Shown: in pieces, positions 1 to 64,000 of the stretch | How positions within the stretch are numbered: the first letter of the stretch is position 1 | Layout: each line of letters starts with the position of its first letter | Source: an uncultured bacterium | GTDB taxonomy: Bacteria > Auribacterota > Erginobacteria > Erginobacterales > Erginobacteraceae | NCBI GenBank assembly: GCA_964465735.1 | Contig: CAYXKT010000002.1 | Span: 472 to 64,471, forward strand | Length of the DNA stretch: 64,000 nucleotides | Reading direction: 5' to 3' | The notes under the pieces: generated by a model | Databases searched by the model: none | What the model saw: only the letters and a program-made list of their open reading frames with translations | Told to the model about the DNA's origin: nothing | Program-made: the position numbers and the translations under genes

Positions 1-66
1 AATAAACCGATTGCTTCGTCATCCCGCACCGCAGTGGCCTGGTTTTCCGGGTTGCGGTTCAGGCAC
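1..66 (+). repeat. Intergenic nested-hairpin repeat element, copy A (3' half, truncated by the window edge)
   Basis: GATTGCTTCGTC..CC.C...GCAGTGGCCTGGTTTTCCGGGTTGCGGTTCAGGCAC matches the 3' part of the elements at 2455-2565 and 4895-5004. Confidence 0.5.
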
Positions 67-129
67 TTTTTATCCCTGACTTGGCTTGCCCCTGTGTCCT
101 TCTTCGCCTCTGCGGTTCAATTTTCAGGA

Positions 130-2361
130 CTAATTCTCAGTGTTCTCTGTGGTCTTGTCGTTTTCCATAATATCTTTTTCTGTAACCGGAAGCGAGAGAC
201 GGAGGTTGGTAAGCCGGCGGGCCCGGGAACTGGGGACTCCTCCCCGGGAGTAGAACATTGTCTCCCCAAAACCTCCTTCCGGCCAGGGGGGAGCGCCAAT
301 AAAGACCCAGGCGCCCAGCGGCCAGCGACTGCCGACAAAGATCCTTCCTCCGGGCGCGGTAAATTCCCAGCGGGACCACTGATCGGGAGCATCCGCCCGA
401 AGCAGGGGTGACTCTCCAACCAGGCGGTCCGGAAGACCATCATCTTCAGTATCGGCATAAACCACGAACCGGAACGCCCCTTCCTCACCACCTCGGGCGT
501 GGGCCAGTTCAACCACCACACTGGCCCCCTTTTCCGGAGGCGGGATAACTTCCCAGACTCCGGAGTCGAAGTAGGTGGCGTGCTCCTCGCCCACGGCCCA
601 GAGCCCGGAATGGGAGGGAGCGAGAATCTTCCCCTCATCCATCCCTCGACCGGTCTCCGAATCGAGAACCTCGACAATCAAGGACTCCAGGGTCTGCCGT
701 TGGAAACGCTGATCCCAGCAGACCGGGTCATTGGCTCGGCGAGGAAGACGCCGACCGGCCCAATCAACAATGTCGTCGGCCAGCAACGGGCGAAGTTCGA
801 CGCGTTCCCGATTAATCTCCCTCAGGGGATAGCGGGAAGTAAGGTAGCGCAGCTCGGTGCTGAGGTTGGTATGCCAGCCAACCAGAAGGACATAATCCCC
901 GGGCCGGACATTGCCCCGGGAGTTCCGGGTATAACCTCGGATCGGGGTCTTCGCCCACCAGCCGACCTTGCGCAGTTCGCTGGAGTAAACTGTCCGCCCC
1001 GAGAGGTTATCCCGGATATATTCGGCCGAACGACGGATATCAGCGAAACTATCCCGCGACCAATAAAGAGCAAAACCGGTAAAGACCGTAGAGGCAAGCA
1101 GAGAGATAGCGATAACAATCCAGCCGGCCAAACGGAGAAACCGTTTCCGAAAAGAGACCAGAAAGTCGGCCCCGTAACCGGCCAGGGGGAGAGTGGCCGC
1201 GGCCAGCATATAGAGGTAGCGCGGGGTCCACCACTTGTTGACTACCAGGGTGTAGAAAACGGCGGCAAACAAATAGAGAAAGCAGACTGTCCAACCGAAC
1301 CGGAGGGGATGACGGCGGGAACGGAAGAGGGAGAGGATCAGTCCCAGTCCGGCCAGAACCGCCACCGGATAGACGAGGACATAGGGATAGGCCTTGAGAT
1401 AGTAACTAAGCCAGATCATCCAGCGGCCGGAGATCGAACGCATCGAGGTCCGCATACCTTCCTGGTACCAGGTACTCATTGCCAGGTGATGCTGCCAGAC
1501 ATAGAGAAATATATAGGGTCCGGCGGAGATCAGCAGCCCGAACAGGGCGAGCGGACGGCGGTACCACCATCCGGCCCTCCGGCCTGATCCGGGGGCAAGA
1601 TAGGAGATCACAAGCAGAACCAACCCCCAGATCGCGCCCAAAAAGAGCAGGCGGCTGATCAGCACCGGTCCGGGGAGAGTGACCGGAAAGAAACCGAGGA
1701 GGAAATCAAACGCGCAGACAGTGAGATTCTCCACCCCGGGGAGAAAGTGGAAGCCAAGGGCAAGGAGACCCCAACCGGACAATAAAATACTCAAAACCGG
1801 AAGGAGAGTCCGCTCCCGACGGGCAGTAAGGAGAAAATAGAGAAAGACGGCCACCACCGCCACCGGGACCAGGACCAGACCGGTCGGGTAAGTGAGAAGC
1901 GCCACCCCACCGGAGAAGACCCCGACCGCCAGCCACCAGGGAGAACGGATTTCAAAGGCACGGAAGATCCCATAGAAAAAGAGGAGAACAAAGAAAGAGT
2001 ACATCCCGTGGGGGAAGATCCGCAGCGACCAGCGGAAGATCAGGGGAGAAACTGTATAAAAGAGAATGGTTAGAAACGCCGCCCGCCGGTTATAGACCGC
2101 CCGAGCCAGTCCGGAGAGGGGAAAGACGGCCAGAGAGGCAAAGATAATCGAGACCAGACGGCCAGCCAGTTCAAGATCGCCGCCGAGGTGGTTGAGCGAT
2201 TTCAGGGCAAAAGGGTACGCGGGGAGAATGATTGTCCCCCGGATCCGTTCCAGCGCGGTCATATAGTCCACACTGTCGGTATAGGCCGCCGGATGCCAGT
2301 TGAGGAAGAGCAACCGGGCGACCAGATTAACCCCAAAAATCAGCAGTACCCACTTTCTCAT
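130..2361 (-). CDS. GT-C fold integral-membrane glycosyltransferase (ArnT/PMT-like, GT39/GT83-type) with a C-terminal periplasmic domain of about 140 aa
   Basis: 743 aa. The N-terminal two-thirds has more than 10 predicted TM helices with an ArnT/PMT-like layout. The C-terminal soluble domain is homologous to the C-termini of 2696..4774 and 5166..5879. ATG at 2361 in an intergenic context. Confidence 0.6.
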   Translation of the reverse strand: MRKWVLLIFGVNLVARLLFLNWHPAAYTDSVDYMTALERIRGTIILPAYPFALKSLNHLGGDLELAGRLVSIIFASLAVFPLSGLARAVYNRRAAFLTILFYTVSPLIFRWSLRIFPHGMYSFFVLLFFYGIFRAFEIRSPWWLAVGVFSGGVALLTYPTGLVLVPVAVVAVFLYFLLTARRERTLLPVLSILLSGWGLLALGFHFLPGVENLTVCAFDFLLGFFPVTLPGPVLISRLLFLGAIWGLVLLVISYLAPGSGRRAGWWYRRPLALFGLLISAGPYIFLYVWQHHLAMSTWYQEGMRTSMRSISGRWMIWLSYYLKAYPYVLVYPVAVLAGLGLILSLFRSRRHPLRFGWTVCFLYLFAAVFYTLVVNKWWTPRYLYMLAAATLPLAGYGADFLVSFRKRFLRLAGWIVIAISLLASTVFTGFALYWSRDSFADIRRSAEYIRDNLSGRTVYSSELRKVGWWAKTPIRGYTRNSRGNVRPGDYVLLVGWHTNLSTELRYLTSRYPLREINRERVELRPLLADDIVDWAGRRLPRRANDPVCWDQRFQRQTLESLIVEVLDSETGRGMDEGKILAPSHSGLWAVGEEHATYFDSGVWEVIPPPEKGASVVVELAHARGGEEGAFRFVVYADTEDDGLPDRLVGESPLLRADAPDQWSRWEFTAPGGRIFVGSRWPLGAWVFIGAPPWPEGGFGETMFYSRGGVPSSRARRLTNLRLSLPVTEKDIMENDKTTENTEN

Positions 2362-2454
2362 AACCGGTAATTCGGACTCCGGTCCGGAATCCTATCAAAG
2401 CATTTCGTTGGTTTTATTAACTAATGTCTGGACGTAAACCCGATATCACGGAGA

Positions 2455-2565
2455 GTCTGTCGTCGCAAGAAACGAAGTCACGGGGCAATCTCATCACAAA
2501 ATAAACAGATTGTTTCGTCGTCCCTCCTCGTAATGACCTGGTTTTTGAGATTTCCGTTCAGAACC
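2455..2565 (+). repeat. Intergenic nested-hairpin repeat element, copy B (full length)
   Basis: tctgtcGTCGCAAGaaACGAAGtca...TCTCATCACaaaATAAACAGATTGTTTCGTCGTCCCTCCTCGTAATGACCTGGTTTTT...CGTTCAGAACC. Inverted pairs CGCAAG/CTCGTAATGAC-type and ACGAAG/CTTCGT around a conserved loop of about 23 nt. Confidence 0.6.
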
Positions 2566-2695
2566 TAACTAAACTTACTCTTTGAAGCTGGTTAAAACCT
2601 TTTCCCACTTCTTCTCACCGTCACAATATCAGTTCGTCACCACCGGTTTCATCCTTTCATAAAACTTTTGACAGTACCCCCGCTAAGTTTGCCGG

Positions 2696-4774
2696 CTATC
2701 CCTCCTCCGGTTTTTCCCCGGGGGGAAGGATCTCGATAACCAGATTGGTGGAACGAGGGCCGGTGGAGAGAGTCGGAGGTCCGGAGGTGGAATAATACAT
2801 CGTCGGCGACAGATCCCGGTGGCCCCAGCCGGTCCGGTCAAAGAAGACCCGGGCGCCTTCATTCCAGGTATTGCCCACGAACAGCCTACCTTCCGGAGCG
2901 GGCAGAGTCCAGTAACTCCAGTCACCGGCCGAGCGGGCGGTGAGAAAAGATGACCTCCCCAGTTCCAGATCGGGGCGGCCGTCGTTATTCTTATCTCCAT
3001 AGGCCACGATAAAGAATCCACCTTCGTTGCCGGAAGCGGCGTGCTGGACCTTAACGGTGACTATATCTCCGGTTGAATATGGCTTGACCACCTCCCAGAC
3101 CTGGAGATTATGGCCGGGTGTAGTCCTCAGCTGGATATGCGGGGCCGGTACCCGCTCACCGCTGACCCGAAAGGCCCCCGCCCCGCTCAACTCCTTCAGC
3201 GTCGATTGGAGCTGGAGTTGAGAGATCAAGTTGAATATTCCCAGTGCCAGAAGACCAATCAGGGTTATCCAGACCGCCCTCATCATCCCCGGCGAGGATC
3301 CGGCCCCCGGTCCTCCAGGCAGATCGTCCCCCCGTTTCCTGCTGAAATTCATCATCACGACACCTCCGGTCAGCCAGATTAAGTACAGCGGCAGGAGACT
3401 GAGCTGTCCCCGCAAACCCGCCATCTGTCCCAGGTTGAAAGCGTTAAAAGAACTGGAGACGACGGAATTGCTCTGGAAGGTCGTCTCCGGGTTGATTGAA
3501 AGATAGCCCCCGAAAAAGGAGTGAAAGTAAAGATCCCGGAAAGGATGCCGGGCATACTCCTCGAAACGGACGGCGGTGGCGGTCAGAACTAAAAAGATCG
3601 AGACCGCCGCCAGAAGGGCCGAGATCCGCGGAAAGCGGACCACGAAAAAGAAGGCCAACAGCACCATATACGGCAGCATCTCCATCGCGTGCCGCGGACC
3701 AAATGCTTTTCCCCCATAGTAATAAGGATAGAGGGTATTGATAAAGAAATACCCCGAAATCAGGACTATCAGAATCGGCAAAAGGGACCGCGACCCTTTC
3801 TCTCGGGCCAGATAAAAACCGCCGGGGAAGAGCAGGATGAGAAAGGGAGAGAGATGAAAAAATCCGCGGAAAGGACCAAAGGAGGTCTGGTAGAGGGCCT
3901 CCATCAACTTCCGAGTCTGGAAGCCGAGGAGGGGTCCGTCCTTGTAGGCGCTATGGGCAGCGGCCCGCTTGTCGAAGTAGGCGATATACCAGGGGTTATG
4001 GAAAACCAGGTAGTTATATCCGATCAAGATGGCGGCCGGCAAAATCAGGCCGGCCAGAAACCAGCCGAAACGGAAAGTTCGGCTCCCGTTCCGGAAAAAC
4101 CCTCGAACCAGGCAATAGACCGAGAGCAGGGTGACGATAGCCGCCACGGGATACTCGGTCACCACCGCCCAGCCCCCGGCCAGTCCGGAGAGAAAGATAA
4201 AGAGCGATCCCCGGGGAGCGTCCGGCTCCAGAACCAGGTATTTCAGGAGGAGATAAAACGAGATCACGGTCAGAACCGAACTGACCATATGGCCGTAGAT
4301 CACGGTGGAATAGGCAAAAGCGGAGGTACCGAGAAAAAGGGCCAGAGTAGAGATCAACCTCGGGGCGATGGCTGAATGGAAGAGGCCGAGCAATCGGAAG
4401 AAGACCACCCCGCCTAAAGCGCAGGGCAGGCCGACGATCAGCACCCCCACCAGCCAGCAGGAGAAGAGATGGTAGAAATCCTCCGAGAAGAGACCGGTCA
4501 GGGTACCCTTCAGCCGGGAGATCAGATAGTAGGGGCCGACCCCGACCAGACTCATCCCCGGCGCCTTGTTGGGATAGTTCTTTCCCTCGACATTGACGAT
4601 ATCGTGGGTGGGAACCCGGACACCCCCGAAATGGAGCTGCCCCTGCTCCACCACTGCCCGCATCTGGCCCAGCCGAGCGTTCTGATTCGCCCCCCCGCCC
4701 TGATAGAAATAGGCGAAGCTGAAGAACAAGACGAAAAAGAGAGTTATCTCCAATTTATAATTTCGCAAAATCAA
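2696..4774 (-). CDS. GT-C fold integral-membrane glycosyltransferase (ArnT/PMT-like) with the shared C-terminal domain
   Basis: Multi-TM N-terminal region followed by the conserved C-terminal domain (VxVxHAAxG..GGFxIxAY.D...DG.PD...S.FLT...W). I trimmed the ORF-track start (4972) to the TTG at 4772-4774 (on the minus strand, GAGGA sits 5 nt upstream), because the longer N-terminus would be encoded by the intergenic repeat element at 4895-5004. Confidence 0.5.
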   Translation of the reverse strand: MILRNYKLEITLFFVLFFSFAYFYQGGGANQNARLGQMRAVVEQGQLHFGGVRVPTHDIVNVEGKNYPNKAPGMSLVGVGPYYLISRLKGTLTGLFSEDFYHLFSCWLVGVLIVGLPCALGGVVFFRLLGLFHSAIAPRLISTLALFLGTSAFAYSTVIYGHMVSSVLTVISFYLLLKYLVLEPDAPRGSLFIFLSGLAGGWAVVTEYPVAAIVTLLSVYCLVRGFFRNGSRTFRFGWFLAGLILPAAILIGYNYLVFHNPWYIAYFDKRAAAHSAYKDGPLLGFQTRKLMEALYQTSFGPFRGFFHLSPFLILLFPGGFYLAREKGSRSLLPILIVLISGYFFINTLYPYYYGGKAFGPRHAMEMLPYMVLLAFFFVVRFPRISALLAAVSIFLVLTATAVRFEEYARHPFRDLYFHSFFGGYLSINPETTFQSNSVVSSSFNAFNLGQMAGLRGQLSLLPLYLIWLTGGVVMMNFSRKRGDDLPGGPGAGSSPGMMRAVWITLIGLLALGIFNLISQLQLQSTLKELSGAGAFRVSGERVPAPHIQLRTTPGHNLQVWEVVKPYSTGDIVTVKVQHAASGNEGGFFIVAYGDKNNDGRPDLELGRSSFLTARSAGDWSYWTLPAPEGRLFVGNTWNEGARVFFDRTGWGHRDLSPTMYYSTSGPPTLSTGPRSTNLVIEILPPGEKPEEG

Positions 4775-4894
4775 GGTATCCTCAGCTTGACTTAAAGAAT
4801 GACTGAAAATACAATCAGTCAGTAGTGGCCTGAACCGCTCGTCAGCAAAAGAATATACTATAGCGACTGAACGAAAACCTAAAATCTCACAGGC

Positions 4895-5004
4895 TCTGTC
4901 ATTGCGAGGGACAAAGTGACGAAGCAGTCTCATCACCAGATAAACAGATTGCTTCGTCGTCCCTCCTCGCAATAACCTGGTTTTCGGGGTTTTCGTTCCG
5001 GCAC
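4895..5004 (+). repeat. Intergenic nested-hairpin repeat element, copy C (full length, best-conserved stems)
   Basis: TCTGTCATTGCGAGGGACaaagtGACGAAGCAgTCTCATCACcagATAAACAGATTGCTTCGTCGTCCCTCCTCGCAATAACCTGGTTTTCGGGGTTTTCGTTCCGGCAC. Stems CATTGCGAGGGAC/GTCCCTCCTCGCAAT and GACGAAGCA/TGCTTCGTC. Confidence 0.65.
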
Positions 5005-5165
5005 TACTATAGGTTCTACTCCAGCGGCTGTCTATCCTAACCCGCCGGATTTGAATAATATTTCATTGGTTCGGGAAAATACAGGTTGTGGTTTGTGGTG
5101 TAATCGATTAGAGATAAAACGGTTTTAAGAAGAACAAGTCGGCCAAGGGAGCACGCGAATTTAAT

Positions 5166-5879
5166 ATGAAAATATTCGACCGTAATTTCTGGGGGACAAT
5201 TTTGATCTGGGTGGGGGTGGTTATCTTCCTGGTAGTAATTTACGACATTATCCGGCCGGTCTTTCCCGGACACCCCCCCTACCCGATTATCCAGTCGATC
5301 CAAAACTTTTTCTCCCCCTCTCGGGGACCGAATAAACCACCGCCCGCTGCCAAAAAGGCCCGGGCACGCCGCCCGACGGTGGCGAAAATCCCGCCAAAGT
5401 TTGCCGGCGACGCGCGGATGATGACCGCCAATTCTTATTCTCCGGCGGGGCATTACTCACAGTGGGTCTGGGCGGTTAAACCGGACCGGCAAACTGAGGA
5501 CACGGTCCGGGTCGAGGTTGCCCACGCCGCCCCGGGAATGCCGGGGGGGTTTTCGATCATTGCTTACGCCGACACCATCGGTGACGGTTGGCCCGACCAG
5601 AAGGTGGCGGAATCGGAATTCCTCACCGGTGACCAGGCCGGCCAATGGTCGATCTTTAACTTCACCGCCGGGGAAGAACCTCTGTTCATCGGGTATTCCT
5701 GGGCGGAGGGCCAGGATACTGTCATCTTCCGAAGTAACGGGGGATGGCCTGAGAAAGATTTTCCCCTGGAAGACCGATTCTTTTACCTGATCGACGGACC
5801 TGGTTCCAAGTCGGCCGGGCCGGCCTATACCAATCTCCGGGTATCATTCTCCCGGCAATCAACCCAGGAGAATTCTTAA
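5166..5879 (+). CDS. Small signal-anchored protein carrying the same C-terminal domain as the two neighbouring GT-C enzymes
   Basis: 237 aa. One N-terminal TM helix (FWGTILIWVGVVIFLVVIY), a Pro/Ala/Lys-rich linker, then a domain of about 130 aa that aligns with the C-termini of 130..2361 and 2696..4774. Confidence 0.5.
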   Translation: MKIFDRNFWGTILIWVGVVIFLVVIYDIIRPVFPGHPPYPIIQSIQNFFSPSRGPNKPPPAAKKARARRPTVAKIPPKFAGDARMMTANSYSPAGHYSQWVWAVKPDRQTEDTVRVEVAHAAPGMPGGFSIIAYADTIGDGWPDQKVAESEFLTGDQAGQWSIFNFTAGEEPLFIGYSWAEGQDTVIFRSNGGWPEKDFPLEDRFFYLIDGPGSKSAGPAYTNLRVSFSRQSTQENS

Positions 5880-5880
5880 A

Positions 5881-6606
5881 TTGACGAATATATTCAGCAG
5901 GACTTTGATCGCTGTCGGCATCTTTGTCTCCGTGGGGGTTATCTGCCAAATCCTCTTCGAGCGCGCTGACCAGCCAGGCACGCCACGGCCCCGGATCGCC
6001 CCAGATCGACCACGGATAGAACCGCAGTCGGTGGAAAGCGGTGCCGCCCTGGAGAAGACCGCGAACTACCTGCGAAAAACCGCAACGCAGATAGTGTCGG
6101 GCTGGACCGAGACCGTGGACTTCTCCCACTCCGGCCACTATGATTCCTGAGACGGCAAAGTCCTATCCTGGTGGGAGTACAACGACCAGGACAAACAAAA
6201 GGTAATCTGGAAGTCGGCGCCCTGCCCGGAGAAGCGAACCACCACCCTGGTATTCAGCGGGGTCCTGGGGACTGCTGGAGGAGAAGCGAAACTTTGCGTC
6301 AACGGTCGCCCGGCTCTCTCTTTAAATACCGGGGTCGGACCGGCAACTGAAGAATGGGGAAGAGGAGACTACCACCTGAAGTTTTTCTCCATAGTCGTCA
6401 AACCAAACCAGGAACGGCTGGGGATCTTCGCTCTGAGCATACCGAAAGAAGATGTCACCTCCGGAGAGCCTATCACTCTGGAGGTAAGAGCGGAGGGGCT
6501 TTATAAGTCCGGTAACGGCAACAGATTTTTTCTGCTCAGTTCGATCCCCGAAATTTTAAAGAAACTGCCTCCAAAGAAGCAGGCCCTCGTCTCGTCCACC
6601 GTTCGA
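5881..6606 (+). CDS. Signal-anchored protein whose reading frame is interrupted by an in-frame TGA at 6148-6150 (readthrough, recoding, pseudogene or sequencing error)
   Basis: A TTG-initiated ORF 5881..6150 (89 aa, one TM) is followed in the same frame by 152 further sense codons ending at the TAA at 6604-6606. That stretch contains no ATG, GTG or TTG, so the downstream part has no start codon of its own. Confidence 0.35.
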
Positions 6607-6647
6607 TAACGGAAAGTTACCGGGAAAAACAAAAACTCCAAGATGAT

Positions 6648-8774
6648 ATGCCCTGGAATCCAACAGTCAGACTGATCTTCCTCTTCAGCGGGGTATTTTA
6701 TATCCTGATCGGGATCGGCTTGAAGGGTGGCTTCACTTTTCCCCGCTACCGGCAGCGCCGGATCGGCGGCCTGATCTGGACAATCACCGGGGGGGTGATC
6801 GTTTTTCTCGCCGCCGCCACCGCCGGAGCTGTCGGCTTCCCAGCCCAGCGGATGATGGGGCGCCTGGTTCTCCCGGCGATCAAGCTGGGGGAACTGCTTG
6901 CCGCCTGGGTCCCGCCGCATTCGGCTTCCATTACCGCCGAGGGGTTGACGCTGGTCATCCTGATCGCCGGCGGACTCCTCCTCGGGAAGAAGAAGACCGC
7001 CCGCCCCCTGATCCTGATCCTCTTCGCCGGCGGAGCGGCCCTGGCCGGAGGTTTCTTTCTCAGCCGTTACTCCCTGCCCTCGGCCTATCTCCTTTTCGGG
7101 TTGGCGGTTCTCTACGCCGCGATGAGCGTCCGAACCGGGGACAGCCGGCGGACCGGCAAAGAACCTTTTCTCTCCCCGACCGCCGCGATGCTGACCGTGT
7201 CGGCAATTATTCTCCTCGGCTTTATTCTGAGAACCTACGGACTGGGCGAGGTCTCCTATCGCTTTGATCACTACGAGGCCGATTATGGACGGGAAGCACT
7301 GAAAGTCCTGGCCGGACACCATAACGCCAATCTCTGGACTTCCACGATCTGGCGAGGCTTGGGGCACCTCAACTATTCCCCGGTTTACACTTACCATACC
7401 GCCCTCTTCTTTCAACTCTTCGGGGCCACCATCGTCTCCCTGAAGCTGGTCTCCGTGACCTGGGGGTTGGCGGCCCTGCTTTTGACCTACGCAATCGCCT
7501 CCACTCTCTTCGGGAGAAAGACCGCCCTGATTACCATCTTTTTCCTGGCCGTCTCCCCGCTGCATATAAATTACAGCCGTTTGGGCCTCCTCCTCGGCTC
7601 CACGTTGACAATCAGCCTGCTGATCGTCTTCCTGCTCCTGCGGGCCCTCTTGAAGGAGAAGGTGATCTATTATCTTCTTCTGGGGGTGGCGGCCGGATTC
7701 GCCGGATATTTCTACTCCCCGGCCAAGTACCCGGTCCTGCTGGCCGCGGTTCTGATGGCCGCCTACACGATCTTCAAGCGAAGATGGATTTTACGGAACT
7801 GGCCAGGGTTGATCGTCCTCGGGCTGACGGTGATCATCCTGATGACCGCGCTCAATATCCCGGCCCTGGACCTGATGGCGCCCCGCTTCGCCGGCTACGA
7901 ATCAGTCTGGCACCGGACGGCCGACCATCAATATTCTTCCCAGGCCAATTACCGGAGGGGGATCCCCCTGGTCTGGGAAAACTGGGTGAAACTGGTCCGA
8001 AGTTTCTTCCTGGAGAGAAACTTCAGCTACGACCCCTGGCCCCAAGGCAACCTCTACTTCAACCCGGTCATCCCCCCCCTGGTCCTGCTCGGGATCGCCA
8101 TCAGCCTGGCCCGAATCCGGAAGGCAAATTACCGACTGCTCCTCTTCCTCGCGGCGGCCTTTTTGGTCCCCAACCTCCTCTCCCGGCCGCCGGTAATGGT
8201 CCGACGGATGATGGTCTCCTGGCCTTTCCTCTATTGTCTGGCAGCGATCCCCTTAGCCGAGCTGATCGGGCAAGCCGGTCAACAGGCGGGGCGGGCGGCG
8301 GGGCGGACAGCGGGCGCGATCATTATCGGGGGCCTAATCCTGTTCGGGGCCTACAACACCACCATCTTCTTCCAGAGCCGCGAGCCGGCGGGGAGATGGG
8401 AGGAAGAACGCTTCTTCGACGAGTACGCCAAGAGCCTGATCGACGATTATTATCTCTTCATCGTCCCCATTCAGCGGGGGCTGAGCGAGGAGACAATCCG
8501 CTTCCTCCTCCACGAGAAGATCGAGGCCGGGGTGCGGGGCTACCGCTTTCTCCCCCCCCGGGAGGTTGAAGATTTGTCCCGGGAAGAAGTGCAAAAACAT
8601 CTCCCGGCCGCGGTCGTCGCCGCTTCGGGCACGGTTGCCCGGGCGGTTCTGGAAAAGACCGGGGAGAGACTGGGAAAAGACCGGATCGAGGAGTTCCGGG
8701 ACAAGTTCAACCGGCCCCGAGCCGTCACCATCTTCTTTGAAAGTCCCGGGGGCACACACCTGATTGTTGAATAA
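6648..8774 (+). CDS. GT-C fold integral-membrane glycosyltransferase (ArnT/PMT-like, GT39/GT83-type)
   Basis: 708 aa with many TM helices. The region RFDHYEADYG...GHHNANLW...YSPVYTY...AVSPLHINYSRLG is typical of the ArnT/PMT N-terminal catalytic loop and TM organisation. Soluble C-terminal region of about 150 aa. Confidence 0.6.
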   Translation: MPWNPTVRLIFLFSGVFYILIGIGLKGGFTFPRYRQRRIGGLIWTITGGVIVFLAAATAGAVGFPAQRMMGRLVLPAIKLGELLAAWVPPHSASITAEGLTLVILIAGGLLLGKKKTARPLILILFAGGAALAGGFFLSRYSLPSAYLLFGLAVLYAAMSVRTGDSRRTGKEPFLSPTAAMLTVSAIILLGFILRTYGLGEVSYRFDHYEADYGREALKVLAGHHNANLWTSTIWRGLGHLNYSPVYTYHTALFFQLFGATIVSLKLVSVTWGLAALLLTYAIASTLFGRKTALITIFFLAVSPLHINYSRLGLLLGSTLTISLLIVFLLLRALLKEKVIYYLLLGVAAGFAGYFYSPAKYPVLLAAVLMAAYTIFKRRWILRNWPGLIVLGLTVIILMTALNIPALDLMAPRFAGYESVWHRTADHQYSSQANYRRGIPLVWENWVKLVRSFFLERNFSYDPWPQGNLYFNPVIPPLVLLGIAISLARIRKANYRLLLFLAAAFLVPNLLSRPPVMVRRMMVSWPFLYCLAAIPLAELIGQAGQQAGRAAGRTAGAIIIGGLILFGAYNTTIFFQSREPAGRWEEERFFDEYAKSLIDDYYLFIVPIQRGLSEETIRFLLHEKIEAGVRGYRFLPPREVEDLSREEVQKHLPAAVVAASGTVARAVLEKTGERLGKDRIEEFRDKFNRPRAVTIFFESPGGTHLIVE

Positions 8775-9129
8775 ATTAACTGGCTATATCCGGATTTCCC
8801 AAAGCCTATTGGTAGCCTTAATCAATGCTGGAGGAGCGTTAGAGGCGGCTTTGAAAGTTCAGAGATAAACAGATTTTTGCTCAAAGTTAACATTCACAAC
8901 TCCTGATACGGGACATCGTTCTTCCCTCACAAAAGGGGAGATCGCCGATCAATCGCCAAAAGCAATTTCTGATCAATTCCCGAACAGCAACAGGTTACCT
9001 GCCGCCTTTTCCCGGGGAAAGTTCAATCTTCCGTGATGAATTCGAGCGGGCGGAAGCGAGAACCTTCCCGGGGAACTTGGGCCCGTCCGGTCGGCCTCCG
9101 GGGGATTATTGGGAAGCCGGAAGCTCCCG

Positions 9130-10314
9130 TTAAAATTCAAACGCCAGCTGGGCGGTGAACAAGTTTCGCTGGTCGTCGTTCTTGAACTCGCCGTAGAGAT
9201 ACTCAGCCGCCAGGGTGGTATTGGGGAAGATCCCCCAGGATATGCAGATCCCGCCCTGATTTTCCGGGAACCCCGGGAAATCGTTGGAGCCTTCATAGCG
9301 GAGGGCGGTCTCCCAGTTCCCGGAAAACTCCCAGGCCAACTCGATGTTCCAGGCCCGCGGCGCCTTGCCCTCGAGGTCGCTCTCCTCCCCTTCCGGAACG
9401 GGGATATCCTTAAACCTCTTCAACGCGCCCAGGTATTCGGCGCTGAGAGTCAACGAATCGAACTCAAAGATGAAATAGGCGCTGAGGCCGCCCAAGAACT
9501 CGTTGATCTCGCCCAGGGGAAGCATTTCAGCCAGGCCATCGCTATCGGCGATGTCGCTCAGATAGGAAACTCCGGTTGTCAGACCATTGACCGGAGTGAG
9601 ATCAAGGGAGGCTACCAGGTTGTTGATCCGGGAGCCTTGATCTACTTTTTGAATATCGCCCTTGAACGCGCCGACCGAGACGGCGAAGAGGTCGTCTTCC
9701 ATCCCGAGGAGAACCGCGGTCTCCCGCGTCTCGCCCAGCTCCAGGGTCAGGGGGGCGCTGATGAAGCGGCTCTCGAAAACGCCAAAGGGGACATAGAGCT
9801 TTCCGGCCGAGAGGTAATAGGGAAAATCCTCTTCCGCTCCCAGGGTGATGACCCCCTCATCGAGATCGATCGGTTCGGTGGAGTCTTCCTCCCAGAGCAG
9901 AAGGGCCCGGCCGCGGACGTATTTGATCACGTCGACGTCCAGTCCGAGCTCGAAGGTGGCCAGCGTAAGATCGCTGTTGTGCTCATACACCCCTCCGGCT
10001 TTCTTCAACATCTCGTAATTGGCCTCGATCTCGAGAAGTCCCGAAAGCATCACGCCGGGCCAGATCTCGATCCCCTCTTCGAGAAATTTCTTCCCGGCCA
10101 GGGTATCATAGAGCCGGGGCTTCTCTTTCGGTTCCGAGACCCCGGCGGCTTCCGACGGAACGGCAGGGACCCTTGACTCCAGGACTTCGATTCTCTCGGT
10201 GAGGTCACGGATGGCCGGGTCATCCTGCGCCTCAACCGCTGGGGTTGTCAGTACGGCCGCGGAAACCGCGCCAATCAATATTGAAAAAACTATTTTCATC
10301 CTTCTCATCGGCAT
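9130..10314 (-). CDS. Outer-membrane beta-barrel protein (porin-like)
   Basis: 394 aa. Signal peptide MPMRRMKIVFSILIGAVSAAVLTTPAVEA. Alternating amphipathic beta-strand pattern, rich in aromatic residues and Gly. C-terminus ...QLAFEF ends in Phe, the usual OMP beta-signal. Confidence 0.5.
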   Translation of the reverse strand: MPMRRMKIVFSILIGAVSAAVLTTPAVEAQDDPAIRDLTERIEVLESRVPAVPSEAAGVSEPKEKPRLYDTLAGKKFLEEGIEIWPGVMLSGLLEIEANYEMLKKAGGVYEHNSDLTLATFELGLDVDVIKYVRGRALLLWEEDSTEPIDLDEGVITLGAEEDFPYYLSAGKLYVPFGVFESRFISAPLTLELGETRETAVLLGMEDDLFAVSVGAFKGDIQKVDQGSRINNLVASLDLTPVNGLTTGVSYLSDIADSDGLAEMLPLGEINEFLGGLSAYFIFEFDSLTLSAEYLGALKRFKDIPVPEGEESDLEGKAPRAWNIELAWEFSGNWETALRYEGSNDFPGFPENQGGICISWGIFPNTTLAAEYLYGEFKNDDQRNLFTAQLAFEF

Positions 10315-10457
10315 TTCTCCTTTTTACAGCCTAATTTTATCGGTTTCGGGTGCTTCCCGCGTTTTACATTATTCTCATCTCCTTCCCTCGCAGTCCGGCA
10401 ACCGCAATTGATTATCTCTTTCAACCAACCTCGAAAAAATTTTCTGGAACGGACGGA

Positions 10458-10688
10458 TTACCCGATCCAGCGATACAAGACCGCTGCGGACGAACGGCAA
10501 CCATTCATACCGCAGCAACCGCAGGAGCCGCCGCGGCATTCGATCCTCTCCTTCTCCACCGACCCCTTACGGGTCAGCATCTCCATCATCTTCTCCAGCG
10601 CCGATTCCTCGATGCTGAAACGGATCGCGAGGTCGGAGAGGGAGACGGAATCCCGTTCCTTGATCAATGCCTTAATTTCGCTCAGCAT
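10458..10688 (-). CDS. feoC: FeoC-like ferrous-iron transport regulator
   Basis: 76 aa lying directly downstream of feoB (3-nt gap). Winged-helix-like N-terminus plus the Cys cluster CRGGSCGCCGMNGC, as in FeoC. Confidence 0.55.
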   Translation of the reverse strand: MLSEIKALIKERDSVSLSDLAIRFSIEESALEKMMEMLTRKGSVEKERIECRGGSCGCCGMNGCRSSAAVLYRWIG

Positions 10689-10691
10689 TGT

Positions 10692-13001
10692 TCAGCCCGT
10701 CTTCTTTTGGCTCTTTTTTATCATTCCCAGGACAAAGACGATCAGGATCGCCGCCACCATTCCGATCCAGAACAGGGATGTCCCCGGATGGAGGCCGAAC
10801 CGCGCCACCTGGTAGAAGAGGGTCGAGGTCAGCCAGGCCAGGCCCGAAAGGTAAAGGGCGCTGAAGAGCGTCCACTGCCAGTTCAGCTCCCGGTAGACGG
10901 CGGCGATGGCAGCCACGCAGGGCATATAGAGCAAAATCATCAGGAGATAGGCGTAGGCCCCCGCCCGGCCGTCGAACCGCCTCGTCAGGGCCGAGGGGGT
11001 CGAGGTTTCGACCTCCAGTCCCGCGGCGGCTTTATCCAAACTGCCGTATTCCTCAACTTCCGCCCCCAGCAGTCCGGAGACCGAGAAGGGCAGGGTCAGC
11101 TCCGCCAGCGCGACCGGGATTGTCGCGAACGACTCCCCGATTCCTCCCCAGAAGTCGAAATTTTCTCCTTCGCCGGCCGCCGCTTCATCCGGACCGGCGT
11201 CGAGCCGGGAGTAGAGCGCGTCGAGCGTCCCGATCACCGCTTCCTTGGCGAAGATCCCGGTGAAGATGCCGACCGCGGCCGGCCAGTTGGATTCCTTCAT
11301 ACCCATCGGCTGAAATATCGGGACGATCCCCTTCCCGATCGCGCTCAGGATCGAGTTCTCGCTGTCCTCATTCCCGAAGGAACCGTCCGGGCCGAGGGAG
11401 TTGAGAAAGTTCAGGACGATCACCACCAGGATGATGACTTTCCCGGCCCGGAGCATAAACGCCTTCAGCCGGTCCCAGGTATGAAACAGGATCCCCCGGA
11501 GGGCGGGGATATGATAGGGCGGAAGTTCCATCAGGAAGGCGGAGGGTTTCCCCTGTAAGACCGTCCGGTTGAGCAGAACCCCGGTCAGGACGGCGAGAAC
11601 GATCCCCGCCAGGTAGAGCGAGAGCACCACCCAGCCCCCGATCCCGGGGAAGAACGCGGCGGCGAAGAGCGCGTAGACCGGCATCCTCGCCCCGCAGGAC
11701 ATAAAGGGGTTCATCATAATCGTCATCACCCGGTCCTTTTCACTCTCCAGCGTCCGGGTGGCCATAATCGCCGGGACGTTGCAGCCGAAACCGATCAGCA
11801 TCGGGACGAAGGATTTTCCCGGCAGGCCGATCGCCCGCATCAGCCGGTCCATCACGAAGGCGGCCCGCGCCATATACCCGGAGTCCTCCAGAAGGGAGAG
11901 GCAGAGGAAGATGAAGAAGATCGGCGGGATGAAGGTGGCCACGGTCTGGATCCCCCCGCCGATACCCCCGGCCAGCAGGGTGACCAGGAACCCGGGCGCG
12001 CCGATTTTCTCCAGGAGATTTCCGAAGCCATCGACAAAGATGGTCCCGGCGAAGCCGTCAAAAAAATCTATGAAACAGCCGCCGAGGTTGATGGTGGCCC
12101 AAAAGGTGAAGTACATCGCCGCCAGGAAGATCGGGATCCCTAAAAATCGGTTCAGAACCACCCGGTCGATAACGTCGCTCACCGTTTTGCGGACAACGTC
12201 CTTGCGGTCCACCGCCTTGCGGCAGACCGCGCTGATAAATCCGTAGCGACTGTCGGCGATGACGATATCGGTGTCCTCCCCGTTAACAGCCTCGATCCTC
12301 TTCCGGAGGCCGGGGACTATTTCCCGAACCGCCGCCGGAACCGCGAACTTTCCGGGATCGATATCCCCCTCCAGCAGCTTGACCGCCAGCCAGCGGGGGT
12401 CAAACTCCCTCCCCGCCGGATCGGCCGGAAGCCGGGCGATGATCTCCGTTATCGCCTCCTCGACCTCGGGGGGGTAGTAGATCTCCACCGAGGAGACCGG
12501 CCGGTCTTTTAGGCCTCGGTTGACGGCCGATTTCAGTTCGTCGATCCCCTCCCGCCGGGAGGCGACTATGGGCACCACCGGGCAGCCCAGAAGCCCGGCC
12601 AGCTCGTCCACCTTGATCTTGAGGCGCTTGACCCGGGCCAGATCGACCATATTCAGGGCGATCACCATCGGCACCTTCATCCCGATCAGCTGGGTGGTCA
12701 GGTAGAGGTTCCGCTCCAGGTTGGAGGCGTCAACGATGTTGACGATCAGCTCCGGCCGGTCCTGGAGGATATAATCGCGGGCGATCTCCTCGTCGAGCGA
12801 CGAGGTCGAGAGAGAATAGATCCCCGGGAGATCGACGACCTCGATCTCTTGGCCGTCGCGGGAATAGTTGCCGCTCTTGCGCTCGACGGTCACCCCGGGC
12901 CAGTTGCCGACCCGCTGCTTGCCGCCGGTCAGCGCGTTGAAGAGCGTGGTCTTGCCGCAGTTGGGGTTGCCGGCGATACCGATTCTGTATTTTTTGCTCA
13001 T
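10692..13001 (-). CDS. feoB: Ferrous iron transporter FeoB
   Basis: 769 aa. N-terminal G-domain motifs GNPNCGKTTLFNALTG and DLPGIYSL, followed by the polytopic membrane domain. GGGAGG ribosome-binding site 9 nt upstream. 4-nt overlap with feoA. Confidence 0.95.
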   Translation of the reverse strand: MSKKYRIGIAGNPNCGKTTLFNALTGGKQRVGNWPGVTVERKSGNYSRDGQEIEVVDLPGIYSLSTSSLDEEIARDYILQDRPELIVNIVDASNLERNLYLTTQLIGMKVPMVIALNMVDLARVKRLKIKVDELAGLLGCPVVPIVASRREGIDELKSAVNRGLKDRPVSSVEIYYPPEVEEAITEIIARLPADPAGREFDPRWLAVKLLEGDIDPGKFAVPAAVREIVPGLRKRIEAVNGEDTDIVIADSRYGFISAVCRKAVDRKDVVRKTVSDVIDRVVLNRFLGIPIFLAAMYFTFWATINLGGCFIDFFDGFAGTIFVDGFGNLLEKIGAPGFLVTLLAGGIGGGIQTVATFIPPIFFIFLCLSLLEDSGYMARAAFVMDRLMRAIGLPGKSFVPMLIGFGCNVPAIMATRTLESEKDRVMTIMMNPFMSCGARMPVYALFAAAFFPGIGGWVVLSLYLAGIVLAVLTGVLLNRTVLQGKPSAFLMELPPYHIPALRGILFHTWDRLKAFMLRAGKVIILVVIVLNFLNSLGPDGSFGNEDSENSILSAIGKGIVPIFQPMGMKESNWPAAVGIFTGIFAKEAVIGTLDALYSRLDAGPDEAAAGEGENFDFWGGIGESFATIPVALAELTLPFSVSGLLGAEVEEYGSLDKAAAGLEVETSTPSALTRRFDGRAGAYAYLLMILLYMPCVAAIAAVYRELNWQWTLFSALYLSGLAWLTSTLFYQVARFGLHPGTSLFWIGMVAAILIVFVLGMIKKSQKKTG

Positions 13002-13246
13002 CCGTCCGAACCTCCCATCTTTTCGACCTGAACCACCCCGGCCTCCTCCTTGCGGAGGCTAAGGCGGTAATCCTTCAGCTCGATCTCCACCGGATCGCCC
13101 AGGGGGGCCACCCTGGTGACGGTGAATTCCGTCCCCTTGATCAACCCCATAGGCAGGAGCCGGGCCCGGTAGCCTTTCTCGCCCGGCGCCAGGGCCGTCA
13201 CCCGGGCCCGGTCTCCCGGTTTTAAATCACCCAATGTCAAAGGCAT
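12998..13246 (-). CDS. feoA: FeoA ferrous iron transport protein
   Basis: 82 aa SH3-like FeoA (LGDLKPGDRARV...RLLPMGLIKGTEFTVTRVAPLGDPVEIEL). ATGA overlap with feoB. GAGGAGG ribosome-binding site. Confidence 0.85.
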   Translation of the reverse strand: MPLTLGDLKPGDRARVTALAPGEKGYRARLLPMGLIKGTEFTVTRVAPLGDPVEIELKDYRLSLRKEEAGVVQVEKMGGSDG

Positions 13247-13263
13247 CGTATTCCTCCTCTTCT

Positions 13264-13290
13264 ATTATAATTAATTGATTATCTTTATCA
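13264..13290 (-). promoter_or_regulatory. Fur-box-like sequence upstream of feoA-feoB
   Basis: On the minus strand: TGATAAAGATAATCAATTAAT, about 15 of 19 matches to GATAATGATAATCATTATC. Lies 17-40 nt upstream of the feoA ATG (13246), in an AT-rich intergenic region with a GAGGAGG ribosome-binding site. Confidence 0.5.
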
Positions 13291-13312
13291 GTTGTTCCGG
13301 AAAAAAATTTTG

Positions 13313-13636
13313 TCAGCCCAGAACTGACTGATCCCGGGGAAAACCCCGTCTCTCCTCCCGGACCATAACCTTGTTCGCCTCTCCCCTGCCGATGGCCAGG
13401 CGGGTATCCTTCACTTCGATAACAATCGGACCGCTGCCGGAGTTCCTGATCACCCGTAACGGCTCGCCCGGAAGCAACCCGAGCGCGGTCAGCCGTTTCT
13501 TGAAATGCCATCCGCCCTCGAGAGCGGCCAGCGTGACAAGATCGTCCTCACGGGCAAAGGTGACCGGGACGGTATTCCCGCGCGCGCGGATAACGCGGCT
13601 ATTACGCCGGTGAAAAGCAGAATTTCGATAGATCAT
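13313..13636 (-). CDS. feoA: Second FeoA-domain protein
   Basis: 107 aa. FeoA-like core (LAALEGG...KKRLTALGLLPGEPLRVIRNSGSGPIVIEVKDTRLAIGRGEA) directly upstream of feoA/feoB. Confidence 0.7.
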   Translation of the reverse strand: MIYRNSAFHRRNSRVIRARGNTVPVTFAREDDLVTLAALEGGWHFKKRLTALGLLPGEPLRVIRNSGSGPIVIEVKDTRLAIGRGEANKVMVREERRGFPRDQSVLG

Positions 13637-13697
13637 TTGACTATGCTCCTGAGATTTTCATAACCCGAATTATTCATCATCACTTTAATTTATGGCG

Positions 13698-13765
13698 AAC
13701 AGATTAAATTGCTTCGTCGGCCAGAAAGCTTTCGGGCCTCCTCGCAATGATATGTATCATTGCGA
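13698..13765 (+). repeat. Repeat element copy D (partial, diverged) carrying the 11-bp-arm palindrome TCGCAATGATA-tg-TATCATTGCGA
   Basis: GAACAGATTAAATTGCTTCGTCGG....CCTCCTCGCAATGATATGTATCATTGCGA. About 105-130 nt upstream of the second feoA start (13636). Confidence 0.5.
13742..13765. promoter_or_regulatory. Fur-box-like palindrome (AATGATAtgTATCATT) upstream of the second feoA
   Basis: Perfect 11-bp inverted arms TCGCAATGATA/TATCATTGCGA separated by TG. The core resembles the Fur box half-sites AATGATA/TATCATT. Lies within repeat element copy D. Confidence 0.4.
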
Positions 13766-13940
13766 CCGCGATCACACCACGGGGGGAAACAATCTCTATA
13801 ATCTCTATCGACTTGCCCGACAATATTGTTTTTCGCCGATAATCCCGGTTGATGCATTGCGGTATTTAATTCCGTCGGCCCGGAATAAGGTCGAGGGGAT
13901 AATACTGCGATCGATATTCATTCTCAATCGATTTCCGAGT

Positions 13941-13965
13941 AAAAAAAATCCCGGCCGGCTCACTT
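13941..13965 (-). terminator. Possible weak intrinsic terminator downstream of fur
   Basis: The minus strand reads GAGCCGGCCGGGATTTTTTTT: a short GC palindrome CCGGCCGG followed by a T8 run directly after the fur stop (13960). Confidence 0.35.
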
Positions 13966-14388
13966 TCGGCACTCAGCACAGATCCCCCGTATCCCCAACC
14001 GGTGTTCCAGAGGCTGGAAATTGAATTTGTCGCAGACACTCTGCTGGAGCCGCTCAATCTCGTCATTCCTGAACTCATAGACTCTTCCGCACTTCACGCA
14101 AACCAGGTGATCGTGATGCTCGTGACCGTAGGTATGCTCGTAGGTGACGTTCCCCCGGCACATAACGGCCTCCTTGGCCATCCCGCTCTCGAGGAGCAGG
14201 GGGATGAACCGATAGATCGTCGGCATCGAGACCCTCTCCCCCACCGCCTTCAGCCGGTCAAAGAGATCCTCCACGGTGAAGTGGTGGTGAATCTCAAACA
14301 CTTCCCGCAGGAGAATCCTTCTCTCGGGGGTGAACTGCAATCCCCGCGACTTGAGAAAGGCGCCAAATTTATCTTCTGGGGCATCCAT
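13960..14388 (-). CDS. fur: Fur-family transcriptional regulator (ferric uptake regulator)
   Basis: 142 aa. DNA-binding helix region TPERRILLREVFEIHHHFTVEDLFDRL. Metal sites HTYGHEHHDHLVCVKCGRV and CAEC. Sits upstream of the feo genes. Confidence 0.85.
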   Translation of the reverse strand: MDAPEDKFGAFLKSRGLQFTPERRILLREVFEIHHHFTVEDLFDRLKAVGERVSMPTIYRFIPLLLESGMAKEAVMCRGNVTYEHTYGHEHHDHLVCVKCGRVYEFRNDEIERLQQSVCDKFNFQPLEHRLGIRGICAECRK

Positions 14389-14401
14389 CGTTTATAACTG
14401 T

Positions 14402-14423
14402 AATTGATAATCAGTGGCAATAT
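14402..14423 (-). promoter_or_regulatory. Possible Fur-box-like site (TTGATAATCAGT) immediately upstream of fur (autoregulation candidate)
   Basis: AATTGATAATCAGTGGCAATAT, 14-35 nt upstream of the fur ATG at 14388. This match is partial only. Confidence 0.3.
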
Positions 14424-14593
14424 ACCAGCCTCTGAAATCAGGTCAACAGTTTTTTTAAACGATCTGGTCCGGAGTTTCTTCGTCGAGGAAAACTTCAATT
14501 ACGACCCCTAACCCCGGGGTAACGAATCCGCCCGGGACATAACCTGTTGTTTCGCGAAACGTAATAGTTTGTCTTGAGAAATCCGGATTGAGC

Positions 14594-16819
14594 CTATTTC
14601 GGGGATAAACCGGACTGGTCTATAATCAGGGGTTTCCCTTCGATCAGGAAGTAGTAACCGGCCGGTTGGCCGTCGAGACCAAGCAATTCTCGCGGTTGGT
14701 CCGGGAGAGCGAATTCTTCCATCACTTTCCGGATGGCGTCCCGGTTGGAAACAACCCCGATCACCGCGGCCGCCTGCCCCGTCTCCTTATGTTCCTTCAG
14801 GAACTCTCTCATTCCATCCTCCCCGGCCCGGTATTGCCGCCAGGGGTCGGGCACTACCTCCCGGTAGTCGTAATAACGGTTGATGGTAGTACGATGACGG
14901 TGAAGTCGTCCGGTGGCGGAGTAGCTGAGAAAATCCACCACCCGGCCCAGCCCAAGCTGGGTCATAATACGGGGACAATGGATAGAAAGGCGGTAGCCTT
15001 CCTGAAGCAGGGTGTCAGAGAGCCGGCCGATCGCGGTCTGGTCGGGCTCCCGGCGGTTGAAGAACCGCTCCAGACCGAAGAGAGCGATTACCGACAGAAA
15101 AGCTGTCAGGAACAGAACCCCGCAGCCGAACGGCAGTTTTCGCAGTCGGCCGGGAAAGATATCGGTCAGCGCCCGGCCGGTCTCCTGAATGAACGCCCCG
15201 GCCAGGAGGGCGGCCAGGGGAATGCCGAGAATGAGATGCCGGGGAACCGACCCGATCGGCCGAACCAGAATCATAAACGGGCCCAGGGCCGGAACCAGCC
15301 AGAGAAGGAGGACGGCCCCCCGGGTCCGCTTCCAGTTGCCCAGGCTCCAGCCCAACCCGAGCAGGGCCAGAAGGAAGGAGGCCCGGTTGAGCAGCCCCCT
15401 TCTCGGGGGATAAGTAAAACTCCCCGAATCCCGGGCCCGGCAGAGGTTCCGGTAGAGAATATCCAGGTTCTCCATTAACTGGCCGGGGATCAGTTCCCAG
15501 CGGATCGACATATCCGCCCGGGATTGGCTGCCGATAAAGGGGTAGATGCTCCCCCCCTTGGAGCTGGTGTAGGCGGTATCGGCCACCATCTGGATATCCC
15601 CGGCCTGGATTATGAAGAAGACCGCGAAGACGGCGCCGAAGGCCGCCATCTTGGCCCAGTCGCGGCGAAAAAATCCCCGGTAGAAAATGCTCCGGTGAAT
15701 CAGAACCGCCGCCGCCAGGGGGACCAGAAACCGGGTTGGAAGATAAAAGAAGTGGTTAAAACTCAGCAAAAATCCAAGGGCCAGGTAGATGACGATCCGC
15801 CCGCTCCGGACGGCTTTCAGGAGCAGGAGGAGAACCAGCAGAGTAAAGGCAATGCTCATACTCCCGAACATCCCGGCCCGATAGATGGTCAGATGCCAGG
15901 GCGAAAAGGTGAGCAGCACCCCCGCCGTTATCCCCGCCGTCTCCCCGATCAGGCTTCTCCCCAGCAGATAGATAAGAAAAACACTCACCACCGCCCAGAA
16001 GACGGAACTGGCCCGAAAGACCACCAGGTGGACCCCGCCCAGCCGCATCAGAAAGGCCGCCGGGATGGTGAAGAGCGCCGAAGTGGACGAGTCGGCCCCA
16101 TAGGAACGGGGAAAATAGCTCCAGATCATCTCCCGGGTCGGCTGACTGCCCTCCAGGAACTGGACCGCGGCCAGGGCATTGGTAGCCTCGAACTCGTCGA
16201 ACCGAGGGTTGCGATCCAGGGCGTGAAAACCGATGGCCAGGTTCAGGACCATCAGGATCAATAACACCGGGAGGACAGAAAGGAGCCAACGCTTCCTCTC
16301 CATCGCCTGCTTCCTCTTCCCCCAAACCGCGCCCAGCAACGCGGTCAGAACCGCCACCAGGTAAAACCAGCGGGCGGAGGCGTTGTCTTTTCCGGTGATC
16401 AGCATCTCCGCCCGAACCCCGGAGAGCAGGGCGAGGGCATACCAGAAAAAAGCCGGCCGGCCTCGGGTCAGGGCAAACAGACCCAGTAGCAGGAAGAGGA
16501 CCGCCCCCCCCACGATCAGGTTAGCCGAGTGGGCTAAAAAATACTCCTGGAGGAGATGGGCCGCTTTCCACGCCTCCCGGAGGATGGGTTCGAGAGAAGG
16601 AAGAGAACCGCCGGGGTAAAAGGCGGTCCGTTTGGCCTGGTTAAGCACCAGGGCGAAACTCAGCCCAAAGAGCAGCACCCCCCCAACGACCAAAAGAATC
16701 GCTCCTCTGATCCAGGCAGTTTTCCCCCGGCGAAGGAACAGCCCCACTATGATCAAAACTAACCCGATCAGGGCCGGAACAAAGAGCGGGTTATCAATCA
16801 AACCGGGAGTGGCGGACAT
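14594..16819 (-). CDS. GT-C fold integral-membrane glycosyltransferase (ArnT/PMT-like)
   Basis: Polytopic membrane protein of about 740 aa (TLLVLLLLLKAVRSGR..., SPWHLTIYRAGMFG loop) directly downstream of a soluble GT2 polyprenyl-P-sugar synthase. I set the start at the ATG 16817-16819 (GAGGAGAG 5 nt upstream). The ORF-track start at 16951 would overlap the upstream gene by 120 nt. Confidence 0.55.
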   Translation of the reverse strand: MSATPGLIDNPLFVPALIGLVLIIVGLFLRRGKTAWIRGAILLVVGGVLLFGLSFALVLNQAKRTAFYPGGSLPSLEPILREAWKAAHLLQEYFLAHSANLIVGGAVLFLLLGLFALTRGRPAFFWYALALLSGVRAEMLITGKDNASARWFYLVAVLTALLGAVWGKRKQAMERKRWLLSVLPVLLILMVLNLAIGFHALDRNPRFDEFEATNALAAVQFLEGSQPTREMIWSYFPRSYGADSSTSALFTIPAAFLMRLGGVHLVVFRASSVFWAVVSVFLIYLLGRSLIGETAGITAGVLLTFSPWHLTIYRAGMFGSMSIAFTLLVLLLLLKAVRSGRIVIYLALGFLLSFNHFFYLPTRFLVPLAAAVLIHRSIFYRGFFRRDWAKMAAFGAVFAVFFIIQAGDIQMVADTAYTSSKGGSIYPFIGSQSRADMSIRWELIPGQLMENLDILYRNLCRARDSGSFTYPPRRGLLNRASFLLALLGLGWSLGNWKRTRGAVLLLWLVPALGPFMILVRPIGSVPRHLILGIPLAALLAGAFIQETGRALTDIFPGRLRKLPFGCGVLFLTAFLSVIALFGLERFFNRREPDQTAIGRLSDTLLQEGYRLSIHCPRIMTQLGLGRVVDFLSYSATGRLHRHRTTINRYYDYREVVPDPWRQYRAGEDGMREFLKEHKETGQAAAVIGVVSNRDAIRKVMEEFALPDQPRELLGLDGQPAGYYFLIEGKPLIIDQSGLSPK

Positions 16820-16830
16820 AACTTCTCTCC

Positions 16831-17619
16831 TCAGACTTCCCCGTCCCGATAAGCCGCGCTCTGCCGACGCCCGCGGAGAAATAATATTCGCAGGTAACCC
16901 CGGGCGGTCCGGATGATTTTCATCTTGCTCTTTCCCTGCCGTCGGGACCAATCAACCTTGAATTCAACCTCGGAGATGGACAGACGCAGCTCGACCATCT
17001 TGTAGAGCAACTCCACCATACATTCAAAACCCGGACTCTCAACGATCCCGGGACCGAAAACTTCCTGGAGCCGGAGAATAGCTCCACCCCGGAAAAGCCG
17101 AAAAAAACTACTGAAAGTATTGAGCCCCCCCAAGCCAAGACCGACCTTGACCAGGGCGTTGGCCAGATGACTGATCAGGAGCCTGAAGGTCGAGACCTCA
17201 GAAAAGCCGCCCCCATAAGTATAGGGACTGGCCAGAACGACATCGTAACCTTCCCGGATCCGGACCAGCATCCGGGAGAGGGTCTCCAATCCGGAAGTAT
17301 TATCAGCTTCCAATGTCGCCACCAGATCGTTTCTCCGCAGACTCCTCGAAAGCCGGGAAAAAGCGGCGGCAAAGGAACGGCCAGGGCCAAGATTGCGGAC
17401 GTTGGTAATAAGATCGCAGCTCAGGCTGGACCCCTGTTGGCGGATGATATCCCCTCCCCGATCCGAACTCCCATCGTCCACAGCCAGGACCCGAACCCGG
17501 TACCGGGGATGATTGGCGGCAAATTTTTCGATCTCTGAAAGTAACCGGGGAAGATTGGGGGCCTCATTATAAAAGGGAAAGACCAGATAGAGACACTGAG
17601 CAGCGGAAGAATCAGTCAC
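16831..17619 (-). CDS. GT2 polyprenyl-phosphate glycosyltransferase (Dpm1/ArnC/GtrB-like, soluble form)
   Basis: 262 aa. LYLVFPFYNEAPNL, VLAVDDGSSD and the DxD region. No C-terminal TM helices. 8-nt overlap with the upstream epimerase gene. Confidence 0.7.
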   Translation of the reverse strand: MTDSSAAQCLYLVFPFYNEAPNLPRLLSEIEKFAANHPRYRVRVLAVDDGSSDRGGDIIRQQGSSLSCDLITNVRNLGPGRSFAAAFSRLSRSLRRNDLVATLEADNTSGLETLSRMLVRIREGYDVVLASPYTYGGGFSEVSTFRLLISHLANALVKVGLGLGGLNTFSSFFRLFRGGAILRLQEVFGPGIVESPGFECMVELLYKMVELRLSISEVEFKVDWSRRQGKSKMKIIRTARGYLRILFLRGRRQSAAYRDGEV

Positions 17620-18598
17620 GGTTCCCCTCCCGCACCGCCTTGATGGTCATCTTCAGGGCGTCTTCAAAGGAAACCTGCGGGTGGTAGCCTAAGATTTCCT
17701 GGGCCCTGGTCAGATCCGGACACCGCCGAGTTATGTCCCGATACCGGCCGAAAACTTCGGAGAAAGGTATAAACTTCAGTTTCAAATCCTTCCCGGTGGC
17801 GGCCAGCCGGTGAATTATCCGAGCGGCCTTGACGACGCTGACCTCCTCGGTATTGCCCAGGTTGATGATATTCCCCACCGCCGCCGGCTGCTCCATCGCC
17901 AACACCGTTCCCCGCACCAGGTCAGAGACATAAGCCATTGAGCGGGTCTGGCTGCCGTCGCCGTGGATCACCACTTCCCGGTCATTGAGGACCGCCCGGA
18001 CAAAGATCGGGATATGCCCCCCCGACCACTGAAAACTGGAACGGGAGCTAAATCCTCCGAAATATCTCAAGACCACCACCGGCAGTCCGTACTGCTGGTG
18101 ATAACCAAAGGCCAGCTGTTCGGCGTAAAGCTTGGAGACGGCGTAACTCCAGCGTTTGATCATACTCGGCCCGATCAACAGGTCCCCATCCTCCTGGAAA
18201 GGGAGATCGGGGGACATCCCGTAAACATCGGAGGTGGAGGCGAAGATTACCTTGGCGCCGGTGGAGCGGGCCGCTTCCAAAACATTCTCGGTCCCCCGGT
18301 TATTGACCAGCAGGGTGGGAAGTCGGAAGTCCTTCTCCCCGATCTTCTTCACCGCCGCCAGATGGACTATGGTCTGCACATCGCGGGCAAGTTCCCGGAC
18401 CAGACCGCTATCGAGGACATCCCCCTGAACAAACCGGGAATTGGGATCATTCCGCCAACGGGCGATATTCTCCAACCGGCCAAAACTCAGGTTATCCAGA
18501 CCGATAACCCGGTAATTACCGCTCTCCAAGAGAGTGTCGAGAAGATGAGAACCGATCATCCCCGCCACCCCGGTTATCAGGATCTGTTTCTTGCTCAT
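17612..18598 (-). CDS. NAD-dependent sugar-nucleotide epimerase/dehydratase (extended SDR)
   Basis: 328 aa. Rossmann motif ILITGVAGMIGSHL. Catalytic YAVSK (YxxxK). Typical UDP-sugar epimerase/decarboxylase length. Confidence 0.8.
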   Translation of the reverse strand: MSKKQILITGVAGMIGSHLLDTLLESGNYRVIGLDNLSFGRLENIARWRNDPNSRFVQGDVLDSGLVRELARDVQTIVHLAAVKKIGEKDFRLPTLLVNNRGTENVLEAARSTGAKVIFASTSDVYGMSPDLPFQEDGDLLIGPSMIKRWSYAVSKLYAEQLAFGYHQQYGLPVVVLRYFGGFSSRSSFQWSGGHIPIFVRAVLNDREVVIHGDGSQTRSMAYVSDLVRGTVLAMEQPAAVGNIINLGNTEEVSVVKAARIIHRLAATGKDLKLKFIPFSEVFGRYRDITRRCPDLTRAQEILGYHPQVSFEDALKMTIKAVREGNRD

Positions 18599-18647
18599 TC
18601 TTTCCAGATAAGGTTTGAACCCGCTTGTGTACCCGATAAAGGATATA

Positions 18648-18810
18648 ACCTAAGTTGAGCGATTATTGCGGATGAAATGTGCTAAGATTTTGCTGGCCGA
18701 CGGGTTGCGAAAACCGCAGCCATATCCAGGAGATATGGCGAGGATTTTCAATATCCGTTCGGACGCAAAAGATTGGTGCAGTTCGCCGCATAGAATCGCT
18801 CAATTTAGGT
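18648..18810. mobile_element. MITE-like element of about 163 bp with 15-17 bp terminal inverted repeats (copy 1 of 2)
   Basis: acCTAAGTTGAGCGATT...AATCGCTCAATTTAGGt. AT-rich relative to its flanks. Near-identical copy at 52258-52420 (2 mismatches). Intergenic. Confidence 0.6.
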
Positions 18811-18883
18811 ATAATACTATCTTAGTCTGGGTAAAGCAAAAATAAATCGTTGAGAAAGATAACCCGAGGAAGACGACTACCGG

Positions 18884-19777
18884 TTGACAATTCGGGGTCC
18901 GTTCTCCTATTATACAAGTATGAAAGATATTTCTGTCATTATACCGGCTTACAACGAAGAGGCGGGGATCGGGCAAGTGCTGGCGGAGGTGGAGGAAGTT
19001 ATGCGGGGTAGCGGACTTGACTTCGAGATCATCGTGGTCAACGACGGGTCGACCGACCGGACAGCGGAGATTGTCCAGAAGACCGGAGCGGTTCTCCTGG
19101 AGCAGCCGGCCAACCGGGGCTACGGGGCCTCGCTGAAGCTGGGGATCCATCGGGCGAAGTTCGAACGGGTCCTGATCCTGGACGCCGATGGAACCTACCC
19201 GCCGGAAGCGATCCCCCGGTTGCTGGAAAAAGCCGATGACTTCGAGATGGTAGTGGGGTCCCGAACCGGGGAGAACGTTGCCATCCCGGCCTTCCGGCGG
19301 TTCCCCAAATGGCTGCTGAAGAAGCTGGCGGATTACCTGGTGGGGATGAAGATACCCGACCTCAACTCCGGGCTGCGGATCTTCCGGAAGTCGGCGGCGG
19401 AAAAATTTCTTCCCATCCTCCCCGACGGCTTCTCCTTCACGACCACGATCACGGTCGCCTTCCTTTCCAGCAGTCTTCCGGTACACTATGCCCCGATCGA
19501 CTACTACAAGCGTTCCGGGCGTTCCAAGTTCCGCCCGCTTCAGGATACCCTCAATCTTTTAAACCTGATCATCCGGACCAGCCTCTACTTCAACCCCCTG
19601 AAGATCTTCGTCCCTGCCGGCACCTCCCTGCTGGTGGCCGGGTTGGCCCTTCTGGTCCACCGGCTGATCGCCGGGGGGGGAGGGATGGTAACCACGGTGG
19701 TATTGCTGATGGCCGGACTCCAGCTCCTCGCCCTGGGGTTGCTGGCCGACCTGATTGATAAAAGATCCTCCCAATGA
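18884..19777 (+). CDS. GT2 polyprenyl-phosphate glycosyltransferase (ArnC/Dpm1/GtrB-like, membrane-anchored)
   Basis: ISVIIPAYNEEAGIGQVL, IIVVNDGSTD, LDADGTYPPE, and two C-terminal TM helices. The start is either the TTG at 18884 (GAGGAAG 11 nt upstream) or the ATG at 18920 (MKDISVII). Confidence 0.8.
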   Translation: MTIRGPFSYYTSMKDISVIIPAYNEEAGIGQVLAEVEEVMRGSGLDFEIIVVNDGSTDRTAEIVQKTGAVLLEQPANRGYGASLKLGIHRAKFERVLILDADGTYPPEAIPRLLEKADDFEMVVGSRTGENVAIPAFRRFPKWLLKKLADYLVGMKIPDLNSGLRIFRKSAAEKFLPILPDGFSFTTTITVAFLSSSLPVHYAPIDYYKRSGRSKFRPLQDTLNLLNLIIRTSLYFNPLKIFVPAGTSLLVAGLALLVHRLIAGGGGMVTTVVLLMAGLQLLALGLLADLIDKRSSQ

Positions 19778-21195
19778 AGGTTCTTCTGATCAACCCGCCC
19801 CGGGAGAATGAACTGACCGGGAACAATCCGGCCCTGATCGACGAAAGCCGGGGATATAACCCACCCCTGGGTCTGCTTTATCTGGCCGGCTACCTGGAAG
19901 CAAAAACCTCTTATCAAGTCGTGATCTGCGACGCGCAGGTTGAGGAGATCTCCTACCCGCAACTGGGAGAGCGGATCCGGGAGGCCGCGCCCGACCTGGT
20001 CGGACTGACCGCGATGACCTTCACTCTCCTTGACGTGATCAAAACCGCTCGGCTGGTCAAGGAAATCTCCCCTTCCCTGCCGGTGATGGTCGGCGGGGTC
20101 CACGCCTTTCTCTACCCGGAGGAGACCGTTAACCTCCCTGAGATTGATTATGTCTTGAGCGGTGAGGGAGAAGAGAGTTTCGCCCTTCTCCTGGACCGGC
20201 TGGAGAATCAGGGCGACCTCAATACCGTTCCCGGCCTGACCTACCAGAAAGACGGCCGGATCTGTTCCAGCCCAGCCCCGCCGCTCTGCGCCGATCTCGA
20301 CTCCCTCCCCTTCCCCGCGCGGCAGCTCACTCCCTGGCAAAAATACAGTTCGGTGATGGCCAAACGGCAGCCGATCACCACGATGTTCACCAGTCGGGGC
20401 TGTCCCTTCCGCTGCTCCTTCTGCGCCCGCCCCCACCTGGGAAAACAGTTCCGCTACCGTTCGGCTGAAAACGTGGTCGATGAGATGGAAGAGTGCGTAA
20501 AGTTGGGGATCCAGGAATTTCTGATCTACGATGACACCTTCACCGTCAACCGCGACCGGGTGCTGGCGGTCTGTGAGGAGATCCGCCGCCGGAAGCTGGC
20601 GATCGGCTGGGATATCCGGGCGAGGGTGGATTGTGTGGACGAAGAGATGCTAAAGCAGCTTAAAGCCACCGGTTGCGAACGGATCCACTACGGGGTGGAG
20701 GCGGGGACGGAGAAGATTTTGCGGGTCCTGAACAAGGGAATCACCAGGAAACAGGCTCGGGATACGATCGCCCTGACCCGGCAGATCGGGATCGAGACTC
20801 TGGCCTACTTTATGATCGGATCCCCAACCGAGACCCGGGAGGATATCCTGACAACAATCCGGTTCGCGCTGGAGCTGAAACCGGACTTCGTGCATATTAC
20901 TATCCTCTGTCCCTTTCCAGGGACCGCAATCTATGAGCAAGGACTAAAGGAAGGCGTCTTCTCCCGGGACCACTGGCGGGATTTCGCCGCCAACCCGACC
21001 CCCGACTTCTCCCCGCCTTACTGGAATGAGCTTCTCTCTGATACCGAGCTACAGGAACTCTTGCAATTAGCCTATAAAAAATTCTATACTCGCCCGTCTT
21101 ATCTCCTGAAAAGAGCTCTCCAGGTCAGATCTCTGCGGGAGTTTAAAACCAAGTTCAATGCCGGCTGGAAAATTTTCCGGATGAAAAATCGGTAA
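19774..21195 (+). CDS. Cobalamin (B12)-binding radical SAM enzyme (class B)
   Basis: 473 aa. N-terminal B12-binding/Rossmann-like region. CxxxCxxC radical SAM motif in TSRGCPFRCSFCARP. ATGA overlap with the upstream GT2. Confidence 0.8.
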   Translation: MKVLLINPPRENELTGNNPALIDESRGYNPPLGLLYLAGYLEAKTSYQVVICDAQVEEISYPQLGERIREAAPDLVGLTAMTFTLLDVIKTARLVKEISPSLPVMVGGVHAFLYPEETVNLPEIDYVLSGEGEESFALLLDRLENQGDLNTVPGLTYQKDGRICSSPAPPLCADLDSLPFPARQLTPWQKYSSVMAKRQPITTMFTSRGCPFRCSFCARPHLGKQFRYRSAENVVDEMEECVKLGIQEFLIYDDTFTVNRDRVLAVCEEIRRRKLAIGWDIRARVDCVDEEMLKQLKATGCERIHYGVEAGTEKILRVLNKGITRKQARDTIALTRQIGIETLAYFMIGSPTETREDILTTIRFALELKPDFVHITILCPFPGTAIYEQGLKEGVFSRDHWRDFAANPTPDFSPPYWNELLSDTELQELLQLAYKKFYTRPSYLLKRALQVRSLREFKTKFNAGWKIFRMKNR

Positions 21196-21416
21196 GGATT
21201 CAAGACCCCCGATCGGCTTATCTCGTCGGATCCAAATGAACACCCGGAATGCTTTGAACTGATTCACCTGCCGGATAAACTGGCAGGAGCCTGGAGAAAA
21301 TAGGGGGGCCGAAATAGCGCCCCCGGCGGGCTTCTCCGGCCGGAGCAAAAATTCTCAGACTACCAGCAGGTAAAACCAAATAAGCTATTATCGGAAAAAC
21401 GGATAAATTAAATCAA

Positions 21417-23474
21417 ATGGCGAAGAAACGGAAAATACGGCCGGAGGCGACGACCCCGGCAGCGATATCTTTTAAGTACCGGCCGACGGCAAAGAAAATT
21501 ATCACCGGCCTCTTTCTGCTGGCAGTGGTTCTCTCTTTCTTTCTCCGATTCTACGACCTGGAACTTAAGCCACTCCACCACGACGAGGGGGTCAACTCCT
21601 GGTTCTTGCTCAACCTGAAAGCTGACTTCCCCGGCGGCTGGACCTACGACCCCTCAAACTATCACGGGCCCTTCCTCTTCTTCACCCATATCATTCCCCT
21701 GGCCATTTACGAAAGCGTCTTTTCGCTACGCTGTATGGTGGCCCTCTTCGGCTCCCTGACCATCTGGCTCCTCTGGCCGCTGCGGCGAAAAATCGGCCGG
21801 GTCGGGGTAACGGCGGCCGCCTTTCTCCTCGCCATCTCTCCCTCCCATCTCTTCTTCTCCCGGACCAACATTCACGAAATTTACCTGGTCTTTTTCACCC
21901 TGGGGACAGTGGTCGGGATTGTCCGACTCTGGGAGACTAAGAAACCAATTTATCTGATCCTGGCCGTCGCCTGCTGGGCCTGGGTGATCACGGTCAAGGA
22001 GACCTACATCATCACCGCCGGGTCCTGGTTCTGGGCCGCAGTCGGGACCTACATCTGGTTCTCCATCACCCGCCGGAATGACGAAATTCCACCCAAATAC
22101 GCGGCCCGAGAAATGGGGGGGTGGCTGAAGACTCACTATGCGGCGATCTGGTTAGCGGCGGGAGTCTTCGTCCTGATTATCATCATCTATTATTCCTCCC
22201 TCTTCACCAGCCTGAAAGGAACCACCAGCGATCTGATCGAAAGCCTGATGATCTGGCAGAAGACCGGGACCAAGGGTGCCGGACACGAGAAACCTTTCTT
22301 TTACTGGTGGTGGCTGCTGCGGGACTTTGAGCTACCGATCTTCATCATCGGGGTCCTCGGACTCGCTCTGGCGACAGTCCGGAGAAACGCCTTTGCCGTC
22401 TTCTGTGTCATCTGGGCGGTAGTGATGTTTTTAATCCATTCCTCAATCGCCTACAAGACCCCCTGGCTGGCGCTTAACTTTATGCTTCCCCTGGTTCTCC
22501 TGGCCGGTTTCTTCTGCGAGCAGCTTTATCGTTCTCTGAGAAAGACCCCGGTACTGGCCGGGGCGGCCGGAGTCATCTTCGCCGGTGGACTTCTGGCCTG
22601 GGGGACCGGGATCAGCCGGACAGTCAATTTCATCGAATACGACGATGATCGCCATATGATCGTCTATTCCCAGACCCGACGCGACCTCAACGACCTGGTC
22701 GCGGCGATCGAGGAGTACGCCCACGAGCAGGGCCAGGGCTACACCACCGAGATCAAGATCGTCTCCGACGAGTACTGGCCGCTCCAGTGGTATTTAAGGG
22801 AATATCCCCGGGTAGGTTTCTGGGGAAAGGTGCTCCCCGATTCCGATGGACCGATCGTGATCGGCCGTTCCACCACCCGGAACGAACTGGAAAAAGTTCT
22901 CCAGGACACCTACTCCTCCGAACTCTACAGTGTCCGGCCGGGGCTGGATCTTTATCTCTACACCCGCCTCCACCGGGGGAGAGTCCCGAAAGAAGAACTC
23001 CCGGCCCCGGAGCCGATGGGGATAACAAAGGCTGATCTCCAACCGGGACTGGTCGGCAGTTACTTCAACAAGGTTAATCCGGTCGGCCGGGCCGACGATA
23101 CCCGGATTGAGGATCAGTTTGAATTTCACTATAACAGCCCGGCGGAGACCAGGGCCGGGCTCGGGTTTTCGCCGCCCTTAAGCATTCTCTGGGAAGGAAT
23201 AATCGAGATCCCCCGGGCAGGGACCTATGTTTTTGCCACCGAGTCCGACGACGGCTCCTGGATCTTTATCGGCGAGCGGCAGGTAGTCGATAACGGCGGG
23301 GCCCACGCAATGCAGTATCGCTCCGGAGAGATCACCCTGGAGGAAGGGTTTTATCCACTGAAGATCAAGTACTTCGAAGTCGGCGGCGGGGCGGTCCTCA
23401 AGGTCTTCTGGTCCCCCCCGGGGGAGAGCGAGGAGCCGATCCCTCCCGGGCGCCTCTTCCACCAGAAACGGTAA
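21417..23474 (+). CDS. Polytopic membrane protein (GT-C-like, LKPLHHDEGVNSWF motif) fused to a C-terminal PA14 carbohydrate-binding domain
   Basis: 685 aa. About 11 TM helices in the N-terminal 400 aa. The C-terminal 145 aa (GLVGSYFNK...DDGSWIFIGERQVVDNGGAH...GFYPLKIKYFEVGGGAVLKVFWSPPG) matches the PA14 domain pattern. The PA14 part spans about 23040-23474. Confidence 0.6.
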   Translation: MAKKRKIRPEATTPAAISFKYRPTAKKIITGLFLLAVVLSFFLRFYDLELKPLHHDEGVNSWFLLNLKADFPGGWTYDPSNYHGPFLFFTHIIPLAIYESVFSLRCMVALFGSLTIWLLWPLRRKIGRVGVTAAAFLLAISPSHLFFSRTNIHEIYLVFFTLGTVVGIVRLWETKKPIYLILAVACWAWVITVKETYIITAGSWFWAAVGTYIWFSITRRNDEIPPKYAAREMGGWLKTHYAAIWLAAGVFVLIIIIYYSSLFTSLKGTTSDLIESLMIWQKTGTKGAGHEKPFFYWWWLLRDFELPIFIIGVLGLALATVRRNAFAVFCVIWAVVMFLIHSSIAYKTPWLALNFMLPLVLLAGFFCEQLYRSLRKTPVLAGAAGVIFAGGLLAWGTGISRTVNFIEYDDDRHMIVYSQTRRDLNDLVAAIEEYAHEQGQGYTTEIKIVSDEYWPLQWYLREYPRVGFWGKVLPDSDGPIVIGRSTTRNELEKVLQDTYSSELYSVRPGLDLYLYTRLHRGRVPKEELPAPEPMGITKADLQPGLVGSYFNKVNPVGRADDTRIEDQFEFHYNSPAETRAGLGFSPPLSILWEGIIEIPRAGTYVFATESDDGSWIFIGERQVVDNGGAHAMQYRSGEITLEEGFYPLKIKYFEVGGGAVLKVFWSPPGESEEPIPPGRLFHQKR

Positions 23475-23616
23475 CTCAAAGCGAACCTTTCGGGGCCCGC
23501 CAGGAAAGTTGATCTCACTTGACACCGGGACTGAAGATCGGGTATCTTTTAATATCTATGGTTGTTTGCCTGAAACCAATTCCGGAGCCCCCACATTCGG
23601 GGAAAAGGAGGAACAG

Positions 23617-24213
23617 ATGCGGATAAAATCATCGAACAGGGCCAAGCGGTTGGCAACAGTTATCCTGACCGCGATCTTTTTCTCCATCGGACTGGGGGGG
23701 TGCCAGGAAACGGGACCGGAGGCTACAACCATTGATGTCGAGAAAATTATCGACTTTACCGGGGTCATCTCGATTACCCTGCCTTCCGGGGAGACCACCC
23801 GGCTCGCTGTCGGCCAGACCCTGATCCCTCTTCCCGCGGATACTCTGGTCGAGATAGTCTCCGGAGAGTCCACCGGGATGCTGGCGGGAAAGATCATTCT
23901 CCTCCGGGAAGATCAGGTTGCCCGGATCATCCGGCCGGGGGTGACCGCCCACCACGTGATCCGTTTCACCGGGGAGTTGAAGATCGTCCTCCCCGACGGC
24001 ACCGTGATCTTCGTTAAGGAGGGGGATCCTCTGCCCATCCTCCCTGCCGGAACCCGGATCGAGGTGATCTCGGGCGAACTGGTAGTACTCTGGGGCGACG
24101 AGCGGATTACCCTGGTCGCCGGCAATGTCGCCTGGATCGAGTTGCGGCCCAAAGACCGACTGTTGGAACTGGAGAGAGGCGACATCAGCCCGGCCAGCCC
24201 GTTTAGACCTTAA
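23617..24213 (+). CDS. Lipoprotein with an internal duplication (two repeats of about 50 aa)
   Basis: Start ATG 23617 with AAGGAGG 6 nt upstream (the ORF-track start at 23509 is less likely). Lipobox LGGC in MRIKSSNRAKRLATVILTAIFFSIGLGGC. Repeats I.LP.G....G..L..LPA.T..E..SGE occur twice. Confidence 0.5.
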   Translation: MRIKSSNRAKRLATVILTAIFFSIGLGGCQETGPEATTIDVEKIIDFTGVISITLPSGETTRLAVGQTLIPLPADTLVEIVSGESTGMLAGKIILLREDQVARIIRPGVTAHHVIRFTGELKIVLPDGTVIFVKEGDPLPILPAGTRIEVISGELVVLWGDERITLVAGNVAWIELRPKDRLLELERGDISPASPFRP

Positions 24214-24236
24214 AACCTTGAGGATGAGGGCGGCCT

Positions 24237-25430
24237 TTGAAACAGTTCAGATCCTTGAACGCTATTCTCCGAGGTGGGTTGGCTCTGGGACTCTTGCTTC
24301 TGCCGGCCCTTTCGGCTCTCGCCCTGGAAATCGGTTCGCCAGGACACGGCATCAGTCAGGGAAGCCTGGTCATCCATCCCCGGATTCAACTCCAGGGAGA
24401 ATATGACGACAATATCTTCCTCACCGACCGGGACCGAAAACAGGACCTGATCGGTATCCTGGTCCCGGGGGTAACCTTGGAATTCCCCTGGGAGAATAAT
24501 CTCCTGCTCCTCGACTACCAGGCCTTGCTCTATTATTATCGGGACTATCCTGATCAGAACCATCAGGACCACCGCCTCCAAGGTCGGATCAGCCTGCTGG
24601 CCGCCCCCTTCTCCCTGAAGGCGGAAGACACCTTCCTCAAAACTTCCTCTCGGGAAAATACCGACTACACCGACCGAGTAGAACGAATTGAGAATATTGC
24701 CCGAGCGGAGCTGATATATTTGGCAAATAAATTCCAGGTCCAGGGGGGATACGAAAATTATCTCTACCGCTACGATGAGCGACCCTACCGTCCCTACGAC
24801 CATACCGAACACCGGGGAATCCTGACCGGGTTTTATCAGGCAGCGCCCAAGACCAAGGCCCTTCTGGAGTACACCCACTCCCGGATCATCTACCGCGATT
24901 ACAAGGATCGCAACGGATACTACAATGAAGTCCGGGCCGGATTTATTGGGGAGATCACCTCCAAGCTGACCGGGACGGCCAAGATCGGTTACCAGGAGCG
25001 GCGCTACCGGGAAGATTCAATCTGGGACGACTATCGGGGGATCGTCGGCTACGCCCTGCTGGAACAGGTTTTTTCGCCTGAGCACGACCTCCGCCTGGCC
25101 TGGGAACGTTCGGTCCAGGAATCAACTTTTTCCGGCAACAGCTATTACCTGCTCAACCGGGCCTGGATCTATTACAGCCGCCAACTCACCCATAAGATCC
25201 GCGGCTTTGCCCGCCTCCAGTACAGCAACTACCGCTACCCCGAAACTTCCTTGGACCGCGGCGGGAAAAGACGGGATAATACCTGGGAACCGGAGATCGG
25301 GGTCAGGTACCAGGTTCAGCCCTGGCTGGCGGCCGAATTCAAGTACCGCTACCGAAACCGCGACTCCAACTGGCCGGATAAGGATTATTTGAATAACCGG
25401 TTTTACCTGGAAATATCGGCGGCGTATTGA
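24237..25430 (+). CDS. Outer-membrane beta-barrel protein, possibly associated with polysaccharide export
   Basis: 397 aa. Signal peptide ...LLLLPALSALALE. Tyr/Arg-rich alternating strand pattern. C-terminus ...LEISAAY ends in an aromatic residue. Located immediately upstream of wza/wzc-like genes. Confidence 0.5.
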   Translation: MKQFRSLNAILRGGLALGLLLLPALSALALEIGSPGHGISQGSLVIHPRIQLQGEYDDNIFLTDRDRKQDLIGILVPGVTLEFPWENNLLLLDYQALLYYYRDYPDQNHQDHRLQGRISLLAAPFSLKAEDTFLKTSSRENTDYTDRVERIENIARAELIYLANKFQVQGGYENYLYRYDERPYRPYDHTEHRGILTGFYQAAPKTKALLEYTHSRIIYRDYKDRNGYYNEVRAGFIGEITSKLTGTAKIGYQERRYREDSIWDDYRGIVGYALLEQVFSPEHDLRLAWERSVQESTFSGNSYYLLNRAWIYYSRQLTHKIRGFARLQYSNYRYPETSLDRGGKRRDNTWEPEIGVRYQVQPWLAAEFKYRYRNRDSNWPDKDYLNNRFYLEISAAY

Positions 25431-25486
25431 CCCTGAATTTTGGCCCTGAAGCGATTTCAGTCCGGACGATAAAAAAGGAGCACAGA

Positions 25487-25540
25487 CGTTCCTGTCTGTG
25501 GAAGCTGGACCACAGGCAGGAACGTCTGCTACTATGGCCG
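25487..25540. repeat. 19-bp near-perfect inverted repeat (hairpin) between the OMP gene and the Wza-like gene
   Basis: CAGACGTTCCTGTCTGTGG (8-nt spacer) CCACAGGCAGGAACGTCTG, one mismatch. Not followed by a T-run. Confidence 0.6.
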
Positions 25541-25620
25541 CCGGTCAGCCTCCTGATGGGTGAATCCGGAAAATATTTATTTTGCCCGGACAATTTGTTT
25601 TCATTATATGACATCAGAAA

Positions 25621-26427
25621 ATGCTATTCTTACGGAACTACAGGACCAACCGGATAAATCGAGAACTTGGATTTATGTTTTTTAAAAAAAAGTCAATTGA
25701 TACGGCTCCCCAGATCCGGCAGGGAATATTCCTTAATCGGACGGGTTTTGTCTTCACGGCATTGTTGATTACCCTCAGTGGCGCTCCTTTTTTCCTGGGA
25801 GGCTGCGGAGGTACTCCGGAGCCCCAGCCGGGTTCCGAAACCATCGATGACAGGAACTTTTTTTACTCGCGGCCGGACGAAGCGGCCGGGGTGAAGCCAA
25901 AAGCCGGGGAGATTGCCGAACCGGTGGACGAGGGGGAGAGCTACCTGATCAATCCCCACGATCTGCTGGATATCTCCGTCCTCGGGGAGAGCGATCTCTC
26001 GCTCACCGTCCGAGTCTCGGAACGGGGTCAGATTTCCTTTCCTCTCCTGGGAGAAGTCCGGGCGGCGGGCTATTCCCCCCTGCAACTCGAACGACAGCTG
26101 GAAGAACTGCTGGGAGCGGATTTCCTGGTCTCTCCCTCGGTCAATGTCACCGTCAAAGAGTCCGGAACGATCTCGGTCCTGGGTCAGGTCAATAAGCCGG
26201 GGGCCTTCGAGATCAAGGGCCGCCTCACCGTCACCCGGGCGATCGCCCAGGCCGGCGGGTTGACCAGTATTGCCAGTCCTAACGGGACCCGTCTGATCCG
26301 CAGGTATAACGGCCGGGAGGAGACCATCCTGATCCGTTTAAACGATATCCTCAAGGATGGAGACCTGGCCCACGACCTCCCCCTCCGCCCCGGGGATTTG
26401 ATCGTGGTCCCGGAAAGCTTTTTTTAA
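25621..26427 (+). CDS. Polysaccharide export protein, Wza/EpsA family (Poly_export + SLBB domains), lipoprotein
   Basis: Lipobox LGGCGG. Poly_export-like YLINPHDLLDISVLGESDLSLTVRVSERGQISFPLLGEVRAAGYSPLQLE. SLBB-like ISVLGQVNKPGAFEIKG...LIRL...GDLIVVPE. An alternative start lies at the ATG of about 25675. Confidence 0.8.
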   Translation: MLFLRNYRTNRINRELGFMFFKKKSIDTAPQIRQGIFLNRTGFVFTALLITLSGAPFFLGGCGGTPEPQPGSETIDDRNFFYSRPDEAAGVKPKAGEIAEPVDEGESYLINPHDLLDISVLGESDLSLTVRVSERGQISFPLLGEVRAAGYSPLQLERQLEELLGADFLVSPSVNVTVKESGTISVLGQVNKPGAFEIKGRLTVTRAIAQAGGLTSIASPNGTRLIRRYNGREETILIRLNDILKDGDLAHDLPLRPGDLIVVPESFF

Positions 26428-26435
26428 AGGAGATT

Positions 26436-28478
26436 TTGATGGACAGGTTTCACGACATCAACACCGGCCTGCGGGAAAGAATCTATATTATTCACCGCCG
26501 GAGATGGGTCCTGATCACCGTCCTGGTGATTATCTTCACCGTAACCGCGATCGCCAACTTCGCCGCCACTCCGCTCTACCAGGCCGCCAGCCGAATCCGG
26601 ATCGAACCCCAGATGCCTGATGTCGTTCCCTTCCAGGATCCTCGCGCGATCTCCTCCGGACGACAGCTTGATTATTACAATACCCAGTACCGGATGCTGA
26701 AGTCCCCGTCACTGGCCAAGCTGGTCCGGGAAAATCTCCCCATTGAGGCAGCGGAAGTTTTAAGCCCCGACCGGCTGCTTTCGATGGTGGAGATCAAGCC
26801 GATCACCCAGAGCGAGCTGGTCGATATCGTGGCGATCGGACCCGACCCCGAACTGGCGGCCCTGGTCGCCAACATCTGGGCCGACCAGTTTATCCGGATG
26901 TCGATCCAAGCCAAGTTCGAATCGGTCCAGACCGCCCTCTCCCAGTTAAACCGGCAACTGGAAGAACAGAACCAGAAAGTCATCGACGCCCAAACGGAAC
27001 TGATGGACTACAAGGAACGGGAACGGATCATCTCCCTGGAGGACATCGAGAAACAGTTAAGTCAACTCTCCGGGGACTATTCCGCGATCCGCCAGCAAGC
27101 CGAGGAGAAGGAGCTTCATCTCCAGCACCTGGCCAAGTACCAGGGTCAGGATCTCTCACTGGAGAACTTCCCCCAGGTCCGCTACCATTCAATTATTCTC
27201 CAGTTGAGAAACCGCCTGGTCCAGCTCCAGGCCACCCGGGGGGAATATTCCCAGCGCTACCGGGAGCGCCACCCGAGGATGATCCAGCTCGAAGCCGAGA
27301 TCGCCACCGTCGAGGCCGGGCTCCAGGAAGAGATCGGCAAAATCGTCGAAGGATTAAGGAGGGAGCGGGACCTGGCCCGGGATCAGGAGGAGATCCTCCG
27401 GCGGGAGCTGGAGAAACAGAAAACTTTATTCTTCACGATGGAAAGAAAAATCAAAGATATCGAGGGACTAAGTGCCAAGGTGGACATTGACCGGGAAGTC
27501 CAGCAGGCCCTCCTCTCCCGGGTCAGCGAGGCCACGATGACCAAGGGGATCGAGATCACCAATATCCAAGTGGTCGATTACGGTGAAGTCCCCCGCCAGC
27601 CGTTCAAACCCCGAAAGACTTTCAATCTGATCCTCTCCCTGATAATCGGGACCGGAGGTGGGATAGCGGCGATCTTCTTTCTGGAGAATCTCGACACCAG
27701 CGTCAAAACTACGGGCGAAGCTAAAAAGATTCTAAAAATCCCCTTTCTTGGCACCATCCCCCTTTATTCCCAGGTCAGCATCCGCAACGGCCTCTCCATC
27801 CGCAACGGCCTCTCCCCCCTGGAGATAATGAAAAACCCAATGGGATTGATCCCGGAAGCCTACCGGGCGATCCGGACCGGGATCTATTACGCTTCTTGCG
27901 ACTCCTCTCCCCGGACCATCCTGGTCACCAGCTCACTTCCCCAGGAAGGGAAGACCGACGTCTCCACTCTCCTCGCCCTCTCCCTGGCCCAGGGACAGGA
28001 GCGGGTCCTCCTGATCGACGCCGATCTGAGAAAACCCCGGATCGGGAAAATTTTTGGTGTTAACCGGGAACAACCGGGCTTAAGCACGATCCTTTCCGGC
28101 CGGGCCGGGCTCGACGAAGCGGTCCGGCCGACCGATTTTCCGGGCCTCGATTTCATCCCCGGAGGGCGGATCCCCCCCAACCCCGCCGAACTGATCAACT
28201 CCCGGCGTTTCGGTGAACTGCTGGAGGAAGCGCGGGGGAAGTGGGACCGGATCATCCTCGACTCCCCTCCCCTCCTCTCGGTCACCGACGCGGTGATTAT
28301 AGGCCGGATGGTCGATGGAGTCGTAATGGTCCTCCGCGCCGGCGAGACCCGGGGGAAGATCGCCGCTTACTGCCGGGAAAAGCTGGAGCACGTCAACGCC
28401 CGGATGATCGGGGTGATCCTCAACGGCGCCGACATCCACCGGGGCGAGAACTATTACTACCAGTCCTACTATGCTTGA
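26436..28478 (+). CDS. Polysaccharide co-polymerase / BY-kinase (Wzc/EpsB-like, fused Wzz domain plus tyrosine autokinase)
   Basis: 680 aa. N-terminal TM plus periplasmic coiled-coil Wzz-like region, then a second TM. Walker A' TSSLPQEGKT, Walker B VLLIDADLR. C-terminal Tyr cluster YYYQSYYA. AGGAG ribosome-binding site. Confidence 0.8.
   Translation: MMDRFHDINTGLRERIYIIHRRRWVLITVLVIIFTVTAIANFAATPLYQAASRIRIEPQMPDVVPFQDPRAISSGRQLDYYNTQYRMLKSPSLAKLVRENLPIEAAEVLSPDRLLSMVEIKPITQSELVDIVAIGPDPELAALVANIWADQFIRMSIQAKFESVQTALSQLNRQLEEQNQKVIDAQTELMDYKERERIISLEDIEKQLSQLSGDYSAIRQQAEEKELHLQHLAKYQGQDLSLENFPQVRYHSIILQLRNRLVQLQATRGEYSQRYRERHPRMIQLEAEIATVEAGLQEEIGKIVEGLRRERDLARDQEEILRRELEKQKTLFFTMERKIKDIEGLSAKVDIDREVQQALLSRVSEATMTKGIEITNIQVVDYGEVPRQPFKPRKTFNLILSLIIGTGGGIAAIFFLENLDTSVKTTGEAKKILKIPFLGTIPLYSQVSIRNGLSIRNGLSPLEIMKNPMGLIPEAYRAIRTGIYYASCDSSPRTILVTSSLPQEGKTDVSTLLALSLAQGQERVLLIDADLRKPRIGKIFGVNREQPGLSTILSGRAGLDEAVRPTDFPGLDFIPGGRIPPNPAELINSRRFGELLEEARGKWDRIILDSPPLLSVTDAVIIGRMVDGVVMVLRAGETRGKIAAYCREKLEHVNARMIGVILNGADIHRGENYYYQSYYA
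27780..27815 (+). repeat. In-frame 18-bp tandem duplication (ATCCGCAACGGCCTCTCC x2) inside the Wzc-like gene
   Basis: Encodes SIRNGL-SIRNGL in the linker before the kinase domain. Perfect direct repeat. Confidence 0.7.
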
Positions 28479-28607
28479 ATAGTCGCCCCCAATCCAAACC
28501 ACCCCGCTCGTTTTTTGTCCCTACCCGTCATCCTGCGTCGTGGATGCGGGGTTTAGCGCGGGTTGTTTCTTCCATCGTCGAGAGGGATCCGGAGAGCATA
28601 AATCGTA

Positions 28608-29579
28608 TTGGAGAACGGGTATTTGCAGATGGAAACCACTGACGATAGCTTGAACCGGGAAGAAACCCCATACCAATGCCCGTATTTTGATAACCGGGAT
28701 TGTCCACGTTATTGTCTGGATTTTATTTTTTACCAGAACCCGGAAACAACGACGGCCCTGGGAAGGTGTCCCCGGTTCGAAGATTCATACGTTCTCTTCT
28801 CCACCCCCGCCACCGGTTTGAAGGATTACTACGATCCGAAAAGATTGCAGGAGTATTGTTCCTACTACGAACCATTCCGCCGGAGGCGTTTTCACGAGAT
28901 ATTCCGGATCTCCACCCTGCGAAATTTCCCCGGAAACTCCGCTCTTGATATCGGCTGCGGTTTCGGCTGGTTCTTGGAAGAGTTGCATAGTCGGGGATGG
29001 AAACGATTGGTCGGCATAGATTACTCTCCCGTCAGCCACCGGGACAACGGGAAAGGTCTGGAGATCATCAACGAGAAGTTCAGTCCAACGCTGGAACTGG
29101 AGGAAAGATTCGACCTGATCATCCTCTCCAATGTCCTGGAACATCTCTGGCAGCCGCTGGATTGCCTGCGCTGGATCAGGAACCACCTCCGCCAAGAGTC
29201 CGGCGGTCTCCTGCTCCTGGTAGTCCCCACGGCGGACGGGATGCTGATGCGGTTATCCCACCGGTTTATCCAAGCTTTCCCCCGCCTCTCCGATGGAATG
29301 GTTGAGGATATATACCAGATCGGCAGCACGATGGGGCACCGGGTCCTTTACACTACTGCCGGGGTGATCAAGCTTTGCCGGATGGCCGGACTGACCGTCC
29401 TGGACCGGGAAGAAACCCCGATCATAGACGCCGGAAACATCAGGCAACGAATGTTGATCGAAAAGGACCACCTGACCGGGTCGGATCACCTGAAGGCTTT
29501 CCTGCTGGAGCGACTGTCCCGGCTGGCCTCCCGGAGAGGGGAGAACGATGAACTGGCTCTGGTCTTAACCCCCGCTTGA
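28608..29579 (+). CDS. Class I SAM-dependent methyltransferase with an N-terminal Cys-rich region
   Basis: SAM motif I LDIGCGFGWFLEEL. Post-I acidic residue in GIDYSP. Motif LIILSNVLEHL. N-terminal CPYFDNRDCPRYC. Confidence 0.7.
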   Translation: MENGYLQMETTDDSLNREETPYQCPYFDNRDCPRYCLDFIFYQNPETTTALGRCPRFEDSYVLFSTPATGLKDYYDPKRLQEYCSYYEPFRRRRFHEIFRISTLRNFPGNSALDIGCGFGWFLEELHSRGWKRLVGIDYSPVSHRDNGKGLEIINEKFSPTLELEERFDLIILSNVLEHLWQPLDCLRWIRNHLRQESGGLLLLVVPTADGMLMRLSHRFIQAFPRLSDGMVEDIYQIGSTMGHRVLYTTAGVIKLCRMAGLTVLDREETPIIDAGNIRQRMLIEKDHLTGSDHLKAFLLERLSRLASRRGENDELALVLTPA

Positions 29580-30340
29580 TGATCAACGTGATGAAACCGA
29601 AACAGGATATACAGGCGGAACAGGAGTTTTTCGCGGGTCCGATGGAGAACTTTGAACCCTTCGACTGGCGGGCCAAGGAACTGCTTTACTTCTGGCTCTC
29701 ACGGCGAAACCGTCCCGCCACTGACAGCCTGATCCTCGACCTGGCCGCGGGCAGCGGCAACTTCACCAAAGTCCTCCTGGCCCGCGGTCACCGGGTGGTC
29801 GGGTTCGACATCGCCCACAACCTGATCCGCACCCTCCGCGAACGGACCGGCCTGCGGCAGGTCTTCGTCGGGAGAGCGGAGGAGATCGCCCTGGATTCCG
29901 ACTCTTTTGACCTGGTGACGATGTGCGGGGTTCTCCACCATTTCCCGGACATCCTGCCCCTCCTGGAGGAGATAGCCCGGGTACTGAAACCCGGTGGGTC
30001 GTTCTTCGCCATCGAGCCCAACCTCCATAACCCCTGGATGTTTCTCTTCCGGTCCCCCTCCAGCCCGCTGTACATACCCGAAGGAGTGACCCGGAACGAA
30101 CGGCCGCTGAGCCGGCGGGAACTGGATACCGCCCTGGCCCGGGTCTTCCCCCGCCGGCTGGTGGAGGGCATCTGTGGGGTTACCTTTCTCAAGTCGGGGA
30201 CGGTTCTCGATCCCCTGCTCTCGGGTTTTAACCTCTATTCCCGCCTGATGGGCAAACTCCTACCCCGGTCCCGCTGGGGCGAGTTCCTGATCTGCTCCGG
30301 CTGGAAGGGATCACAACCAACCATCGCCGACCGGATATGA
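29576..30340 (+). CDS. Class I SAM-dependent methyltransferase
   Basis: ILDLAAGSGNFTKVL, VVGFDIAHN, FDLVTMCGVLHHF, LKPGGSF. ATGA overlap with the upstream methyltransferase. Confidence 0.7.
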   Translation: MMINVMKPKQDIQAEQEFFAGPMENFEPFDWRAKELLYFWLSRRNRPATDSLILDLAAGSGNFTKVLLARGHRVVGFDIAHNLIRTLRERTGLRQVFVGRAEEIALDSDSFDLVTMCGVLHHFPDILPLLEEIARVLKPGGSFFAIEPNLHNPWMFLFRSPSSPLYIPEGVTRNERPLSRRELDTALARVFPRRLVEGICGVTFLKSGTVLDPLLSGFNLYSRLMGKLLPRSRWGEFLICSGWKGSQPTIADRI

Positions 30341-32133
30341 CCGGGAAGCTCCATCTGCCGATCTTCCTGCTGGGGGCGCTGTTTCTCCTGGCCCGACCCC
30401 TGATCTCACAACAACACCAGCTCCTGATCGGCCTCCGGCATTTTCTGGCGCCCGCCGCGCTCTTTCTCTTTTTCTCGGGAGCGGCGGCTTTTCGGCTCCG
30501 GCACCGGCCCGATCGGCTGCTCGGTTTATTCCGCCGCTGGTTTCTGGCCGTAACCGTCGCCGGGGCGCTGGTGCTCAGCCTGCTGCTGCTCTGGCTGGTC
30601 CGGTTGAACTTCAGCTCTCCCCTATTCCTGATCGACCACGTGGAGAGTACTCTCTACCTCCAGGCCCTGAACATCGCCCAGGACGGCAGTTTTCCCTATC
30701 CCCCCCCCAACCGTCTTCCCCTGATCTTTGACGCCTATAACCCCCTGTTTCAGTACCTGCTCGCCCTGCTGATCAGGATTTTTTCTCCGGGGACCGCGGC
30801 CGCCAAATCACTGGCGGTTTCTTTTTCCGCGTTCCTGATCGGCAGACTTCTTCTGACGGCGAAAAACCTCAGGTTGAACCGTTACGGCCTGGCCCTGGCG
30901 GTCTTTGCCTTCCTTTGCGCTTCTCCCCCGGCTTATCTGGTCTGGGCCCGCAATGACAGTATGCTGGCGTTCCTGATCGCCGGATTTATCTGCCGGCTTT
31001 ATCGGGCGAGGCGGCTCCGGCAATACCTGCTCTGTCTCCCCTGGCTCTATCTGGCATTTATGACCAAGCAGACGGGACTGCTCTGGGCGGGTTTCGCCAT
31101 CCTGGTCCTCCTTCACCGCCGGGCCGGATGGCGCAACCTGCTATTATTCTGTTCCGTCGGGATCATCCTGCTTGTCGCCACCGGTTACCTGCTCAACCTC
31201 GTGACTTCCGGTCATTACCTGTTCTGGACCACGACCCTCCCGGCCCGCCACCCGATGAAGCCACCGGCCGGAATAATGGAGGCGGTTCTCGCTTTCCTTC
31301 CCTTCCGCCTGCTTCCGCTGCCCCTGACTCTGGCTGCCCTGACCCTGCTCCAGGCCCGGGACCGGGCGCGACGCTTCCTTCTCCGGATCTCGGCCGGAGA
31401 GGAGACTCCGATGATCTTTTTCGGGGGGGCGGCGGTTTATGGAGTCCTGATCGGACTGATACCCCTGGCCAAGACCGGGGGGCTGGACAACAGTTTTCTC
31501 CCCGTCCTCTTTCCCCTCGCCTTGGCCACCGGCATCCTGGGACAGGTAATCTTCCGGATCGGAAAGAAAAGTTCCTCTCCATACTTCCCGGTGGCGACCG
31601 CGTTGATACTGAGCCTGGTTGTGCTGTTCTCGACCGTCAGTTCCGCTGGCCAAACGATAATCTCTGCCGGGAAAATCCGCCCCCGGGTCGGGGCGGTCAG
31701 CCGGGAGCAACTGGAAGAAATCGCCGAAATCTTAAGAGAACAGGGAATAACCCGGGCCTTCTTTCCTCCATCCCGGAAACCGGGACCGGGGGAAGAAAGG
31801 TTCGCCAGCCTCCAGGAAAACTTCGCGCCCCGGTTCGGCTATTACCTGGACGAAGCGGCTCTGAAAGACTACCTGGCTGCCGGTTTCTCCTTCCCGGATT
31901 CTTTCAACCGGGCCCTGGCGGAGGGAGAGATGGAAGCGATCATTGTCCCGAAAGGCTATCTTCCCTTCTCCGGAACCAACCCCTACGGCCGCTGGAGCAC
32001 TGCCCGCTGCAGTCGGGACCTTTATCCTCCCCTGACCCGGGAACTCTTCCGCCGATATTTTCAGCTCGTCGGGAGCCGGATAGACCGGTTTGATCTCTAC
32101 GTGTACAGCCTCCCGGAGGAAGAAAGTCGCTAA
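30337..32133 (+). CDS. Polytopic membrane protein of unknown function (possible GT-C-like or polymerase)
   Basis: 598 aa. At least 10 hydrophobic helices in the N-terminal 430 aa, then a soluble C-terminal domain of about 150 aa. ATGA overlap with the upstream gene. Confidence 0.4.
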   Translation: MTGKLHLPIFLLGALFLLARPLISQQHQLLIGLRHFLAPAALFLFFSGAAAFRLRHRPDRLLGLFRRWFLAVTVAGALVLSLLLLWLVRLNFSSPLFLIDHVESTLYLQALNIAQDGSFPYPPPNRLPLIFDAYNPLFQYLLALLIRIFSPGTAAAKSLAVSFSAFLIGRLLLTAKNLRLNRYGLALAVFAFLCASPPAYLVWARNDSMLAFLIAGFICRLYRARRLRQYLLCLPWLYLAFMTKQTGLLWAGFAILVLLHRRAGWRNLLLFCSVGIILLVATGYLLNLVTSGHYLFWTTTLPARHPMKPPAGIMEAVLAFLPFRLLPLPLTLAALTLLQARDRARRFLLRISAGEETPMIFFGGAAVYGVLIGLIPLAKTGGLDNSFLPVLFPLALATGILGQVIFRIGKKSSSPYFPVATALILSLVVLFSTVSSAGQTIISAGKIRPRVGAVSREQLEEIAEILREQGITRAFFPPSRKPGPGEERFASLQENFAPRFGYYLDEAALKDYLAAGFSFPDSFNRALAEGEMEAIIVPKGYLPFSGTNPYGRWSTARCSRDLYPPLTRELFRRYFQLVGSRIDRFDLYVYSLPEEESR

Positions 32134-32157
32134 CCACCCGATCCCGGTTTGACCGGG

Positions 32158-33156
<999 letters not shown>

Positions 33157-33176
33157 TTATTATACCAGTTTGCCCT

Positions 33177-34409
33177 TCAGTTTCTAAGGATAAAATCGAT
33201 CAGCCGGCCGGAGAGATCCGCCCCTGAGAACCGATTCCGGACATAAACCTTTGACTTCGCCACGATCCGTTCCAGTTCCTCCCTGCCCAGTTTCCTGACC
33301 TTCTCCACCAATGCCGCCATCCCTCGGGCGTCTCCAAGATCCACCCGCCAGCCCAGACCCGAACCGGCCATAATCTCCCCGATATGACTCTTCTCCGGAC
33401 CGACGTAAACAAAGGGCCGGCCGATCTCCAGTATCCCGTAGATCTTGCAGGTGTGGACAATCCCCGGGTATGACTCTCCCATCACCACCGCGTGGAGGTC
33501 AGCGGCGGAAAGGCTGTACTTGATCTCCGGCCGGGGAAGATAGTCGAGATAAACCACGTTATCAAGCCGGTGTTCCTCCCGGCAGCGGAGCACATCCCGG
33601 ACCCGCTCGCCCCCGCCGATAAAGACAAACACCACTTCCGGATCGTCCCGGAGAAGCACCGCCGCCCGGAGCAGGGTGTCCAGGGGATGGCAGACGCTGA
33701 GGTTCCCCGCGTACATCACGACAAACTTCTCCTCAAGCCGGTACTTTTTGCGGAAAGGATTAGCCCCGTGGGGAATGGTCCTAAGGTCCTCACTGTGGGG
33801 CCAGAGCGGAATGACTTCGATCCGGCCTTTTGGGGCGCCCTTGGCCTCCACCCGGTCTTGCATAAAACGGTCCAGGGCGACGATACCGTCGCTGTTCTTG
33901 AGGACGAACCGCAAAACCGCCTCCAGGAACCTCGCTCGGGTTCCCCCCCGCCGAATCCATCCGGCCTCGATGGCCTGGTCGGGGTTGAGATCCATCATCC
34001 AGTAGATCAGCCGTCCGCCCCGGATCCGGGTAAAAAGGAGAGCGGAGAAAGCCACCATCGGCGGGGTGGTCAGGACCACCACCCGGTCGTACCGGGGGAG
34101 GAAGGCCATCCGGACCGTGAAGGCCAGGTTGAGGAGGAGAGCGTCAATGACCCTGGTCAGGCGGTTTCTCCGGCCGAACCGGAACCGCCAGACCCGGACC
34201 ACCCGGATATCCCGGTAAACTTCACTCCGGGGGTAGAGGGGGTAAGGTTCGGCGTAGCCCCTCCTCCCGGCCAACACGGTCACCCGGCAGCCGCGTTGGA
34301 CCAGGGAAACCGCCAGGTCGGTCAGGTACTGAGCGGTGGAGACCACGTCCGGATAAAAGACCTGGTTGACCAGAAGCACCCGGGGAGGCTTTTCTCCCTT
34401 CCGGATCAT
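33177..34409 (-). CDS. GT4 glycosyltransferase (WcaI-like)
   Basis: GT-B, retaining-type C-terminal domain (ExFG-like ...GESYPGIVHTCKIYGILEIGRPFVYVGP). I set the start at the ATG 34407-34409, which forms an ATGA overlap with the upstream carbamoyltransferase stop. The ORF-track start is 34442. Confidence 0.75.
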   Translation of the reverse strand: MIRKGEKPPRVLLVNQVFYPDVVSTAQYLTDLAVSLVQRGCRVTVLAGRRGYAEPYPLYPRSEVYRDIRVVRVWRFRFGRRNRLTRVIDALLLNLAFTVRMAFLPRYDRVVVLTTPPMVAFSALLFTRIRGGRLIYWMMDLNPDQAIEAGWIRRGGTRARFLEAVLRFVLKNSDGIVALDRFMQDRVEAKGAPKGRIEVIPLWPHSEDLRTIPHGANPFRKKYRLEEKFVVMYAGNLSVCHPLDTLLRAAVLLRDDPEVVFVFIGGGERVRDVLRCREEHRLDNVVYLDYLPRPEIKYSLSAADLHAVVMGESYPGIVHTCKIYGILEIGRPFVYVGPEKSHIGEIMAGSGLGWRVDLGDARGMAALVEKVRKLGREELERIVAKSKVYVRNRFSGADLSGRLIDFILRN

Positions 34410-36151
34410 CTTCCTTTCTCCCCCTCCTTGCGCAGGAAACACCGGCCCAGAACCAGGACGTCGATCCTGGTCTTGAGGTAGCAGTTTACGGCCTCCTCCG
34501 GCGTGCAGACTATCGGCTCGTTCTCGTTGAAGGAGGTGTTGAGGACCATCGGAATTCCGGTCTGATTCCCGAACTCGTTGATCACCGCCCAGTAACGGGG
34601 GTTACTCGCCTTCGAGACTGTCTGGACCCGGGCCGTCCCGTCTCTATGGGTAACCGCCGGGATCAGGTCCCGTTTTTCCTCCCGGACCGGAAATACCTTG
34701 AGCATATAGGGAGAGGTCGGGCAGTCCATCTCGAAATACTCCCCCGCCTTCTCTTCCAACACCGAAGGGGCGAAGGGGCGGAAAGGCTCCCGACTCTTCA
34801 CCCGGTGGTTGAGGATATCCTTCATCTCCTTCCGGCGAGGATCAGCCAGAATACTCCGGTTCCCGAGCGCCCGGGGACCGTACTCCATCCGGCCCTGGAA
34901 CCAGCCGACCACCAGGCCCCGGGAAACCGCTTCGGCGGTCCGGCGGAATAATTCCTCCTCTCCCATTTTCCGGAAGAACAGACCGGCGGCGGTCAGCGCC
35001 GCCTCAAACCGTTGTTCGGAAAACCCGGGCCCAAGATAGGAGTGATCCATCGTGAAGTTCCGGGGCTTTCCTTCCCGACAGTGATAAACATAGGCGGCCG
35101 CCCCGAGCGCCGTCCCGGAATCCCCGGCCGCCGGCTGGATATAGACATTCTTAAACGGGGTGCGGGCCGTAATCTTCCCGTTGGCCAGACTGTTAAAGGC
35201 CACGCCGCCGGCCAGGGCGAGGTTCTCCTCCCCGGTGGCCCGGTGGAGGCAGTTGAGGTTATGGACGAGGATCTCCTCCAGGGCCGCCTGGAGAGAGGCC
35301 GCCAGATTCCGGTCCCGGTCGCTCAGATCGTCGCCGGGGTTCCGGGACGGGCCGAAGACCCGGGACCAGGTTTCGGAGAAGAGGATATCCTGTTCCGGTG
35401 CTCCCCCCTGCCAGTGGACCTTGGCCTGTCCCTGGTGATGGGTGAAATAATCAAGGTTGAGCCGGAATCCGCCACCCGGCAGCAAGGTGAACATTCTCCT
35501 GAATTCCTCGAGAAATACCGGTTCGCCGTAGGCGGCCAGCCCCATCACCTTATATTCGTCCCCGAAACGCCTAAAGCCGAGAAACTGGGTGGCCGCCGTG
35601 TAGAGGAACCCGGCGGAATGGGGGAAATATACCCGCCCGGCGATCTCCAGGCGGCGGGCTTCCCCCCGGCCCCAGACCGCCGAAGAGAAATCCCCCATCC
35701 CGTCGATCGAGAGAAAGGCGGCCCGCTCGAACCCGGAGAGGAAGAAGCTGCTGGCGATATGGGCCCGGTGATGCTCGACGTTGACGAAACGGGCCCTCAG
35801 GGCGGCTGGGGAGATGCCAAGGGCGGCGGTAAAATCCCCGGAGAACGACGAGGAACGGCGAAAGGCCCTCAGGCGGTCACAGACCAGGGACCGGTCGGGC
35901 CGGTGCCGGAGGACGAAGAGAACTTTCCGCCCCAGGTTGGCCCAGGGGTTTTTCGAGATCGCGACCACGTCGATCTCGGCGGGGTCGAGATCGAGGTCTT
36001 CCAGGCAGCGTCGGAGGGCCCCTCCCGGAAATCCGGAGATATGCTTGATCCGGCTGAACCTCTCCTCTTCCGCGGCCCAGACCGGAACCCCGTCCCGGAG
36101 CAGGGCGACGGAGGCATCGGGGTGATAAGCGTTGATACCCAGTATATTCAT
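34406..36151 (-). CDS. Carbamoyltransferase (NodU/CmcH/TobZ family)
   Basis: 581 aa. MNILGINAYHPDASVALLRDG...AAEEERFSRIKH N-terminal ASKHA/Kae1-like region and a C-terminal YrdC-like region. Characteristic of O-carbamoyltransferases. Confidence 0.85.
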   Translation of the reverse strand: MNILGINAYHPDASVALLRDGVPVWAAEEERFSRIKHISGFPGGALRRCLEDLDLDPAEIDVVAISKNPWANLGRKVLFVLRHRPDRSLVCDRLRAFRRSSSFSGDFTAALGISPAALRARFVNVEHHRAHIASSFFLSGFERAAFLSIDGMGDFSSAVWGRGEARRLEIAGRVYFPHSAGFLYTAATQFLGFRRFGDEYKVMGLAAYGEPVFLEEFRRMFTLLPGGGFRLNLDYFTHHQGQAKVHWQGGAPEQDILFSETWSRVFGPSRNPGDDLSDRDRNLAASLQAALEEILVHNLNCLHRATGEENLALAGGVAFNSLANGKITARTPFKNVYIQPAAGDSGTALGAAAYVYHCREGKPRNFTMDHSYLGPGFSEQRFEAALTAAGLFFRKMGEEELFRRTAEAVSRGLVVGWFQGRMEYGPRALGNRSILADPRRKEMKDILNHRVKSREPFRPFAPSVLEEKAGEYFEMDCPTSPYMLKVFPVREEKRDLIPAVTHRDGTARVQTVSKASNPRYWAVINEFGNQTGIPMVLNTSFNENEPIVCTPEEAVNCYLKTRIDVLVLGRCFLRKEGEKGR

Positions 36152-36155
36152 CGTC

Positions 36156-37319
36156 TCAACCGATTACCTGTTTATAGACACTTTCCATCGAGCGGGCAAT
36201 CCCGCTCCAGGCAAAGCGCCGGGCCGCCAGTTCTCTTCCCCGCTCCCCCATCTCCCGCATCCGTCCGGGGTCGGCCAGCAGAGCTTTGATCCCCGGTCCG
36301 AGGACCCCGGGATCACCGTTGAGAACCAACCCGGCTCCGGCCTCCTCCACCTCCCGGGAGAGGCCCACCTCCGGGGTGACTACCACCGGCACCCCGGCCG
36401 CCATCGCCTCGAGGACGGCGATCCCGAAGTTCTCCGAATAAGAAGGCAGAAGAAAAACATCGGCCGCGCCGAAGAGCCGCCTCTTCTCCTCCCCGTAAAC
36501 CGGTCCGGCAAAGGTTATCCTCTCCAATACTCCGTTCCGTAAGGCCAGTTTGTCAAGTTGAATTCGGTAGTTGTCGTCGTCGTTGCCGGCCACCGCCAGG
36601 TGGGCCCCTTCCAGGTACCGGAGGGCCGGGATCAGGCGGTCCAGGCCCTTCTTCCAGTTGACCCGGCCAAGGAAGAGCAGTAAAGGCTTCTTCCGGACCA
36701 GGGCTTCAATCGCGGGAGAGACCGAACCCCCGGATTTGGGTGACGTATCTGACGGGTCTATCCCAATCGGAATGACAAAGATCTCGGGCAGATTGAAATG
36801 AAAACTCCGGATCTCTTTCTTTTCGATATCGGTAGTGACGTGGATCCGGGCCGCGCCCTCCACAACCCGGCGCCCGAAAAGTTGGATCCAGGCCGATTTC
36901 ACCAGGCGGCTCTTCCGCCGGACCAGGTCTTTAACCAGCATACCCCGGGGCGAGAGGATGTAGGGGACTCCGTGCCGGGCGGCGATGGTGGCCGCGATAT
37001 GGGTGGGCCAGGAGAAGAAGGTATGGATATGGACCAGATCGAACTCGCCGGTTCTCCGCTCCAGTTCCCTCTCCATCGGCGGGGAATAGAATATTTTTTT
37101 CAGACATCTGGAACGAAAATACCAAACTCTCACTCCATCCAGGTCAACCGGCACGCCTACCGGCCTATCGACCCGAAAAGGCCCGTCAAGATCGGTGGTG
37201 AAGACCTCGATGTCGTGCCCAATCCGGGCCAGATGCTTGCAGAGCCCGTGAACCGACCGGACCGGTCCCCCGTAGCGGAGCGCGGGATAGTAATAGGGTG
37301 TCACGTGCAGTATTTTCAT
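36156..37319 (-). CDS. GT4 glycosyltransferase
   Basis: MKILHVTPYYYPALRYGGPV N-terminus. C-terminal E..AMAAGVPVV motif (EX7E region). Confidence 0.8.
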   Translation of the reverse strand: MKILHVTPYYYPALRYGGPVRSVHGLCKHLARIGHDIEVFTTDLDGPFRVDRPVGVPVDLDGVRVWYFRSRCLKKIFYSPPMERELERRTGEFDLVHIHTFFSWPTHIAATIAARHGVPYILSPRGMLVKDLVRRKSRLVKSAWIQLFGRRVVEGAARIHVTTDIEKKEIRSFHFNLPEIFVIPIGIDPSDTSPKSGGSVSPAIEALVRKKPLLLFLGRVNWKKGLDRLIPALRYLEGAHLAVAGNDDDNYRIQLDKLALRNGVLERITFAGPVYGEEKRRLFGAADVFLLPSYSENFGIAVLEAMAAGVPVVVTPEVGLSREVEEAGAGLVLNGDPGVLGPGIKALLADPGRMREMGERGRELAARRFAWSGIARSMESVYKQVIG

Positions 37320-37340
37320 TTGGCCGGCGGAAATAATGAA

Positions 37341-38876
37341 TTATGCTCCCGGCGGAACCTGAATATTCTCTTCCGTCCCCACCACATCTCTCCCCCGGAG
37401 CCGGAACCAATACCGGGCGAGGGCCAGGGCGCTGTTCAGGGCCATTATTATCAGGACCCAGCGGGCCCAGAGCAAGACATACCGCGTAAGATAACTCTCG
37501 AATGACATCAGGGGGAGGAGGGAGGCCAGGTAAACGATCAAGCCGTCCCGGCGAACCAGGATTAACCGGAGCGCCAGGGCAAAAACCACTCCCAGGAAGC
37601 CAAAGCCGCTCAGGACGCCAACCCACCCCCAGTCAGCGTAGGACGAACCCAGGACCGTAACCAACTGGTCGAACCGGGCCAGTTCGAAATGCCGGTTCAC
37701 TGTACCCGCCACCACCATCGGGGGCTTGCCGGGCCACAACACCCTCGGCACGACCGCAGCCGCGGCTTCCAGGTTGTGCCTGCCCCCAAGGAAGGAGACC
37801 CCAAAGCGGTTGTGGGACTCCATCAGGGCCGCCGGCCAGTCGAAACCGTTGAAACGGACCACCATACTCTGCCGGAGCAAGATATCCACCGGCTCCAGGT
37901 CGAAAAACTCGGGATTGGCCACGATCAGCCGAGCACGACGAAAAATATTCCTCTCTTCGGCAATATGCCTCCGGAGAGAGGGATCGGTGCGAGTCAAGTG
38001 TTTGGCCGAAGTCATCAGGAAAAATCCGCCAAGCAGCAGGAAAAATCCCCAGACCACGACTTTCAATCTGATCGACCGGCGAGGATAGAGATAATAGACC
38101 GCGAACGATATGATCAGACAGTAGATTATGATCCGCCGGTTTTCGTAGGCCAGCATCACCGGCAGCAGGAGAGCAAAAAAGATAAAGATCAATTTCGGGG
38201 AGATGCGCCGGGGTCCGGTCCGAGCCAGGAGCAGACTCAGCATTATCCAGGCGGTTCCCAGCAACCAGGGACCTCCCTGCAGAAATATGTTCTCGATTGC
38301 GCCCTCCACCCCGGCAAAGCCGAAGGAGTGCATAACAAATGAACGGGTCATATATCCGAAAATCCCCAAGCAGAGGAAATACCAGAAGAGGGCGGTCCAG
38401 GGGAGAAAGCCCTGCATCATCGGGGAGTAGAAACTTTCCAGGGCGGATTCCAGCGACCGGTCCAAATCAGACATCCGGACCGCCCAGCGATACATTAGGT
38501 CGAAGACCAGCAGCCCGGCCAGGCAGAGCGCGAGCGCCGGGATGTAATATTCATCGGCGCCAAGATTGAAGTATCCGATGATCCCGGCATTGGGAAACGC
38601 CAGCCGGGGGAGCGGGCCGAGGCCGAAATAAACGAACGAGTTGACCAGGACAATACCGTGGGGAGAAAGAAAACCCATAATTCCCGGGTGAACCGGACTG
38701 GTCAGCCAGCGGAAACAGATCATCGTCATCACGATCAACCCGACGGAATACTGCAGGGAGTATGCCGCACCACGGGACGGCAAAAGGAGAAAAAAGCCCC
38801 CCGCTCCGAGACCACAGGCCAGCCAGGCGACCACCCTCCGGCCCAGCTTCAGGTCAACCAGTTCCATAACGGCCAA
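37341..38876 (-). CDS. Polytopic membrane protein, Wzy-like oligosaccharide repeat-unit polymerase candidate
   Basis: 511 aa with about 12 TM helices and one large loop. Position in the operon between the GT4 and kinase genes. Confidence 0.45.
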   Translation of the reverse strand: MAVMELVDLKLGRRVVAWLACGLGAGGFFLLLPSRGAAYSLQYSVGLIVMTMICFRWLTSPVHPGIMGFLSPHGIVLVNSFVYFGLGPLPRLAFPNAGIIGYFNLGADEYYIPALALCLAGLLVFDLMYRWAVRMSDLDRSLESALESFYSPMMQGFLPWTALFWYFLCLGIFGYMTRSFVMHSFGFAGVEGAIENIFLQGGPWLLGTAWIMLSLLLARTGPRRISPKLIFIFFALLLPVMLAYENRRIIIYCLIISFAVYYLYPRRSIRLKVVVWGFFLLLGGFFLMTSAKHLTRTDPSLRRHIAEERNIFRRARLIVANPEFFDLEPVDILLRQSMVVRFNGFDWPAALMESHNRFGVSFLGGRHNLEAAAAVVPRVLWPGKPPMVVAGTVNRHFELARFDQLVTVLGSSYADWGWVGVLSGFGFLGVVFALALRLILVRRDGLIVYLASLLPLMSFESYLTRYVLLWARWVLIIMALNSALALARYWFRLRGRDVVGTEENIQVPPGA

Positions 38877-39939
38877 CTCCCCGGTTACCGGATATCCGCG
38901 GCAGGCAATATCCCGGCCGCGGTCTTCCGTGATCCCGGACTGCCTTGTTCAGAAGATGCTCCACCCCCTTGAGAGCGGCGATCGAAACGGGCAGAAGCAG
39001 GGCCCGGCCGATCCTGACCGGGATGACAGCCTGTTCCAACAGATATAGTGAGGTTAGGGCCTTGAGCTGGCCGGGAACCTCCTCGAGGAAGGATTGTAGG
39101 GAGACCTCCGAATCGGTACAGAGCCATCTTTCGTTGACGAAAAAATCGAGCAGGTCACGGCAACGGCAGAAGCAGCCGGAGTTCTCCCAATCAATAATCC
39201 TGATCGAGCCATCGGGAGCGAAGAACAGCTGATCCGGCCGCAAATCCCCGTGCGAAAAGACCAGCTCCACCCGGTCCAGGCGGGAGGCCGAGTTTTTCAG
39301 GGACCGGACATACCGCCGGACCTCCTTGTCGGCTTCCGGCCGGGAAAGGATCTCTCCGGACAGGCCGGCAAGATAATCTTCGGTTTCGACCACCCGGACC
39401 GGCGCCGAATCTTGCACCTTCCGGACAATCTCTTTCAGGCGGCCGGCGAAGCCAGCCGCGTCGAGGTCGCGCAGAGATCCCGACTTGAAGGGGCGCTCGC
39501 AGATGAATTCCTCGCTGAAGACCCCGGCCTTCCGATCGACAGCGAACAGCCGGGGGATAAAGTCGGCCCCAGCCAGCCGCTGGCGGGCCGTTACCTCGTT
39601 ATCGAAGAACGGCGACAGATCTTTATTTTTCAGAATATTTACCACCTTACGGCGGTCGAAATCAATTATCCGGAAAAATCGCCGGGCATCGATGATCACC
39701 TCGGGCTTTGCCCGGTCGAGAAAAGGGCGGAGCCGCTCAAACCGGAGGTGGTTCTCCAATCTCTCCTTTCCCCGTTTCCGGATCCAGGGAACCGCCGGCC
39801 GGGCCAGGCGCTTCAAGAGACGCCTCGACCGGGTCCGCGATCGGATCGCCCAGAAATGCTTCATCACGTAACCGACGGCCCGGGGCGATTCCGGGTCGAA
39901 GAAGACCGGATAGGAGAGAAACCGGATCAGTTTTGTCAC
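38854..39939 (-). CDS. APH/choline-kinase-fold phosphotransferase
   Basis: Catalytic loop SHGDLRPDQLFF and metal-binding IIDWENSG. The start is probably the GTG at 39937-39939, overlapping the upstream stop (GTGA). The ORF-track N-terminal extension of 160 aa is low-complexity and overlaps the upstream gene. Confidence 0.55.
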   Translation of the reverse strand: MTKLIRFLSYPVFFDPESPRAVGYVMKHFWAIRSRTRSRRLLKRLARPAVPWIRKRGKERLENHLRFERLRPFLDRAKPEVIIDARRFFRIIDFDRRKVVNILKNKDLSPFFDNEVTARQRLAGADFIPRLFAVDRKAGVFSEEFICERPFKSGSLRDLDAAGFAGRLKEIVRKVQDSAPVRVVETEDYLAGLSGEILSRPEADKEVRRYVRSLKNSASRLDRVELVFSHGDLRPDQLFFAPDGSIRIIDWENSGCFCRCRDLLDFFVNERWLCTDSEVSLQSFLEEVPGQLKALTSLYLLEQAVIPVRIGRALLLPVSIAALKGVEHLLNKAVRDHGRPRPGYCLPRISGNRGVGRYGTG

Positions 39940-41174
39940 CGCGACTGTTCCTCCCCCCGGCTGACGATTCCGGCCAGCATCTCTTCGGCGATCACCGCCG
40001 GCGGTCGATCGGTCTTGATAACCAGGCGGTATCGGGACCGACGGCTCATTCCGTCCAGGACCAGGGCGTGGGCGGCCGCTTCTCGGGGGGTCAACTCCCC
40101 CTTGCGCCGGGCGATCTCCTCCGGCTCGTTCCACAACAATATAAATAGGTCCGGGCGGGGAAGCAGGAGGTAAAGAACCCTGATCAGTCCTTCCGGAACC
40201 GCAAAACCCATCGACCGGGACTTGACCGCGTAGGTGAAAAACTTGTCGGCGATAAACCACCCGCCGGACGCCTGAAACTTCCTGATCACCAGCCACTGAT
40301 AGAGCTGGATATCGAGAAAATGATAAAGCAGCCGGGGAATATCCAGGACCGCCGGCCAGACCCGGGGCGGAGCCGGCGGCGAGGTTGAGCCGGGGGGACA
40401 AGCGGGTAATACCCCCTGCCGGAAGGGACGTTCCGGAAGCATCCCGGTCTTTCCCCCGAGATGCCGGATCCGAAAACAGATTCCCAGTCCTTCCAGCCGG
40501 TCCCCGAGCTCGGCCAAGGCGGTGGTTTTCCCCACTCCGTCGGGGCCGTTGACCACCACGTAAAGTCCCGCGGGGAAGAGAAAATCCATCCAGAACCGGA
40601 TATCACCCACCCAGCGGAAAAACCGGTGGAGGGGACGCTCCCGGTATCTGGCCGCCAGCTCCTTTAGCCGGTTTTCGATCCGGATCTCCAAGGCCCGATC
40701 CTCTCGGAAAGCCGATTCCAGGATCCGAAGATAGTCCGGCTTGGGCTTGCGCCGGTGATGGATAAAAAGGCAGGTCAGGAATTCTTCCCTCCCCAACAAA
40801 CTGAATCCCTGCCGGGTCCATCGGCGGCCGACGAGAAAGATTCGGGCGGGAACCATCCCGGAGTCGAGACGGACGACCGAGCGAAGATCGAAAATCGCCG
40901 AATAGCCGTGCCAGTGGAGGGCAACCACCCTTCTCCCGTAACGGCTTCGGACCACCTGGACGAATCTCCACCCCGTATCCAGACGCGCGGCTTCGACAAC
41001 CAGTGAGGAAAACCGCTCAAGATCTCCGCCCGAGACCAGGATATCGGCGTCCTTGGCGGTCCCGGACAAAACCTGACGGAAATTCCTCATCAGGGCATAG
41101 TTGATCTTCCGCCGACCGGCCGACCGCAGAACTTCTCGGATCAGCTCAGCCCGGTTTTCTTGGAGAGTCTTCAT
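39936..41174 (-). CDS. Two-domain protein: N-terminal nucleotidyltransferase-like region plus C-terminal thymidylate-kinase-like P-loop kinase
   Basis: 412 aa. P-loop VVVNGPDGVGKTTALAELG (Tmk-like GxDGxGKTT). N-terminal region GTAKDADILVSGGD. Function not assignable. Confidence 0.45.
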   Translation of the reverse strand: MKTLQENRAELIREVLRSAGRRKINYALMRNFRQVLSGTAKDADILVSGGDLERFSSLVVEAARLDTGWRFVQVVRSRYGRRVVALHWHGYSAIFDLRSVVRLDSGMVPARIFLVGRRWTRQGFSLLGREEFLTCLFIHHRRKPKPDYLRILESAFREDRALEIRIENRLKELAARYRERPLHRFFRWVGDIRFWMDFLFPAGLYVVVNGPDGVGKTTALAELGDRLEGLGICFRIRHLGGKTGMLPERPFRQGVLPACPPGSTSPPAPPRVWPAVLDIPRLLYHFLDIQLYQWLVIRKFQASGGWFIADKFFTYAVKSRSMGFAVPEGLIRVLYLLLPRPDLFILLWNEPEEIARRKGELTPREAAAHALVLDGMSRRSRYRLVIKTDRPPAVIAEEMLAGIVSRGEEQSR

Positions 41175-41178
41175 ATAT

Positions 41179-42594
41179 TCAATTCCACCAGTACCGCTTC
41201 AGCCAGAGCAATTCCGGACGGCAGGCCGTCCATAACAGTCCCAGGTAAATCAAGCATACTACAACCGAAACGGCCGGGGAAGGCAATCCGGAGTAAACCA
41301 GAAGGCCCCAGCCGACCAGTCCGGCCGAAACCGCCAGGACCAGCGGCTTGACCAGTAAGGCCGGTTGAAGCTGCTGCAAACGGAGAAGGATAGCCAGCAG
41401 GTATCCAACCCCGGCCAGCTGGGAGAACCCCAGGTTCAGCGCCATCAGGTAAATCGGAGACGGTCCGTCTTCCGCGCCCGCCAGACGGTAAATCCCCAGG
41501 GATATCAGGAGAAAGATCGCGATCTCCATCAGGCGGCCCCAGGCGACGTGGAGCGGATCCTTGACGGCGAAAAACACCTGCTGAATGAACACGGCGGGGA
41601 CGATCACGACCAGGTAAAGACTGAAGAAGGGAAGCGCTCGAGCGGTGGGGACCCACCGGGCTCCGAGAACCAGAACGATCAGGTCCCGGAGAAAGAAGAT
41701 CGCGGCCAGGGCAAAAAAGGAACCCAGGGCCAGGTTGAGAAATATCCCCAGGTTGATCAGCGAATCCAGCCGGCGGAGATCGCTCTTGAGCCGGTTGATC
41801 AGGGAAAAGGCGAACCGGGCGTTGATCTCCCTGACCAGCCCGACGGCCGAAGAAACAATCATCAGGCCCCGCTCGTAAGCTCCCACGAAAGCCACCGGGA
41901 CCATCAACCCCAGGATCAGCTTATCCAGGGACTGCATCATCGTCGCGCAGATCCGGACAACAAACTTTTTCGAACCGTAAACCAGCACCACCCGGAGAAC
42001 TTCTTTTTCCCAGCCAACCCCGTATTCCCAGCGGCAGCATTTGAAGAAGATCACTGTCTCCAGAAGCACCCGGACGTACATCCCGGCCACCAGGCTGTAA
42101 ACCCCGGCGCCGGCCAGGGCCAGCCCCAGCGTGGCCAGGATACCGGCCGTCCGTGCGAGGAAATGCACGATCTCGGTCGTCTTGAAATCAAGGTTTCTCT
42201 CGATGACGAACTGGAAAATCAGGCTGAAAAAAGTTAGGATATGCCCGGCGATCAGCAGGAGATATATCCGGGAGATCTGCTCGCCGTAAACCCGGCTGAC
42301 GATCAACGCCCCGGGTACGGTCAGAACCGCGTAGGCGGCGGCCTGGAGAATCGTAATTCCGAGAACGTTTCTCTCGATGTTTTTCACCTCCTGGAACTGG
42401 ATTACGCAATGAGCGAAACCGAAGGAGATAAACATCGCGATAAACCCCAGAGAGGACTCGGCCAGGGCGAACACCCCGAAGACCTCCGGGGAGAGGATCC
42501 GCATAATCAGCAGGTGGAAGAAGAGAGAGACAACAAATTGCCCCTGTCTGCCGATCAAAATCCACTTAACACTCTGCTTGATCTTGGCTTTCAC
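41179..42594 (-). CDS. Wzx-like polysaccharide flippase (MOP superfamily)
   Basis: 471 aa with about 12-14 TM helices. N-terminus MKAKIKQSVKWILIGRQGQFVVSLFFHLLIMRIL, as in polysaccharide biosynthesis protein family flippases. Confidence 0.7.
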   Translation of the reverse strand: MKAKIKQSVKWILIGRQGQFVVSLFFHLLIMRILSPEVFGVFALAESSLGFIAMFISFGFAHCVIQFQEVKNIERNVLGITILQAAAYAVLTVPGALIVSRVYGEQISRIYLLLIAGHILTFFSLIFQFVIERNLDFKTTEIVHFLARTAGILATLGLALAGAGVYSLVAGMYVRVLLETVIFFKCCRWEYGVGWEKEVLRVVLVYGSKKFVVRICATMMQSLDKLILGLMVPVAFVGAYERGLMIVSSAVGLVREINARFAFSLINRLKSDLRRLDSLINLGIFLNLALGSFFALAAIFFLRDLIVLVLGARWVPTARALPFFSLYLVVIVPAVFIQQVFFAVKDPLHVAWGRLMEIAIFLLISLGIYRLAGAEDGPSPIYLMALNLGFSQLAGVGYLLAILLRLQQLQPALLVKPLVLAVSAGLVGWGLLVYSGLPSPAVSVVVCLIYLGLLWTACRPELLWLKRYWWN

Positions 42595-42667
42595 GTTCCC
42601 AGTGGAAGATAAATGGTTGGCGGGCCGGTCCGCGGATGGGTCACCGCTTTCCGGCCCCGGAGAGATA

Positions 42668-43720
42668 TCACTCCCGGCCGATAATATCCAGCATTCTCTC
42701 TGCCCGGTCCCGGATGGTATGACCTCCCGCCCTCACCCTTTCGAACCCGGCCCGGGAGACGGTTTCCCGTTCTCGTTCGTGCTCCAGGTAATAGCGGGCT
42801 TTATCCCGCAATTCTTCCGGGGAAGAGAAAAAGGCCATCTCCTTACCCTCGGTGAAGAATTCCCCCAACTCCTCCGAACGCTCCGAGAGAGTAAAGACCC
42901 CGCAGGCCGGCAGTTCGAACGAACGGTGATTATGGGTATCCCGATTCTCCCCCCGGAGGAAATTGAGGCCGATCGGGGAGGCGTTGAGAATGGCTGAGAG
43001 CTCGGCGCCCCGGACGATCCGGCCGTTTCCAGTCCGCTTTACGGCCAACCGGAGGCCGGACTCCAACTTCGCCCGGCCCCAGTACGCTCCCCAGATCGAA
43101 CGGGAAAACCCGCTGAGGGCCTCGAGCAGCCGGGCCCGATCCGAGGTATAGGTTCCGGCAAAGACCAGCTGGCGGCCGTACGTATCGCGGATTTCCTTCG
43201 ACGGTCGGACCGGGAAATGGGCCGAACCGTCGTAACCGAGGGGGAGATAGCGGACCCTTTCCGCTCCCAAACCGCGCAGTTCCTCAACATTGACCTGTTT
43301 AGCGGGGAAGATCCAGTGATAGAGCGGGACAATCCCTTCCAGGTCCGGGAAGCGGTTGCCAGGCGAGAGGGAGAAAAAATCGTCATAGTTGACGTTGACC
43401 AGGATCGTCCCCGGCAGTTCCCGGCGGATCAGGCGGAGGATCTCCGGCTTGACCAGGTTGCCCTTGACGACCAGGAGGAGATCGGGTTTCAGCCGGAGCG
43501 CGTTATCCCGAATGGCCCGGTTATATCGATCCGTCAGGCGGTTCCGGTTGAGGCGCCTCAGCAACCGCCCGGCCGGGCCGTAACCGAGCGGAAAGTACTC
43601 CAGGGTGTTGACGAAGGCCGCCCGCCGCCCCGCTCCGCCTAAAGCGCGGAGGAAACTCTCGCCGATCGCGAACGGGCCGACCGGAGCGACCAGGAGCACA
43701 TTTTCAATCCTCTTATTCAT
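42668..43720 (-). CDS. CgeB-family (DUF3880-like) glycosyltransferase
   Basis: 350 aa. C-terminal FLEGKEMAFFSSPEELRDKARYYLEHERERE...GHTIRDR, as in the CgeB/GT1-like family. Confidence 0.55.
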   Translation of the reverse strand: MNKRIENVLLVAPVGPFAIGESFLRALGGAGRRAAFVNTLEYFPLGYGPAGRLLRRLNRNRLTDRYNRAIRDNALRLKPDLLLVVKGNLVKPEILRLIRRELPGTILVNVNYDDFFSLSPGNRFPDLEGIVPLYHWIFPAKQVNVEELRGLGAERVRYLPLGYDGSAHFPVRPSKEIRDTYGRQLVFAGTYTSDRARLLEALSGFSRSIWGAYWGRAKLESGLRLAVKRTGNGRIVRGAELSAILNASPIGLNFLRGENRDTHNHRSFELPACGVFTLSERSEELGEFFTEGKEMAFFSSPEELRDKARYYLEHERERETVSRAGFERVRAGGHTIRDRAERMLDIIGRE

Positions 43721-44870
43721 TGTTCGCTCCCCCCAGGAGCCGCAGGTATTCCCCGGTCACCCGGGAACCGTAATCATCCCAGGAAAAGCCGCTGCGGACC
43801 TTCAGTTTCGCCCGCTCCCCCATCTCCCGCCGGAGATCCGGGTCCCGGTAGAGCCGGAGCAGCTTCTCCTGGATAGCTTCCACGTCCCGGACCGGGACGA
43901 TAAACCCCTCTTTCCCCTCCTCGATAAGGTCTTCCCCTCCGGTGTTGGGCGTGCAGATCAACGGCAACCCGCAAGCCATCGCCTGGAGTTGGACCATCGC
44001 CATCCCCTCTTCCAGGGAAGGCATAACAAAGACGCTGCCCCGCGAGAGATACCGATACAGTTCAGATCGGGGCCGGGAGCCGATGTACCTGTATGTCCCG
44101 GCGTACTCTCTCATCATCGGCTTGATCTCATCCGAGATCGTGCCGATGAAGAGAAGCTCGGCCTCCGGCAGCCGCAGTTCCTGGAAGGCCCGCAGGAGAT
44201 ACTGCACTCCCTTGCGCAGGCTCAGGCAGCCAGCGAAGACCACCCGGAAGACCGAATCCCGGCGGGGAACCTGCCGGAATTCCCCGAGGTCGACCCCGAG
44301 GAAGCACCGGATAATCTTCTCCGGAGGAACTCCCTGCCGGAGAAAGGAATCACGGGCGAAAGAACTGGGGACCGCGATATAATCGGTCTCTTCATACTCC
44401 CGCAGTTCTTTCTCCACCAGGGCCGGATGCGGCAGAACACCCCAGCAGCCGAGCCTCTCGTATTCTTCGGCCAAAATTTGCCTTTGGAAGAGGATATGGG
44501 AGCTGCCCCTCTCCAGGACGGTCTTCATCCCCCGGCGTTTCGCCTCCCGGATAGTCCGGAGGCCGAACGACGACCAACCGACCAGCAGATCTCCCCCCGC
44601 CAGCCTGCGGGATGCCTGGAGGTCGAACAGTTCACTGACCAGGCGAACGGGATCGGCCCGGGCGCTGACCGGCTTGGGGAGTTTCCGCCAGCCTCGGTAA
44701 ATCGCCTGGCAGAGAGGCAGGGATATCACCTTCCCGGGGGGGATTCCATATCCTCGGACCCGGGAAGCCGGGTAGCCGGTAATAATCCGCTCCAGACAGC
44801 CCCTCTGTTCCAGCTGCCGGGCCAGTTCAAAGGAATGGAACATCCCTCCCGTTGTCACGGTAACTTTCAT
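43713..44870 (-). CDS. GT4 glycosyltransferase
   Basis: FVMPSLEEGMAMVQLQAMACGLPLICT (EX7E). Start ATG 44868-44870 in an ATGA overlap with the upstream GT4 stop. The ORF-track start is 44954. Confidence 0.75.
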   Translation of the reverse strand: MKVTVTTGGMFHSFELARQLEQRGCLERIITGYPASRVRGYGIPPGKVISLPLCQAIYRGWRKLPKPVSARADPVRLVSELFDLQASRRLAGGDLLVGWSSFGLRTIREAKRRGMKTVLERGSSHILFQRQILAEEYERLGCWGVLPHPALVEKELREYEETDYIAVPSSFARDSFLRQGVPPEKIIRCFLGVDLGEFRQVPRRDSVFRVVFAGCLSLRKGVQYLLRAFQELRLPEAELLFIGTISDEIKPMMREYAGTYRYIGSRPRSELYRYLSRGSVFVMPSLEEGMAMVQLQAMACGLPLICTPNTGGEDLIEEGKEGFIVPVRDVEAIQEKLLRLYRDPDLRREMGERAKLKVRSGFSWDDYGSRVTGEYLRLLGGANNE

Positions 44871-46057
44871 AATTCGGGCAGCGCACGCAGGGCGCGCAAA
44901 ATCTCCTCCACCCCTTTTTGATAATTCCATCCAGAGACCCTCTCCTGGGCCCACACCCCCATCTCCTCCCGAAGTTCGGGAGACTGAGCAAGCCTTCGCA
45001 TCCGGTCGGCCAAGACCCCAACCTCTCCGACCGGACAGATGAAACCGTTCTCCCCTTCGACCACCAGGTCCCCGGCAGTACCGACCCCGTCGCTGACGAT
45101 AACCGGGAGGGAAAAATTCATCGCCTCGTTCAGGGCCCGGGGAGAAGGGTCGTACTCGGAGGGGAGAACGAAGACGTCCCCAGCGACATAGTATCGGGGC
45201 AGCTCAGTCTGGTTCCGGAACCCGGTGATGACAACATTGGTCAGGCGGCGGCGGGCGATCAGGTTCTCCAGGTCCCGGCGCTGCGCTCCTTCCCCAACGA
45301 AGACCAGGGAAGCTTCCGGCGGGTCACCCAGGAGGCGGTAGGCCTCGAGGAGATCAAGAGCGCGCTTGCGGGGATCGAGCTTCCCGGCGAAGAGAAAGAC
45401 CGGGAGACCGGCAGGGAGACCCAATGCGGTTTTGATCTCCTCCTTCCGCGGGGAGAGTTCCCGGGCCCGGGCCTGGAAATATTCATTATCCACCGCGGCC
45501 GGGTTCCAGTAAATCCTTCCCGGATCGGCCCCATAGGCAAGGTAGTAGTCGGCGTTTTTTTCGCACTCGCTCATAACCGCCGACGCCCGTCGGAAGAGAG
45601 GGGTAAGCACCGCCTTTTTTAAGACCCGGAGGGGGGCGGGGCGGCGGGGCCGGGAGACGACATTGCCCCCGATAAAGACCGGGATCCGGAATACCCCGGC
45701 CGCCAGGAAGGCCAGCCAGGCGGTCAGGTAATTGTAGCCCCAGACGAAGACGGCGTCGTAGCCTCCGGAGACAAGCGCGGGGACGATTCCCGGGTTGCAG
45801 AACCTTCCCAGGAGGGGAACCGGCCCCGAATAGAGACCAGCGAGAAACCGGTGGCGGTACCCTTCGAGCAGGGGGAGATCCCATTTGATATCCATCCGGA
45901 AGGTTCGGTCATACGCCGGTTTTTTTGCTCCGCCCTCCCAGCAATAATAGACCGTCAACTCGATCCCGGGATGCCGTTCCATCTCCTGGTAGAGACGGTA
46001 GTAGTACTGGATGGGATGGGTGACCAGGACCGCCAGACGGTATTTTTGTTTCATCAT
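44867..46057 (-). CDS. GT4 glycosyltransferase
   Basis: 396 aa. ...VLPSEYDPSPRALNEAMNFSLPVIVSDGVG (EX7E region). Confidence 0.75.
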   Translation of the reverse strand: MMKQKYRLAVLVTHPIQYYYRLYQEMERHPGIELTVYYCWEGGAKKPAYDRTFRMDIKWDLPLLEGYRHRFLAGLYSGPVPLLGRFCNPGIVPALVSGGYDAVFVWGYNYLTAWLAFLAAGVFRIPVFIGGNVVSRPRRPAPLRVLKKAVLTPLFRRASAVMSECEKNADYYLAYGADPGRIYWNPAAVDNEYFQARARELSPRKEEIKTALGLPAGLPVFLFAGKLDPRKRALDLLEAYRLLGDPPEASLVFVGEGAQRRDLENLIARRRLTNVVITGFRNQTELPRYYVAGDVFVLPSEYDPSPRALNEAMNFSLPVIVSDGVGTAGDLVVEGENGFICPVGEVGVLADRMRRLAQSPELREEMGVWAQERVSGWNYQKGVEEILRALRALPEL

Positions 46058-46065
46058 CGGGCCAC

Positions 46066-46821
46066 TCAGTTTGTTCCCCGGGCTGATGATATCCGGCGTT
46101 TTTCAGTGATCCCCCCCGGTTGCCGATCCTCCCGGTAGGCGGCCAGCCATCGGTTGATCTCACCGTGCCTCTGTTCCGGGACCGCGATCCTCCACCAGGC
46201 GTTGGGGATGATCCGGGTAACATACCCGTGCCCGGCGAGCAGTTCGATACAGCCCCTCTCCAGGTCGAGTGAATGGGTCTCGATCAGCCAGCGGACCCCG
46301 GGCGACTCCAAGAAATCCGCTGCTCCCTGAAGAGCCTCGACCTCGCCGCCGTCGATGTCGATCTTGATCAGACAGGGAAAGTCCACCCGGTCGCGAAAGG
46401 AATCCAGACTAACCCGGTCGCCCCCATCGGTTGAGCCGACAAACTTCCGGGAGATCACGACCTTCTTTTCCCCGGCGGCGGGGTTGAGGGACAGATTCTT
46501 CCTGATCCGGAGACAATGGTCGGCAGAAGGTTCGAAAGCGTAGACCTTCCCAGCCCCGGTTTTGGTCGCGAAGTAGAGAGTGTGTTCCCCGCAGGCGGCG
46601 CCGATATCGATAGCCGTCCTGGCTATCCGGGAAAACTTTTTCAGCCAGGGGTGGGTCTCGGCCTCCCACAGGCCGAGATACAATTGGCACTGATGGCTGA
46701 AATCGATCTCCATCCGGATCCCCCGGTATAACCCGAAGGGTATGGTTCTGGGCTTGCTTCCCTTCGGGAGCCGGAGAATCCGGTTCTTAAGAAAACGGTT
46801 GAAAGCGCTGCCTCGTGTCAT
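46066..46821 (-). CDS. FkbM-family methyltransferase
   Basis: 251 aa. AIDIGAACGEHTLYFA, VYAFEPS, CLIKIDIDGGEVEALQGA, typical of the FkbM family. Confidence 0.75.
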   Translation of the reverse strand: MTRGSAFNRFLKNRILRLPKGSKPRTIPFGLYRGIRMEIDFSHQCQLYLGLWEAETHPWLKKFSRIARTAIDIGAACGEHTLYFATKTGAGKVYAFEPSADHCLRIRKNLSLNPAAGEKKVVISRKFVGSTDGGDRVSLDSFRDRVDFPCLIKIDIDGGEVEALQGAADFLESPGVRWLIETHSLDLERGCIELLAGHGYVTRIIPNAWWRIAVPEQRHGEINRWLAAYREDRQPGGITEKRRISSARGTN

Positions 46822-46849
46822 ATTTTTCTCTTCGTTGGAGAGTTCCCCA

Positions 46850-47581
46850 TCACTTCCGGGCCGCCGTGACCAGGTTGGCGGTGAAGATCCCCCTCCCCTG
46901 CCCGCTCTCCACCATCAGGGCGAACCGCCAGAGGCCCTCGATACCCTTCCAGAATATGGTCCGGACGGCCGACTTCAGGCTGTAGCCAAAGACCGGGGGA
47001 GCGGAAAAGGTGGCGGCACCCCGGAACCCGGCCAGCAGCAGCGCGGCTTCCAGGCTGTAACTGGTAAACCCCGACTCGTGGGTCAGATCTCCCCAGCGGT
47101 AGCGGAGCGAAAAGGGACTCTCAAGGTTGACGGTCTGAATCAGCAGCACACCACCGGTGATCAGGGATTGGCGGACCAGGATCAGCAGATCGATGACTTC
47201 CTCCCGGGTAAAGTGCTCGATCAGGTCCCGGGCGACCACCGCCCCGTAAGTCCCGGGGTGGTCGGCCAGGTGATCCCTGACGTCCCCCCGGATTATACCC
47301 TCGATCCCCAGCGAGCGGGCAACGGCCACCTGTTCCCCGCTGATATCGATACCCCTGACGTCGGAATATCCGGCCCGGCGGAGATAGTGGACAAAGCCGC
47401 CGCTTCCGCAGCCGACATCGATCAACGGTGTGGAGAGATCCCGGGGAAGATGCCGCCGGAACCGGTTCTCCCAGACCGGAAACTGCCTCTCGATCGCCTC
47501 CAGGGTGATCTCCGGCCGAGCCGGTCGAGGCCGGATCTCATAGTTCTCGTACAACCTCTTCCTGTACTCTTCTCTCTCCAT
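46850..47581 (-). CDS. Class I SAM-dependent methyltransferase
   Basis: 243 aa. LIDVGCGSGGFVHYL, VRGIDIS, LIEHFTREE. Confidence 0.75.
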   Translation of the reverse strand: MEREEYRKRLYENYEIRPRPARPEITLEAIERQFPVWENRFRRHLPRDLSTPLIDVGCGSGGFVHYLRRAGYSDVRGIDISGEQVAVARSLGIEGIIRGDVRDHLADHPGTYGAVVARDLIEHFTREEVIDLLILVRQSLITGGVLLIQTVNLESPFSLRYRWGDLTHESGFTSYSLEAALLLAGFRGAATFSAPPVFGYSLKSAVRTIFWKGIEGLWRFALMVESGQGRGIFTANLVTAARK

Positions 47582-47715
47582 CTGACCCTCCCGGATTCCG
47601 CCGCCGGTGAAGAACAGCGGGGCGGGGTTTTCCCGCTTTGAATACTATACACGGCCCGGGCCGGCAATCAAGGATAGAGTAGCCAGGCGCCCCCTTACCG
47701 GGCGTCCCTATCCGG

Positions 47716-49194
47716 TCACCGCCCGGGGAAAATCCGGCCCGCCGCCAGGGACAGCAGGACCGTCAAAAGAAGGGCATTGGCGGGGATGGCGAAGTTGAAG
47801 TTAAGCGCACTCTGGAGAAGCAGACCCAGAACCCCGGCGGAACAGCCGGCGACCAGCCCTCGTCCAGCTATCGGCCATCCCCCCGGACGTTTCCGCGGGT
47901 GCCCCGGGTAAGTACTGTCCGGTTTCCAGAACAAAACCGAACCAAAGAATACCAGGAAGAACCCGGTCAGGCCCACCAATCCCCAGGTCCCCATCTCCGC
48001 CGCAACCTGGAGGTAATCGTTCTCGGCGTGGGTAAACGGTTTGCGGCGATCAAAGGACTTGTAATAGGGATATAACTTCTCGAATCCCCCCAGACCGATC
48101 CCCAGGAGCGGGAAATCCCCGTAGATCCGGATGGTATCCCGCCAGATGTCCCGCCGGTACTCCACCTCCTTCCCCTTTCCTCCGATCGTCTCAAAACGAT
48201 GGACCAGGTCGGCGGTCCCGAAGTAGGCCAAGCCCAGGGCGATCAGGACCAGAGAGACAACGAAGATCATCAGGGACTGCTTCCGGTCGATCAGCCGGAA
48301 GCGGCGGGAGATCAAGATCAAATATACAAAGGCGAGAAGACCGGCCAGTATCCCGCTCCGGGAATAGGAGAGAAAGAGGGAAACCGCCATCACCAGGGCC
48401 ATAAAGCCGAGCAGGAGACGCCGGGGTTCGGACCGGACCATCCGGTCCCGAAAAAGCTCCCCGGCCGGCCGGGGCCGACGGCTCAGGAGCAGGCCCAGGG
48501 CGAGGGGGATGACCATTATGATATAGCCGGCAAAATGGTTGCGGTTGACGAAGGGACCGAAGGGATTCCCGAAGCGGATCGGGCGGAGCCAGTAAATCAT
48601 ACCCTGCCAGGAGTACTTCTGGAGAATCCCGATCACCGAGACGGCAAAACCGGTAGCGACAACCGCGGTCAGCAGCCGGGCGGTGAATCCCATCCAGTTC
48701 CCCTCCGCCGGCCGGTAGCCTTTCAGGGTGTAAAAGATCGCTCCGTAGGCCGCCAGCCTGACCAGCTCCCCGGCGGTCCGGGAAGGGTAAAGGGAGAATA
48801 CCGTCCAGGAACCGGAGGTGACCCGCCCGGTCAAAAGCCAGAACCGGGCGGTCCGGGGACTGATCGCGGAGACCAGGGTGACCGGAAGCGGGATCAGCTG
48901 GACCAGCGGGCCGAGGAGAAACAGAATTCCGAACCCGCAGAGCAGATAATCGGCGACCGGGCGGCACGCCGTTGGCGAAAGAGCCCCCGAAAGAGAAGGA
49001 ATTCGGACGAGCAGATGCCGGCGGTAACGTTCGGTCGCGGCAATCAGGAAGCAGCCCGCGGACAGGATAATCCAGGCCCAGGTCTCGACCGCCCCGAAGG
49101 CCAGGGGGGAGAAGACCACCAGGAAGACGGCTCCCCACTCGACAATCCGCTCGCACCGGCGGATCTCCTTCGGAATTGTTAAACGCTCATCCAT
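47716..49194 (-). CDS. O-antigen ligase family (Wzy_C domain) membrane protein
   Basis: Polytopic membrane protein. Large periplasmic loop carrying FLSYSRSGILAGLLAF (the SRSG motif typical of the WaaL/O-antigen-ligase family). I chose the start at the ATG of about 49194 (MDERLT...) to avoid overlap with the upstream GT4. The ORF-track start is 49305. Confidence 0.55.
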   Translation of the reverse strand: MDERLTIPKEIRRCERIVEWGAVFLVVFSPLAFGAVETWAWIILSAGCFLIAATERYRRHLLVRIPSLSGALSPTACRPVADYLLCGFGILFLLGPLVQLIPLPVTLVSAISPRTARFWLLTGRVTSGSWTVFSLYPSRTAGELVRLAAYGAIFYTLKGYRPAEGNWMGFTARLLTAVVATGFAVSVIGILQKYSWQGMIYWLRPIRFGNPFGPFVNRNHFAGYIIMVIPLALGLLLSRRPRPAGELFRDRMVRSEPRRLLLGFMALVMAVSLFLSYSRSGILAGLLAFVYLILISRRFRLIDRKQSLMIFVVSLVLIALGLAYFGTADLVHRFETIGGKGKEVEYRRDIWRDTIRIYGDFPLLGIGLGGFEKLYPYYKSFDRRKPFTHAENDYLQVAAEMGTWGLVGLTGFFLVFFGSVLFWKPDSTYPGHPRKRPGGWPIAGRGLVAGCSAGVLGLLLQSALNFNFAIPANALLLTVLLSLAAGRIFPGR

Positions 49195-49231
49195 ATTCTC
49201 GGGTTTTCGCGCCGCGGAAGGGGGATCGACC

Positions 49232-50359
49232 TCAGGGGAGCCCGAACTCCGCCAGGAGCCCGGCGACTTTTTCCCGGAAGGCTTTTCTCCCGAAGTACCG
49301 GTCAACCCGATCGTGGAGCTCGGCCGGGTCCGGAGCGGTCTCGGTCAATAACCGCCGCAACCCCACCTCGAGTTCTTTCGGACTCTCCGGATCGACCAGG
49401 ATGCCCAGTTCCCCTCCCCGCAGGGCGTCCGCTGCCGCGTCCCGGTTCCCGCCCAGGCACCGCTTTCCGCATCCCATCGCCTCCAGGAAAACAATCCCGA
49501 ACCCTTCCCGGAGACTGGGCATCGCGAAACCGTCGGCCATCCGGTAATGATCGGGCAGTTCTTCGTCGGAAATATACCCGGTTAGGATCACCCTCCCCTC
49601 CAGCCCCAGCTCACGGACTCTCCGTTCGACGTTGGGGCGATCGTCTCCCTCCCCTACGATTAAAAAGCGCAGTCCCGGAAAATCCGGAAGCAGACGGGGC
49701 AGGATCTCAATGACTCGGGAGTATCCCTTGTCCAGCCGGGAGACCACCAGGCGACAGACGCTGATCAACACCCTGTCTTTAGGATCAATCCCATAGCGCT
49801 GCCGCAGCCCGGCCGGGGCCGGTCCGGGCGAGAACCGTTCCCCGTCAAATGTGACCGGGATCACCCGGAACCTTTCTTCCGGGATACCGATCCCGGCCTC
49901 CATCTTTCCCCGGGTAAAATTGCTGATCGGCAGAATCATATCCACCCGGCCCAGCGCCCGGCGGACCCGGCCCCGGGGCAGGTCCCAGACCTCAACCCCG
50001 TAGGCGCTGACCGCCGCCGGGATCGAGAGAGTTCTCTTCAGCCAGGCTGCCGCCGGAGCAAAGTGGGGATGGGCGGAGATGACCAGCGCCGGTCTTTCCC
50101 GCCGGGCGGCCCGCAGCAGCCGGGCCGCGAAGATCGGGGTCCGGACTCGCTCGGGCATATCCCCCGAGGCGGAGATCCCGACGCTCTCCCCGTAGCGCTC
50201 CTCCAGCTCTCCCGGCCGGTCGGACTTGCTCAACAGGCGGATCCGGCCGGGCCCGAGAACGGCCAGGGCCGCCTCCGTCAGCTCCGCCGAGTAATTCTGG
50301 ATACCCCCCACCCGGGACAACAGTTCCGGCACCCAGATATGGAGTACCCCGCTGTTCAT
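49232..50359 (-). CDS. GT4 glycosyltransferase (first gene of the long minus-strand operon)
   Basis: 375 aa. ...MPSLREGFGIVFLEAMGCGKRCL (EX7E). Confidence 0.8.
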   Translation of the reverse strand: MNSGVLHIWVPELLSRVGGIQNYSAELTEAALAVLGPGRIRLLSKSDRPGELEERYGESVGISASGDMPERVRTPIFAARLLRAARRERPALVISAHPHFAPAAAWLKRTLSIPAAVSAYGVEVWDLPRGRVRRALGRVDMILPISNFTRGKMEAGIGIPEERFRVIPVTFDGERFSPGPAPAGLRQRYGIDPKDRVLISVCRLVVSRLDKGYSRVIEILPRLLPDFPGLRFLIVGEGDDRPNVERRVRELGLEGRVILTGYISDEELPDHYRMADGFAMPSLREGFGIVFLEAMGCGKRCLGGNRDAAADALRGGELGILVDPESPKELEVGLRRLLTETAPDPAELHDRVDRYFGRKAFREKVAGLLAEFGLP

Positions 50360-50551
50360 AACTTCAATCCATTACCTCTCTCTTCCATCATCCCCGATTT
50401 CCGGTTAATCAGGAGAAACTCTGGTCATCGGGAAATTTGAGTCTAACGCCCCTCTGACCGACCATCAGCGGATAATGCCGACGGCCTTCACTGATATCAG
50501 GATACCGGGACAACGGTGGGAATTGTATCTATTCTCTCCCGAACCGGAAAG

Positions 50552-50586
50552 AAAAAAACCGGGCCCGCCTCTTGGCGGGCCCGGTT
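50552..50586 (-). terminator. Rho-independent terminator downstream of 50616..52037
   Basis: On the minus strand: perfect 11-bp GC-rich stem CCGGGCCCGCC / GGCGGGCCCGG with a 5-nt loop, followed by TTTTTTT. Confidence 0.8.
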
Positions 50587-50615
50587 CTTCCTGACTTGCT
50601 GTTATGTTGCGGTTA

Positions 50616-52037
50616 TTAGTAGCCCGTGGCTCCGGTGACGATCACCGCGGCCGACTCATTGGGCGCGAGGGTATCGGTACCGACATTCCGGATAATCCAC
50701 TGGTCGGGCGAACGGAAGACCGTCAGGTCGACAACTCCGTCCCCGTCAAAATCTCCCACCACCGGGACGTCGCCGCTATTGCCCCAGACTGCGGTATCAT
50801 AGCCGCCGACCCCGTCGCGCCGGATCCACCAGAACCTGTTGTCGGCCGGCCGGTAGGCGCCAAGGCAAGAATACCCCGAGACATAGGCGCCCGGGACCGG
50901 GATATCGCCGCTCAGACCCCAGGCCCGGCTGCCGGGCACGCCGTTGACGAACCAGCGCCAGGTGCCGTAATCATCCGTGTTGATGACGGCGATGTCGGTC
51001 GTCCCGTCGCCGGTGTAGTCGCCCGGAACCGGGATCACACCGTCATAACCGTAGAGGATTGAGGTAATGTTCTTGACGTACCAGTAACCGTTGGAGGGCC
51101 GCCAGACAGCCAGGTCGGTCGTTCCGTCGCCGTCGTAATCGCCCGGCACCGGAACGTCGCCGGCAATACCCCAGACTTCGCCATCGATGATGGCTCCGCC
51201 GCCCACGCTCTGGGCAAACCATTCTCCGGTACCCCGGTCGAAGTAACCCAGGTCGGCTCTGCCGTCACCGTCATAGTCGCCGGGGGCCGGGACATCGTAC
51301 TCACCACCGCCGAAGGTCTCGGTGCCGATCCCTTCCAGCTGCCAATCGCCGCTGGATTGGTTGTAAAAGGCGGCATCGGTCATCCCGTCTCCACTGTAGT
51401 CGTCACTGGCTTTGACCAGATAAATCGGGGAAGGCGCGGGCGCCGGGGGTGCCGGCGGGGCCACGGTGGTAACATTGGTGATCGCCACATCGTCGATCAC
51501 GACATTGTCGGCATCGACCTTCAAGTACTCGATCTCCACCTGCTGGGAGGAACTGGCGTTGAGGGCCATAGTAATGATTCCGCCGCCGAGGCTGTGAGGC
51601 CCGGGCAGCCAGGAAAGAACGGACCAGTCGGCGCCGTTATATTCCCGGACCTGGATCGCGCTGCTCGGGTTGGCGCCAATGGCCTGGAGGTAGAAGCTCA
51701 GGTCGCTGTCGCCCGGGACGCCGTCCAGAGTGTACTCCTCGGTAATGATCCGGGAGCGGGCGGTCCGGCCCAGCTGGATACTCGGTACACCAGACAACGG
51801 ACCACCATATAACATATCAGCGTCCGAGTTCCGGTTGCAATTGATGAATTCCCAGCCGTCGGGGCGGACCCCGATCTGGAAGTTGTCGAAGCCCTCATTG
51901 ATCTGGGCCGTGGCCGACAGGCTGAGACAGACTGACACCACAATCATTACCGCCAATACCATTATTCCACGCTTCATACTAACCCCCTTCAGGTAGGGTT
52001 GTGTCCCGTTGCGGGGACTTGGTAATATGAAATACAC
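50616..52037 (-). CDS. Secreted protein: N-terminal unassigned domain of about 135 aa plus FG-GAP/VCBS-like repeats, C-terminal ...VTGATGY
   Basis: 473 aa with a signal peptide. N-domain INEGFDNFQIGVRPDGWEFINCNRNSD..., homologous to four copies in the giant protein. Repeats [60 protein letters not shown]. Confidence 0.7.
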   Translation of the reverse strand: MYFILPSPRNGTQPYLKGVSMKRGIMVLAVMIVVSVCLSLSATAQINEGFDNFQIGVRPDGWEFINCNRNSDADMLYGGPLSGVPSIQLGRTARSRIITEEYTLDGVPGDSDLSFYLQAIGANPSSAIQVREYNGADWSVLSWLPGPHSLGGGIITMALNASSSQQVEIEYLKVDADNVVIDDVAITNVTTVAPPAPPAPAPSPIYLVKASDDYSGDGMTDAAFYNQSSGDWQLEGIGTETFGGGEYDVPAPGDYDGDGRADLGYFDRGTGEWFAQSVGGGAIIDGEVWGIAGDVPVPGDYDGDGTTDLAVWRPSNGYWYVKNITSILYGYDGVIPVPGDYTGDGTTDIAVINTDDYGTWRWFVNGVPGSRAWGLSGDIPVPGAYVSGYSCLGAYRPADNRFWWIRRDGVGGYDTAVWGNSGDVPVVGDFDGDGVVDLTVFRSPDQWIIRNVGTDTLAPNESAAVIVTGATGY

Positions 52038-52163
52038 CTAATTCCCGATTATTTACCATTTTCCTCCTGATCGTCCCAGAGGTCAAGAGAAAAATTGATT
52101 TTTTTGAAAATATTTGAACATTTGTAAAACTTTAGCCTTTGTTGCTATCTGCAGCACTTCTGA

Positions 52164-52225
52164 TTGTCATTGCGAAAAATCTCAACCTGAAGATTGCTTC
52201 GTCGCCTTCGGCTCCTCGCAGTGAC
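52164..52225 (+). repeat. Repeat element copy E (diverged)
   Basis: TGTCATTGCGAAAAATCTCAACCTGAAGATTGCTTCGTCGCCTTCGGCTCCTCGCAGTGAC. Same architecture: GTCATTGCGA ... GATTGCTTCGTCG ... CCTCGCAGTGAC. Confidence 0.5.
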
Positions 52226-52257
52226 AATTGCAGACTTATAAAACTGTAGAGACTTTT

Positions 52258-52420
52258 ACCTAAGTTGAGCGATTATTGCGGATGAAATGTGCTAAGATTT
52301 TGCTGGCCGACGGGTTGCGGAAACCGCAGCCATATCCAGGAGATATGGCGAGGATTTTCAATATCCGTTCGGAGGCAAAAGATTGGTGCAGTTCGCCGCA
52401 TAGAATCGCTCAATTTAGGT
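52258..52420. mobile_element. MITE-like 163-bp element with terminal inverted repeats (copy 2 of 2)
   Basis: Same sequence as 18648-18810, differing at 2 positions. Lies between the two tandem paralogous genes. Confidence 0.6.
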
Positions 52421-52526
52421 TTTATAGAGTTGAAGTGTTACTGACATTTTAACCATCGCACATAAAATCCAGCGATGTCGAGAGTCAAACCTGATTTATT
52501 TCCTGGCTTCGGTTTGCGGCTCCGTT

Positions 52527-53900
52527 TTAGTATCCCGGAGCCCCGGTGACGATCACGTCATTGAAGAGATCGGCGGATAAAGTAACTTCGAAGCCGGAGG
52601 TCGGGCCATCCGGTCCGGTCCGCCCCAGCCACCGGTCCGGCGACCGGAATACGGCCGGGTAAACCACCCCGTCCCCGTTAAAGTCGCCCACCACCGGGAC
52701 GTCACCGGTCAGACCCCACAGTGCGGTACCATAGCCGCCGACGCCGTCGCGCCGGATCCACCAAAACCTGTTGTCGGCGGGCCGGTAGGCGCCCAAGTAG
52801 GTATGCCCGTCAGCAAAGTAAACACCCGGGACCGGGATATCGCCGCTCAGACCCCAGGCCCGGCTGCCGGGCACGCCGTTGACGAACCAGCGCCAGGTGC
52901 CGTAATCATCCGTGTTGATGACGGCGATGTCGGTCGTCCCGTCGCCGGTGTAGTCGCCCGGAACCGGGATCACACCGTCATAACCGTAGAGGATTGAGGT
53001 AATGTTCTTGACGTACCAGTAACCGTTGGAGGGCCGCCAGACAGCCAGGTCGGTCGTTCCGTCGCCGTCGTAATCGCCCGGCACCGGAACGTCGCCGGCA
53101 ATACCCCAGACTTCGCCATCGATGATGGAGTGGCTGCCCGGTTTCTGGGCGAACCACTGCCCGGTACCCCGGTCGAAGTAACCCAGGTCGGTCCAGCCGT
53201 TGCCGTTATAGTCGCCGGGCGCCGGGACGTCGTAGTCGCCGCCGCCAAAGGTTATTTTGCCGAACCCGTCAATCCGCCAGTCTCCTTTGGCGGTGTTGTA
53301 AACCGCGATATCGGAAGTCCCGTCTCCAGTGTAGTCGTCACTGGCTTTTACAAGATAAAACGGAGAAGGGGCCGGCGCCGGGGGCGCCGGCGGGGGCGCG
53401 GTGTCCACATTGGTGATCACCACATCGTCGATCACAACGTGACCGTCTCCACCAGCCTTCAAATATTCAATCTCCACCTGCTGGGAGGAGCTGGCGTTGA
53501 GGACCATAGTAATGGTTTCGCCGCTGTTGTTGTGAGGACCTGGCAGCCAGGTCAGCACAGACCAGGCACCACCGACAAACTCGCGGACCTGGATGGCGCT
53601 GATCGGGTTGGGGGTGATCGCCTGGAGCCAAAAACTCAACTGACTGGCACCGGTCAGGGTGAACTTCTCGGTCAAGATCCGGGAGCGAGTGGTCCGGCCC
53701 AGCTGGATACTCGGTACACCAGACAACGGACCACCATATAACATATCAGCGTCCGAGTTCCGGTTACAGTTGAAAAAACACCAGCGCGCCGGCCTGACCC
53801 CGATCTGGAAAGAATCGAATCCTTCATCGATCTGGGCCAGGGCCGGCAACCCCGCACAGAAAACAAGCGCCAGGGCCAATACCAATAAATCACACTTCAT
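52527..53900 (-). CDS. Secreted paralog of 50616..52037 (N-domain plus FG-GAP-like repeats, C-terminal ...VTGAPGY)
   Basis: 457 aa with a signal peptide. Same architecture as the neighbour. Contains a 304-bp block that is 100% identical at the DNA level to the neighbouring paralog. Confidence 0.7.
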   Translation of the reverse strand: MKCDLLVLALALVFCAGLPALAQIDEGFDSFQIGVRPARWCFFNCNRNSDADMLYGGPLSGVPSIQLGRTTRSRILTEKFTLTGASQLSFWLQAITPNPISAIQVREFVGGAWSVLTWLPGPHNNSGETITMVLNASSSQQVEIEYLKAGGDGHVVIDDVVITNVDTAPPPAPPAPAPSPFYLVKASDDYTGDGTSDIAVYNTAKGDWRIDGFGKITFGGGDYDVPAPGDYNGNGWTDLGYFDRGTGQWFAQKPGSHSIIDGEVWGIAGDVPVPGDYDGDGTTDLAVWRPSNGYWYVKNITSILYGYDGVIPVPGDYTGDGTTDIAVINTDDYGTWRWFVNGVPGSRAWGLSGDIPVPGVYFADGHTYLGAYRPADNRFWWIRRDGVGGYGTALWGLTGDVPVVGDFNGDGVVYPAVFRSPDRWLGRTGPDGPTSGFEVTLSADLFNDVIVTGAPGY

Positions 53901-54063
53901 CCTTACCCCCTTGGTGGATGCGACCCGTTGCGAGGACCTGTTAAAAACAACATTAACTCTGTGAAATCCAAATATTCCTGATGATAATCCATTTTCCCCC
54001 TTATCATCCCGACGGTCAAGAGAAAGATTGTTTTTGTTATTTAGTGTCTGAACGAAAACCCCT

Positions 54064-54154
54064 GAAACCAGATCATTACGAGGAGGGACGACGAAGCAAC
54101 CTGTTTACCCTGTGATGAGATGGCTTCTTCGCTCCGTTTTTCGCAATGACAGAC
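54064..54154 (-). repeat. Repeat element copy F (minus orientation)
   Basis: The reverse complement reads TCTGTCATTGCGAAAAACGGAGCGAAGAAGCCATCTCATCACAGGGTAAACAGGTTGCTTCGTCGTCCCTCCTCGTAATGATCTGGTTT. About 160 nt upstream of the 52527..53900 gene start. Confidence 0.6.
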
Positions 54155-54435
54155 GCGATATAATTGGAGGTTTTTTTCAGACACCATTTACTATTTCGAC
54201 CGACCTTCCGTTTCGGATTCAATGTTGACCGGATACCCTTAGGTGTTCCGCGGACCACTCGCCGGCGGCGCCGCTTTTGCTATCTTTGCCGGAATATTTC
54301 TGCTACTTTCTCCCCGGGTGGACAAATTTTGGCCGGGAATTGCTGCTGGACCAGACCCCATCTCGGGGGCAGACAGGAATACCTGGCCCGCCATAAGTTC
54401 CTCAAATAATCCCAAATCAATAATTTTAACGCCGA

Positions 54436-55341
54436 ATGAAAACCACGAGAGAGAAAATTCTTCTTCCCCTGATCGACCTCGTCCCCTGGTCGGTCCGGAA
54501 CCTCTTCTACCGCCTCCCCGGCGTCGCTCCGATCCTCCGGGGTTTACTCAATCGGGCCCTCCCGGCCGAGGGCCGGCTGACCCCGGTCCGGATCTCGGCC
54601 GGCCCCCTGAAAGGATTTCAGCTGGAAATCGATTGCCGGAAGGAAAAATTCTTCTGGCTGGGCACCCACGAACCATCAGTCCAGAAAGCGCTGTGTCGAC
54701 TGGCCCAACCCGGGATGACCGCCTATGACGTCGGAACCTATATCGGTTTCTTTACCCTCCTGCTCTCGCGGGCAGTTGGGGATACGGGCCGAGTTATTGC
54801 CCTGGAACCCAATCCGGATACTTATCGACGTCTGCTTAGCAATCTCCGCCTCAACCACCGGGAGAATGTCCAGGCCCTGCTCCTGGCGGCCGCCGATAAG
54901 TCCGGGCGGGAACTCTTCCAGACGGCGAAACACGACCTGGCCCCGGAGGCCCACCTGGTCGCCTCGGCCACCGTCCCCGAGCCCGACCCGGCCCCGAAAG
55001 TCGAGGTGGAGACCGTCTCCCTCGACGACCTGGTCTTCGACCGGGGTTTCCCCCGACCGGACCTGTTGAAGATCGACGTCGAGGAGAGCGAGGTTCGGGT
55101 GCTGGCCGGGATGGACCGGATACTGAAGGAGTGCCGCCCGGTCATCATCTGCGAGACCCACAGCGAAGAGGCCTCCCGCGAGGGGGCGCGGGCGCTGTGC
55201 GGTCACCACTATTCGTTGCGCGATTTGGAGCGCGATGTACCGATACCGGACGGGATCGACCCGCGGCCGGGAAGACTTTATCTTTTGGCGACGCCCGAAA
55301 ACCCGATGGTAGGTCAGGCATTCCTGCCTGACCTACGATAA
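54436..55341 (+). CDS. FkbM-family methyltransferase
   Basis: 301 aa. AYDVGTYIGFFTLLLS, VIALEPNPDTY, LLKIDVEESEVRVLAGM. Confidence 0.7.
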   Translation: MKTTREKILLPLIDLVPWSVRNLFYRLPGVAPILRGLLNRALPAEGRLTPVRISAGPLKGFQLEIDCRKEKFFWLGTHEPSVQKALCRLAQPGMTAYDVGTYIGFFTLLLSRAVGDTGRVIALEPNPDTYRRLLSNLRLNHRENVQALLLAAADKSGRELFQTAKHDLAPEAHLVASATVPEPDPAPKVEVETVSLDDLVFDRGFPRPDLLKIDVEESEVRVLAGMDRILKECRPVIICETHSEEASREGARALCGHHYSLRDLERDVPIPDGIDPRPGRLYLLATPENPMVGQAFLPDLR

Positions 55342-55352
55342 ACGAGAGGCTT

Positions 55353-56057
55353 ATGAAGATCCACGTCGGCTGCGGAGATTCCCCGATTTCGGGGTGGCGG
55401 AATTTCGACAACTCGATCAGCCTCCGGCTGGCCGGGATCCCTCTCCTGCCCCGGCTCCTCCGCCGGTGCGGAATCCTCAACCCCCGCCAGTACGCCTTTA
55501 TCGAGTTTGCCCGGTTACACCGGATCGAGTACGGCGACGGGGTCAAGGGGCTCCCGGTCCCCGACTGCTCCGCCGAGGCTCTCTACAGCTGCCATATGAT
55601 CGAGCACCTCAGCCGGGCCGACGCCGGACGTTTCCTGGAGGAAGCGAAGAGGGTCTTAATCCCCGGGGGAGTCATCCGGCTGGCGGTCCCCGATCTCCGG
55701 AGACTGGCCGGCCGCTACCTGGAGACCGGCGATGCCGACGGTTTTATCGCCGCCACCTACCTGGGCCGAGAGAACGACGGATCCGTGGCCGGGAGGATGG
55801 CAACGCTGATCGCCGGGCCGCGGCTCCACGGGTGGATGTACGATGAAAGATCGTTGGGCCGACTTTTGCGGGACCACGGATTTTCCGAGGTCGTCGCGGT
55901 CCCGCCGGGCGAGACGGGGATCCGGGAACCAGGAGAGTTGGACCTGAGAGAGAAAGAAGATGAGAGCGTCTATGTTGAGGCGGTAAAACCGGCCGGGGAA
56001 TCGGAAGCCCAAATCGCCTCCAACCGCCCGGTCGGGCCGGTAGAACCGGCTCAATAA
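55353..56057 (+). CDS. SAM-dependent methyltransferase (Methyltransf_11/23-like)
   Basis: 234 aa. [42 protein letters not shown]. Its 3' end overlaps the giant gene convergently by 7 nt. Confidence 0.65.
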
Positions 56058-59000
56058 GCAGTCGCCCCGGTGACGAAGGAGTCGGTGGACTGGGCGGTGA
56101 AATCAACGTAGTAGTACGGCCCGAAGGAAGACAGGATATACCAGCGATTCTCGCCCGGCCGGAAGACGGTCGGATCAGCCAGACCGTCCCCGTCGAAGTC
56201 TCCCACTACCGGGATATCTCCCCGCCCGGGAAGTCCCCAGCGGAACGACTCGGTATAGCTCCCGTCCAGTTTCCGGATAAACCAGTGTCCGGAGGTCGGG
56301 CGATATACCGCCAGCTCGGTGGCCCCGTCACCGGTATAGTCCATCGGCATTGCCAGGTCACCCTCCAGGTACCACCTCCGGGAACCGACCCCCCGGACGA
56401 ACCAATCTCCGGTCGACGGGCGGAGCATCGTGATGTCGGTCGTCCCATCCCCATTGTAATCTCCCGGTACCGGAATATCGCCCTCCCATCCCCAGTGAGC
56501 CACGGTCAGGTTCCGGATCCACCAGCGGTTGGTCGAGGACCTAAAGACGGCCAGTTCGGCGGTCCCATCCCCGGTATAATCCCCTGGGACCGGCAGATCC
56601 CCCCATTCCCCCCACTGCTCTTCGTCCAGTAAAACTCCCCCGGTCAGGCTCAGGACATACCACTTCCCGGAGAAACGGTCGAAGTAGCCGACGTCGGCCG
56701 TCCCGTCCCCGTCGTAGTCGCCGGGCACCGGAATATCACCCTCTCCCCCGCCCCAGACCAGTCCTGAAGTCACCCCCCGGATATCCCATTCCCCGCTGGC
56801 TGGGTCGTAGACCGCGGTATCGCTCGCCCCGTCCCCGTTATAATCGTCCCAATCCACCACCAGGTGGGCCGGGGTCAACCGGACCTCCGGGGTTGGGCTC
56901 GGGGTAGGCGTCGGCGTCGGGGTCCGGTAACCTTCGGGGGTCTGGCTTGGAGCGACGGTCGGTGTCGGACTCAAATACCCGGCCGGAGTCGGGCTTGGCG
57001 AAGCGGTCGGGGAAGGAGTCGCGCTGGGCGCCGGCGTCGGGGTGGTCAGGTATCCGACCTTCTCCAGCCGGGAGATGAAGATATCCTCCGCGCCCCCACC
57101 GAAGACGGACTGGAAAGCGTTCTCGACCGGGAAGTCAGTCGAAACAGTATCCCCGACCAGGTAGAACCTCCGCGAGCCGTCGAGGGCCGCGCCCAAGCTG
57201 GATTCCGTTCCGCTCCCTCCCAGGTAGGTGGAATAAGCCAGCGCATCCCCGACGGGATAGAGACTGGCCGCGAAGGCGTCCCGGTTGCCCCCCCCGTAAA
57301 CGGACTGGTAAGGGCGATAGAGCGGGAAATCGGTCGAGGTGGTCCAGCCGGCCAGGTAAACGTATCCGGAGCCATCGACCGCGATCCCTCGTCCGCGCTC
57401 CTCTCCGCTCCCTCCCAGATAGGTCGAATAGACCAGGGCATCCCCGGCGGCGGCGAGCCGGGCAACGAATACGTCCCCATAACTTGTCCCGCCACTCAAG
57501 ACCGACTGCAGGGCGTCCCGGGTGGGGAAGTCGGCGGAGAGGGTGTTACCGACTATCAGCGCCTCCCCGGTGGCGAGCAGCGCGATATCCTCCGCTCCAT
57601 CCTTACCGGCGCCACCGAGATATGTCGCATAGAGCGGTTCCGAACCGTCGGCAGCGAACCGAACCACGAACGCGTCGGCCTGCCCACCGCCAAAAGCGGC
57701 CTGGAAGGAGGACGCGGTGGGAAAGTCCTCGGACTCGGTCCGCCCGGTCAGGTAAGCCGAACCGGACCCGTCGACCGCGATCGCTTCCGCGTAATCGGCG
57801 GCGGCGCCGCCGAGGAAAGTCGAATAGACCAGGCCGGAGCCGTCACCGGACATCTTGCTGACGAAAATATCCCAGAACGAAGTCCCGGCGTGGGCCGGCT
57901 GCCAGGAATTCAGGGTCGGGAAATCCGCCGACCCGGTGCAGCCGGCCAGGTAGATGTCCCCTTCCCCGTCGACCGCGATACCCCGGACGGAGTCAGTTCC
58001 GGAACCGCCCAGATAGGTGGAGAAGACAAGGGTATCCCCGGAGGAAGATAGCTTGCTGACAAAGGCGTCGTAATCCCCGCCTGCTCGCCCGGCCTGGTAG
58101 GCCGCCGCGGTCGGAAAGTCTTCCGAAGATGTGTAACCGGCCACCAGGGCGTTGCCGTCCCCGTCAAGAGCAATATCCCACCCGACGTCTTCCCCCGAAC
58201 CGCCCAGATAGGTGGAGTAGAGCAAATTCTGCCCGTTTGAGGAGAACCTGGTAACCACTGTATCCCAGGAGCTGGAATAGGCGGGCTGGAGAGCGGAGGC
58301 GGTGGGGAAATCGGCCGAGGTGGTCACCCCGGCCAGGTAAGCCTCTCCCCCGGAGTTAACCGCGATGGCGAAACCCCGATCCCTCCCCTCCTCCCCCAGG
58401 TAGGTCGAGTAGTCGAGGACCAGACGATACATATAGTTATCCGGGGTCGGGGTCGGCGAGGGAGCCGGGGTCGGGGTGTCCGTCGGCGGAGGCGAGACCG
58501 TCGGGGTTGCCGACGGCGTTGGGGTTGCCGACGGCGTCGGGGTAATTGAAGGGGTCGGGGTCATCGAGGCGGTCGGGATTGCCGAAGGCGTCGGGGTCAC
58601 CGTCGAGGTCGGCGTGGCGGATGGCGTCGGCGTTACCGAGGGTGTCGGCACCAGGGAAGGCGTTGGCGTAATGGACGATGTCGGCGCCGGTGACGGTGTC
58701 GGCGTCACCGTGAGCGTCGGGGTTGCCGACGGTGTCGGGGTAATCGAGGGCGTCGGGGTGATCGACGGCGTTGGGGAAATTGATGGCGTCGGTGTAATTG
58801 ACGGTGTCGGTGTCACGCTCGGGGTCGGAGTTGGCGTGACCGAGGGCGACGGCGTCACCGTCGCCGTCGGCGTCACACTCGGGGTCGGCGTTACTGAAGG
58901 CGTCGGAGTAACCGACGGTGTCGGCACCACGGAAGGCGTCGGCGTAATGGATGATGTCGGCGCCGGTGACGGTGTCGGCGTCACCGAAGGAGTCGGGGTC

Positions 59001-62000
59001 ACCGTCGGCGTCACCGTGAGGGTCGGGGTCACCGTCGCCGTCGGGGTAATCGAGGGCGTCGGGGTGATCGACGGCGTCGGGGAAATTGATGGCGTCGGTG
59101 TAATTGACGGTGTCGGCGTGATTGATGGCGTCGGTGAGGGCGTCGGAGTTATCGACGGCGTGGGCGTAATTGAGGGTGTCGGCGGCGCGGTGGGCGTCGG
59201 AGTCACCGAAGGCGTCGGCGTCACCGTCGCCGTCGGCGTCACGCTCGGGGTCGGCGTCAGTGTCGGCGTCGGACTCGGCGTCGGCGTCGGCGTGATCAGG
59301 CACTTGACCAGGACATCGTCCAGGGCCAGGTCGCCGAGGCTCTTCTGATAGGTGAACTGGACCTGGCTGCTCGAGGGGTTGAGAACCAGGCCAGTGAAGA
59401 CCGTCCCGGTCGCGGGGATGGGGAGAAGATCGGTCACGGCGGCCCAGCCGACGGTGGCGGCGTACTCCTCGACCAGGAGACTGCTCAAGGAGTCGGTCCC
59501 CTGCCCCTTGACCCAGAACTGGAGCCACTCCCCGGGCAGGAACTCCGCCGTCCGGATGTAGTAACCGTCGGTGTCGAGCTTGAGCGAGGGCGAGAGATGG
59601 CCGTAGTCCCCGGAGGTGGTATAGACGTCCCCGGCCGCCACCCCGGAGAAGTTCCAGCCCGCCGGGATATCCCAGAGCGGGGCGGTGAACCCGTCAAACC
59701 CCTCGTCCAGCCGGGTGCAGATCGCCGGTGTCGGCGTAGCCGTCGGCTCTGCCGTAGGAGTCGGGGTCGCAGTGGCACTGGGCGCAATCGAGGGAGTCGA
59801 GGTCGCAGTCGGGGCTACGGTCGGTGTCGGAGTTCGCGTCGGGGCCACCGTCGGGGTCGCTGTCGGCGGAACGGTCGGCGGTGGAGTCTTGACCGGGGTA
59901 AGAGTCGGGGCCGGAGATGGCGTGGTCAGGCAGCTGACTAAAACATCATCAAAAGCAAGATCTCCCGCGGACTTATTATAAGTAAAGCGCAATCGTGTAG
60001 TGGAAGTGAGCAGATTAAAAGCTCCCAGGGTAGTCCCGGTTGTCGGGAGCGAACTGATATCGGTAACCGTACTCCAGCTGTCAATCGAGTAGTACTCTTC
60101 TACCAAAAGATGACTGGATGAGTCGGTACCCTGGCCTTTAACCCAGAACTGGAGCCAGTTTCCTTCGGCCAAAGCTGCCGTCTCGATAATATCCCCGGTA
60201 TTGTCCAGTTTGATCGACGGGGAAAGATGTCCAAAACTCCCCACCGCGGTATAGGTATCGGAGTTCAGGTTACAGCCGGTAAAGGTCCAGCCGGACGGCC
60301 GGGTCCCGGTATTAAAACCGTCAAACCCTTCGTCCAGCCGGGTACAGATCTCCGGGGTCGGGGTCGGGGTGACCACCCGGGGAGTGGGCGTAACCGTCGG
60401 GGTCGGGGTCGGGGTGATCACCCGGGGAGTGGGCGTAACCGTCGGGGTCGGAGATGGGAAGTCGGCCGGGAAGTTGAAGCGGGCGGCAAAGGCGTCGTAA
60501 TCTCCGGACCGGGAGGACTGGTAGGCGTTGAGGACCGGGAAGTTGGAGGATTTGGTATAACCGCCGATCGCGATATCGGGGGAATCGTCCGCCAGCGCCC
60601 GGCCCCGGTCGACTCCCGAACCGCCCAGGTAGCTGGAATACTCCAGGGCCGAACCGGCGGGGTTGAACCGGGCCAGATAAGCGTCCCAGTCACCCCCGGA
60701 AGTGGACTGGTAGGCGTTGACCACCGGGAAGTCGGTAGACTTCGTGGCCCCGACCACGGAAACCCGGCCGTCGGTCACTCGCAGGGCGTGGCATTCCTCC
60801 AGGCCGCTCCCCCCGAGATAGGTGGAGTAACCAAGAGTGGAACCGTCGGGGGCCAACCGGGCAACAAAGGTGTCACTGGTGCCGGAGAGGCTCCCCTGAT
60901 AAGCAGCGGAGGTGGGGAAGTTAGCCGAGAAGGTATCTCCCGCCAGGTAAACATTCCCCCCGGAATCAAGGCCGACCCCGCTGGCGGAATCGGCGTCGTT
61001 GCCGCCGAGATAGGTGGAGAAGACCAGGGAAGTCCCCCCGGAGGAAAACCGGGCAACAAAGGCGTCATAGCCACCGGCCATCGCCGGCTGGTAGGCAGAC
61101 ACAGTGGGAAAATCTCCAGAGTAAGTCAGACCGGCCAGATAGATTTCACCGCTGGAAACCGTGACCGCCAACCCCTGGTCTTCATCCGACCCCCCAAAAT
61201 AGGTGGAATAAAGCAGGGATTGTCCGTCCGCGGCAAAACGGGCAACAAAAGCGTCGTAATCGCCCCCGGGCGTCCCTCCGTGCGCGGACTGATAGGCACC
61301 GACGACCGGGAAATCGCCGGAATTGGTGTACCCGGCCAGATAGGGGGTGTCGTTTTCGACGAAGATGCCGTAGCCACGGTCATTCTCATTCCCCCCCAGA
61401 TAGGTGGAGTAGAGAAGATCGGTGCCCCCGGAAGAGAACTTGGCGAGAAAGGCATCGCTGGAACCGGACCGAGACGACTGGTAGGCGTTGACAGCAGGGA
61501 AATTATAGGAAAATGTGGTCCCGATTATGTAGGCCTGGCCGGAGGAGTCGACCGCCAGAGCATTGACATAATCGGATGAAGATCCTCCCAGGTAGGTGGA
61601 GTAACTCAGGCTCTGCCCATCGGAGGAGAACTTGGCCAGGAAAACATCGTAATTACCGGCGTTGCCGGATTGATAGGCGTTGGCGGACGGAAAATTGCTC
61701 GACCGGGTATAGCCGGTCAGGTAGATCGAACCATCAACGATCTCAATCCCCCGGGTATAGTCCTTCCCGGTTCCGCCGAGATAAGTGGAATACTCCAGGG
61801 CCAGGTTAACCGGGGTCGGGGTCGGTCCGGACGGGGTCAGGGTGGGGACCGGGGTCAAGGTAGCAGTCGGCGGCGGGGTCGGGGTGGCGGTCGGCGGCGG
61901 GGTCAGGGGGAGCGATGGAGTCGGGGTCGGGGTTTTGTAGTCCCCCGGGGTCACCGTCGCCGTCGGCGGCACGCTGGAGGACGGCGACGGTGTCGGAGAT

Positions 62001-63901
62001 TTGTAATCTACCGGGGTCGGCGTGGTCAGGGAAGGGTTGCCCCGGATGATGATGTCGTCGAGAGCGATGTTGCCCTTCTCTTTATTCAAAGTAAACCGGA
62101 TCCGGTCGGTGGGGTTGTAGAGATTGATCGGACCCACCGTAACCCCCTGCTTGGTATCGGGAAGATAGGTAAACTCGCCCAGCGGATACCACTGGTCGTT
62201 ATAGTGGTCCTCAACCAGCAGGGAAGTGGTGGTATCGGTGCCGGCCCCCCGCATCCAGAACTGGAGCGAGGTGGCGTCATAAAGGACCTCGGTGGTGATC
62301 TGGGCCCCGTTGGTATCGAGCTTGATCGAGGGAGGCGACTGACCGCAGTAATCGGGGTTGGAATAAGTATCGCTGTTAAGGTTGCAATAAAGGAATGTCC
62401 AGCCGGCTGGTCGGACGCCCGCGGCAAATCCGGTAAAATCTTCCTCGACCACAACCTCGTGCGCGGTGACGTGAAAGGTCTTGGTCACGGGTTTGTGAGT
62501 AATCCCAGGATAGTAGAGGTCGTCGTATTTGATCGGCGGGACCGCCGAGAGGGGGGCAAAGATATGGTCGTCGAAGACGTGGCCGGCGGTAAAGGTCTGG
62601 AACGAGGTATAAGTCTGGCCGACATTGGTGGTGATGGTCCGGTTATCGAGGAGAACGTTGGGCATTATCCAGTCGTAGGGGTAGCTGCGGGGGGTAGTCG
62701 AATTGGTGTTGTCGTTCCCCTCCCGGTCCATCGGGATGTAGTTATTGTAGTTGAGGAAGGTCGAGAAGACGGCCAGGCAGGGTTCACTGGCCGGGGAGCG
62801 GGAAAAGCAGTTCAAATCACCGGCCAGGACCGCGTAATGGTTCTGCAGATCAAACTCAGTCTGCATATAATCCTTGAGCTGGTAAGCCTGGTCCTCCCGG
62901 ATCAGCCGGTCCGAGGTGGTATTGCCGGCCTTGAGATGAACGGAGACGATCTGGAGGTCCCGGTCGCCGGGGATATCGACCACCGCCCAGGCAAAATTCC
63001 TCCCCAGCGTCTCGTGGCCGACATCCTCCCAGGTCCCGGCGGTCAGGATCGACCATCGGCTGATGATCCCGTTGGCGGCGCCGGCGGACTCGATATAGTA
63101 ATCGAAATCACTCCCGAAGGCGGTATCCACCCATTCCCGGACCCCGGAGTAGGTGGACTGGACGCTGAACTCCTGGACGCTGGTAATATCCGGTCCCAGG
63201 CCCTGGAAGATCCGGGCCGCCGGATCTCCGTAACGGTACTTGAAGGCCATAATGTTAGTGGTACAGACGGTCAGGGACTCATAGTGGGAGATCGGGGTCG
63301 GCGGGGGCGTCGGGGACTTGTAGCCAACCGGGGTCGGAGTGGTGACACCGGCGGTCGGGGTCGGAACCGGGGTTGAGGTCGGGATCGGGGTCGGGGTCTT
63401 GAAAAGGGAGGTAATCAGGACATCATCAATACCCAGATTGCCGCTCCGTTTGGCGTAAGTAAATTTCAGCTGGCTGGTCGAGGGATTGAGGGCGAGGTCG
63501 CCGATCGTCGTCCCGGAGGTGGGGAGATAACTGACCTGAGTCAGGGTGTGCCAGGTACTGAAATACTCTTCGACCAGGAGGCTGCTGGTGATGTCCGTCC
63601 CCTGGCCCTTGATCCAGAATCGGAGCCAGTCCGGGTCGGAGAAGCTGGAGGTGGTGACGGCGTCGCCGGTGGCGTCAAGCTTGATCGAGGGGGAGGCGGC
63701 GCCGTAATCTCCGGCCATAATATAGGTATCGGCATCCTGGTTGCAACCCGTGAACGTCCAGCCGGCCGGTCGGGTCCCGGTATCGAAACCGTCAAACCCC
63801 TCCTCAATCAGGGCACCCCGGGAAGAAGAGATAACCGCGAAAGAAGCCAACAAGGCAACGGAGGCAAGAAAGACTCGAAAAAGACGCTTGGAGATCTTCA
63901 T
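56051..63901 (-). CDS. Giant secreted multidomain surface protein (2616 aa): 4x unassigned N-domain, EEP-like domain, 2x SBBP-type propeller repeat blocks, Pro/Thr/Ser linkers, C-terminal FG-GAP-like repeats ending ...VTGATAY
   Basis: Signal peptide [29 protein letters not shown]-like region at about 62500-63290 ([13 protein letters not shown]...VSVHLKAG...GDLNCF...[10 protein letters not shown]). SBBP-like repeats ([24 protein letters not shown]) at about 60100-61800 and 56730-58410. PT linkers, the largest at 58437-59330. FG-GAP-like repeats at 56054-56620. Confidence 0.85.
58437..59330. repeat. Low-complexity tandem-repeat DNA encoding a (T/S)PTP(S/T)(V/I/A) linker of about 300 aa
   Basis: 6-, 9- and 15-bp periodic GTCGGGGT / GACGGCGTCGG repeats. 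On the minus strand they read [17 protein letters not shown].... On the plus strand they produce the spurious [13 protein letters not shown]. Confidence 0.8.
60364..60447. repeat. 42-bp perfect tandem duplication within a PT linker of the giant gene
   Basis: GGGGTGA(C/T)CACCCGGGGAGTGGGCGTAACCGTCGGGGTCGG x2. Encodes [11 protein letters not shown](I/V)T twice. Confidence 0.7.
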
Positions 63902-64000
63902 CTATAGTTATCCTGTCAACCGGCTGATATAAATCCCACCTGCCCCACAGTCCTCCCGAAACGACCAGGATGAATACCACTGAGAGGATACTCTCTCCGT

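Follow-up and report, generated by a model that had tools for sequence, protein, structure and literature searches.

Six intergenic sites in a 64,000-nucleotide stretch of DNA from an uncultured bacterium (the window) carry related hairpin repeats, and the locus raises the question of whether these are selfish mobile DNA, regulatory structures shared by neighbouring operons, or remnants of gene duplication. A sequence-only reading of this DNA had described them as a single family with two nested inverted-repeat pairs around a conserved loop. We found that all six sites exist, that all are intergenic, and that the quoted core, in particular its arm, is common to them. They do not form a single class, but fall into four MITE copies and two REP-only units:

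1-67, plus strand: right half of a MITE truncated by the start of the window (aligns with the other copies from the loop on)
2423-2566, plus strand: complete, decayed MITE of 144 nt (terminal repeats, flanks and alignment)
4862-5005, plus strand: best-preserved MITE, 144 nt (ends and flanks)
13703-13766, plus strand: bare REP unit without terminal repeats (sequence and arm matches)
52166-52225, plus strand: bare REP doublet without terminal repeats (sequence and arm matches)
54043-54185, minus strand: MITE of 143 nt (ends and flanks)

The repeated hairpin elements are very probably small non-coding selfish mobile DNA (MITEs), with insertion sequence (IS)-type ends and a palindrome cargo inside. 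The MITE reading rests on observed features: the elements carry terminal repeats and target duplications, one site is precisely empty in a relative and other orthologous sites lack the element, and insertion sequences exist whose ends match, with an ISNCY-family transposase. The earlier suggestion of a REP/MITE-like selfish element was therefore borne out by these features together with the REP-like core, and both terms fit: the long copies are true MITEs, whereas REP-like palindromes make up their core as well as the two short copies. Such elements are of an ordinary kind, and these are a new member within that known kind.

The MITE is about 144 nt long (143-145 nt in full copies) and has no coding capacity, the sole ORF on its copies being a 5' extension, judged spurious, of an adjacent ORF. 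Twelve full copies were compared, drawn from the window, the Ca. Erginobacter occultus MAG, a second MAG (CAKZYZ01) and a PVC-group MAG, and copies from all four sources had three nested inverted repeats and sharp common ends. The two nested pairs already described were present, but a third, outermost pair had been overlooked; these 18-nt terminal inverted repeats, AGTGTCTGAACGAAAACC and GGTTTTCGTTCAGACACT, bound the element with 0-4 mismatches per copy. The long copies accordingly extend beyond the limits first given, to 2423-2566, 4862-5005 and 54043-54185, with the right half of another at 1-67. Inside the terminal repeats, a REP-like palindrome (YGTC-ATTGC...GCAAT) occurs twice, head to head. 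The two short sites have only the core palindrome arm in common with the long copies: they lack the outer repeat, they carry different arm tips, and the conserved loop that had been ascribed to every copy is missing from both.

The 27-nt right arm TGCTTCGTCGTCCCTCCTCGCAATGAC, with at most 3 mismatches, matched 2511-2537 and 4950-4976 on the plus strand and 54072-54098 on the minus strand, where shuffled sequence predicts 0.00 matches; TTGCTTCGTC with at most 1 mismatch gave 10 matches in the window against 3.2 expected. In a repeat search of the window the long copies appeared as 118-133-nt repeats of 74-79% identity, and a scan of the window with the arm end CTCGCAATGAC revealed no additional ones. 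The cut copy at 1-67 retains the loop end, a diverged right REP arm and the right terminal repeat (50-67, 4 mismatches), and sits 62 nt past the stop of a minus-strand GT-C gene (130-2361). Copy 2423-2566 is placed between two minus-strand GT-C (PMT_2) genes, and copy 54043-54185 occupies the divergent gap between an FG-GAP paralog (52527-53900, minus strand) and an FkbM methyltransferase gene (54436-55341, plus strand), both neighbours being assigned by Pfam. Since copy 2423-2566 and the cut copy are both decayed, recent activity in this genome is uncertain. At least 11 loci of the E. occultus MAG hold the element, and in 8 of the 11 the contig breaks off at the element, as assemblies commonly do at repeats.

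Evidence of insertion was found at the ends of the element. Identical direct repeats of 4-5 nt bordered 10-11 of the 12 full copies (AACT, ACTAT, AAAT, AACT, ATAT, AAGT, ATAT, AAAT, AAAT, ATTT and AGTT). In the window these were AACT for copy 2423-2566 (2419-2422 and 2567-2570), ACTAT for copy 4862-5005 (4857-4861 and 5006-5010) and, on the plus strand, ATTT for copy 54043-54185 (54039-54042 and 54186-54189). For 77 elements with these terminal repeats, the flanking 4-mers were identical in 45 and differed by one mismatch in 19, whereas 1000 rounds of shuffled pairing gave 8.7 identical pairs on average and never more than 18. The logo of the flanks of the 77 elements read T-A-N-N-T, element, A-N-N-T-A, indicating an AT-rich target TA-NN-TA. 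Because the flanking T...A is constant, the length of the duplication cannot be fixed and may be read as 2, 4 or 6 bp (5 or 7 bp in one copy); the ISDol1 group makes 6-7-bp duplications, which would fit the TA-NN-TA reading. Insertion of the MITE is into such AT-rich TA-NN-TA sites, with duplication of a few bases of the target.

Comparison with relatives gave the same picture at the level of whole sites. Where the window reads CCTATAGT, the 144 nt of copy 4862-5005 and then ATAGTATATTC, the relative L235 has the precise empty site TCTATAGTATATTAT. The gap orthologous to that of copy 2423-2566 measures just 16-61 nt in L235, L238 and L241, and in the reverse case E. occultus contig L136 has a MITE copy that the window lacks at 21196-21416. 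Relatives with 75-83% identity in the flanking protein had no element at the orthologous intergenic sites. These findings bear on the idea that the copies are remnants of local segmental duplications of the GT-C and FG-GAP paralogs. The copies do adjoin paralogs (two or three GT-C genes and two FG-GAP genes), and duplicated upstream DNA is common to the FG-GAP paralogs. However, that common DNA stops at the MITE start, a position where the other paralog carries another kind of unit; related copies lie on many unlinked contigs of other genomes; and each copy, including those beside neighbouring paralogous genes, has its own direct repeat and unrelated flanks, which marks them as separate insertions. 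Local segmental duplication as the origin of the copies was contradicted by these data, and we consider it extremely improbable.

The elements had also been described as concentrated in promoter regions. For one copy, 4862-5005, the insertion point is the -10 hexamer of a promoter-like site that is conserved and lies upstream of a minus-strand gene ending at 2696:

5006-5034, minus strand: promoter-like site TAGACA-17-TATAGT (10/12 matches), outside the element

Both hexamers of this site are conserved in L235 and L238, and its -10 hexamer is the duplicated target of the copy, so that the site explains the position of the copy. Of 11 fully flanked copies, 4 were between divergent, 5 between tandem and 2 between convergent genes, with varying orientation, indicating no promoter-specific placement. 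The apparent concentration is better explained by target choice, in that TA-NN-TA is similar to -10 boxes and to other intergenic DNA rich in A and T, and copies consequently land near promoters or terminators. MITE copies could in this way end up within untranslated regions; copy 4862-5005 is probably transcribed into a 5' UTR, and any effects of the copies on neighbouring genes would be incidental.

A position of this sort is also what a cis-regulatory or small-RNA element common to the operons of the glycosylation/secretion island, such as a 5' UTR structure or a protein binding site, would occupy. Every copy is intergenic, several lie upstream of genes, and copy 4862-5005, just downstream of the promoter-like site, would enter the leader transcript. 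Its hairpin is very stable relative to shuffled sequence (z -6.3 as RNA; -6.3 and -5.7 as DNA). In phage contigs, single arms of the palindrome stand directly upstream of ribosome-binding sites, which likewise favours a regulatory reading. Against it, the hairpin of copy 2423-2566 was no more stable than shuffles (z -0.36). Copy 54043-54185 lay in between (z -2.2), and the bare units 13703-13766 and 52166-52225 gave z values of -3.2 and -2.75 as DNA. The claim that stem changes partly preserve pairing failed for the long copies: they decay on one arm without compensation, a double change was seen in 1 of 44 predicted pairs, and the covariation term was unfavourable (+0.97). No Rfam family matched the window at gathering score, the elements at E <=10 or the canonical doublets at E <=1. 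The Fur-box-like palindrome was at background, since the best match to the 19-bp consensus GATAATGATAATCATTATC reached 11/19 at 13743-13764, where two REP ends join, and 234 window positions scored at least 11. Close relatives retain the genes in question but have no element at the orthologous sites; the gene context of the elements varies, with 2 of 11 copies between convergent genes, and both orientations occur. Taken together, the absence of Rfam matches and covariation, the empty orthologous sites, the lack of promoter-specific placement and the background Fur score leave a shared regulatory or small-RNA role unsupported, and we regard it as very unlikely.

Returning to the MITE reading, a full-length partner was found in addition to the small non-coding size, terminal inverted repeats, target duplication and empty site. 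The sequence-only reading had raised the prospect that the element maps to a known IS or MITE family, and in effect it does, through ISNCY-type ends. Insertion sequences with matching ends are known from metagenome contigs: at four loci (L347, L351, L354 and L313), a single ORF is enclosed by MITE-type terminal repeats at a spacing of 1.88-1.93 kb; it encodes 486 aa in L347 and is split by a frameshift in L313. L347, the one of these insertion sequences scanned against NCBIfam, matched NF033593, "ISNCY family transposase" (E 3e-153, 510.6 bits, cutoff 325), with a weaker match to IS5 (4e-26) and a weak Pfam match to DDE_Tnp_1_6. Its transposase has more than 7,900 homologs at E <= 1e-40, and the 120 matches listed were mostly on contigs of about 2 kb. 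The flanking 4-mers of the full-length insertion sequences had one mismatch in 3 of 4. Terminal repeats of the MITE type also enclose many unrelated cargos of 73-356 nt. No transposase of this ISNCY family was found in the 64-kb window or the E. occultus loci examined. The DDE transposase of an ISNCY-family (IS5-related) insertion sequence with matching terminal repeats would move the copies in trans, which is the likely mode of their mobilisation, and we infer that an active ISNCY-type transposase persists in the lineage.

The interior of the MITE has a different source: it is not IS-derived but is a head-to-head heterodimer of the REP-like palindrome, so that the MITE is a shell of IS origin that carries a REP doublet. 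The REP unit consists of the tag YGTC, a stem of 5 contiguous pairs (ATTGC/GCAAT), an internal loop of about 5 x 6 nt rich in purines or pyrimidines, and a small variable tip hairpin with a 2-6-bp stem and a 3-nt loop. The palindrome was matched exactly in over 120 viral contigs and in over 113 stretches of genomes belonging to many phyla, and arms lay inside a MITE shell in 0 of 135 viral and 8 of 116 genome cases. As most doublets elsewhere and the two short copies lack terminal repeats, the transposase cannot explain the spread of the core palindrome. Unit 13703-13766, upstream of feoA (13313-13636, minus strand; FeoA Pfam match), is composed of TTGCTTCGTC, a GGCC..GGCC tip hairpin and CCTCGCAATGA, after which come TATGTA and, in inverted form, 9 nt of the arm end (TCATTGCGA); L235 carries a unit of near-identical type at a different place. 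Doublet 52166-52225 has a shortened left arm, GTCATTGCGA, and a right arm of the GCCTTCGGC-tip type (GATTGCTTCGTCGCCTTCGGCTCCTCGCAGTGAC), a tip variant also found in viral contigs.

In 135 viral arms the base after ...CAATGAC was A in 61 and G in 59, corresponding to TGTC or CGTC on the other strand; the window copies carry TGTC. TTGC was preceded by GGA in 61 and AGA in 52 of these arms, giving the tails TCC and TCT, and the tail bases pair with the partner arm in doublets. An inverted partner was present upstream of 61/135 viral and 88/116 genome arms. Single arms were not predicted to be stable under standard DNA parameters. Between two arms the tail covaried (65 of 82 Watson-Crick pairs against 37 expected, a value reached in 0 of 2000 shuffles), and compensatory changes from G-C to A-T were seen in the mini-hairpin that forms the arm tip.

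This covariation favours a REPIN-type account, in which a REP doublet is mobile as a single-stranded hairpin through a Y1/HUH tyrosine transposase (RAYT-like) and the outer inverted repeat is no more than one segment of a long palindrome, or else a favoured target. The core resembles a REP doublet in its unpaired YGTC tag and head-to-head pairing, and the bare units differ in position between relatives and have sharp ends without visible target duplication. The outer repeat, on the other hand, is identical to the termini of a DDE insertion sequence and is found around unrelated cargos, and variable direct repeats flank that of the 144-nt unit, whereas Y1 transposases (IS200/IS605) are not known to make a target duplication. 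No Y1 transposase was among 10 genes bracketed by REP arms, a small sample in which all were ordinary or phage structural genes, and the literature links no transposase to CGTC REPs. The CGTC-1 dimers of H. neapolitanus are described as all lying within a 41-bp outer palindrome (PMC3733652), a point in favour of the account. As an explanation of the repeats it is improbable; REPIN-type mobility is the leading idea for how the bare REP units would spread, and not for the MITE copies.

Among known systems, MITEs derived from DDE insertion sequences, of which the Correia elements of Neisseria are an example, are alike in size (here about 144 bp), lack of an ORF, ends identical to those of a full-length IS, short target-site duplication, AT-rich target and many intergenic copies; they can also fold as a long hairpin and lie inside transcripts. 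Unlike the usual cases, the partner here is of the ISNCY family (IS5-related) rather than the families usually cited, and the interior is a REP-type doublet also found independently rather than an internal deletion of the IS. The ISNCY family (NF033593) is matched by the elements of about 1.9 kb with MITE-type ends, which encode a single transposase, L347 scoring far above the cutoff, whereas the window holds a non-autonomous derivative only. As in REPINs (Bertels and Rainey 2011, PMC3116915; Nunvar 2010), two inverted REP units form one long hairpin and the doublet is the evolving unit, with singlets too (PMC3116915). The tag here is YGTC and not GTAG, the ends of the long copies are of DDE type and flanked by target duplications, and no RAYT gene lay beside REP arms in the 10-gene sample. 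Set by description against the four families of the CGTC-tagged REPs (Di Nocera, De Gregorio and Rocco 2013, PMC3733652), the palindrome most resembles these published repeats. They have a continuous 8-9-bp stem and a 4-5-nt loop, which the palindrome here does not show. Their tail is short and unpaired with the consensus CCA; here the tail is short too and reads TCC(A) after GCAA in the commonest arm class (61/135), so that it may correspond to theirs. They are described there from several phyla including the PVC group, mostly as head-to-head dimers with conserved spacers and often as heterodimers, with no known transposase, and in one species the dimers are embedded in an outer palindrome ending GAAAaACC / GGTaTTTC. 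By the same description, the palindrome shares with them the unpaired terminal tag (CGTC, or TGTC / CCTC; here CGTC or TGTC), a stem beginning with A-T pairs (ATT...AAT), a mostly head-to-head dimeric arrangement and, as judged from the 10 bracketed genes sampled here, the lack of a dedicated transposase.

The six repeat sites were read directly in the window sequence and exist as reported. The 27-nt right arm (at most 3 mismatches) occurred three times in the window versus 0.00 expected from shuffles, and the 10-mer TTGCTTCGTC (at most 1 mismatch) occurred ten times versus 3.2 expected; scanning the window for the arm end gave zero additional copies. A repeat-finding run on the window recovered the long copies as 118-133-nt repeats with 74-79% identity. 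When these were aligned with their flanks, both nested inverted-repeat pairs described in the sequence-only reading were present, but a third, outermost inverted repeat had been overlooked. The full element measures 143-145 nt and has the ends AGTGTCTGAACGAAAACC ... GGTTTTCGTTCAGACACT. Two of the sites lacked the outer repeat and carried other arm tips, so that the six sites, formerly treated as one family, have the inner palindrome arm in common but form two related classes.

Repeat features in the window and in one related locus
2423-2566, plus strand: MITE copy, from the alignment including the outer repeat
4862-5005, plus strand: MITE copy, from the alignment including the outer repeat
54043-54185, minus strand: MITE copy, from the alignment including the outer repeat
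1-67: right half of a MITE copy, cut by the window edge, from the alignment
13703-13766: bare REP unit, inner palindrome arm only, without outer repeat, different arm tip
52166-52225: bare REP unit, inner palindrome arm only, without outer repeat, different arm tip
18648-18811 and 52258-52421: second, unrelated MITE family, about 164 nt, two copies with 95% identity
L218 (a locus of MAG CAKZYZ01) 6206-6351: third MITE, about 146 nt, terminal repeats CAGACTGTGTCACAATTG

The window proved close to the MAG 'Candidatus Erginobacter occultus', of the phylum Ca. Auribacterota in the PVC group: positions 21383-27865 were 84% identical to one of its contigs, and the GT-C protein encoded at 130-2361 was 83% identical to its counterpart there. 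Scanning genomes with the right arm found the full 144-nt element in at least 11 E. occultus loci, as well as in another MAG, CAKZYZ01, and one PVC-group MAG, all counts from genome and metagenome scans being lower bounds. Among the E. occultus matches listed, the element lay at a contig end in 8 of 11 loci, as is typical where assemblies break at multi-copy repeats; the 144-nt element accounts for contig breaks in Auribacterota MAGs.

Identical direct repeats of 4-5 nt flanked 10 or 11 of the 12 full copies, and their sequence varied from copy to copy. In the 77 terminal-repeat-bounded elements from all loci collected, the flanking 4-mers were identical in 45 and differed by one mismatch in 19, whereas shuffled flank pairing gave a mean of 8.7 identical and a maximum of 18. 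The flanks of these elements read T-A-N-N-T before and A-N-N-T-A after the element, which indicated that the insertion target is TA-NN-TA; since the T...A is constant, lengths of 2, 4 and 6 bp are all possible readings of the target duplication. A precise empty site, TCTATAGTATATTAT, was found in L235, a relative with orthologous genes on a 432-kb JGI contig, and its window counterpart at copy 4862-5005 is CCTATAGT-[144 nt]-ATAGTATATTC. The gap that holds copy 2423-2566 measured only 16-61 nt in three relatives, and zero full copies were found in the 22-kb orthologous regions of L235 and two other relatives (L236 and L237). Upstream of window gene 21417-23474 there is no copy, but its E. occultus ortholog is preceded by one. 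Copies beside paralogous genes had their own duplications and unrelated flanks, and are therefore separate insertions.

The terminal repeat was present in at least 120 metagenome loci, and in most of those among the matches listed the repeats were 70-360 nt apart. In four loci (L347, L351, L354 and L313) they were 1.88-1.93 kb apart and enclosed a single ORF, split by a frameshift in L313. The 486-aa product of L347 matched NCBIfam NF033593, 'ISNCY family transposase' (E 3e-153, 510.6 bits, cutoff 325), with a weaker match to the IS5 profile and a weak Pfam match to DDE_Tnp_1_6. The transposases of terminal-repeat loci were just 47-57% identical to the L347 protein, with unchanged ends. This protein had more than 7,900 homologs, and most of the best 120 came from contigs about 2 kb long. 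The insertion-sequence ends contained no REP sequence, and identical ISNCY-type terminal repeats enclosed many unrelated short cargos; the window element therefore belongs, as one branch, to a large MITE superfamily dependent on an ISNCY-type insertion-sequence group. A tblastn search gave no transposase of the L347 type in the 64-kb window or the E. occultus loci collected. The literature on ISDol1 and ISNCY MITEs held nothing that helped subgroup assignment. The sequence-only reading had set against its own proposal the case that the element maps to a known IS/MITE family, and the terminal repeats match ISNCY-type insertion sequences. The selfish REP/MITE-like element that it had also offered was borne out by the terminal repeats, the direct repeats, the empty site and the matching insertion sequence, and we consider the MITE explanation of the long copies highly probable. 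The repeat family is real and of an ordinary kind, an IS-dependent MITE with REP-doublet cargo plus two bare REP units; the element is a new, unnamed member of its kind in a little-studied candidate phylum.

The competing proposal was a cis-regulatory or small-RNA element shared by several operons and concentrated in promoter regions. Of the 11 fully flanked copies, 4 were between divergent, 5 between tandem and 2 between convergent genes, roughly the distribution of any intergenic insertion. Copy 4862-5005 sits precisely on the -10 hexamer (TATAGT, 5006-5011) of a minus-strand promoter-like site, TAGACA-17-TATAGT. Both promoter-like hexamers were conserved in element-free relatives. The TA-NN-TA target mimics a -10 box, and insertion there is a simple reason for the promoter-associated look of such elements; it also predicts that the transcribed leader of the downstream GT-C gene may include copy 4862-5005. 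Decay is under way in the window copies, with 8-9 changes in the left arm of two copies versus 2-3 in the right arm. Pairing-preserving stem changes had been proposed, but a double change occurred in only 1 of 44 pairs, and the MITE copies, which are too alike and related by copying, showed no covariation. The hairpin of copy 2423-2566 was no more stable than shuffled sequence. Rfam, a check the sequence-only reading had suggested, returned zero family matches on the elements, both at the gathering score over the whole window and in permissive mode over window 1-5100 plus five canonical-doublet loci. With no Rfam match, decaying copies and orthologous regions of relatives devoid of the element, the shared regulatory or small-RNA role is not supported. 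A Fur box at 13743-13764 was rejected, as its 11/19 match was equalled by 234 window positions and is background; the palindrome is the junction of two REP ends. For annotation, this removes the false lead of a regulon-wide RNA or Fur-linked element.

The MITE interior reads GTCATTGCGAGG-AACGAAGT-GACGAAGCAATC, then the loop, then GATTGCTTCGTC-GTCC-CTCCTCGCAATGAC. More than 120 viral contigs contained exact matches to the generic arm TTGCTTCGTC-N(2-16)-CTCGCAATGAC, and the window's arm subtype was found in more than 113 genome stretches, with hosts including Bacteroidota, Anaerolineae, Nostoc, Brasilonema, Planctomycetota, Gammaproteobacteria, Peregrinibacteria and Hydrogenedentota. The base beyond the arm extends the tag to YGTC. 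Of the 135 viral arms among the matches listed, 61 had an inverted partner and 0 lay inside the terminal-repeat shell; of the 116 listed genome arms, 88 had a partner and 8 (Auribacterota and PVC copies only) lay inside the shell. At its tip the arm forms a small hairpin, either XY-NNN-Y'X' or a longer one. Of the 26 distinct 9-nt tips, 25 had a Watson-Crick outer pair, alternating between G-C and A-T. The third and fourth bases beside the arms covaried between doublet partners: position 3 was Watson-Crick in 65 of 82 genome doublets versus 37 expected, and 0 of 2000 shuffles reached 65, a control that ignores shared descent and makes the covariation supportive rather than proof. Single arms folded with DNA parameters were no more stable than shuffles. 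The tip GCGAAGC / ACGAAGT may be a specially stable GNA-triloop DNA mini-hairpin, a lead only; Hirao and Yoshizawa reportedly worked on such structures. Bare doublets ended sharply at their tags, with no visible target duplication.

In the putative phage contigs L009 (4460-12744), L002, L004, L015, L096 and L103, single arms lay directly 5' of ribosome-binding sites and start codons. L009 carried four same-orientation arms between consecutive genes, some beside SU10-adaptor-like structural genes. The phage-contig arms may, for example, act in RNA processing or in transcript stability, or may be a mobile insert. REP doublets also formed tandem arrays with a 123-nt period in the genome loci L174 (6815-7209, four units) and L151 (7741-7889) of Anaerolineae MAG JBDHWG01, a clustered arrangement unlike the dispersed doublets elsewhere.

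The second MITE family has terminal repeats ACCTAAGTTGAGCGATT / AATCGCTCAATTTAGGT and 3-bp flanking direct repeats (ATA and TTT), and 32 nt separate its copy at 52258-52421 from the bare REP unit found at 52166-52225. The third MITE interrupts a copy of the 144-nt element between GTCATT and GCG, with duplication of ATT. These genomes hold several MITE families that insert into one another, and at least two in the window can create spurious ORF extensions. The longest ORF call of the GT-C-like gene at 2696-4972 (minus strand) starts at a TTG inside the MITE; since its orthologs have 692-704 aa, the true start must be near 4800, and MITEs here do create spurious 5' extensions. Beside these repeats, a giant ORF of 2616 aa (56051-63901, minus strand) contains a long run of G+C-rich 18-nt (six-residue) repeats at about 58425-59290, and longer repeats, about 190-195 nt each, occupy 57200-58270 and 60480-61700; its product is probably a secreted repeat protein. 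The tandem FG-GAP paralogs at 50616-52037 and 52527-53900 (both minus strand), otherwise 77-84% identical, share a 300-nt stretch of 100% identity (50890-51189 and 52825-53124), which suggests recent gene conversion, and both have the same upstream promoter-like TTGACC-17-GAAAAT.

Four metagenome loci (L244, L304, L314 and L323) held a sister REP doublet, GTCATTTCGA..GAGAAATC / GATTTCTC..TCGAAATGAC, inside the same ISNCY-type terminal repeats. It differs from the window's ATTGC/GCAAT stem by a G-C to T-A swap, so that two REP types, ATTGC and ATTTC versions, share one shell. The window element shows a CGTC-like REP carried in a vehicle whose DDE transposase can be identified, and a REP-like palindrome with nearly every base conserved among phyla and phage contigs is linked to a mobilisable vehicle. 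This gives a testable movement route for at least some 'orphan' REPs. A much broader reading, which we regard as improbable, is that the pan-bacterial YGTC-ATTGC...GCAAT palindrome, lacking its own transposase, spreads as cargo in ISNCY/IS5-type shells within and between genomes, phages included. The window element would then be a REP caught in the act of riding inside an ISNCY/IS5-end shell. If true, this would explain the co-occurrence of ATTGC and ATTTC types inside identical terminal repeats, and would resolve how CGTC REPs move, which Di Nocera et al. 2013 left open (PMC3733652).

Full-text literature searches with element sequences and spurious-ORF peptides (RFARND, CEERSDEAI and others) returned unrelated primers only. 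The missing GTAG tag argues against REPIN/RAYT membership, and so does the lack of a Y1 or RAYT-like gene among ten genes bracketed by REP arms, a small sample in which all were ordinary. The motif was absent from the supplements of Di Nocera 2013, a paper that gives its consensus sequences only in figures (PMC3733652). As described there, CGTC-tagged REPs have a CGTC or TGTC tag, stems starting with A-T and a short tail; they form head-to-head dimers, often heterodimers, with conserved spacers, and occur without a dedicated transposase in several phyla including the PVC group (PMC3733652). In one species the dimers lie within an outer palindrome ending GAAAaACC / GGTaTTTC (PMC3733652). This is the closest description to the window core, which shares the tag, the stem beginning with A-T and the tendency to form dimers, but not the continuous stem of 8-9 bp closed by a 4-5-nt loop (PMC3733652). 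Compared by description, the core resembles a CGTC REP and works like one, but is placed in none of the four families published (PMC3733652).

Follow-up and report, generated by a model that had tools for sequence, protein, structure and literature searches.

In GT-C enzymes, Ser/Thr protein acceptors have been demonstrated for the families PF02366 (PMT, GT39), PF16192 and YfhO (PF09586), and ArnT and the Rhizobium RgtA-D set provide the comparison for decoration of LPS or lipid A-core. Two other described systems also offer comparisons for the locus reported here. In streptococci, the GtrB/PgtC2 and PgfS/PgfE/PgfM1/PgfM2 systems illustrate how a set of GT2, SDR and GT-C enzymes can glycosylate Ser/Thr-rich disordered regions, and the Thr-rich adhesins that serve as Pgf substrates are encoded in the Pgf cluster itself (PMC12041528). 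In archaea, Agl23 is described as a lipid-linked sugar flippase rather than a transferase; the purified Haloarcula protein translocates lipid-linked oligosaccharide in proteoliposomes, and Agl23 works in protein glycosylation, serving both N- and O-glycan synthesis in this genus (PMC11182771). Carbohydrate-binding modules (CBMs) are also known from other GT-C enzymes, those of EmbA/B/C, AftD and the GT136 enzyme ORF12 binding their glycan acceptors (PMC11127046).

The window analysed here, a stretch of 64,000 nucleotides, originates from an uncultured PVC-group bacterium of Candidatus Auribacterota and displays five membrane GT-C sugar-transferases (A to E) clustered with enzymes for lipid-linked sugar donors. 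The five GT-C open reading frames, the two GT2 genes and the SDR gene reported in the first-pass annotation are all real. Profile searches with PF13231 (PMT_2, gathering score 26.1 bits) placed A, C, D and E above the cutoff (48.6, 54.5, 30.4 and 34.2 bits, respectively), the GT-C fold is supported for B, and the membrane proteins do not fall in non-glycosyltransferase families. Their description as five paralogues applies only to C and D (24% identity over 548 aa, E 1e-20); no mutual similarity was detected by BLAST or phmmer among the membrane domains of A, B and E, and the cluster comprises at least three GT-C subfamilies. The grouping itself is genuine but not contiguous in the window, where it is split by an iron-uptake block (9130-14388; LbtU porin, FeoB, two FeoA and Fur). 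The locus is also truncated by the left edge of the window, and beyond A the relatives carry five SDR genes, a GHMP kinase, a GT2 and an FAD oxidoreductase.

A conserved trio lies on the forward strand. GT2b (18884..19777, possibly starting at the ATG at 18920) associates a GT2 domain (PF00535, 107 bits) with two C-terminal TM helices (241-291). Its NCBIfam scores, for AglJ (127 bits), Dol-P-hexose transferase (99), ArnC (88.5) and PpgS (83), are all under the equivalog cutoffs, and these best matches, together with PgfS, are all polyprenyl-P-sugar synthases; GT2b is thus a good candidate for a GtrB/ArnC/Agl22-type polyprenyl-phosphate sugar synthase. Its orthologues (60-80% identity) always lie immediately upstream of a gene for a B12-binding radical SAM enzyme, which in the window (19774..21195, 473 aa; PF02310, PF04055) overlaps GT2b by 4 nt. 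The nearest NCBIfam models to this enzyme are BchE (238 bits) and HpnJ (212 bits), both under cutoff, and all Auribacterota relatives have it in the same place, flanked by GT2b and E (61-83% identity). E (21417..23474, 685 aa) belongs to the TIGR03663/Agl23 family (226 bits, cutoff 126) and carries a C-terminal PA14 domain (62 bits), whose closest counterparts are those of the anti-sigma-I factor RsgI3 (6qe7, 69 bits). Invariant throughout the E family are H83-G84-P85 and, within the first external loop, D56-E57, and the family profile aligns along the entire membrane core with ArnT (5ezm, E 5e-5). Proteins combining TIGR03663 and PA14 adjoin a GT2 in Brocadia and one other lineage, an arrangement mirroring the archaeal Agl22/Agl23 pair (PMC11182771).

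A second operon, on the reverse strand, contains the SDR, GT2a and D genes, with an 8-nt overlap between the first two and a 12-nt gap before the third. The SDR (17612..18598, 328 aa; PF16363 178 bits, PF01370 173 bits) is an extended-SDR nucleotide-sugar dehydratase, decarboxylase or epimerase, its nearest NCBIfam models being LegB, UDP-xylose synthase (127 bits), RmlB, GalE and the C-terminal domain of ArnA (106 bits), none at cutoff. GT2a (16831..17619, 262 aa) is a soluble GT2 (PF00535, 53 bits) with no predicted TM helix, and its best NCBIfam matches (ArnC 45 bits, PgfS 34 bits) are far under cutoff. Of the two polyprenyl-P-sugar synthases initially claimed, GT2b alone has the GtrB/ArnC-like build, and GT2a is a weak candidate. 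For D (14594..16819, 741 aa), the shorter start, ATG at 16819, was preferred because the longer frame would overlap GT2a by 120 nt; a probable orthologue (38% identity over 593 aa) occurs in the related contig L094. C, encoded apart on the forward strand (6648..8774, 708 aa), has its PMT_2 core from residue ~244 onwards, preceded by an extra N-terminal block of ~6 TM helices, and its orthologues in relatives show 58-69% identity.

A (130..2361, reverse strand, 743 aa, ~11 predicted TM helices) and B (2696..4774, reverse strand, 692 aa), the latter from an unannotated family, share a C-terminal beta-sandwich. The TTG at 4774, the shorter start already chosen in the first-pass annotation, was retained for B because its homologues are ~692 aa long, and the acidic motif in its first external loop includes an invariant D58. 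In A the beta-sandwich covers ~135 aa (~595-730) and is 43% identical to that of B and 37% to that of I (5166..5879, forward strand, 237 aa), a protein with one TM helix and this only domain. Absent from Pfam and rare (280 cluster representatives among 1.84 billion proteins), the domain appears to be lectin/CBM-like, and one distant B homologue has a PA14 in its place. A orthologues are 52-83% identical in L012 and L013, and I is kept beside B and C in L003, L005, L012, L013 and L094. Three of the GT-C enzymes therefore bear ectodomains, PA14 in E and the lectin-like beta-sandwich in A and B, which, with I, can be likened to the glycan-acceptor-binding modules of other GT-C enzymes (PMC11127046).

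Downstream of E, the forward strand encodes a predicted lipoprotein, J (23509..24213, lipobox LGGC), found directly 3' of E in all close relatives (55-79% identity), then a BBP2/EpsL-like outer-membrane barrel (24237-25430; PF10082, 114 bits), a Wza-like exporter (25621-26427; PF02563 with SLBB) and a Wzc-like chain-length determinant with tyrosine autokinase (26436-28478; GNVR, Wzz, AAA_31; TIGR01007 177 bits, cutoff 108). F (30337..32133, forward strand, 598 aa, ~12 TM helices) is at most a possible sixth GT-C. It has no family match, only six homologues and a structure model of pLDDT 41, an hhalign comparison with the E family aligned its DHVE with the HHDE loop of E (probability 3.9%, E 0.011), and its sub-threshold PMT_2 match (E 4.4) is colinear over profile positions 4-153. 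The remainder of the Wzx/Wzy-type polysaccharide locus (32158..50359) encodes a GDP-fucose synthase, six GT4/GT1-type Leloir glycosyltransferases, a carbamoyltransferase, methyltransferases, a Wzx flippase (41179-42594), a Wzy-like membrane protein (37341-38876) and a Wzy_C protein (47716-49305).

At least seven other Auribacterota contigs carry the gene set of the cluster in synteny (50-85% amino-acid identity), so the clustering is not due to chance. No Auribacterota relative, even at 50% identity, lacks the GT2b-radical SAM-E trio, and the A-B-I-C block is syntenic in relatives together with extra PMT_2 genes, L012 having six GT-C genes in a row. In the closest relatives no iron genes interrupt the cluster, which is flanked by a sugar-nucleotide battery with the five SDR genes and GHMP kinase on one side and by J-BBP2-Wza-Wzc on the other. 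The order E-J-BBP2-Wza-Wzc is kept in L002-L006 and L008 and absent in L093 and L094, where the trio lies among housekeeping genes, as do the I- and D-like genes of L094; this marks the GT-C system as an autonomous unit, which may adjoin the polysaccharide locus only incidentally.

Transfer of sugars at the periplasmic face from lipid-phosphate donors, as first proposed, is supported by the families and the gene neighbourhood, and is the most economical interpretation because the GT-C enzymes adjoin a GtrB/ArnC/Agl22-type synthase. We tentatively favour, at a little under even chances, an extracytoplasmic glycosylation of the GtrB/GT-C “three-component” kind, with a surface glycan as the most likely acceptor. 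The system would comprise five GT-C transferases together with two or more donor modules. In the first module (18884-23474, forward strand), GT2b would use a nucleotide sugar to attach a sugar to polyprenyl phosphate on the cytoplasmic side, the B12-radical SAM enzyme, translationally coupled to GT2b, would tailor this sugar or its precursor, and E, Agl23-like and equipped with PA14, would carry the lipid-bound sugar across to the periplasmic face and/or transfer it. In the second (18598-14594, reverse strand), the SDR would convert a nucleotide sugar, GT2a would load the product on the lipid and D would transfer it. A, B and C may be additional transferases that differ in the linkage they form or the acceptor they use, and A and B would be guided by the beta-sandwich also present on the small membrane protein I. 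The best acceptor candidate would be the polysaccharide of the adjoining Wzx/Wzy locus, modified or extended after flipping and exported via Wza/Wzc. A glycan acceptor is supported by the PA14 and lectin/CBM-like ectodomains and, in the closest relatives, by the place of the cluster between the sugar-nucleotide and export genes. Several points weigh against this interpretation: the link to Wza/Wzc exists only in closer relatives, no priming phosphoglycosyltransferase was recognised in the polysaccharide locus of the window, and GT2a resembles polyprenyl-P synthases weakly.

The role of E as a transferase is itself challenged by the function described for Agl23 (PMC11182771). E could instead be a lipid-linked sugar flippase feeding the other four GT-C enzymes, which would fit any acceptor. 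Its bona fide membership of TIGR03663, the proteoliposome activity of the Haloarcula protein and the lack of any GtrA, SMR or MATE-type small flippase gene in 1-24 kb, the last also a weakness of the lipid-linked-donor interpretation, agree with such a role. Conversely, E keeps the GT-C catalytic-loop signature (D56-E57) and its homology to ArnT, and a pure flippase would have little obvious use for a periplasmic PA14 domain. We consider this role less likely than not.

A serious but minority alternative to a surface-glycan acceptor is the O-glycosylation of proteins put forward in the first-pass annotation, in which single sugars would be placed from polyprenyl-P donors on Ser/Thr of secreted, S/T/P-rich disordered linkers, in the manner of streptococcal GtrB/PgtC2 and PgfS-PgfE-PgfM1-PgfM2 or actinobacterial Ppm1/Pmt. 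A GT2, an SDR and several GT-C enzymes indeed equal the content of the Pgf operon (PMC12041528), the Agl23 prototype serves glycan synthesis on proteins (PMC11182771), and anammox bacteria, in which the S-layer protein bears heavy O-glycosylation (PMC5088730), commonly have TIGR03663+PA14 proteins. Three secreted proteins with very long Thr/Pro/Ser linkers had been proposed as substrates, which holds for one of them, a multidomain protein of 2616 aa (56051..63901, reverse strand) with six S/T/P-rich linkers totalling 588 residues (the longest at 1532-1824). The products of 50616-52037 and 52527-53900 have only a 12-residue APPAPPAPAPSP spacer and reach an S/T/P maximum of 0.43 and 0.47, respectively, per 30-aa window. 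The 2616-aa protein, an acceptor candidate only if proteins are the target, is encoded 33 kb from the nearest GT-C gene, past the complete polysaccharide locus. In nine related loci compared by adjacency, the 10 kb on either side of the GT-C cluster encode no homologue of this protein or of the FG-GAP proteins, and the large secreted proteins beside distant E homologues show no S/T/P-rich stretch. A metagenome contig, L014, has a GT2 and B12-radical SAM pair one gene from an FG-GAP homologue with a poly-Thr linker, an arrangement in line with protein glycosylation but seen at one locus among three full-length homologues and with murB intervening. None of the five GT-C proteins matches PF02366, PF16192 or YfhO, even at E <= 10, ArnT alone among solved GT-C structures is recovered by the E-family profile, and the ectodomains of the cluster are PA14 and lectin-like. 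A surface polysaccharide thus appears somewhat more likely as acceptor than the proposed proteins.

Decoration of LPS or lipid A-core, by transfer of polyprenyl-P sugars onto lipid A phosphates or core sugars at the periplasmic face, seems more doubtful still. In its favour, the E-family sequence profile recovers no solved GT-C other than ArnT, which also figures among the top structural matches of B. The SDR scores and the ArnC match of GT2a liken the SDR-GT2a-D operon to a minimal ArnA(C-terminal)/ArnC/ArnT set, and an outer membrane is indicated by the LbtU porin, the BBP2 barrel and Wza. Against this, the Arn scores are all far under the equivalog cutoffs, equivalents of ArnB, ArnD and ArnE/F were not found in the region, lipid A/core genes are absent from the window and related loci, and CBM-like ectodomains are, to our knowledge, not a feature of ArnT. 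That unrelated envelope genes are chance neighbours without common function, as the unrelated membrane domains of A, B and E and the intervening iron-uptake block might suggest, is highly improbable, being already disfavoured by the synteny of the set, which runs on uninterrupted by iron genes in relatives as distant as about 54% identity, and by the rare domain common to A, B and I.

The enzyme chemistry of the cluster is of a known kind. The presence of several distinct GT-C subfamilies points to several linkages or acceptors, which favours, as initially suggested, a multi-step or multi-substrate system over a single ArnT-like step in these Auribacterota.

The gene map of the window, based on its ORF listing and on profile searches, places five genes for GT-C membrane glycosyltransferases (A to E) close to the genes of two candidate donor modules. 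A (130-2361, 743 aa) and B (2696-4774, 692 aa) lie on the minus strand and are followed on the plus strand by I (5166-5879), a 237-aa protein with one transmembrane (TM) helix, and by C (6648-8774, 708 aa). Next come, on the minus strand, an iron block (9130-14388) encoding an LbtU-type porin, FeoB, two FeoA and Fur, which also contains a FeoC-like small ORF (10458-10688), then D (14594-16819, 741 aa), the GT2 gene GT2a (16831-17619, 262 aa) and an extended SDR gene, here SDR (17612-18598, 328 aa). The plus strand then carries a three-gene unit, hereafter the trio, composed of a second GT2 gene, GT2b (18884-19777, 297 aa), of rSAM, encoding a B12-binding radical SAM protein (19774-21195, 473 aa), and of E (21417-23474, 685 aa). 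From 23509 onward, the same strand encodes the predicted lipoprotein J, a BBP2/EpsL-like barrel, Wza, Wzc, two methyltransferases and F (30337-32133), a membrane protein with about 12 TM helices. The rest of a Wzx/Wzy-type polysaccharide locus extends over 32158-50359 (GDP-fucose synthase, GT4 enzymes, carbamoyltransferase, Wzx, Wzy-like and Wzy_C proteins). At its start, the GDP-L-fucose synthase gene (32158-33096, minus strand; 297 bits with the Fcl model) is the real gene, the plus-strand ORF 32149-33093 being its Pro/Gly/Arg-rich shadow.

The donors of GT-C enzymes are polyprenyl-(di)phosphate-linked and are used on the extracytoplasmic side, and GtrB/ArnC-type GT2 enzymes work on the cytoplasmic side, where they make polyprenyl-P-monosaccharides. 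The five GT-C genes reported by the first-pass annotation were all confirmed, four of them by passing the Pfam gathering score of PMT_2 (PF13231, 26.1 bits): A with 48.6, C with 54.5, D with 30.4 and E with 34.2 bits. B, which like F is below this score in the profile search and has no Pfam match, was assigned from an AlphaFold2 model built on a 31-sequence alignment (pLDDT 79), from the concurring Foldseek result (GT-C, probability 1.00) and from the presence of PF09594, PF13231 or PA14 in its distant homologues. The polytopic core and the first external loop with a catalytic acidic residue, which define GT-C enzymes, were found. Among the other profiles that the annotation had proposed as a check, PF00535 recognized GT2b (107 bits), whereas PF02366 (PMT), like PF16192 (PMT_4TMC) of the GT39 Pmt enzymes, had no match at E-value <= 10 in any of A to F; some distant members of the E family do have a precomputed PF02366 match, which the E of the window does not. 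YfhO (PF09586), the type of PgfM1, PgfM2 and PgtC2 and of teichoic acid glycosylation, was likewise without match at E-value <= 10 in A to F. The description of the GT-C genes as paralogous holds for C and D (24% identity over 548 aa, E-value 1e-20) but does not extend to the membrane domains of A, B and E, for which no similarity was detectable either among them or to C and D. The GT-C genes fall in at least three subfamilies. Sequence searches of PDB chains with A, B, C and F retrieved no GT-C enzyme, and ArnT was reached only by the E-family profile.

F, suggested earlier as a possible sixth GT-C gene, reaches no family threshold. It has six homologues only, and the model obtained from them (pLDDT 41) is too poor to classify it. 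Its alignment with the E family by hhalign, which places its DHVE motif on the HHDE loop of E, is not significant (E-value 0.011, probability 3.9%), and no significant match was obtained with the B family. With PMT_2, F is colinear over profile positions 4-153 (E-value 4.4). Considering these two weak colinear signals together with the failed model, F is a possible but unproven sixth GT-C gene.

E belongs to the Agl23 family, with 226 bits to TIGR03663 (cutoff 126.25) over profile positions 4-431 of 435. D56, E57, H83, G84 and P85 are invariant among 22 members of its family, the profile of which is homologous to ArnT over the whole membrane core (E-value 5e-5). The C-terminus of E carries a PA14 domain (62 bits), nearest to the PA14 domains of the anti-sigma-I factor RsgI3 (69 bits; profile E-value 2e-38). 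Beyond the Auribacterota, anammox Planctomycetes, Coatesbacteria and Elusimicrobia commonly have the TIGR03663+PA14 architecture, and these genes usually adjoin a GT2 gene (in Brocadia and another lineage) or DUF2298. In Brocadia (CP091279.1, 1-5111), three consecutive PA14 proteins, of 824 aa (PMT_2+PA14), 801 aa (PA14) and 666 aa (the E homologue), lie near the TIGR03663 gene and adjoin a type II secretion operon.

A and B share with I a C-terminal domain of about 135 aa (133-579, minus strand, in A; 2699-3130, minus strand, in B; 5433-5876, plus strand, in I) with 37-43% identity and the invariant pattern H...G...D...PD...S...G. No Pfam match attributable to this domain was found in the 95 members scanned, and it is rare, with only 280 cluster representatives among 1.84 billion proteins. 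It is predicted to form a beta-sandwich, with weak lectin/CBM-like structural neighbours. Other proteins carry it as a fusion to PMT_2, Ser/Thr kinases, FGE-sulfatase, peptidase C25, transglutaminase, C-type lectin and FecR, its partners other than PMT_2 being enzymatic, sensor or binding domains. A fourth carrier is encoded at 5092-6855 of a related Auribacterota locus (L013).

Two polyprenyl-P-sugar synthases had been annotated next to the GT-C genes, of which one is a good candidate and the other a weak one. GT2b has the GtrB/ArnC/DPMS-type build, with a GT2 domain and two C-terminal TM helices (residues 241-291), and all its top NCBIfam matches are polyprenyl-P-sugar synthases, including AglJ (127 bits), Dol-P-hexose transferase (99 bits), ArnC (88.5 bits) and PpgS (83 bits). 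GT2b is thus a candidate polyprenyl-phosphate glycosyltransferase, the sugar of which is not assignable since every score is under the equivalog cutoff. Conversely, GT2a has no TM helix and weak GT2 matches only. With the model of the streptococcal synthase PgfS (cutoff 500), GT2b obtained 70 bits and GT2a 34 bits. SDR is a putative nucleotide-sugar dehydratase, decarboxylase or epimerase, and forms one operon with GT2a and D (8-nt overlap and 12-nt gap); GT2b and rSAM overlap by 4 nt. In a first module, SDR would act before GT2a and then D, and in a second one GT2b would be followed by rSAM and then E, A, B and C being additional transferases. A hopanoid reading of GT2b and rSAM, raised by the score of 212 bits with HpnJ, was rejected: this score is below the cutoff of 577, GT2b reaches only 25 bits as an HpnI/HpnB-like protein, and no hopanoid genes were found. 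The best sigma-70-like promoter match of the 4.7-24.3 kb region (TTGACA, 18 nt, TATTAT; 11/12) falls on the TTG start of GT2b, which perhaps starts instead at the ATG at 18920 (MKDISVII...), giving an unusually short leader (18884-18920).

The nearest genomes are metagenome-assembled genomes of Candidatus Erginobacter occultus and other PVC-group bacteria of the phylum Candidatus Auribacterota, in which the homologues of E are 85-59% identical; an exact search with E retrieved a single match, a 3.9-kb Logan contig with no further gene context. Mapping of the window proteins onto nine related loci indicates that the GT-C set and the trio form a conserved autonomous unit. The first-pass annotation is for the most part borne out here, and the clustering is functional; this synteny excludes chance clustering. 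The trio is invariant in every relative examined, down to 50% identity of E. In the closer relatives, A-B-I-C and one to three more PMT_2 genes adjoin the trio with no Feo/Fur genes between them, and one locus (L012) has six GT-C genes within 15 kb. In two deeper relatives (L093 and L094), a second GT2 gene is convergent to the trio and the cluster lies among housekeeping genes, the trio being without export genes; L094 (54% identity) retains a B-like fragment, an I-like gene and a D-like gene (38% over 593 aa). The iron block, which splits the GT-C cluster of the window, is absent from this position in L003, L005, L012 and L013, and is thus a lineage-specific insertion or rearrangement, local to the genome of the window. 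Five SDR genes, a GHMP kinase, a GT2 and an FAD oxidoreductase border one side of the cluster in the closest relatives, and J-BBP2-Wza-Wzc borders the other. The left edge of the window probably cuts the locus short. In L012 (14784-22106) and L013 (14646-22079), five consecutive SDR epimerase/dehydratase genes follow the A homologue, after which come a GHMP kinase, a small GT2 and an oxidoreductase of the FAD/amine-oxidase type; the DNA corresponding to this run would fall left of position 1 of the window.

In the polysaccharide locus, the markers of a Wza/Wzc/Wzx/Wzy-dependent system are present (TIGR01007, 177 bits for a cutoff of 108), and no priming phosphoglycosyltransferase was recognized in the window. 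Two Wzy-like proteins are encoded on the minus strand, one (37341-38876) with a weak O-antigen polymerase match (E-value 0.011) and the other (47716-49305) with Wzy_C at 89 bits. The latter, instead of being the polymerase, could act as a ligase or as a PglL-type O-oligosaccharyltransferase, which would offer an alternative glycoprotein route.

Three secreted proteins of the window had been described as having very long Thr/Pro/Ser linkers. This is true of the 2616-aa protein (56051-63901, minus strand), with six S/T/P-rich linkers totalling 588 residues, but not of the pair of FG-GAP proteins (50616-52037 and 52527-53900, minus strand), which have only a 12-residue Ala/Pro spacer. The three proteins have in common an N-terminal module of about 140 aa (EGFD.F..G.RP.GW.F..CN..SD), present in four copies in the 2616-aa protein, and end with VTGA[TP][GA]Y before the stop, a relative on a metagenome contig (Ga0272443_10013260) ending with IGACY. 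This end, which differs from LPXTG, may serve as a C-terminal tag for sorting or anchoring; PEP-CTERM/exosortase sorting was rejected, as neither an exosortase nor a PEP-CTERM tail was found. A metagenome scan with the first FG-GAP protein alone gave no loci, and a scan with the FG-GAP alignment gave 79, nearly all of generic soil FG-GAP proteins, including three full-length relatives. None of these three had a GT-C neighbour, which is a weak test of co-occurrence with three loci only. On the metagenome contig (1562-6161), a GT2 gene (240 aa) and a B12-radical-SAM gene (34% identical to that of the window) are found upstream of murB and of an FG-GAP homologue, with a second radical SAM gene after it; this is the only physical link observed between a GT2-rSAM pair and the FG-GAP family.

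We infer that the most likely acceptor of the cluster is a glycan, favoured by the PA14 domain of E and by the location of the cluster, which in the nearest relatives lies between sugar-nucleotide and polysaccharide export genes. The argument from location is weakened by L093 and L094, where the cluster is among housekeeping genes; as the trio stands there without export genes, the case for an exopolysaccharide acceptor made from the link to Wza/Wzc loses force. The first-pass annotation had proposed periplasmic O-glycosylation of Pro/Thr-rich secreted proteins; its general scheme was right, and the protein acceptor is unsupported. Such protein glycosylation is mechanistically sound, as GtrB/PgtC2 and PgfS-PgfE-PgfM1-PgfM2 act on disordered regions rich in Ser/Thr and the substrates of the Pgf enzymes are encoded within the Pgf cluster itself (PMC12041528), and on the metagenome contig the GT2 and B12-radical-SAM genes are one gene upstream of an FG-GAP relative with a poly-Thr linker. 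We nevertheless consider it unlikely, as A to E match neither PMT nor YfhO, the only candidate substrate is 33 kb distant and has no homologue beside the cluster in the related loci examined, and the large secreted proteins near distant E homologues have no S/T/P-rich stretch. An ArnT-like decoration of LPS or lipid A, or an Rgt-like one, seems quite improbable: ArnT is the closest solved relative, but the Arn accessory genes are absent from 1-24 kb and all Arn scores are far under the equivalog cutoffs.

The closest likeness in working would be with the three-component periplasmic systems, in which donors are flipped and a GT-C enzyme then modifies the glycan after polymerisation (PMC11127046), and with the Agl22/Agl23 pair. 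The cluster shares with GtrA/GtrB/GtrC of Salmonella and Shigella O antigens and with PPPRS/MATE/GT136 of Citrobacter youngae (PMC11127046) the association of a synthase with a GT-C enzyme, a CBM-like beta-rich C-terminal ectodomain on the latter, a site in or beside a polysaccharide locus and auxiliary sugar-tailoring enzymes. Unlike these systems, it has not one but five GT-C genes, which come from at least three subfamilies and are of PMT_2/TIGR03663 types and not GtrC or GT136, a B12-radical-SAM gene between synthase and GT-C, and no GtrA, SMR or MATE gene. In particular, no such small flippase was found among the genes or intergenic ORFs of the 1-24.3 kb region, which makes a flipping role for E conceivable; by analogy, either the Agl23-like E or the Wzx of the locus could be the substitute flippase. 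In Haloarcula (PMC11182771, citing Lu et al. 2020), Agl23 and the GT2 enzyme Agl22 handle hexose-P-dolichol, purified Agl23 flips lipid-linked oligosaccharide, an activity known only for the Haloarcula protein, and Agl23 is reported to be a flippase in the service of protein glycosylation. As in that H. hispanica pair, E exceeds the TIGR03663 cutoff with the DE and HGP motifs kept and is paired with a GT2 matching the haloarchaeal Dol-P-hexose transferase model, a pairing also seen in Brocadia and another bacterial lineage; with 99 bits for a cutoff of 375, GT2b is a homologue and not an equivalog of Agl22. Unlike that pair, the present one is bacterial, with a C-terminal PA14 domain and a radical SAM gene inside it. 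E may flip, transfer or both, as a member of the Agl23 family that has kept the GT-C acidic loop and the homology to ArnT.

Other likenesses are more partial. As in streptococcal Pgf (PgfS, PgfE, PgfM1, PgfM2) and GtrB/PgtC2 (PMC12041528, PMC5856776), GT2, SDR and more than one GT-C are clustered, with a Thr/Pro/Ser-rich secreted protein in the same 64 kb; however, those transferases are of the YfhO family, the host here is diderm, and the candidate substrate is encoded 33 kb away, an arrangement not conserved in the related loci examined. The SDR-GT2-GT-C operon logic recalls ArnA/ArnC/ArnT, ArnT being also, among solved enzymes, the nearest to the E family in sequence and a top structural match of B, but the present enzymes have extra ectodomains, the Arn models give 88.5 and 45 bits for ArnC (cutoff 529) and 106 for ArnA (cutoff 777), and no aminotransferase, deformylase or SMR gene (ArnB, ArnD, ArnE/F) was found in 1-24 kb. 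Many GT-C subfamilies serving one glycan and CBM ectodomains are also features of the mycobacterial enzymes using decaprenyl-P donors (EmbA/B/C, AftA-D, PimE, Mpt), and a distant B homologue has PF09594; these belong to another phylum and envelope, no sequence-level membership was found, and neither a UbiA-type phosphoribosyltransferase nor DprE1/E2 was identified in the window. By curated thresholds, A, C, D and E belong to PMT_2 and E to TIGR03663, and none to GT39/Pmt, YfhO/Pgf or Arn. The cluster is set apart from the prototypes by the number and diversity of its GT-C genes, its conserved interposed B12-radical-SAM, its lack of a small flippase and the rare A/B/I ectodomain. Neither the paper on Auribacterota (PMC9324843) nor that on the S-layer glycoprotein of Kuenenia (PMC5088730) names genes for glycosylation, and we found no published description of this locus or of Auribacterota glycosylation genes.

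Extracytoplasmic glycosylation from polyprenyl-P sugars is a general bacterial route to diversify surface glycans, lipids and proteins, the worked examples of which are, to our knowledge, almost all from Proteobacteria, Firmicutes and Actinobacteria. We tentatively raise the possibility that the trio makes and uses a polyprenyl-P sugar tailored by the radical SAM enzyme (e.g. by C-methylation, deoxygenation or ring rearrangement), and that with four further GT-C enzymes sharing an unannotated binding domain it constitutes an assembly line, typical of Auribacterota, for an envelope glycan (or glycoprotein). We know of no described case in which radical-SAM chemistry acts on a lipid-linked monosaccharide that is the donor for extracytoplasmic glycosylation. 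The locus has as yet no bearing on a long-standing open question. It reveals, in an uncultured phylum of the PVC group, an unusually large form of this route, with five or six GT-C genes, two donor modules and two features not seen in the prototypes, the radical SAM gene wedged between the donor synthase and the Agl23-like GT-C and the rare ectodomain of A, B and I. It offers targets for study: a new lipid-linked sugar, the flippase versus transferase function of the Agl23 family in bacteria, and a new carbohydrate-binding-like domain.

Follow-up and report, generated by a model that had tools for sequence, protein, structure and literature searches.

Arabinan, lipid A modifications, and protein glycans are among the major envelope glycans made by GT-C glycosyltransferases, and, to our knowledge, it is understood in only a few of these enzymes how the acceptor is held. 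In EmbC, the C-terminal CBM binds the acceptor glycan, and mutants in its Trp residues are impaired in chain extension (PMC3044687; PMC11127046). ORF12, the founding member of GT136, is an O-antigen ribofuranosyltransferase of Citrobacter youngae and part of an extracytoplasmic glycosylation system that combines GT2 and GT-C enzymes; its CBM, a β-rich, immunoglobulin-like periplasmic module located after the last transmembrane (TM) segment, binds the acceptor polysaccharide in its unmodified form and, under the conditions used, was dispensable (PMC11127046). BcsB, the single-anchor periplasmic partner of BcsA, contains carbohydrate-binding jelly-roll domains and is sometimes fused to its synthase in one polypeptide; its TM anchor is functionally required (PMC8892547).

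The DNA stretch analyzed here (the window, 64 kb, from an uncultured member of Auribacterota) carries a glycan cluster in which GT2 genes and NDP-sugar enzymes are present and which comprises five GT-Cs, two GT2s, an epimerase, a Wzz/GNVR kinase, and a porin. Glycosyltransferases are not mentioned in the genome paper on Auribacterota. The features considered below are as follows.

130..2361, minus strand: protein A, GT-C glycosyltransferase, 743 aa, PMT_2 at residues 47-190
184..585, minus strand: shared domain, copy in A, residues ~593-726 (hmmsearch 158.6 bits, E 2.1e-48)
2696..4774, minus strand: protein B, GT-C-fold membrane protein, 692 aa, TTG start, no Pfam model for the family
2723..3127, minus strand: shared domain, copy in B, residues ~550-684 (hmmsearch 172.5 bits, E 1.1e-52)
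5166..5879, plus strand: protein C, small anchored protein, 237 aa, with a TM anchor (residues 11-29), a Pro/Arg-rich linker, and the shared domain
5439..5855, plus strand: shared domain, copy in C, residues ~92-230 (HMM envelope)
6648..8774, plus strand: protein D, PMT_2 GT-C, 708 aa, Pfam PMT_2 at 244-398
14594..16951: GT-C with an N-terminal extension and without a small partner
21417..23474, plus strand: GT-C with a C-terminal PA14 domain (Pfam PA14 at 542-677, E 6.8e-17; PMT_2, E 3.7e-8)

As in EmbC (and also in AftD and in EmbA/B, which are among the fold matches of B), the module of A and B is predicted to be a β-sandwich at the extracytoplasmic C-terminus of a GT-C, the EmbC-type enzymes being dependent on polyprenyl-phosphate sugars. 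However, the two groups belong to different phyla and have no detectable sequence relationship (the PDB profile search was empty), and the module of the window, whose binding is a prediction, recurs on several neighboring proteins and, in addition, comes in a stand-alone anchored form. ORF12 is likewise a GT-C with a module after the last TM segment, and the window cluster also has GT2s beside its GT-Cs, but no sequence similarity is claimed: the ORF12 module is described as immunoglobulin-like, and no trans-acting copy has been described for it. BcsB exemplifies the fused-or-split logic that is proposed below, with C as a separate partner of D and the module fused in A and B. Unlike C, it is tail-anchored (through a C-terminal TM segment), much larger, and composed of about four domains; its partner is a GT2 processive synthase rather than a GT-C, and homology to C is not expected. 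Within the window itself, the GT-C at 21417..23474 resembles A and B in combining PMT_2 with a carbohydrate-binding β domain in the identical C-terminal position. This PA14 domain belongs to a different family, the shared domain having no PA14 match in Pfam, but its presence on a neighboring enzyme shows that GT-Cs of this cluster use glycan-binding appendages.

A domain shared by three adjacent proteins

A previous sequence-only reading of this DNA described three open reading frames, encoding two GT-C enzymes and one small anchored protein, and proposed that their products share a conserved soluble domain. All three frames are present as described, and the motif string given for the domain was recovered from the alignment of A, B, and C. 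In pairwise BLASTP comparisons of the full-length proteins, a domain of ~135 aa with 37 to 43% identity is common to the C-termini of A and B and the body of C (A 602-729 versus B 559-688, 43% identity, E 2e-25; B 554-680 versus C 95-226, 42%, E 4e-25; A 595-734 versus C 94-236, 37%, E 2e-18), and the similarity is confined to these regions. Smith-Waterman alignments of the last 150 to 160 residues scored 197 to 251, compared to 31 to 33 ± 5 to 6 in 1,000 shuffles (z of 27 to 40). The observation is thereby confirmed. When all six frames of the window (64 kb) were scanned with the domain profile, exactly three copies were detected, those in A, B, and C. Identity is 44 to 88% within each paralogue type and 31 to 42% between the A, B, and C types, which form orthologous groups with variable loops that are kept within each type.

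Chance similarity is refuted by the BLASTP E values, the shuffles, and the family search described below. The wider notion that the resemblance is a compositional or chance effect, or that the segment is an inert spacer, has practically no probability left: nothing was found in its favor beyond the fold being a common one, and against it stand the z values of 27 to 40, E values down to 1e-25, the 196 family representatives at E ≤ 1e-10, the orthologous conservation of each paralogue, and the high-confidence fold.

Protein A matches PF13231 (PMT_2) with an E value of 1.3e-12 (48.6 bits versus a cutoff of 26.1) and, with 11 or more hydrophobic segments in the hydropathy profile, combines a multipass core with membership in a GT-C sequence family. 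Its layout is ~11 to 13 TM helices, a soluble region of ~160 aa, and the shared domain at the C-terminus; its orthologues are 731 to 739 aa long, with domain identity of 70 to 87%. Protein B has no Pfam match, and its NCBIfam match (LA_3751/LA_3752 putative glycosyltransferase, E 2.1e-15) is under the cutoff. Its assignment comes from the fold: the AF2 model (pLDDT 81.9) has GT-C structures at all ranks from 1 to 17 of a Foldseek search of the PDB, each with a probability of 1.00 (ArnT, EmbA/B, ALG12, DPY19, STT3, ALG9, Pmt4, AglB, and AftA). It contains 13 predicted TM helices, within the 7 to 13 typical of the GT-C fold, followed by the shared domain, and a structured first extracytoplasmic loop (EL1, residues 23-97) in which N30, D58, K70, and P72 are invariant. 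The identification of both proteins as GT-C enzymes thus holds, in A by family and in B by fold; they are predicted to use polyprenyl-phosphate-sugar donors and to act on the extracytoplasmic side.

The start of B is the TTG codon at 4774, which is preceded by a GAGGA Shine-Dalgarno sequence, and the orthologues (about 35, ~690 aa) begin likewise (MILRN...). A longer frame up to 4972 was rejected because it enters a repeat element and the orthologues begin at the position of TTG 4774. A role of this intergenic repeat as a regulatory RNA for the cluster was also rejected: related loci lack the repeat, and it folds no better than its shuffles. Rfam had no match in 1..10000.

Protein C has a single N-terminal anchor in the hydropathy scan and is therefore the stand-alone membrane-anchored form that had been described. 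In its orthologues (about 25, 225 to 240 aa), conservation of the anchor and juxtamembrane region equals that of the domain itself, with 26 of the first 46 residues invariant in 12 orthologues. In D, a multi-TM extension of ~240 aa precedes PMT_2, and the shared domain was not found by the six-frame profile scan or by Smith-Waterman comparison of the tail (z of -0.2 to 2.4); a diverged copy was accordingly rejected. The small protein encoded at 5881..6609 has no domain match and was rejected as a further carrier.

Topology, fold, and conserved residues

The placement of the domain at the periplasmic end of the GT-Cs, as originally suggested, agrees with two observations. The short K/R-rich loops of B all lie on one face of its 13-TM topology, and in a set of 175 family members, wherever an N-terminal hydrophobic segment or a last TM segment was predicted, the domain comes after it, a rule that also covers proteins with the kinase-TM-domain architecture. 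This survey was a crude hydropathy scan, in which about a third of the listed proteins, many of them fragments, had no detected segment. From these patterns, we infer that the domain is located on the extracytoplasmic side.

The AlphaFold model of the domain of C is a high-confidence, nine-stranded β-sandwich, and the predicted fold is a common jelly-roll. Its neighbors in the PDB include the PHR and GOLD domains, and Foldseek also reports weak similarity to CBMs and weak matches to β-sandwich peptidases (eqolisins 1s2b and 2ifr). One loop of the model reads D136-T-I-G-D140-G-W-P-D144; the family-wide pattern is D48-x-(D/N/E)-x-D52-G53-x-P55-D56, with the profile positions D48, D52, G53, P55, and D56 conserved in 88 to 99% of 148 distant representatives. 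The loop is a predicted calcium site, and the domain would be stabilized by calcium. The hairpin G-G-F-x-I-V-A-Y-A-D-T-D-G-D-G-x-P-D-x-x-V-A-E-S matches the strand-DxDxDGxxD-strand motif of FG-GAP, with the DxDxDGxxD loop within a strand-loop-strand unit. This calcium-loop hairpin is what the domain has in common with FG-GAP and VCBS. Unlike these, it has a single hairpin within a nine-stranded sandwich and no repeated β-propeller blades; FG-GAP_3 scored 17 to 20 bits, below its cutoff of 26.9, and a 21-repeat FG-GAP protein was drawn into the family via profile positions 39-64 alone.

Conservation across the family is highest for His32 (100%), Ser62 (99%), Asp48 and Asp56 (98 to 99%), and Asn135 (95%), and the conserved polar residues are common to all family architectures. 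Such conservation is unusually strict for a passive binder and, along with the weak eqolisin matches, could indicate a small enzyme, e.g., an esterase- or lyase-like one that modifies glycans via the invariant His32, Ser62, and Asp residues, which we regard as very improbable.

Breadth of the domain family

The sequence-only reading did not recognize the domain as a named one, in agreement with the searches of Pfam-A 2025, NCBIfam 20.0, and PDB sequences, in which it has no match. C hits no family at E ≤ 1 in either Pfam-A 2025 or NCBIfam 20.0, no named family covers the domain in A, B, or the 108 family members scanned, and PDB sequence searches with the domain profile, A, and B returned nothing meaningful. 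The suggestion that the domain is specific to this system did not survive: an exhaustive search yielded 677 cluster representatives at E ≤ 1e-3 (196 at E ≤ 1e-10), many with unrelated partners. Fusion partners include Ser/Thr kinases (with a TM segment and the domain extracellular), FGE-sulfatase, Transglut_core, Lectin_C, FecR, PASTA, and STN; tandem two-copy proteins (P0027-P0029) and many proteins without an assigned function are also found, the majority of the representatives being single-copy. The domain does occur on GT-Cs elsewhere, namely, the orthologues of A, an 882-aa protein of the related locus L003, and P0052 and P0053. Members with named taxa come from Auribacterota, Kiritimatiellia, and Planctomycetota, and a homologue search with the wide-family profile returned mostly known C orthologues plus one partial protein from a Bacteroidetes-labeled MAG. 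The source names seen are "hypothetical protein" or refer to the partner ("DUF4339 domain-containing protein" or "protein kinase domain-containing protein"), cluster look-ups having yielded names for two wide-family members, and no characterized member was found.

The diversity of the partners, the spread over these three taxa, and the polar residues common to all architectures could also be explained if the domain were a general module of PVC bacteria for envelope targeting or sensing that binds a common envelope component (e.g., a wall polymer or metal-bridged surface, not the own acceptor of the GT-C) and only localizes its partner. We consider this unlikely, since A and B, being integral to the membrane, need no localization signal. 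Besides, three to five differently diverged paralogue types per cluster suggest distinct specificities, and the fused-or-split pattern described below suggests that the domain takes part in the enzyme reaction.

Gene neighborhoods and the proposed role

The order A<-B<- ->C->D is conserved in Auribacterota, being found in the window and in the related loci L001, L002, L003, L005, and L007, and the copies of the domain reside on adjacent, co-conserved proteins (three in the window, four in L001, and five in L003). The C->D spacer is 5 to 15 nt in L001 and L003, and the gene for C', a small anchored protein of relatives, overlaps that for a 715/716-aa GT-C by 4 nt in L003 and L008. The C->D adjacency is lost in L006, and another small gene intervenes in the window and in L004. 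GT-Cs with the fused domain have PMT_2 near the N-terminus (residues 47-190 in A and 79-235 in the 882-aa protein of L003; also P0052 and P0053); in those without it, which are encoded directly behind a small anchored copy, PMT_2 lies at ~241-401 after an N-terminal extension. This fused-versus-split arrangement points to a physical partnership. The window GT-C at 14594..16951, which has an N-terminal extension but lacks a small partner, is evidence against it.

Alternatively, the domain could be a protein-protein interaction module, whose copies in the three proteins bind each other and, with D recruited by C, join the neighboring GT-Cs into a multienzyme complex. EmbA-EmbB and Pmt1-Pmt2 work as pairs, the multiple copies are always on adjacent co-conserved proteins, tandem two-copy proteins exist, and the PHR and GOLD neighbors of the jelly-roll are protein-binding modules. 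Nevertheless, such a role appears quite unlikely: most of the 677 representatives are single-copy with unrelated partners, which is more in keeping with ligand binding than with a dedicated oligomerization unit, and the A, B, and C types have diverged to 31 to 42% identity while keeping their variable loops within type.

Of the two roles offered by the sequence-only reading, nothing speaks for a carrier, and substrate recognition is the best reading, in view of the analogous CBMs in EmbC, AftD, and ORF12 and the weak fold similarity to CBMs. We give about even credence to the domain being an extracytoplasmic, calcium-stabilized jelly-roll that serves as a glycan-binding accessory module, acting in cis on A and B and in trans, via C, on D. 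Its task would be to keep the acceptor or the nascent glycan beside the periplasmic active sites of GT-Cs that use lipid-linked sugars; A and B would carry it at their periplasmic C-termini, and C would supply it to the domain-less GT-C encoded downstream, probably docking on D through the conserved transmembrane anchor in a putative C-D complex. Glycan binding is suggested by analogy, and it counts against it that the residues conserved throughout the family resemble structural or metal-binding ones more than a sugar-binding platform. Since the fusion partners in the wider family include non-glycan enzymes (kinases, FGE-sulfatase, and transglutaminase), the ligand may also be a general envelope component. 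The earlier caveat that the domain might prove to be a common fold with a trivial function came true in its first half; the second is argued against by the strict conservation, orthologous paralogue types, and fused-or-split GT-C pattern, which do not fit a filler.

An extension of this accessory-module reading, which is possible but rather doubtful, makes C and C' obligatory trans subunits of the domain-less GT-Cs in a periplasmic array that hands the polymer from one GT-C to another. The TM and juxtamembrane segment of C and C' (YD..RP.FP) would dock on the ~240-aa N-terminal multi-TM extension that only these domain-less GT-Cs have, and, together with the fused copies of A and B, the small proteins would provide calcium-dependent glycan-binding modules of different specificity that pass one growing envelope polymer along. 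We know of no description of such a split GT-C/CBM holoenzyme assembly line for GT-C enzymes.

Most likely, the domain represents a new family within a well-known kind of helper module, and because accessory CBMs on GT-Cs are already known, it introduces no new principle. What has been defined is a domain family that lacked annotation and comprises about 680 sequence clusters, mainly from uncultured bacteria of the PVC group; it has a clear structural model and a testable predicted calcium site and merits its own database entry. For Auribacterota, it gives a handle on an opaque, GT-C-rich glycan pathway.

Shared domain of three adjacent membrane proteins

The shared domain, a module of ~135 aa, is carried by the first three of four adjacent gene products:

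130..2361, minus strand: A, 743 aa
2696..4774, minus strand: B, 692 aa
5166..5879, plus strand: C, 237 aa
6648..8774, plus strand: D, 708 aa

When the full proteins were compared by BLASTP, alignment was confined to the last ~130 residues of A and B and to residues ~94-236 of C (A-B, 43% identity, E = 2e-25; A-C, 37%, E = 2e-18; B-C, 42%, E = 4e-25). The alignment has 33 invariant columns and recovers the motif of the sequence-only reading, which had claimed a domain common to three adjacent proteins; local alignment scores of 197 to 251, versus 31-33 ± 5-6 for 1,000 shuffles (z = 27 to 40), are significant and bear that claim out. The tail of D scored at chance level against the domain in the shuffle test, and a profile HMM search of the six-frame translation of the whole 64 kb found exactly three copies.

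The same reading had taken A and B for GT-C enzymes, correctly in both cases. A contains a PMT_2 domain above the Pfam threshold (residues 47-190) and, by hydropathy, at least 11 hydrophobic segments followed by a 311-aa soluble tail. B has no Pfam match, and its sole family signal is a sub-threshold one to the NCBIfam putative glycosyltransferases LA_3751/LA_3752; its homologs (~35 orthologs of ~690 aa and distant ~490-aa relatives without the C-terminal domain) carry no annotation. The AlphaFold model of B (pLDDT 81.9, resting on 28 sequences) was compared with the PDB using Foldseek, and the best 17 matches were all GT-C enzymes, each with a probability of 1.00 (ArnT, EmbA/B, ALG12, DPY19, STT3, ALG9, Pmt4, AglB, AftA, and Pmt1/2). 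The model helices, read against the sequence, give 13 TM segments, with the short K/R-rich loops (RGFFRNGSRTFR, REKGSRS, RFPR, and NFSRKRGDD) all on one face. Under the positive-inside rule and the known GT-C topology, the C-terminal domain and loop 23-97, with its invariant N30, D58, K70, and P72, would lie on the opposite, periplasmic side.

C consists of a single TM segment (11-29), a Pro/Arg-rich linker, and the shared domain. Among 12 orthologs (59-89% identity), the anchor and juxtamembrane segment are conserved as strongly as the domain, with 26 invariant positions among the first 46, and the linker is not conserved. A YD..RP.(F/L)P motif is common to C and C', a second small anchored protein with the domain that is found in relatives.

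The start codon of B is a TTG at 4774 with GAGGA just upstream, in agreement with the orthologs (MILRN...). A longer ORF, to 4972, was rejected because its 5' extension enters a repeat element and the orthologs match the TTG start. This MITE-like intergenic repeat (~145-160 nt) ends in 19-nt terminal inverted repeats (TAGTGYCTGAACGAAAACC ... GGTTTTCGTTCAGACACTA) and has four copies in the window, at ~78% identity:

~4850-5005, minus strand
~2410-2566, minus strand
1-67, minus strand, cut by the window end
~54040-54195, plus strand

The repeat accounts for the spurious extension of B and for the 334-nt gap between B and A (34 nt in the related locus L001). It is absent from eight related loci, has no Rfam match, and folds no better than its shuffles (z = +1.07).

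Predicted fold and calcium loop

The domain had been described as unnamed, and comparisons with Pfam and NCBIfam (no family at E ≤ 1) and with PDB sequences (no relative) agree. Its AlphaFold model, a nine-strand beta-sandwich, has no close structural relative. Weak fold matches are to CBM-like, non-catalytic domains in carbohydrate esterases of the SGNH type (9kqz, 7tog, and 7tok), many CBM families (4, 11, 15, 22, 62, and 86, and alginate- and porphyran-binding ones), PHR and GOLD domains, and phage capsid or tail jelly-rolls, which makes the modeled domain a jelly-roll sandwich of the type that serves binding modules.

In a set of 6 A-type, 38 B-type, 31 C-type, and 148 distant sequences, the following residues (model numbering) are conserved almost throughout: W14, H32, G36, G39, F41, D48, D52, G53, P55, D56, S62, W73, F78, G88, and N135. 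A small enzyme that uses the invariant His and Ser is a reading of low probability. The segment D48-x-x-x-D52-G-x-P-D56 between strands 3 and 4 conforms to the nine-residue calcium loop, DxDxDGxxD, that is typical of FG-GAP repeats, and the hairpin as a whole is similar to an FG-GAP unit. Profile positions 39-64 alone retrieved an FG-GAP protein with 21 repeats, and several family members have FG-GAP_3 matches below the threshold. These likenesses suggest that the domain binds calcium. The loops after strand 6 (positions ~92-112) differ between the A, B, and C types and are conserved inside each type.

Gene order and association with GT-C enzymes

The first ~30 kb of the window is a glycan-biosynthesis region that includes two GT2 genes, an NDP-sugar epimerase/dehydratase, a B12/radical-SAM enzyme, a BBP2 porin, a Wzz/GNVR tyrosine-kinase co-polymerase, and further GT-Cs:

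14594..16951, minus strand: PMT_2 GT-C, PMT_2 at 298-444
21417..23474, plus strand: a fourth GT-C (PMT_2), with a C-terminal carbohydrate-binding domain, PA14

The PA14-bearing enzyme stands beside a GT2 and the B12/radical-SAM gene, an arrangement kept in L001 and L005. The divergent order A<-B<- ->C->D is conserved in L001/L002, L003, L005, and L007; L004 begins at C. Further copies are found in L001 (a 587-aa protein), L003 (an 882-aa PMT_2 protein and C'), and L008 (C'). The types form orthologous groups, with 70-87% (A), 61-88% (B), and 44-71% (C) identity within types and 31-42% between them; the duplications are therefore old, and each copy has been maintained.

Gene content downstream of D varies. 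L001 (12859..17487) has three unannotated genes (587, 493, and 429 aa), the first encoding its fourth domain copy; instead, the window (8775..18800) has another PMT_2 GT-C, a GT2, an epimerase, and two ORFs:

9130..10314: porin-like ORF
10692..13001: FeoB-like ORF, named from its translation

The far end of the window holds a very long ORF:

56051..63901, minus strand: 2,616 aa

The association of the domain with GT-Cs follows a consistent pattern, either fused or adjacent. The fused GT-Cs are devoid of an N-terminal multi-TM extension and have PMT_2 near the N terminus (47-190 in A, 79-235 in the 882-aa protein, and 93-250 and 81-206 in the family members P0052 and P0053). In the domain-less GT-Cs, whose genes immediately follow that of a small anchored copy, PMT_2 lies behind a ~240-aa multi-TM extension (at 244-398/401 in D and 241-396 in the 715/716-aa partners of C'). 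The domain is never present in D-type proteins of related loci; the C-D spacer is 5 nt (L001) or 15 nt (L003), and both L003 and L008 show a 4-nt overlap between C' and its GT-C. Within the window, extensions of ~240-300 aa are seen in 6648..8774 (plus) and 14594..16951 (minus). There are three exceptions: GT-C 14594..16951 has the extension but no small partner, the C-like gene of L006 lies in a different sugar-modification context beside a transposase, and in the window and L004 a further small gene lies between C and D:

5881..6609, plus strand: TM segment, Pro/Arg-rich linker, ~150-aa beta-rich domain

The beta-rich domain is distinct from the shared one and is without a Pfam match. An in-frame TGA interrupts the gene at 6148-6150 (GHYDS*DGKV); at that position the L004 ortholog (1056..1826, 256 aa, from "Candidatus Erginobacter occultus") has Trp/TGG. 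A nonsense mutation, an error in sequencing, or pseudogene status could account for the stop. L001-L003 lack this gene, and there C is followed directly by D. Fused and adjacent copies might also be pictured as a homo- or heterotypic assembly module, which we consider improbable.

Distribution and proposed role

A word-indexed search returned 26 relatives, nearly all of them C orthologs, the remainder being one B-type and one A-type fragment. Among 1.84 billion cluster representatives, scanned exhaustively with HMMER, 677 matched at E ≤ 1e-3; 196 of these reached E ≤ 1e-10, and 34 reached E ≤ 1e-30. The following architectures were seen:

stand-alone anchored proteins
tandem doublets, such as the two-copy proteins P0027-P0029 and P0034
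PMT_2 GT-Cs
multi-pass proteins without a Pfam match, several of B type
Ser/Thr kinase, TM segment, shared domain, and 3-keto-disaccharide-hydrolase-like domain
fusions with FGE-sulfatase, Transglut_core, Lectin_C, FecR, PASTA, STN, or GYF_2
secreted or anchored proteins of ~380-420 aa (P0085-P0175), a large group in which the domain, at ~240-385, follows an N-terminal region of ~220 aa without a Pfam match

Where taxon names are available, they are "Ca. Erginobacter occultus" (of "Ca. Auribacterota") and "PVC group bacterium" for C orthologs, Auribacterota for a B fragment, and Kiritimatiellia and Planctomycetota for other members. Given this range of architectures and taxa, the domain is not specific to this system, contrary to what had been suggested.

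Wherever a crude hydropathy scan found an N-terminal hydrophobic segment or a last TM segment (none was found in about one-third of the proteins listed, many of which are fragments), the domain follows it, and the kinases carry it on the far side of the TM segment, which supports an extracytoplasmic location across the family. The kinase and other fusions would also suit a general envelope-targeting or sensor module, a reading that we regard as unlikely.

The best-supported reading is an extracytoplasmic, calcium-stabilized binding module that would assist GT-C enzymes in cis, when fused, or in trans, as a separate protein. Of the earlier proposal of a recognition or carrier module, periplasmic recognition holds up and "carrier" does not. 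The acceptor or the nascent glycan is the most likely ligand, a view that draws on the fold class, on the PA14 domain that a sister GT-C has in the same position, on the presence of several differently diverged copies in a single pathway, and on direct precedent. Acceptor binding and chain extension are lost in Trp mutants of the EmbC C-terminal domain, a lectin-like CBM (PMC3044687). ORF12, a GT-C enzyme (GT136), binds unmodified O-antigen through its beta-rich C-terminal domain, and EmbA/B/C and AftD have been named as further CBM-bearing cases (PMC11127046). The closest working analog of the stand-alone form is BcsB, a periplasmic protein with an anchor, which is required for catalysis, and with jelly-rolls that bind carbohydrate; BcsB is sometimes fused to its synthase (PMC8892547). 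For the shared-domain family itself, we infer glycan binding, calcium binding, and a C-D complex.

That a GT-C can bear a CBM-like appendage is a known principle. What is new is an unnamed sequence family of ~680 clusters, a predicted FG-GAP-like calcium hairpin inside a jelly-roll, and a systematic fused-or-adjacent arrangement with GT-Cs that includes small anchored copies.

Follow-up and report, generated by a model that had tools for sequence, protein, structure and literature searches.

Several settings are known in which a UGA codon interrupts an otherwise open reading frame. Bacterial selenoprotein genes of the fdhF type carry an in-frame UGA with a SECIS hairpin, and the A1 read-through protein of phage Q-beta is an example of leaky UGA termination in which the stop is read by tRNA-Trp. 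Lineage-specific nonsense pseudogenes represent a third setting, in which the stop lies one step from a conserved codon and a syntenic ortholog is intact. The gene analyzed here, designated gene B, occupies positions 5881-6609 of a 64-kb stretch of DNA from an uncultured bacterium (the window) and is interrupted by a single in-frame TGA.

A comparison of gene B with these systems shows both similarities and disparities. Like the selenoprotein genes, gene B possesses an in-frame UGA and a hairpin within about 40 nt; unlike them, it has homologs with Trp at the UGA position, and its hairpin is neither specific to the UGA allele nor thermodynamically distinctive. The leaky UGA systems, including A1 and those of E. 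coli and B. subtilis, share with gene B a UGA stop at which Trp would be expected. In contrast to those systems, the gene B stop is not conserved, is not followed by A at the +4 position, and is followed by an extension with no evidence of selection, and any readthrough would be incidental. As in lineage-specific nonsense pseudogenes, gene B has an intact syntenic ortholog, a stop one step from a conserved codon, a downstream frame that is still open, and a raised substitution rate in the affected lineage. Unlike such pseudogenes, it has undergone minimal decay, its start looks renewed rather than lost, and its tail is devoid of any in-frame start codon. Taken together, the data indicate that the TGA is a nonsense mutation (TGG to TGA) that has probably left a young pseudogene or null (truncated) allele of a gene for a protein resembling carbohydrate-binding modules (CBMs).

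The interrupted reading frame

Reading of the window confirmed most of the description of this locus given in a first-pass annotation. The frame-1 ORF beginning at the TTG at 5881 comprises 89 codons with one hydrophobic helix (TLIAVGIFVSVGVICQILF) and ends at the TGA at 6148-6150; after the TGA, 152 sense codons follow in the same frame (DGKVLSWWEY...LVSSTVR) without an ATG, GTG, or TTG, and there is no Cys adjacent to the TGA. The terminal TAA had been placed at 6604-6606, which is instead CGA (Arg), the last sense codon. The TAA lies at 6607-6609 on the forward strand, is aligned with the TAA of the closest syntenic ortholog (L001), and represents the original stop of the ancestral full-length gene.

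In a window of ~58% G+C, dozens of stop codons have at least 80 open codons on each side, and the open run after the TGA proves little by itself because long stop-free stretches are common in this DNA. The continuation can be recognized as real coding sequence because full-length relatives cover both halves. The locus on the forward strand can thus be divided into the retained 5' part of gene B (5881-6147, 89 codons from the TTG), the premature TGA (6148-6150), and the 152-codon remnant (6151-6606), which encodes most of a CBM-like beta-sandwich and is either untranslated or reached by rare readthrough only. These 152 codons are what is left of the old reading frame, which has not yet decayed. 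Independent expression of the tail was considered unlikely in the first-pass annotation, and this judgment stands: there is no in-frame start, and the ORF from the closest ATG, at 6140, is in another frame and runs for only ~21 codons. A separately translated tail was also rejected on structural grounds: judged from the AF2 model of an intact ortholog, a fragment beginning beyond the Trp position would be missing the initial strands of the beta-sandwich.

Conservation of tryptophan at the stop position

The translation of 5881-6606, with X at the stop, was used as the query in a search of a large protein collection. This identified 19 homologs, 18 of 220-258 aa and one 194-aa fragment from a 902-nt contig, which cover 72-97% of the query with identities of up to 79%. 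In each of the 19 aligned homologs both halves form a single protein, and Trp occupies the TGA column in 19/19, within the motif YDSW.GKV.SWWEY. In a codon alignment, the TGA of the window is matched by TGG in the syntenic orthologs L001 (79% amino acid identity) and L002 (65%). The same codon is TGG in a MAG of Ca. Erginobacter occultus (L010; phylum Ca. Auribacterota, PVC group), the sole relative found among GTDB species representatives. Protein matches are biased toward intact copies because gene callers truncate TGA-bearing homologs, and JGI metagenome DNA was therefore scanned with a degenerate family pattern permitting TGR at the stop codon. All 13 of the matches, some of which are duplicate sequences, have TGG. 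No TGG sister allele of the window lineage was found in the JGI metagenomes (searched with an exact 38-nt TGR pattern) or among the protein homologs.

The presence of Trp or TGG in all relatives identifies the stop as the result of one G>A transition, from TGG to TGA, in a Trp codon that is otherwise invariant, and G>A is the commonest substitution type on the window branch in gene B and in both of its neighbors, genes A and C. The first-pass annotation had suggested comparison with orthologous loci and had noted that orthologs consisting of two separate genes would speak against a single interrupted gene; the orthologs are instead one intact gene with TGG at the stop codon, which supports a recent nonsense mutation among the options listed there. 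Three JGI metagenome contigs (L011, L013, and L018) carry two or three copies of the gene B family each. A tblastn search of the window detected no gene B paralog able to compensate.

Occurrence of the TGA allele

Gene callers predict exactly the 89-aa product of the retained 5' part on six Logan contigs, assembled from separate sequencing runs (SRR11702754, SRR11702755, SRR11702771, SRR25572340, SRR29792785, and one similar contig with its run not displayed), and the protein collection lists the product from NCBI as well. In four of the six contigs (L005-L008), the gene B DNA is 100% identical to the window wherever it is covered. With zero variation in gene B, these four contigs provide no within-lineage polymorphism for measuring selection on the tail. 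The TGA lesion is real in the assembled contigs, and random sequencing error, another of the options first proposed, is excluded by the recovery of the allele on six contigs from separate runs and in an NCBI-held sequence. In a broader form of this proposal, the organism would truly have TGG, and the TGA would reflect an assembly error or a minor variant picked by the assembler; in its favor, only one base differs from the ancestral codon. This is very unlikely, as the identical TGA comes from at least three accession series among the separate runs, and as neither the protein homologs nor the exact TGR scan of JGI data contain a TGG version of the window lineage.

Two of the contigs carrying the allele differ from the window upstream of gene B. 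Positions 1-1190 of L007 (SRR25572340) correspond to window 5221-6410 and show 54 mismatches in 659 nt of gene A (8.2%) vs. none in the next 530 nt, which belong to gene B and include the TGA; all 54 of the L007 mismatches thus fall in gene A. Two explanations fit this pattern: the gene B allele has recombined or swept between strains, or the short contig is a chimera. In L005 (SRR29792785), positions 1-937 are unrelated to the window DNA upstream of 4866, with a gene encoding an Lcl_C domain in place of the 758-aa GT-C-like membrane protein, and all differences lie upstream of position 4950. The difference represents either structural variation or a chimera. If L005 and L007 are not assembly chimeras, then the TGA allele has persisted or spread across strain backgrounds.

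Genetic code and selenocysteine

The alignment of UGA with Trp would also be expected if UGA were reassigned to Trp throughout the genome (translation table 4), and a PVC-group lineage, Ca. Pinguicoccus supinus, has been reported to use UGA as Trp (PMC13092985), which counts in favor of such a code here. The stop codons of the window argue strongly against it. TGA terminates 24 of the 41 long non-overlapping ORFs and is the commonest terminator, and these ORFs end where expected; they include feoB (10692-13001, minus strand), which ends in TGA and matches its NCBIfam model end to end. Several gene stops overlap the next start as ATGA or TTGA (19774 and 29576), and the GT2 gene at 18884-19777 ends in TGA and encodes 297 aa, the same length as its L002 ortholog. 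Trp codons number in the hundreds in the long ORFs and are all TGG, and gene B is the only recognized gene so interrupted, as no further in-frame TGA of this kind was found in any recognized gene of the window. Two suspicious overlapping ORFs (38854-40401 and 39936-41174, minus strand) are explained by the choice of the most upstream start in the ORF listing. The standard code applies in the window, as the first-pass annotation had correctly concluded from the termination of feoB and other genes by TGA, and reassignment can be given almost no weight. The UGA at 6148-6150 is accordingly read as a stop by the normal machinery, since more of the long ORFs in the window end in TGA than in any other stop codon.

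Decoding of the UGA as selenocysteine by way of a downstream SECIS hairpin was another of the options initially raised. A 7-bp hairpin, UCCUGGU-(12 nt)-ACCAGGA, is present on the forward strand at 6166-6191; it begins 15 nt past the TGA, which is roughly the bacterial SECIS position. The fold of 6140-6230 is no better than that of shuffled sequences (z = -0.23), and no Rfam match was found at gathering thresholds; a scan of 6050-6350 at E-values up to 10 returned only a spurious minus-strand snoRNA match. Six of the seven pairs also occur in the TGG-bearing L001 and L002, as the hairpin sequence codes for the invariant SWWEY.DQ peptide. It is thus a by-product of this coding sequence and not a SECIS element. 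The residue aligned with the UGA is Trp throughout and is not Cys or Sec in any homolog. No selA, selB, or selD was recognized among the scanned ORFs of the window, and ARAGORN detected no tRNA gene in its 64 kb, and thus no tRNA-Sec or suppressor tRNA there. Selenocysteine was rejected on this evidence and is exceedingly improbable.

The bacterial TadA enzyme has U-A-C-G in a loop as its target motif. A-to-I editing of the mRNA, which would convert UGA to UGI, was rejected as improbable on the basis of this motif, as the A here lies in a G-A-G context.

The encoded protein and its gene neighborhood

No Pfam domain is found in any of the 19 homologs, and the interrupted family is matched by no Pfam or NCBIfam model. 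The AF2 model of the closest intact ortholog (P0001) has a mean pLDDT of 76.5, with values of 88-97 over most of the beta-sandwich core, and predicts a TM helix (residues 6-35), a disordered Pro/Arg-rich linker, a helix (58-71), and a beta-sandwich (75-224). The closest folds are those of the beta-jelly-roll carbohydrate-binding modules (CBM35, CBM36, and CBM6-like). Gene B is thus predicted to encode a conserved, uncharacterized, membrane-anchored CBM-like beta-sandwich protein of ~245 aa. By comparison with this model, 5881-6147 would encode the signal-anchor or TM helix, the Pro/Arg-rich linker, one helix, and the first short strands of the beta-sandwich. The mutated Trp sits in a strand of the predicted beta-sandwich, and because the stop falls within that strand the 89-aa product should keep the anchor and be unable to form the domain. 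The product would be an 89-residue anchor stub lacking almost the whole beta-sandwich, which would make gene B functionally a young pseudogene or null allele.

Gene B lies between gene A (5166-5879, forward strand; 237 aa, with a TM helix and a C-terminal domain) and gene C (6648-8774, forward strand; 708 aa, a PMT_2-type GT-C glycosyltransferase), and gene C now begins 497 nt past the last translated codon of gene B. The order of gene A (227-237 aa, TM helix), gene B (243-247 aa), and PMT_2 (699-708 aa) is common to the window and the two closest groups. In L002, the order continues as in the window with PMT_2, GT2, epimerase, GT2, B12-radical-SAM, and PMT_2+PA14. Consensus scans of 4900-6900 for promoters and terminators gave nothing informative. 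The C-terminal domain of gene A (~130 aa, with no Pfam match) also ends two large GT-C membrane proteins of the window (2696-4972 and 130-2361, both minus strand), with 42% and 37% identity, and seems to represent a domain that accompanies GT-C transferases and has not yet been described.

The window as a whole contains a large glycan or exopolysaccharide region, probably of a bacterium related to Auribacterota. Four PMT_2 GT-C proteins are encoded there, along with a fifth large membrane protein, which weakly matches an LA_3751/LA_3752-type putative glycosyltransferase. The remaining components include GT2 and GT4 enzymes, an epimerase, a radical-SAM enzyme, Wza- and Wzc-like proteins, a flippase, a Wzy-like protein, methyltransferases, and a carbamoyltransferase. 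From this setting, we infer that the gene B protein may be an extracytoplasmic glycan-binding accessory of the adjoining GT-C transferases. Between the PMT_2 genes, an iron-uptake module (9130-14388) encodes an LbtU-like porin, feoB, a FeoC-like ORF (seen in L020), and Fur; it is absent from the orthologous position in L002 and is therefore a lineage-specific insertion into the glycan cluster. Giant surface-protein-like genes adjoin the cluster, comprising a minus-strand ORF of 2616 aa with SBBP beta-propeller and FG-GAP repeats (56051-63901) and two FG-GAP paralogs of ~460 aa (50616-52037 and 52527-53900).

Substitution rates and decay

Substitutions were polarized with L002 as the outgroup, so that the window branch could be compared with that of its sister L001. 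The 3' end of gene C is aberrant in L001 (~3520-3765, aligned with window 8526-8771), with 46 lineage-specific substitutions in ~216 aligned nt vs. three in the window, and G/C transversions are numerous. The segment in L001 was probably recombined or is misaligned, and it distorts simple relative-rate controls. Gene B has accumulated 51 substitutions on the window branch vs. 22 on the L001 branch, compared with 26 vs. 25 for gene A and 59 vs. 74 for gene C without its aberrant 3' end. The trimmed flanks together (genes A and C) thus give 85 vs. 99, and the density of substitutions in gene B on the window branch is ~2x that of the flanks. The excess is significant against both trimmed flanks (Fisher, p = 8e-4) and marginal against gene A alone (p = 0.04).

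On the window branch, gene B matches its flanks in synonymous rate, and its non-synonymous rate is ~3.6-fold higher than theirs. With four outgroups, 23 lineage-specific amino acid changes were counted in the window copy (one of which is the TTG start written as M) vs. seven in the nearest relative. At columns invariant in the 19 others, the window has five private deviations (W to stop, S>N, T>S, S>R, and M>L), four of them replacements in the tail, and the nearest relative has one. The tail shows an N:S ratio of 14:5 on the window branch, which fits omega = 1 and rejects the long-term omega of 0.27 for the family (p = 0.016); the counts are small, and parsimony undercounts synonymous changes, so that this ratio is suggestive rather than proof. 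The branch omega for the whole gene is ~0.6 in the window and ~0.5 in the sister, a difference that is not clear with so few counts. No second stop, frameshift, or indel is found in the tail. These substitution patterns are suggestive of relaxed constraint on gene B, and its inactivation is recent when set against the divergence from L001 (dS ~0.3).

Start codons and readthrough

The start of gene B has also changed. The orthologs L001, L002, and L010 have ATG at 5866, where the window has AGG. The change from ATG to AGG creates a Shine-Dalgarno-like hexamer, AGGAGA, at 5866-5871 on the forward strand, with its first three bases at the start position of the orthologs, 9 nt upstream of the TTG at 5881. 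This TTG, which is TTA or CTG (Leu) in relatives, is the only start available to the window copy. The start of gene B has thus moved five codons downstream, and the TAA of gene A (5877-5879) ends one base before it. The relocated start still looks serviceable, and functional rather than decayed.

Start-capable codons have disappeared from the tail as well, with no in-frame ATG, GTG, or TTG in the window tail vs. 4-9 in 11 intact homologous tails (mean 5.7; Poisson P(0) = 0.003). Three start-capable codons are inferred in the ancestor shared with L001, and all three have been lost on the window branch (GTG>GTA, ATG>CTG, and TTG>TTA). The hypergeometric probability of losing all three is 0.002-0.007, a post hoc value, and two of the losses are synonymous G>A changes.

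These features bear on whether the stop is leaky to a selected degree, such that UGA would be read through at a useful rate by a near-cognate, variant, or suppressor tRNA-Trp and gene B would be a hypomorph with its expression tuned down. The residue inserted by tRNA-Trp, the known misreader of UGA, would be the ancestral one. Among stop codons UGA is the leakiest, and its misreading by tRNA-Trp is known from E. coli and B. subtilis (PMC5289835). In some standard-code bacteria, in-frame UGA is decoded by suppressor tRNAs or by a tRNA-Trp whose anticodon stem has only 4 bp (PMC13092985). Both observations count toward a leaky stop. The fully open frame of the tail, the intact start region, and the presence of the allele in several samples, possibly in several backgrounds, are also consistent with it. 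If it were true, its footprints would be the removal of start codons from the tail, the renewed TTG and Shine-Dalgarno sequence, and the identical allele beside diverged DNA in L007 and L005.

Against this, the TGA is confined to one near-clonal lineage, and every other member of the family examined has TGG, so that neither the stop nor the extension is conserved among relatives. A at +4 favors misreading by tRNA-Trp in E. coli (PMC5289835), and the +4 base in the window is G, which counts against a leaky stop, although the E. coli rule may not hold in the host phylum. A strong suppressor is hard to reconcile with TGA as the majority terminator of the window, and the downstream hairpin is unremarkable. 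Relaxed constraint is suggested both by the replacements at invariant residues and by the raised substitution density. Programmed readthrough, the remaining option of the first-pass annotation, finds no support in the single near-clonal lineage or in the +4 G. A selected leaky stop is on balance unlikely, and its specific form, in which a tRNA-Trp, possibly a variant with a 4-bp anticodon stem, restores Trp and yields a small, tuned amount of protein, is slightly less likely still. Basal misreading of the UGA by tRNA-Trp would insert the original Trp, and such passive, low-level misreading could give traces of the full-length wild-type protein, with no sign of selection or programming. Features that count against a pseudogene are the slight decay, the marginal rate acceleration when gene A alone is the control, the similar omega values of the two branches, the functional-looking start region, and the location of the allele beside an 8%-divergent gene A in L007 and beside different upstream DNA in L005.

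Conclusions

In conclusion, the phenomenon observed at gene B is an ordinary one, namely gene inactivation, and involves neither selenocysteine nor an altered code. For annotation, 5881-6606 should be entered as a single disrupted gene, with pseudogene status and an internal stop, rather than as a selenoprotein gene, as evidence of a recoded genome, or as a small ORF followed by intergenic DNA. The interrupted family, which occurs in glycan clusters of Auribacterota-like bacteria, could be described as a new domain family. In one lineage, probably related to Auribacterota, a GT-C-rich cluster has been deprived of an accessory membrane protein that probably binds glycans. Because relatives keep this protein, sometimes in two or three copies, its loss suggests either that the protein is dispensable or that the glycan decoration of the cell surface varies between strains.
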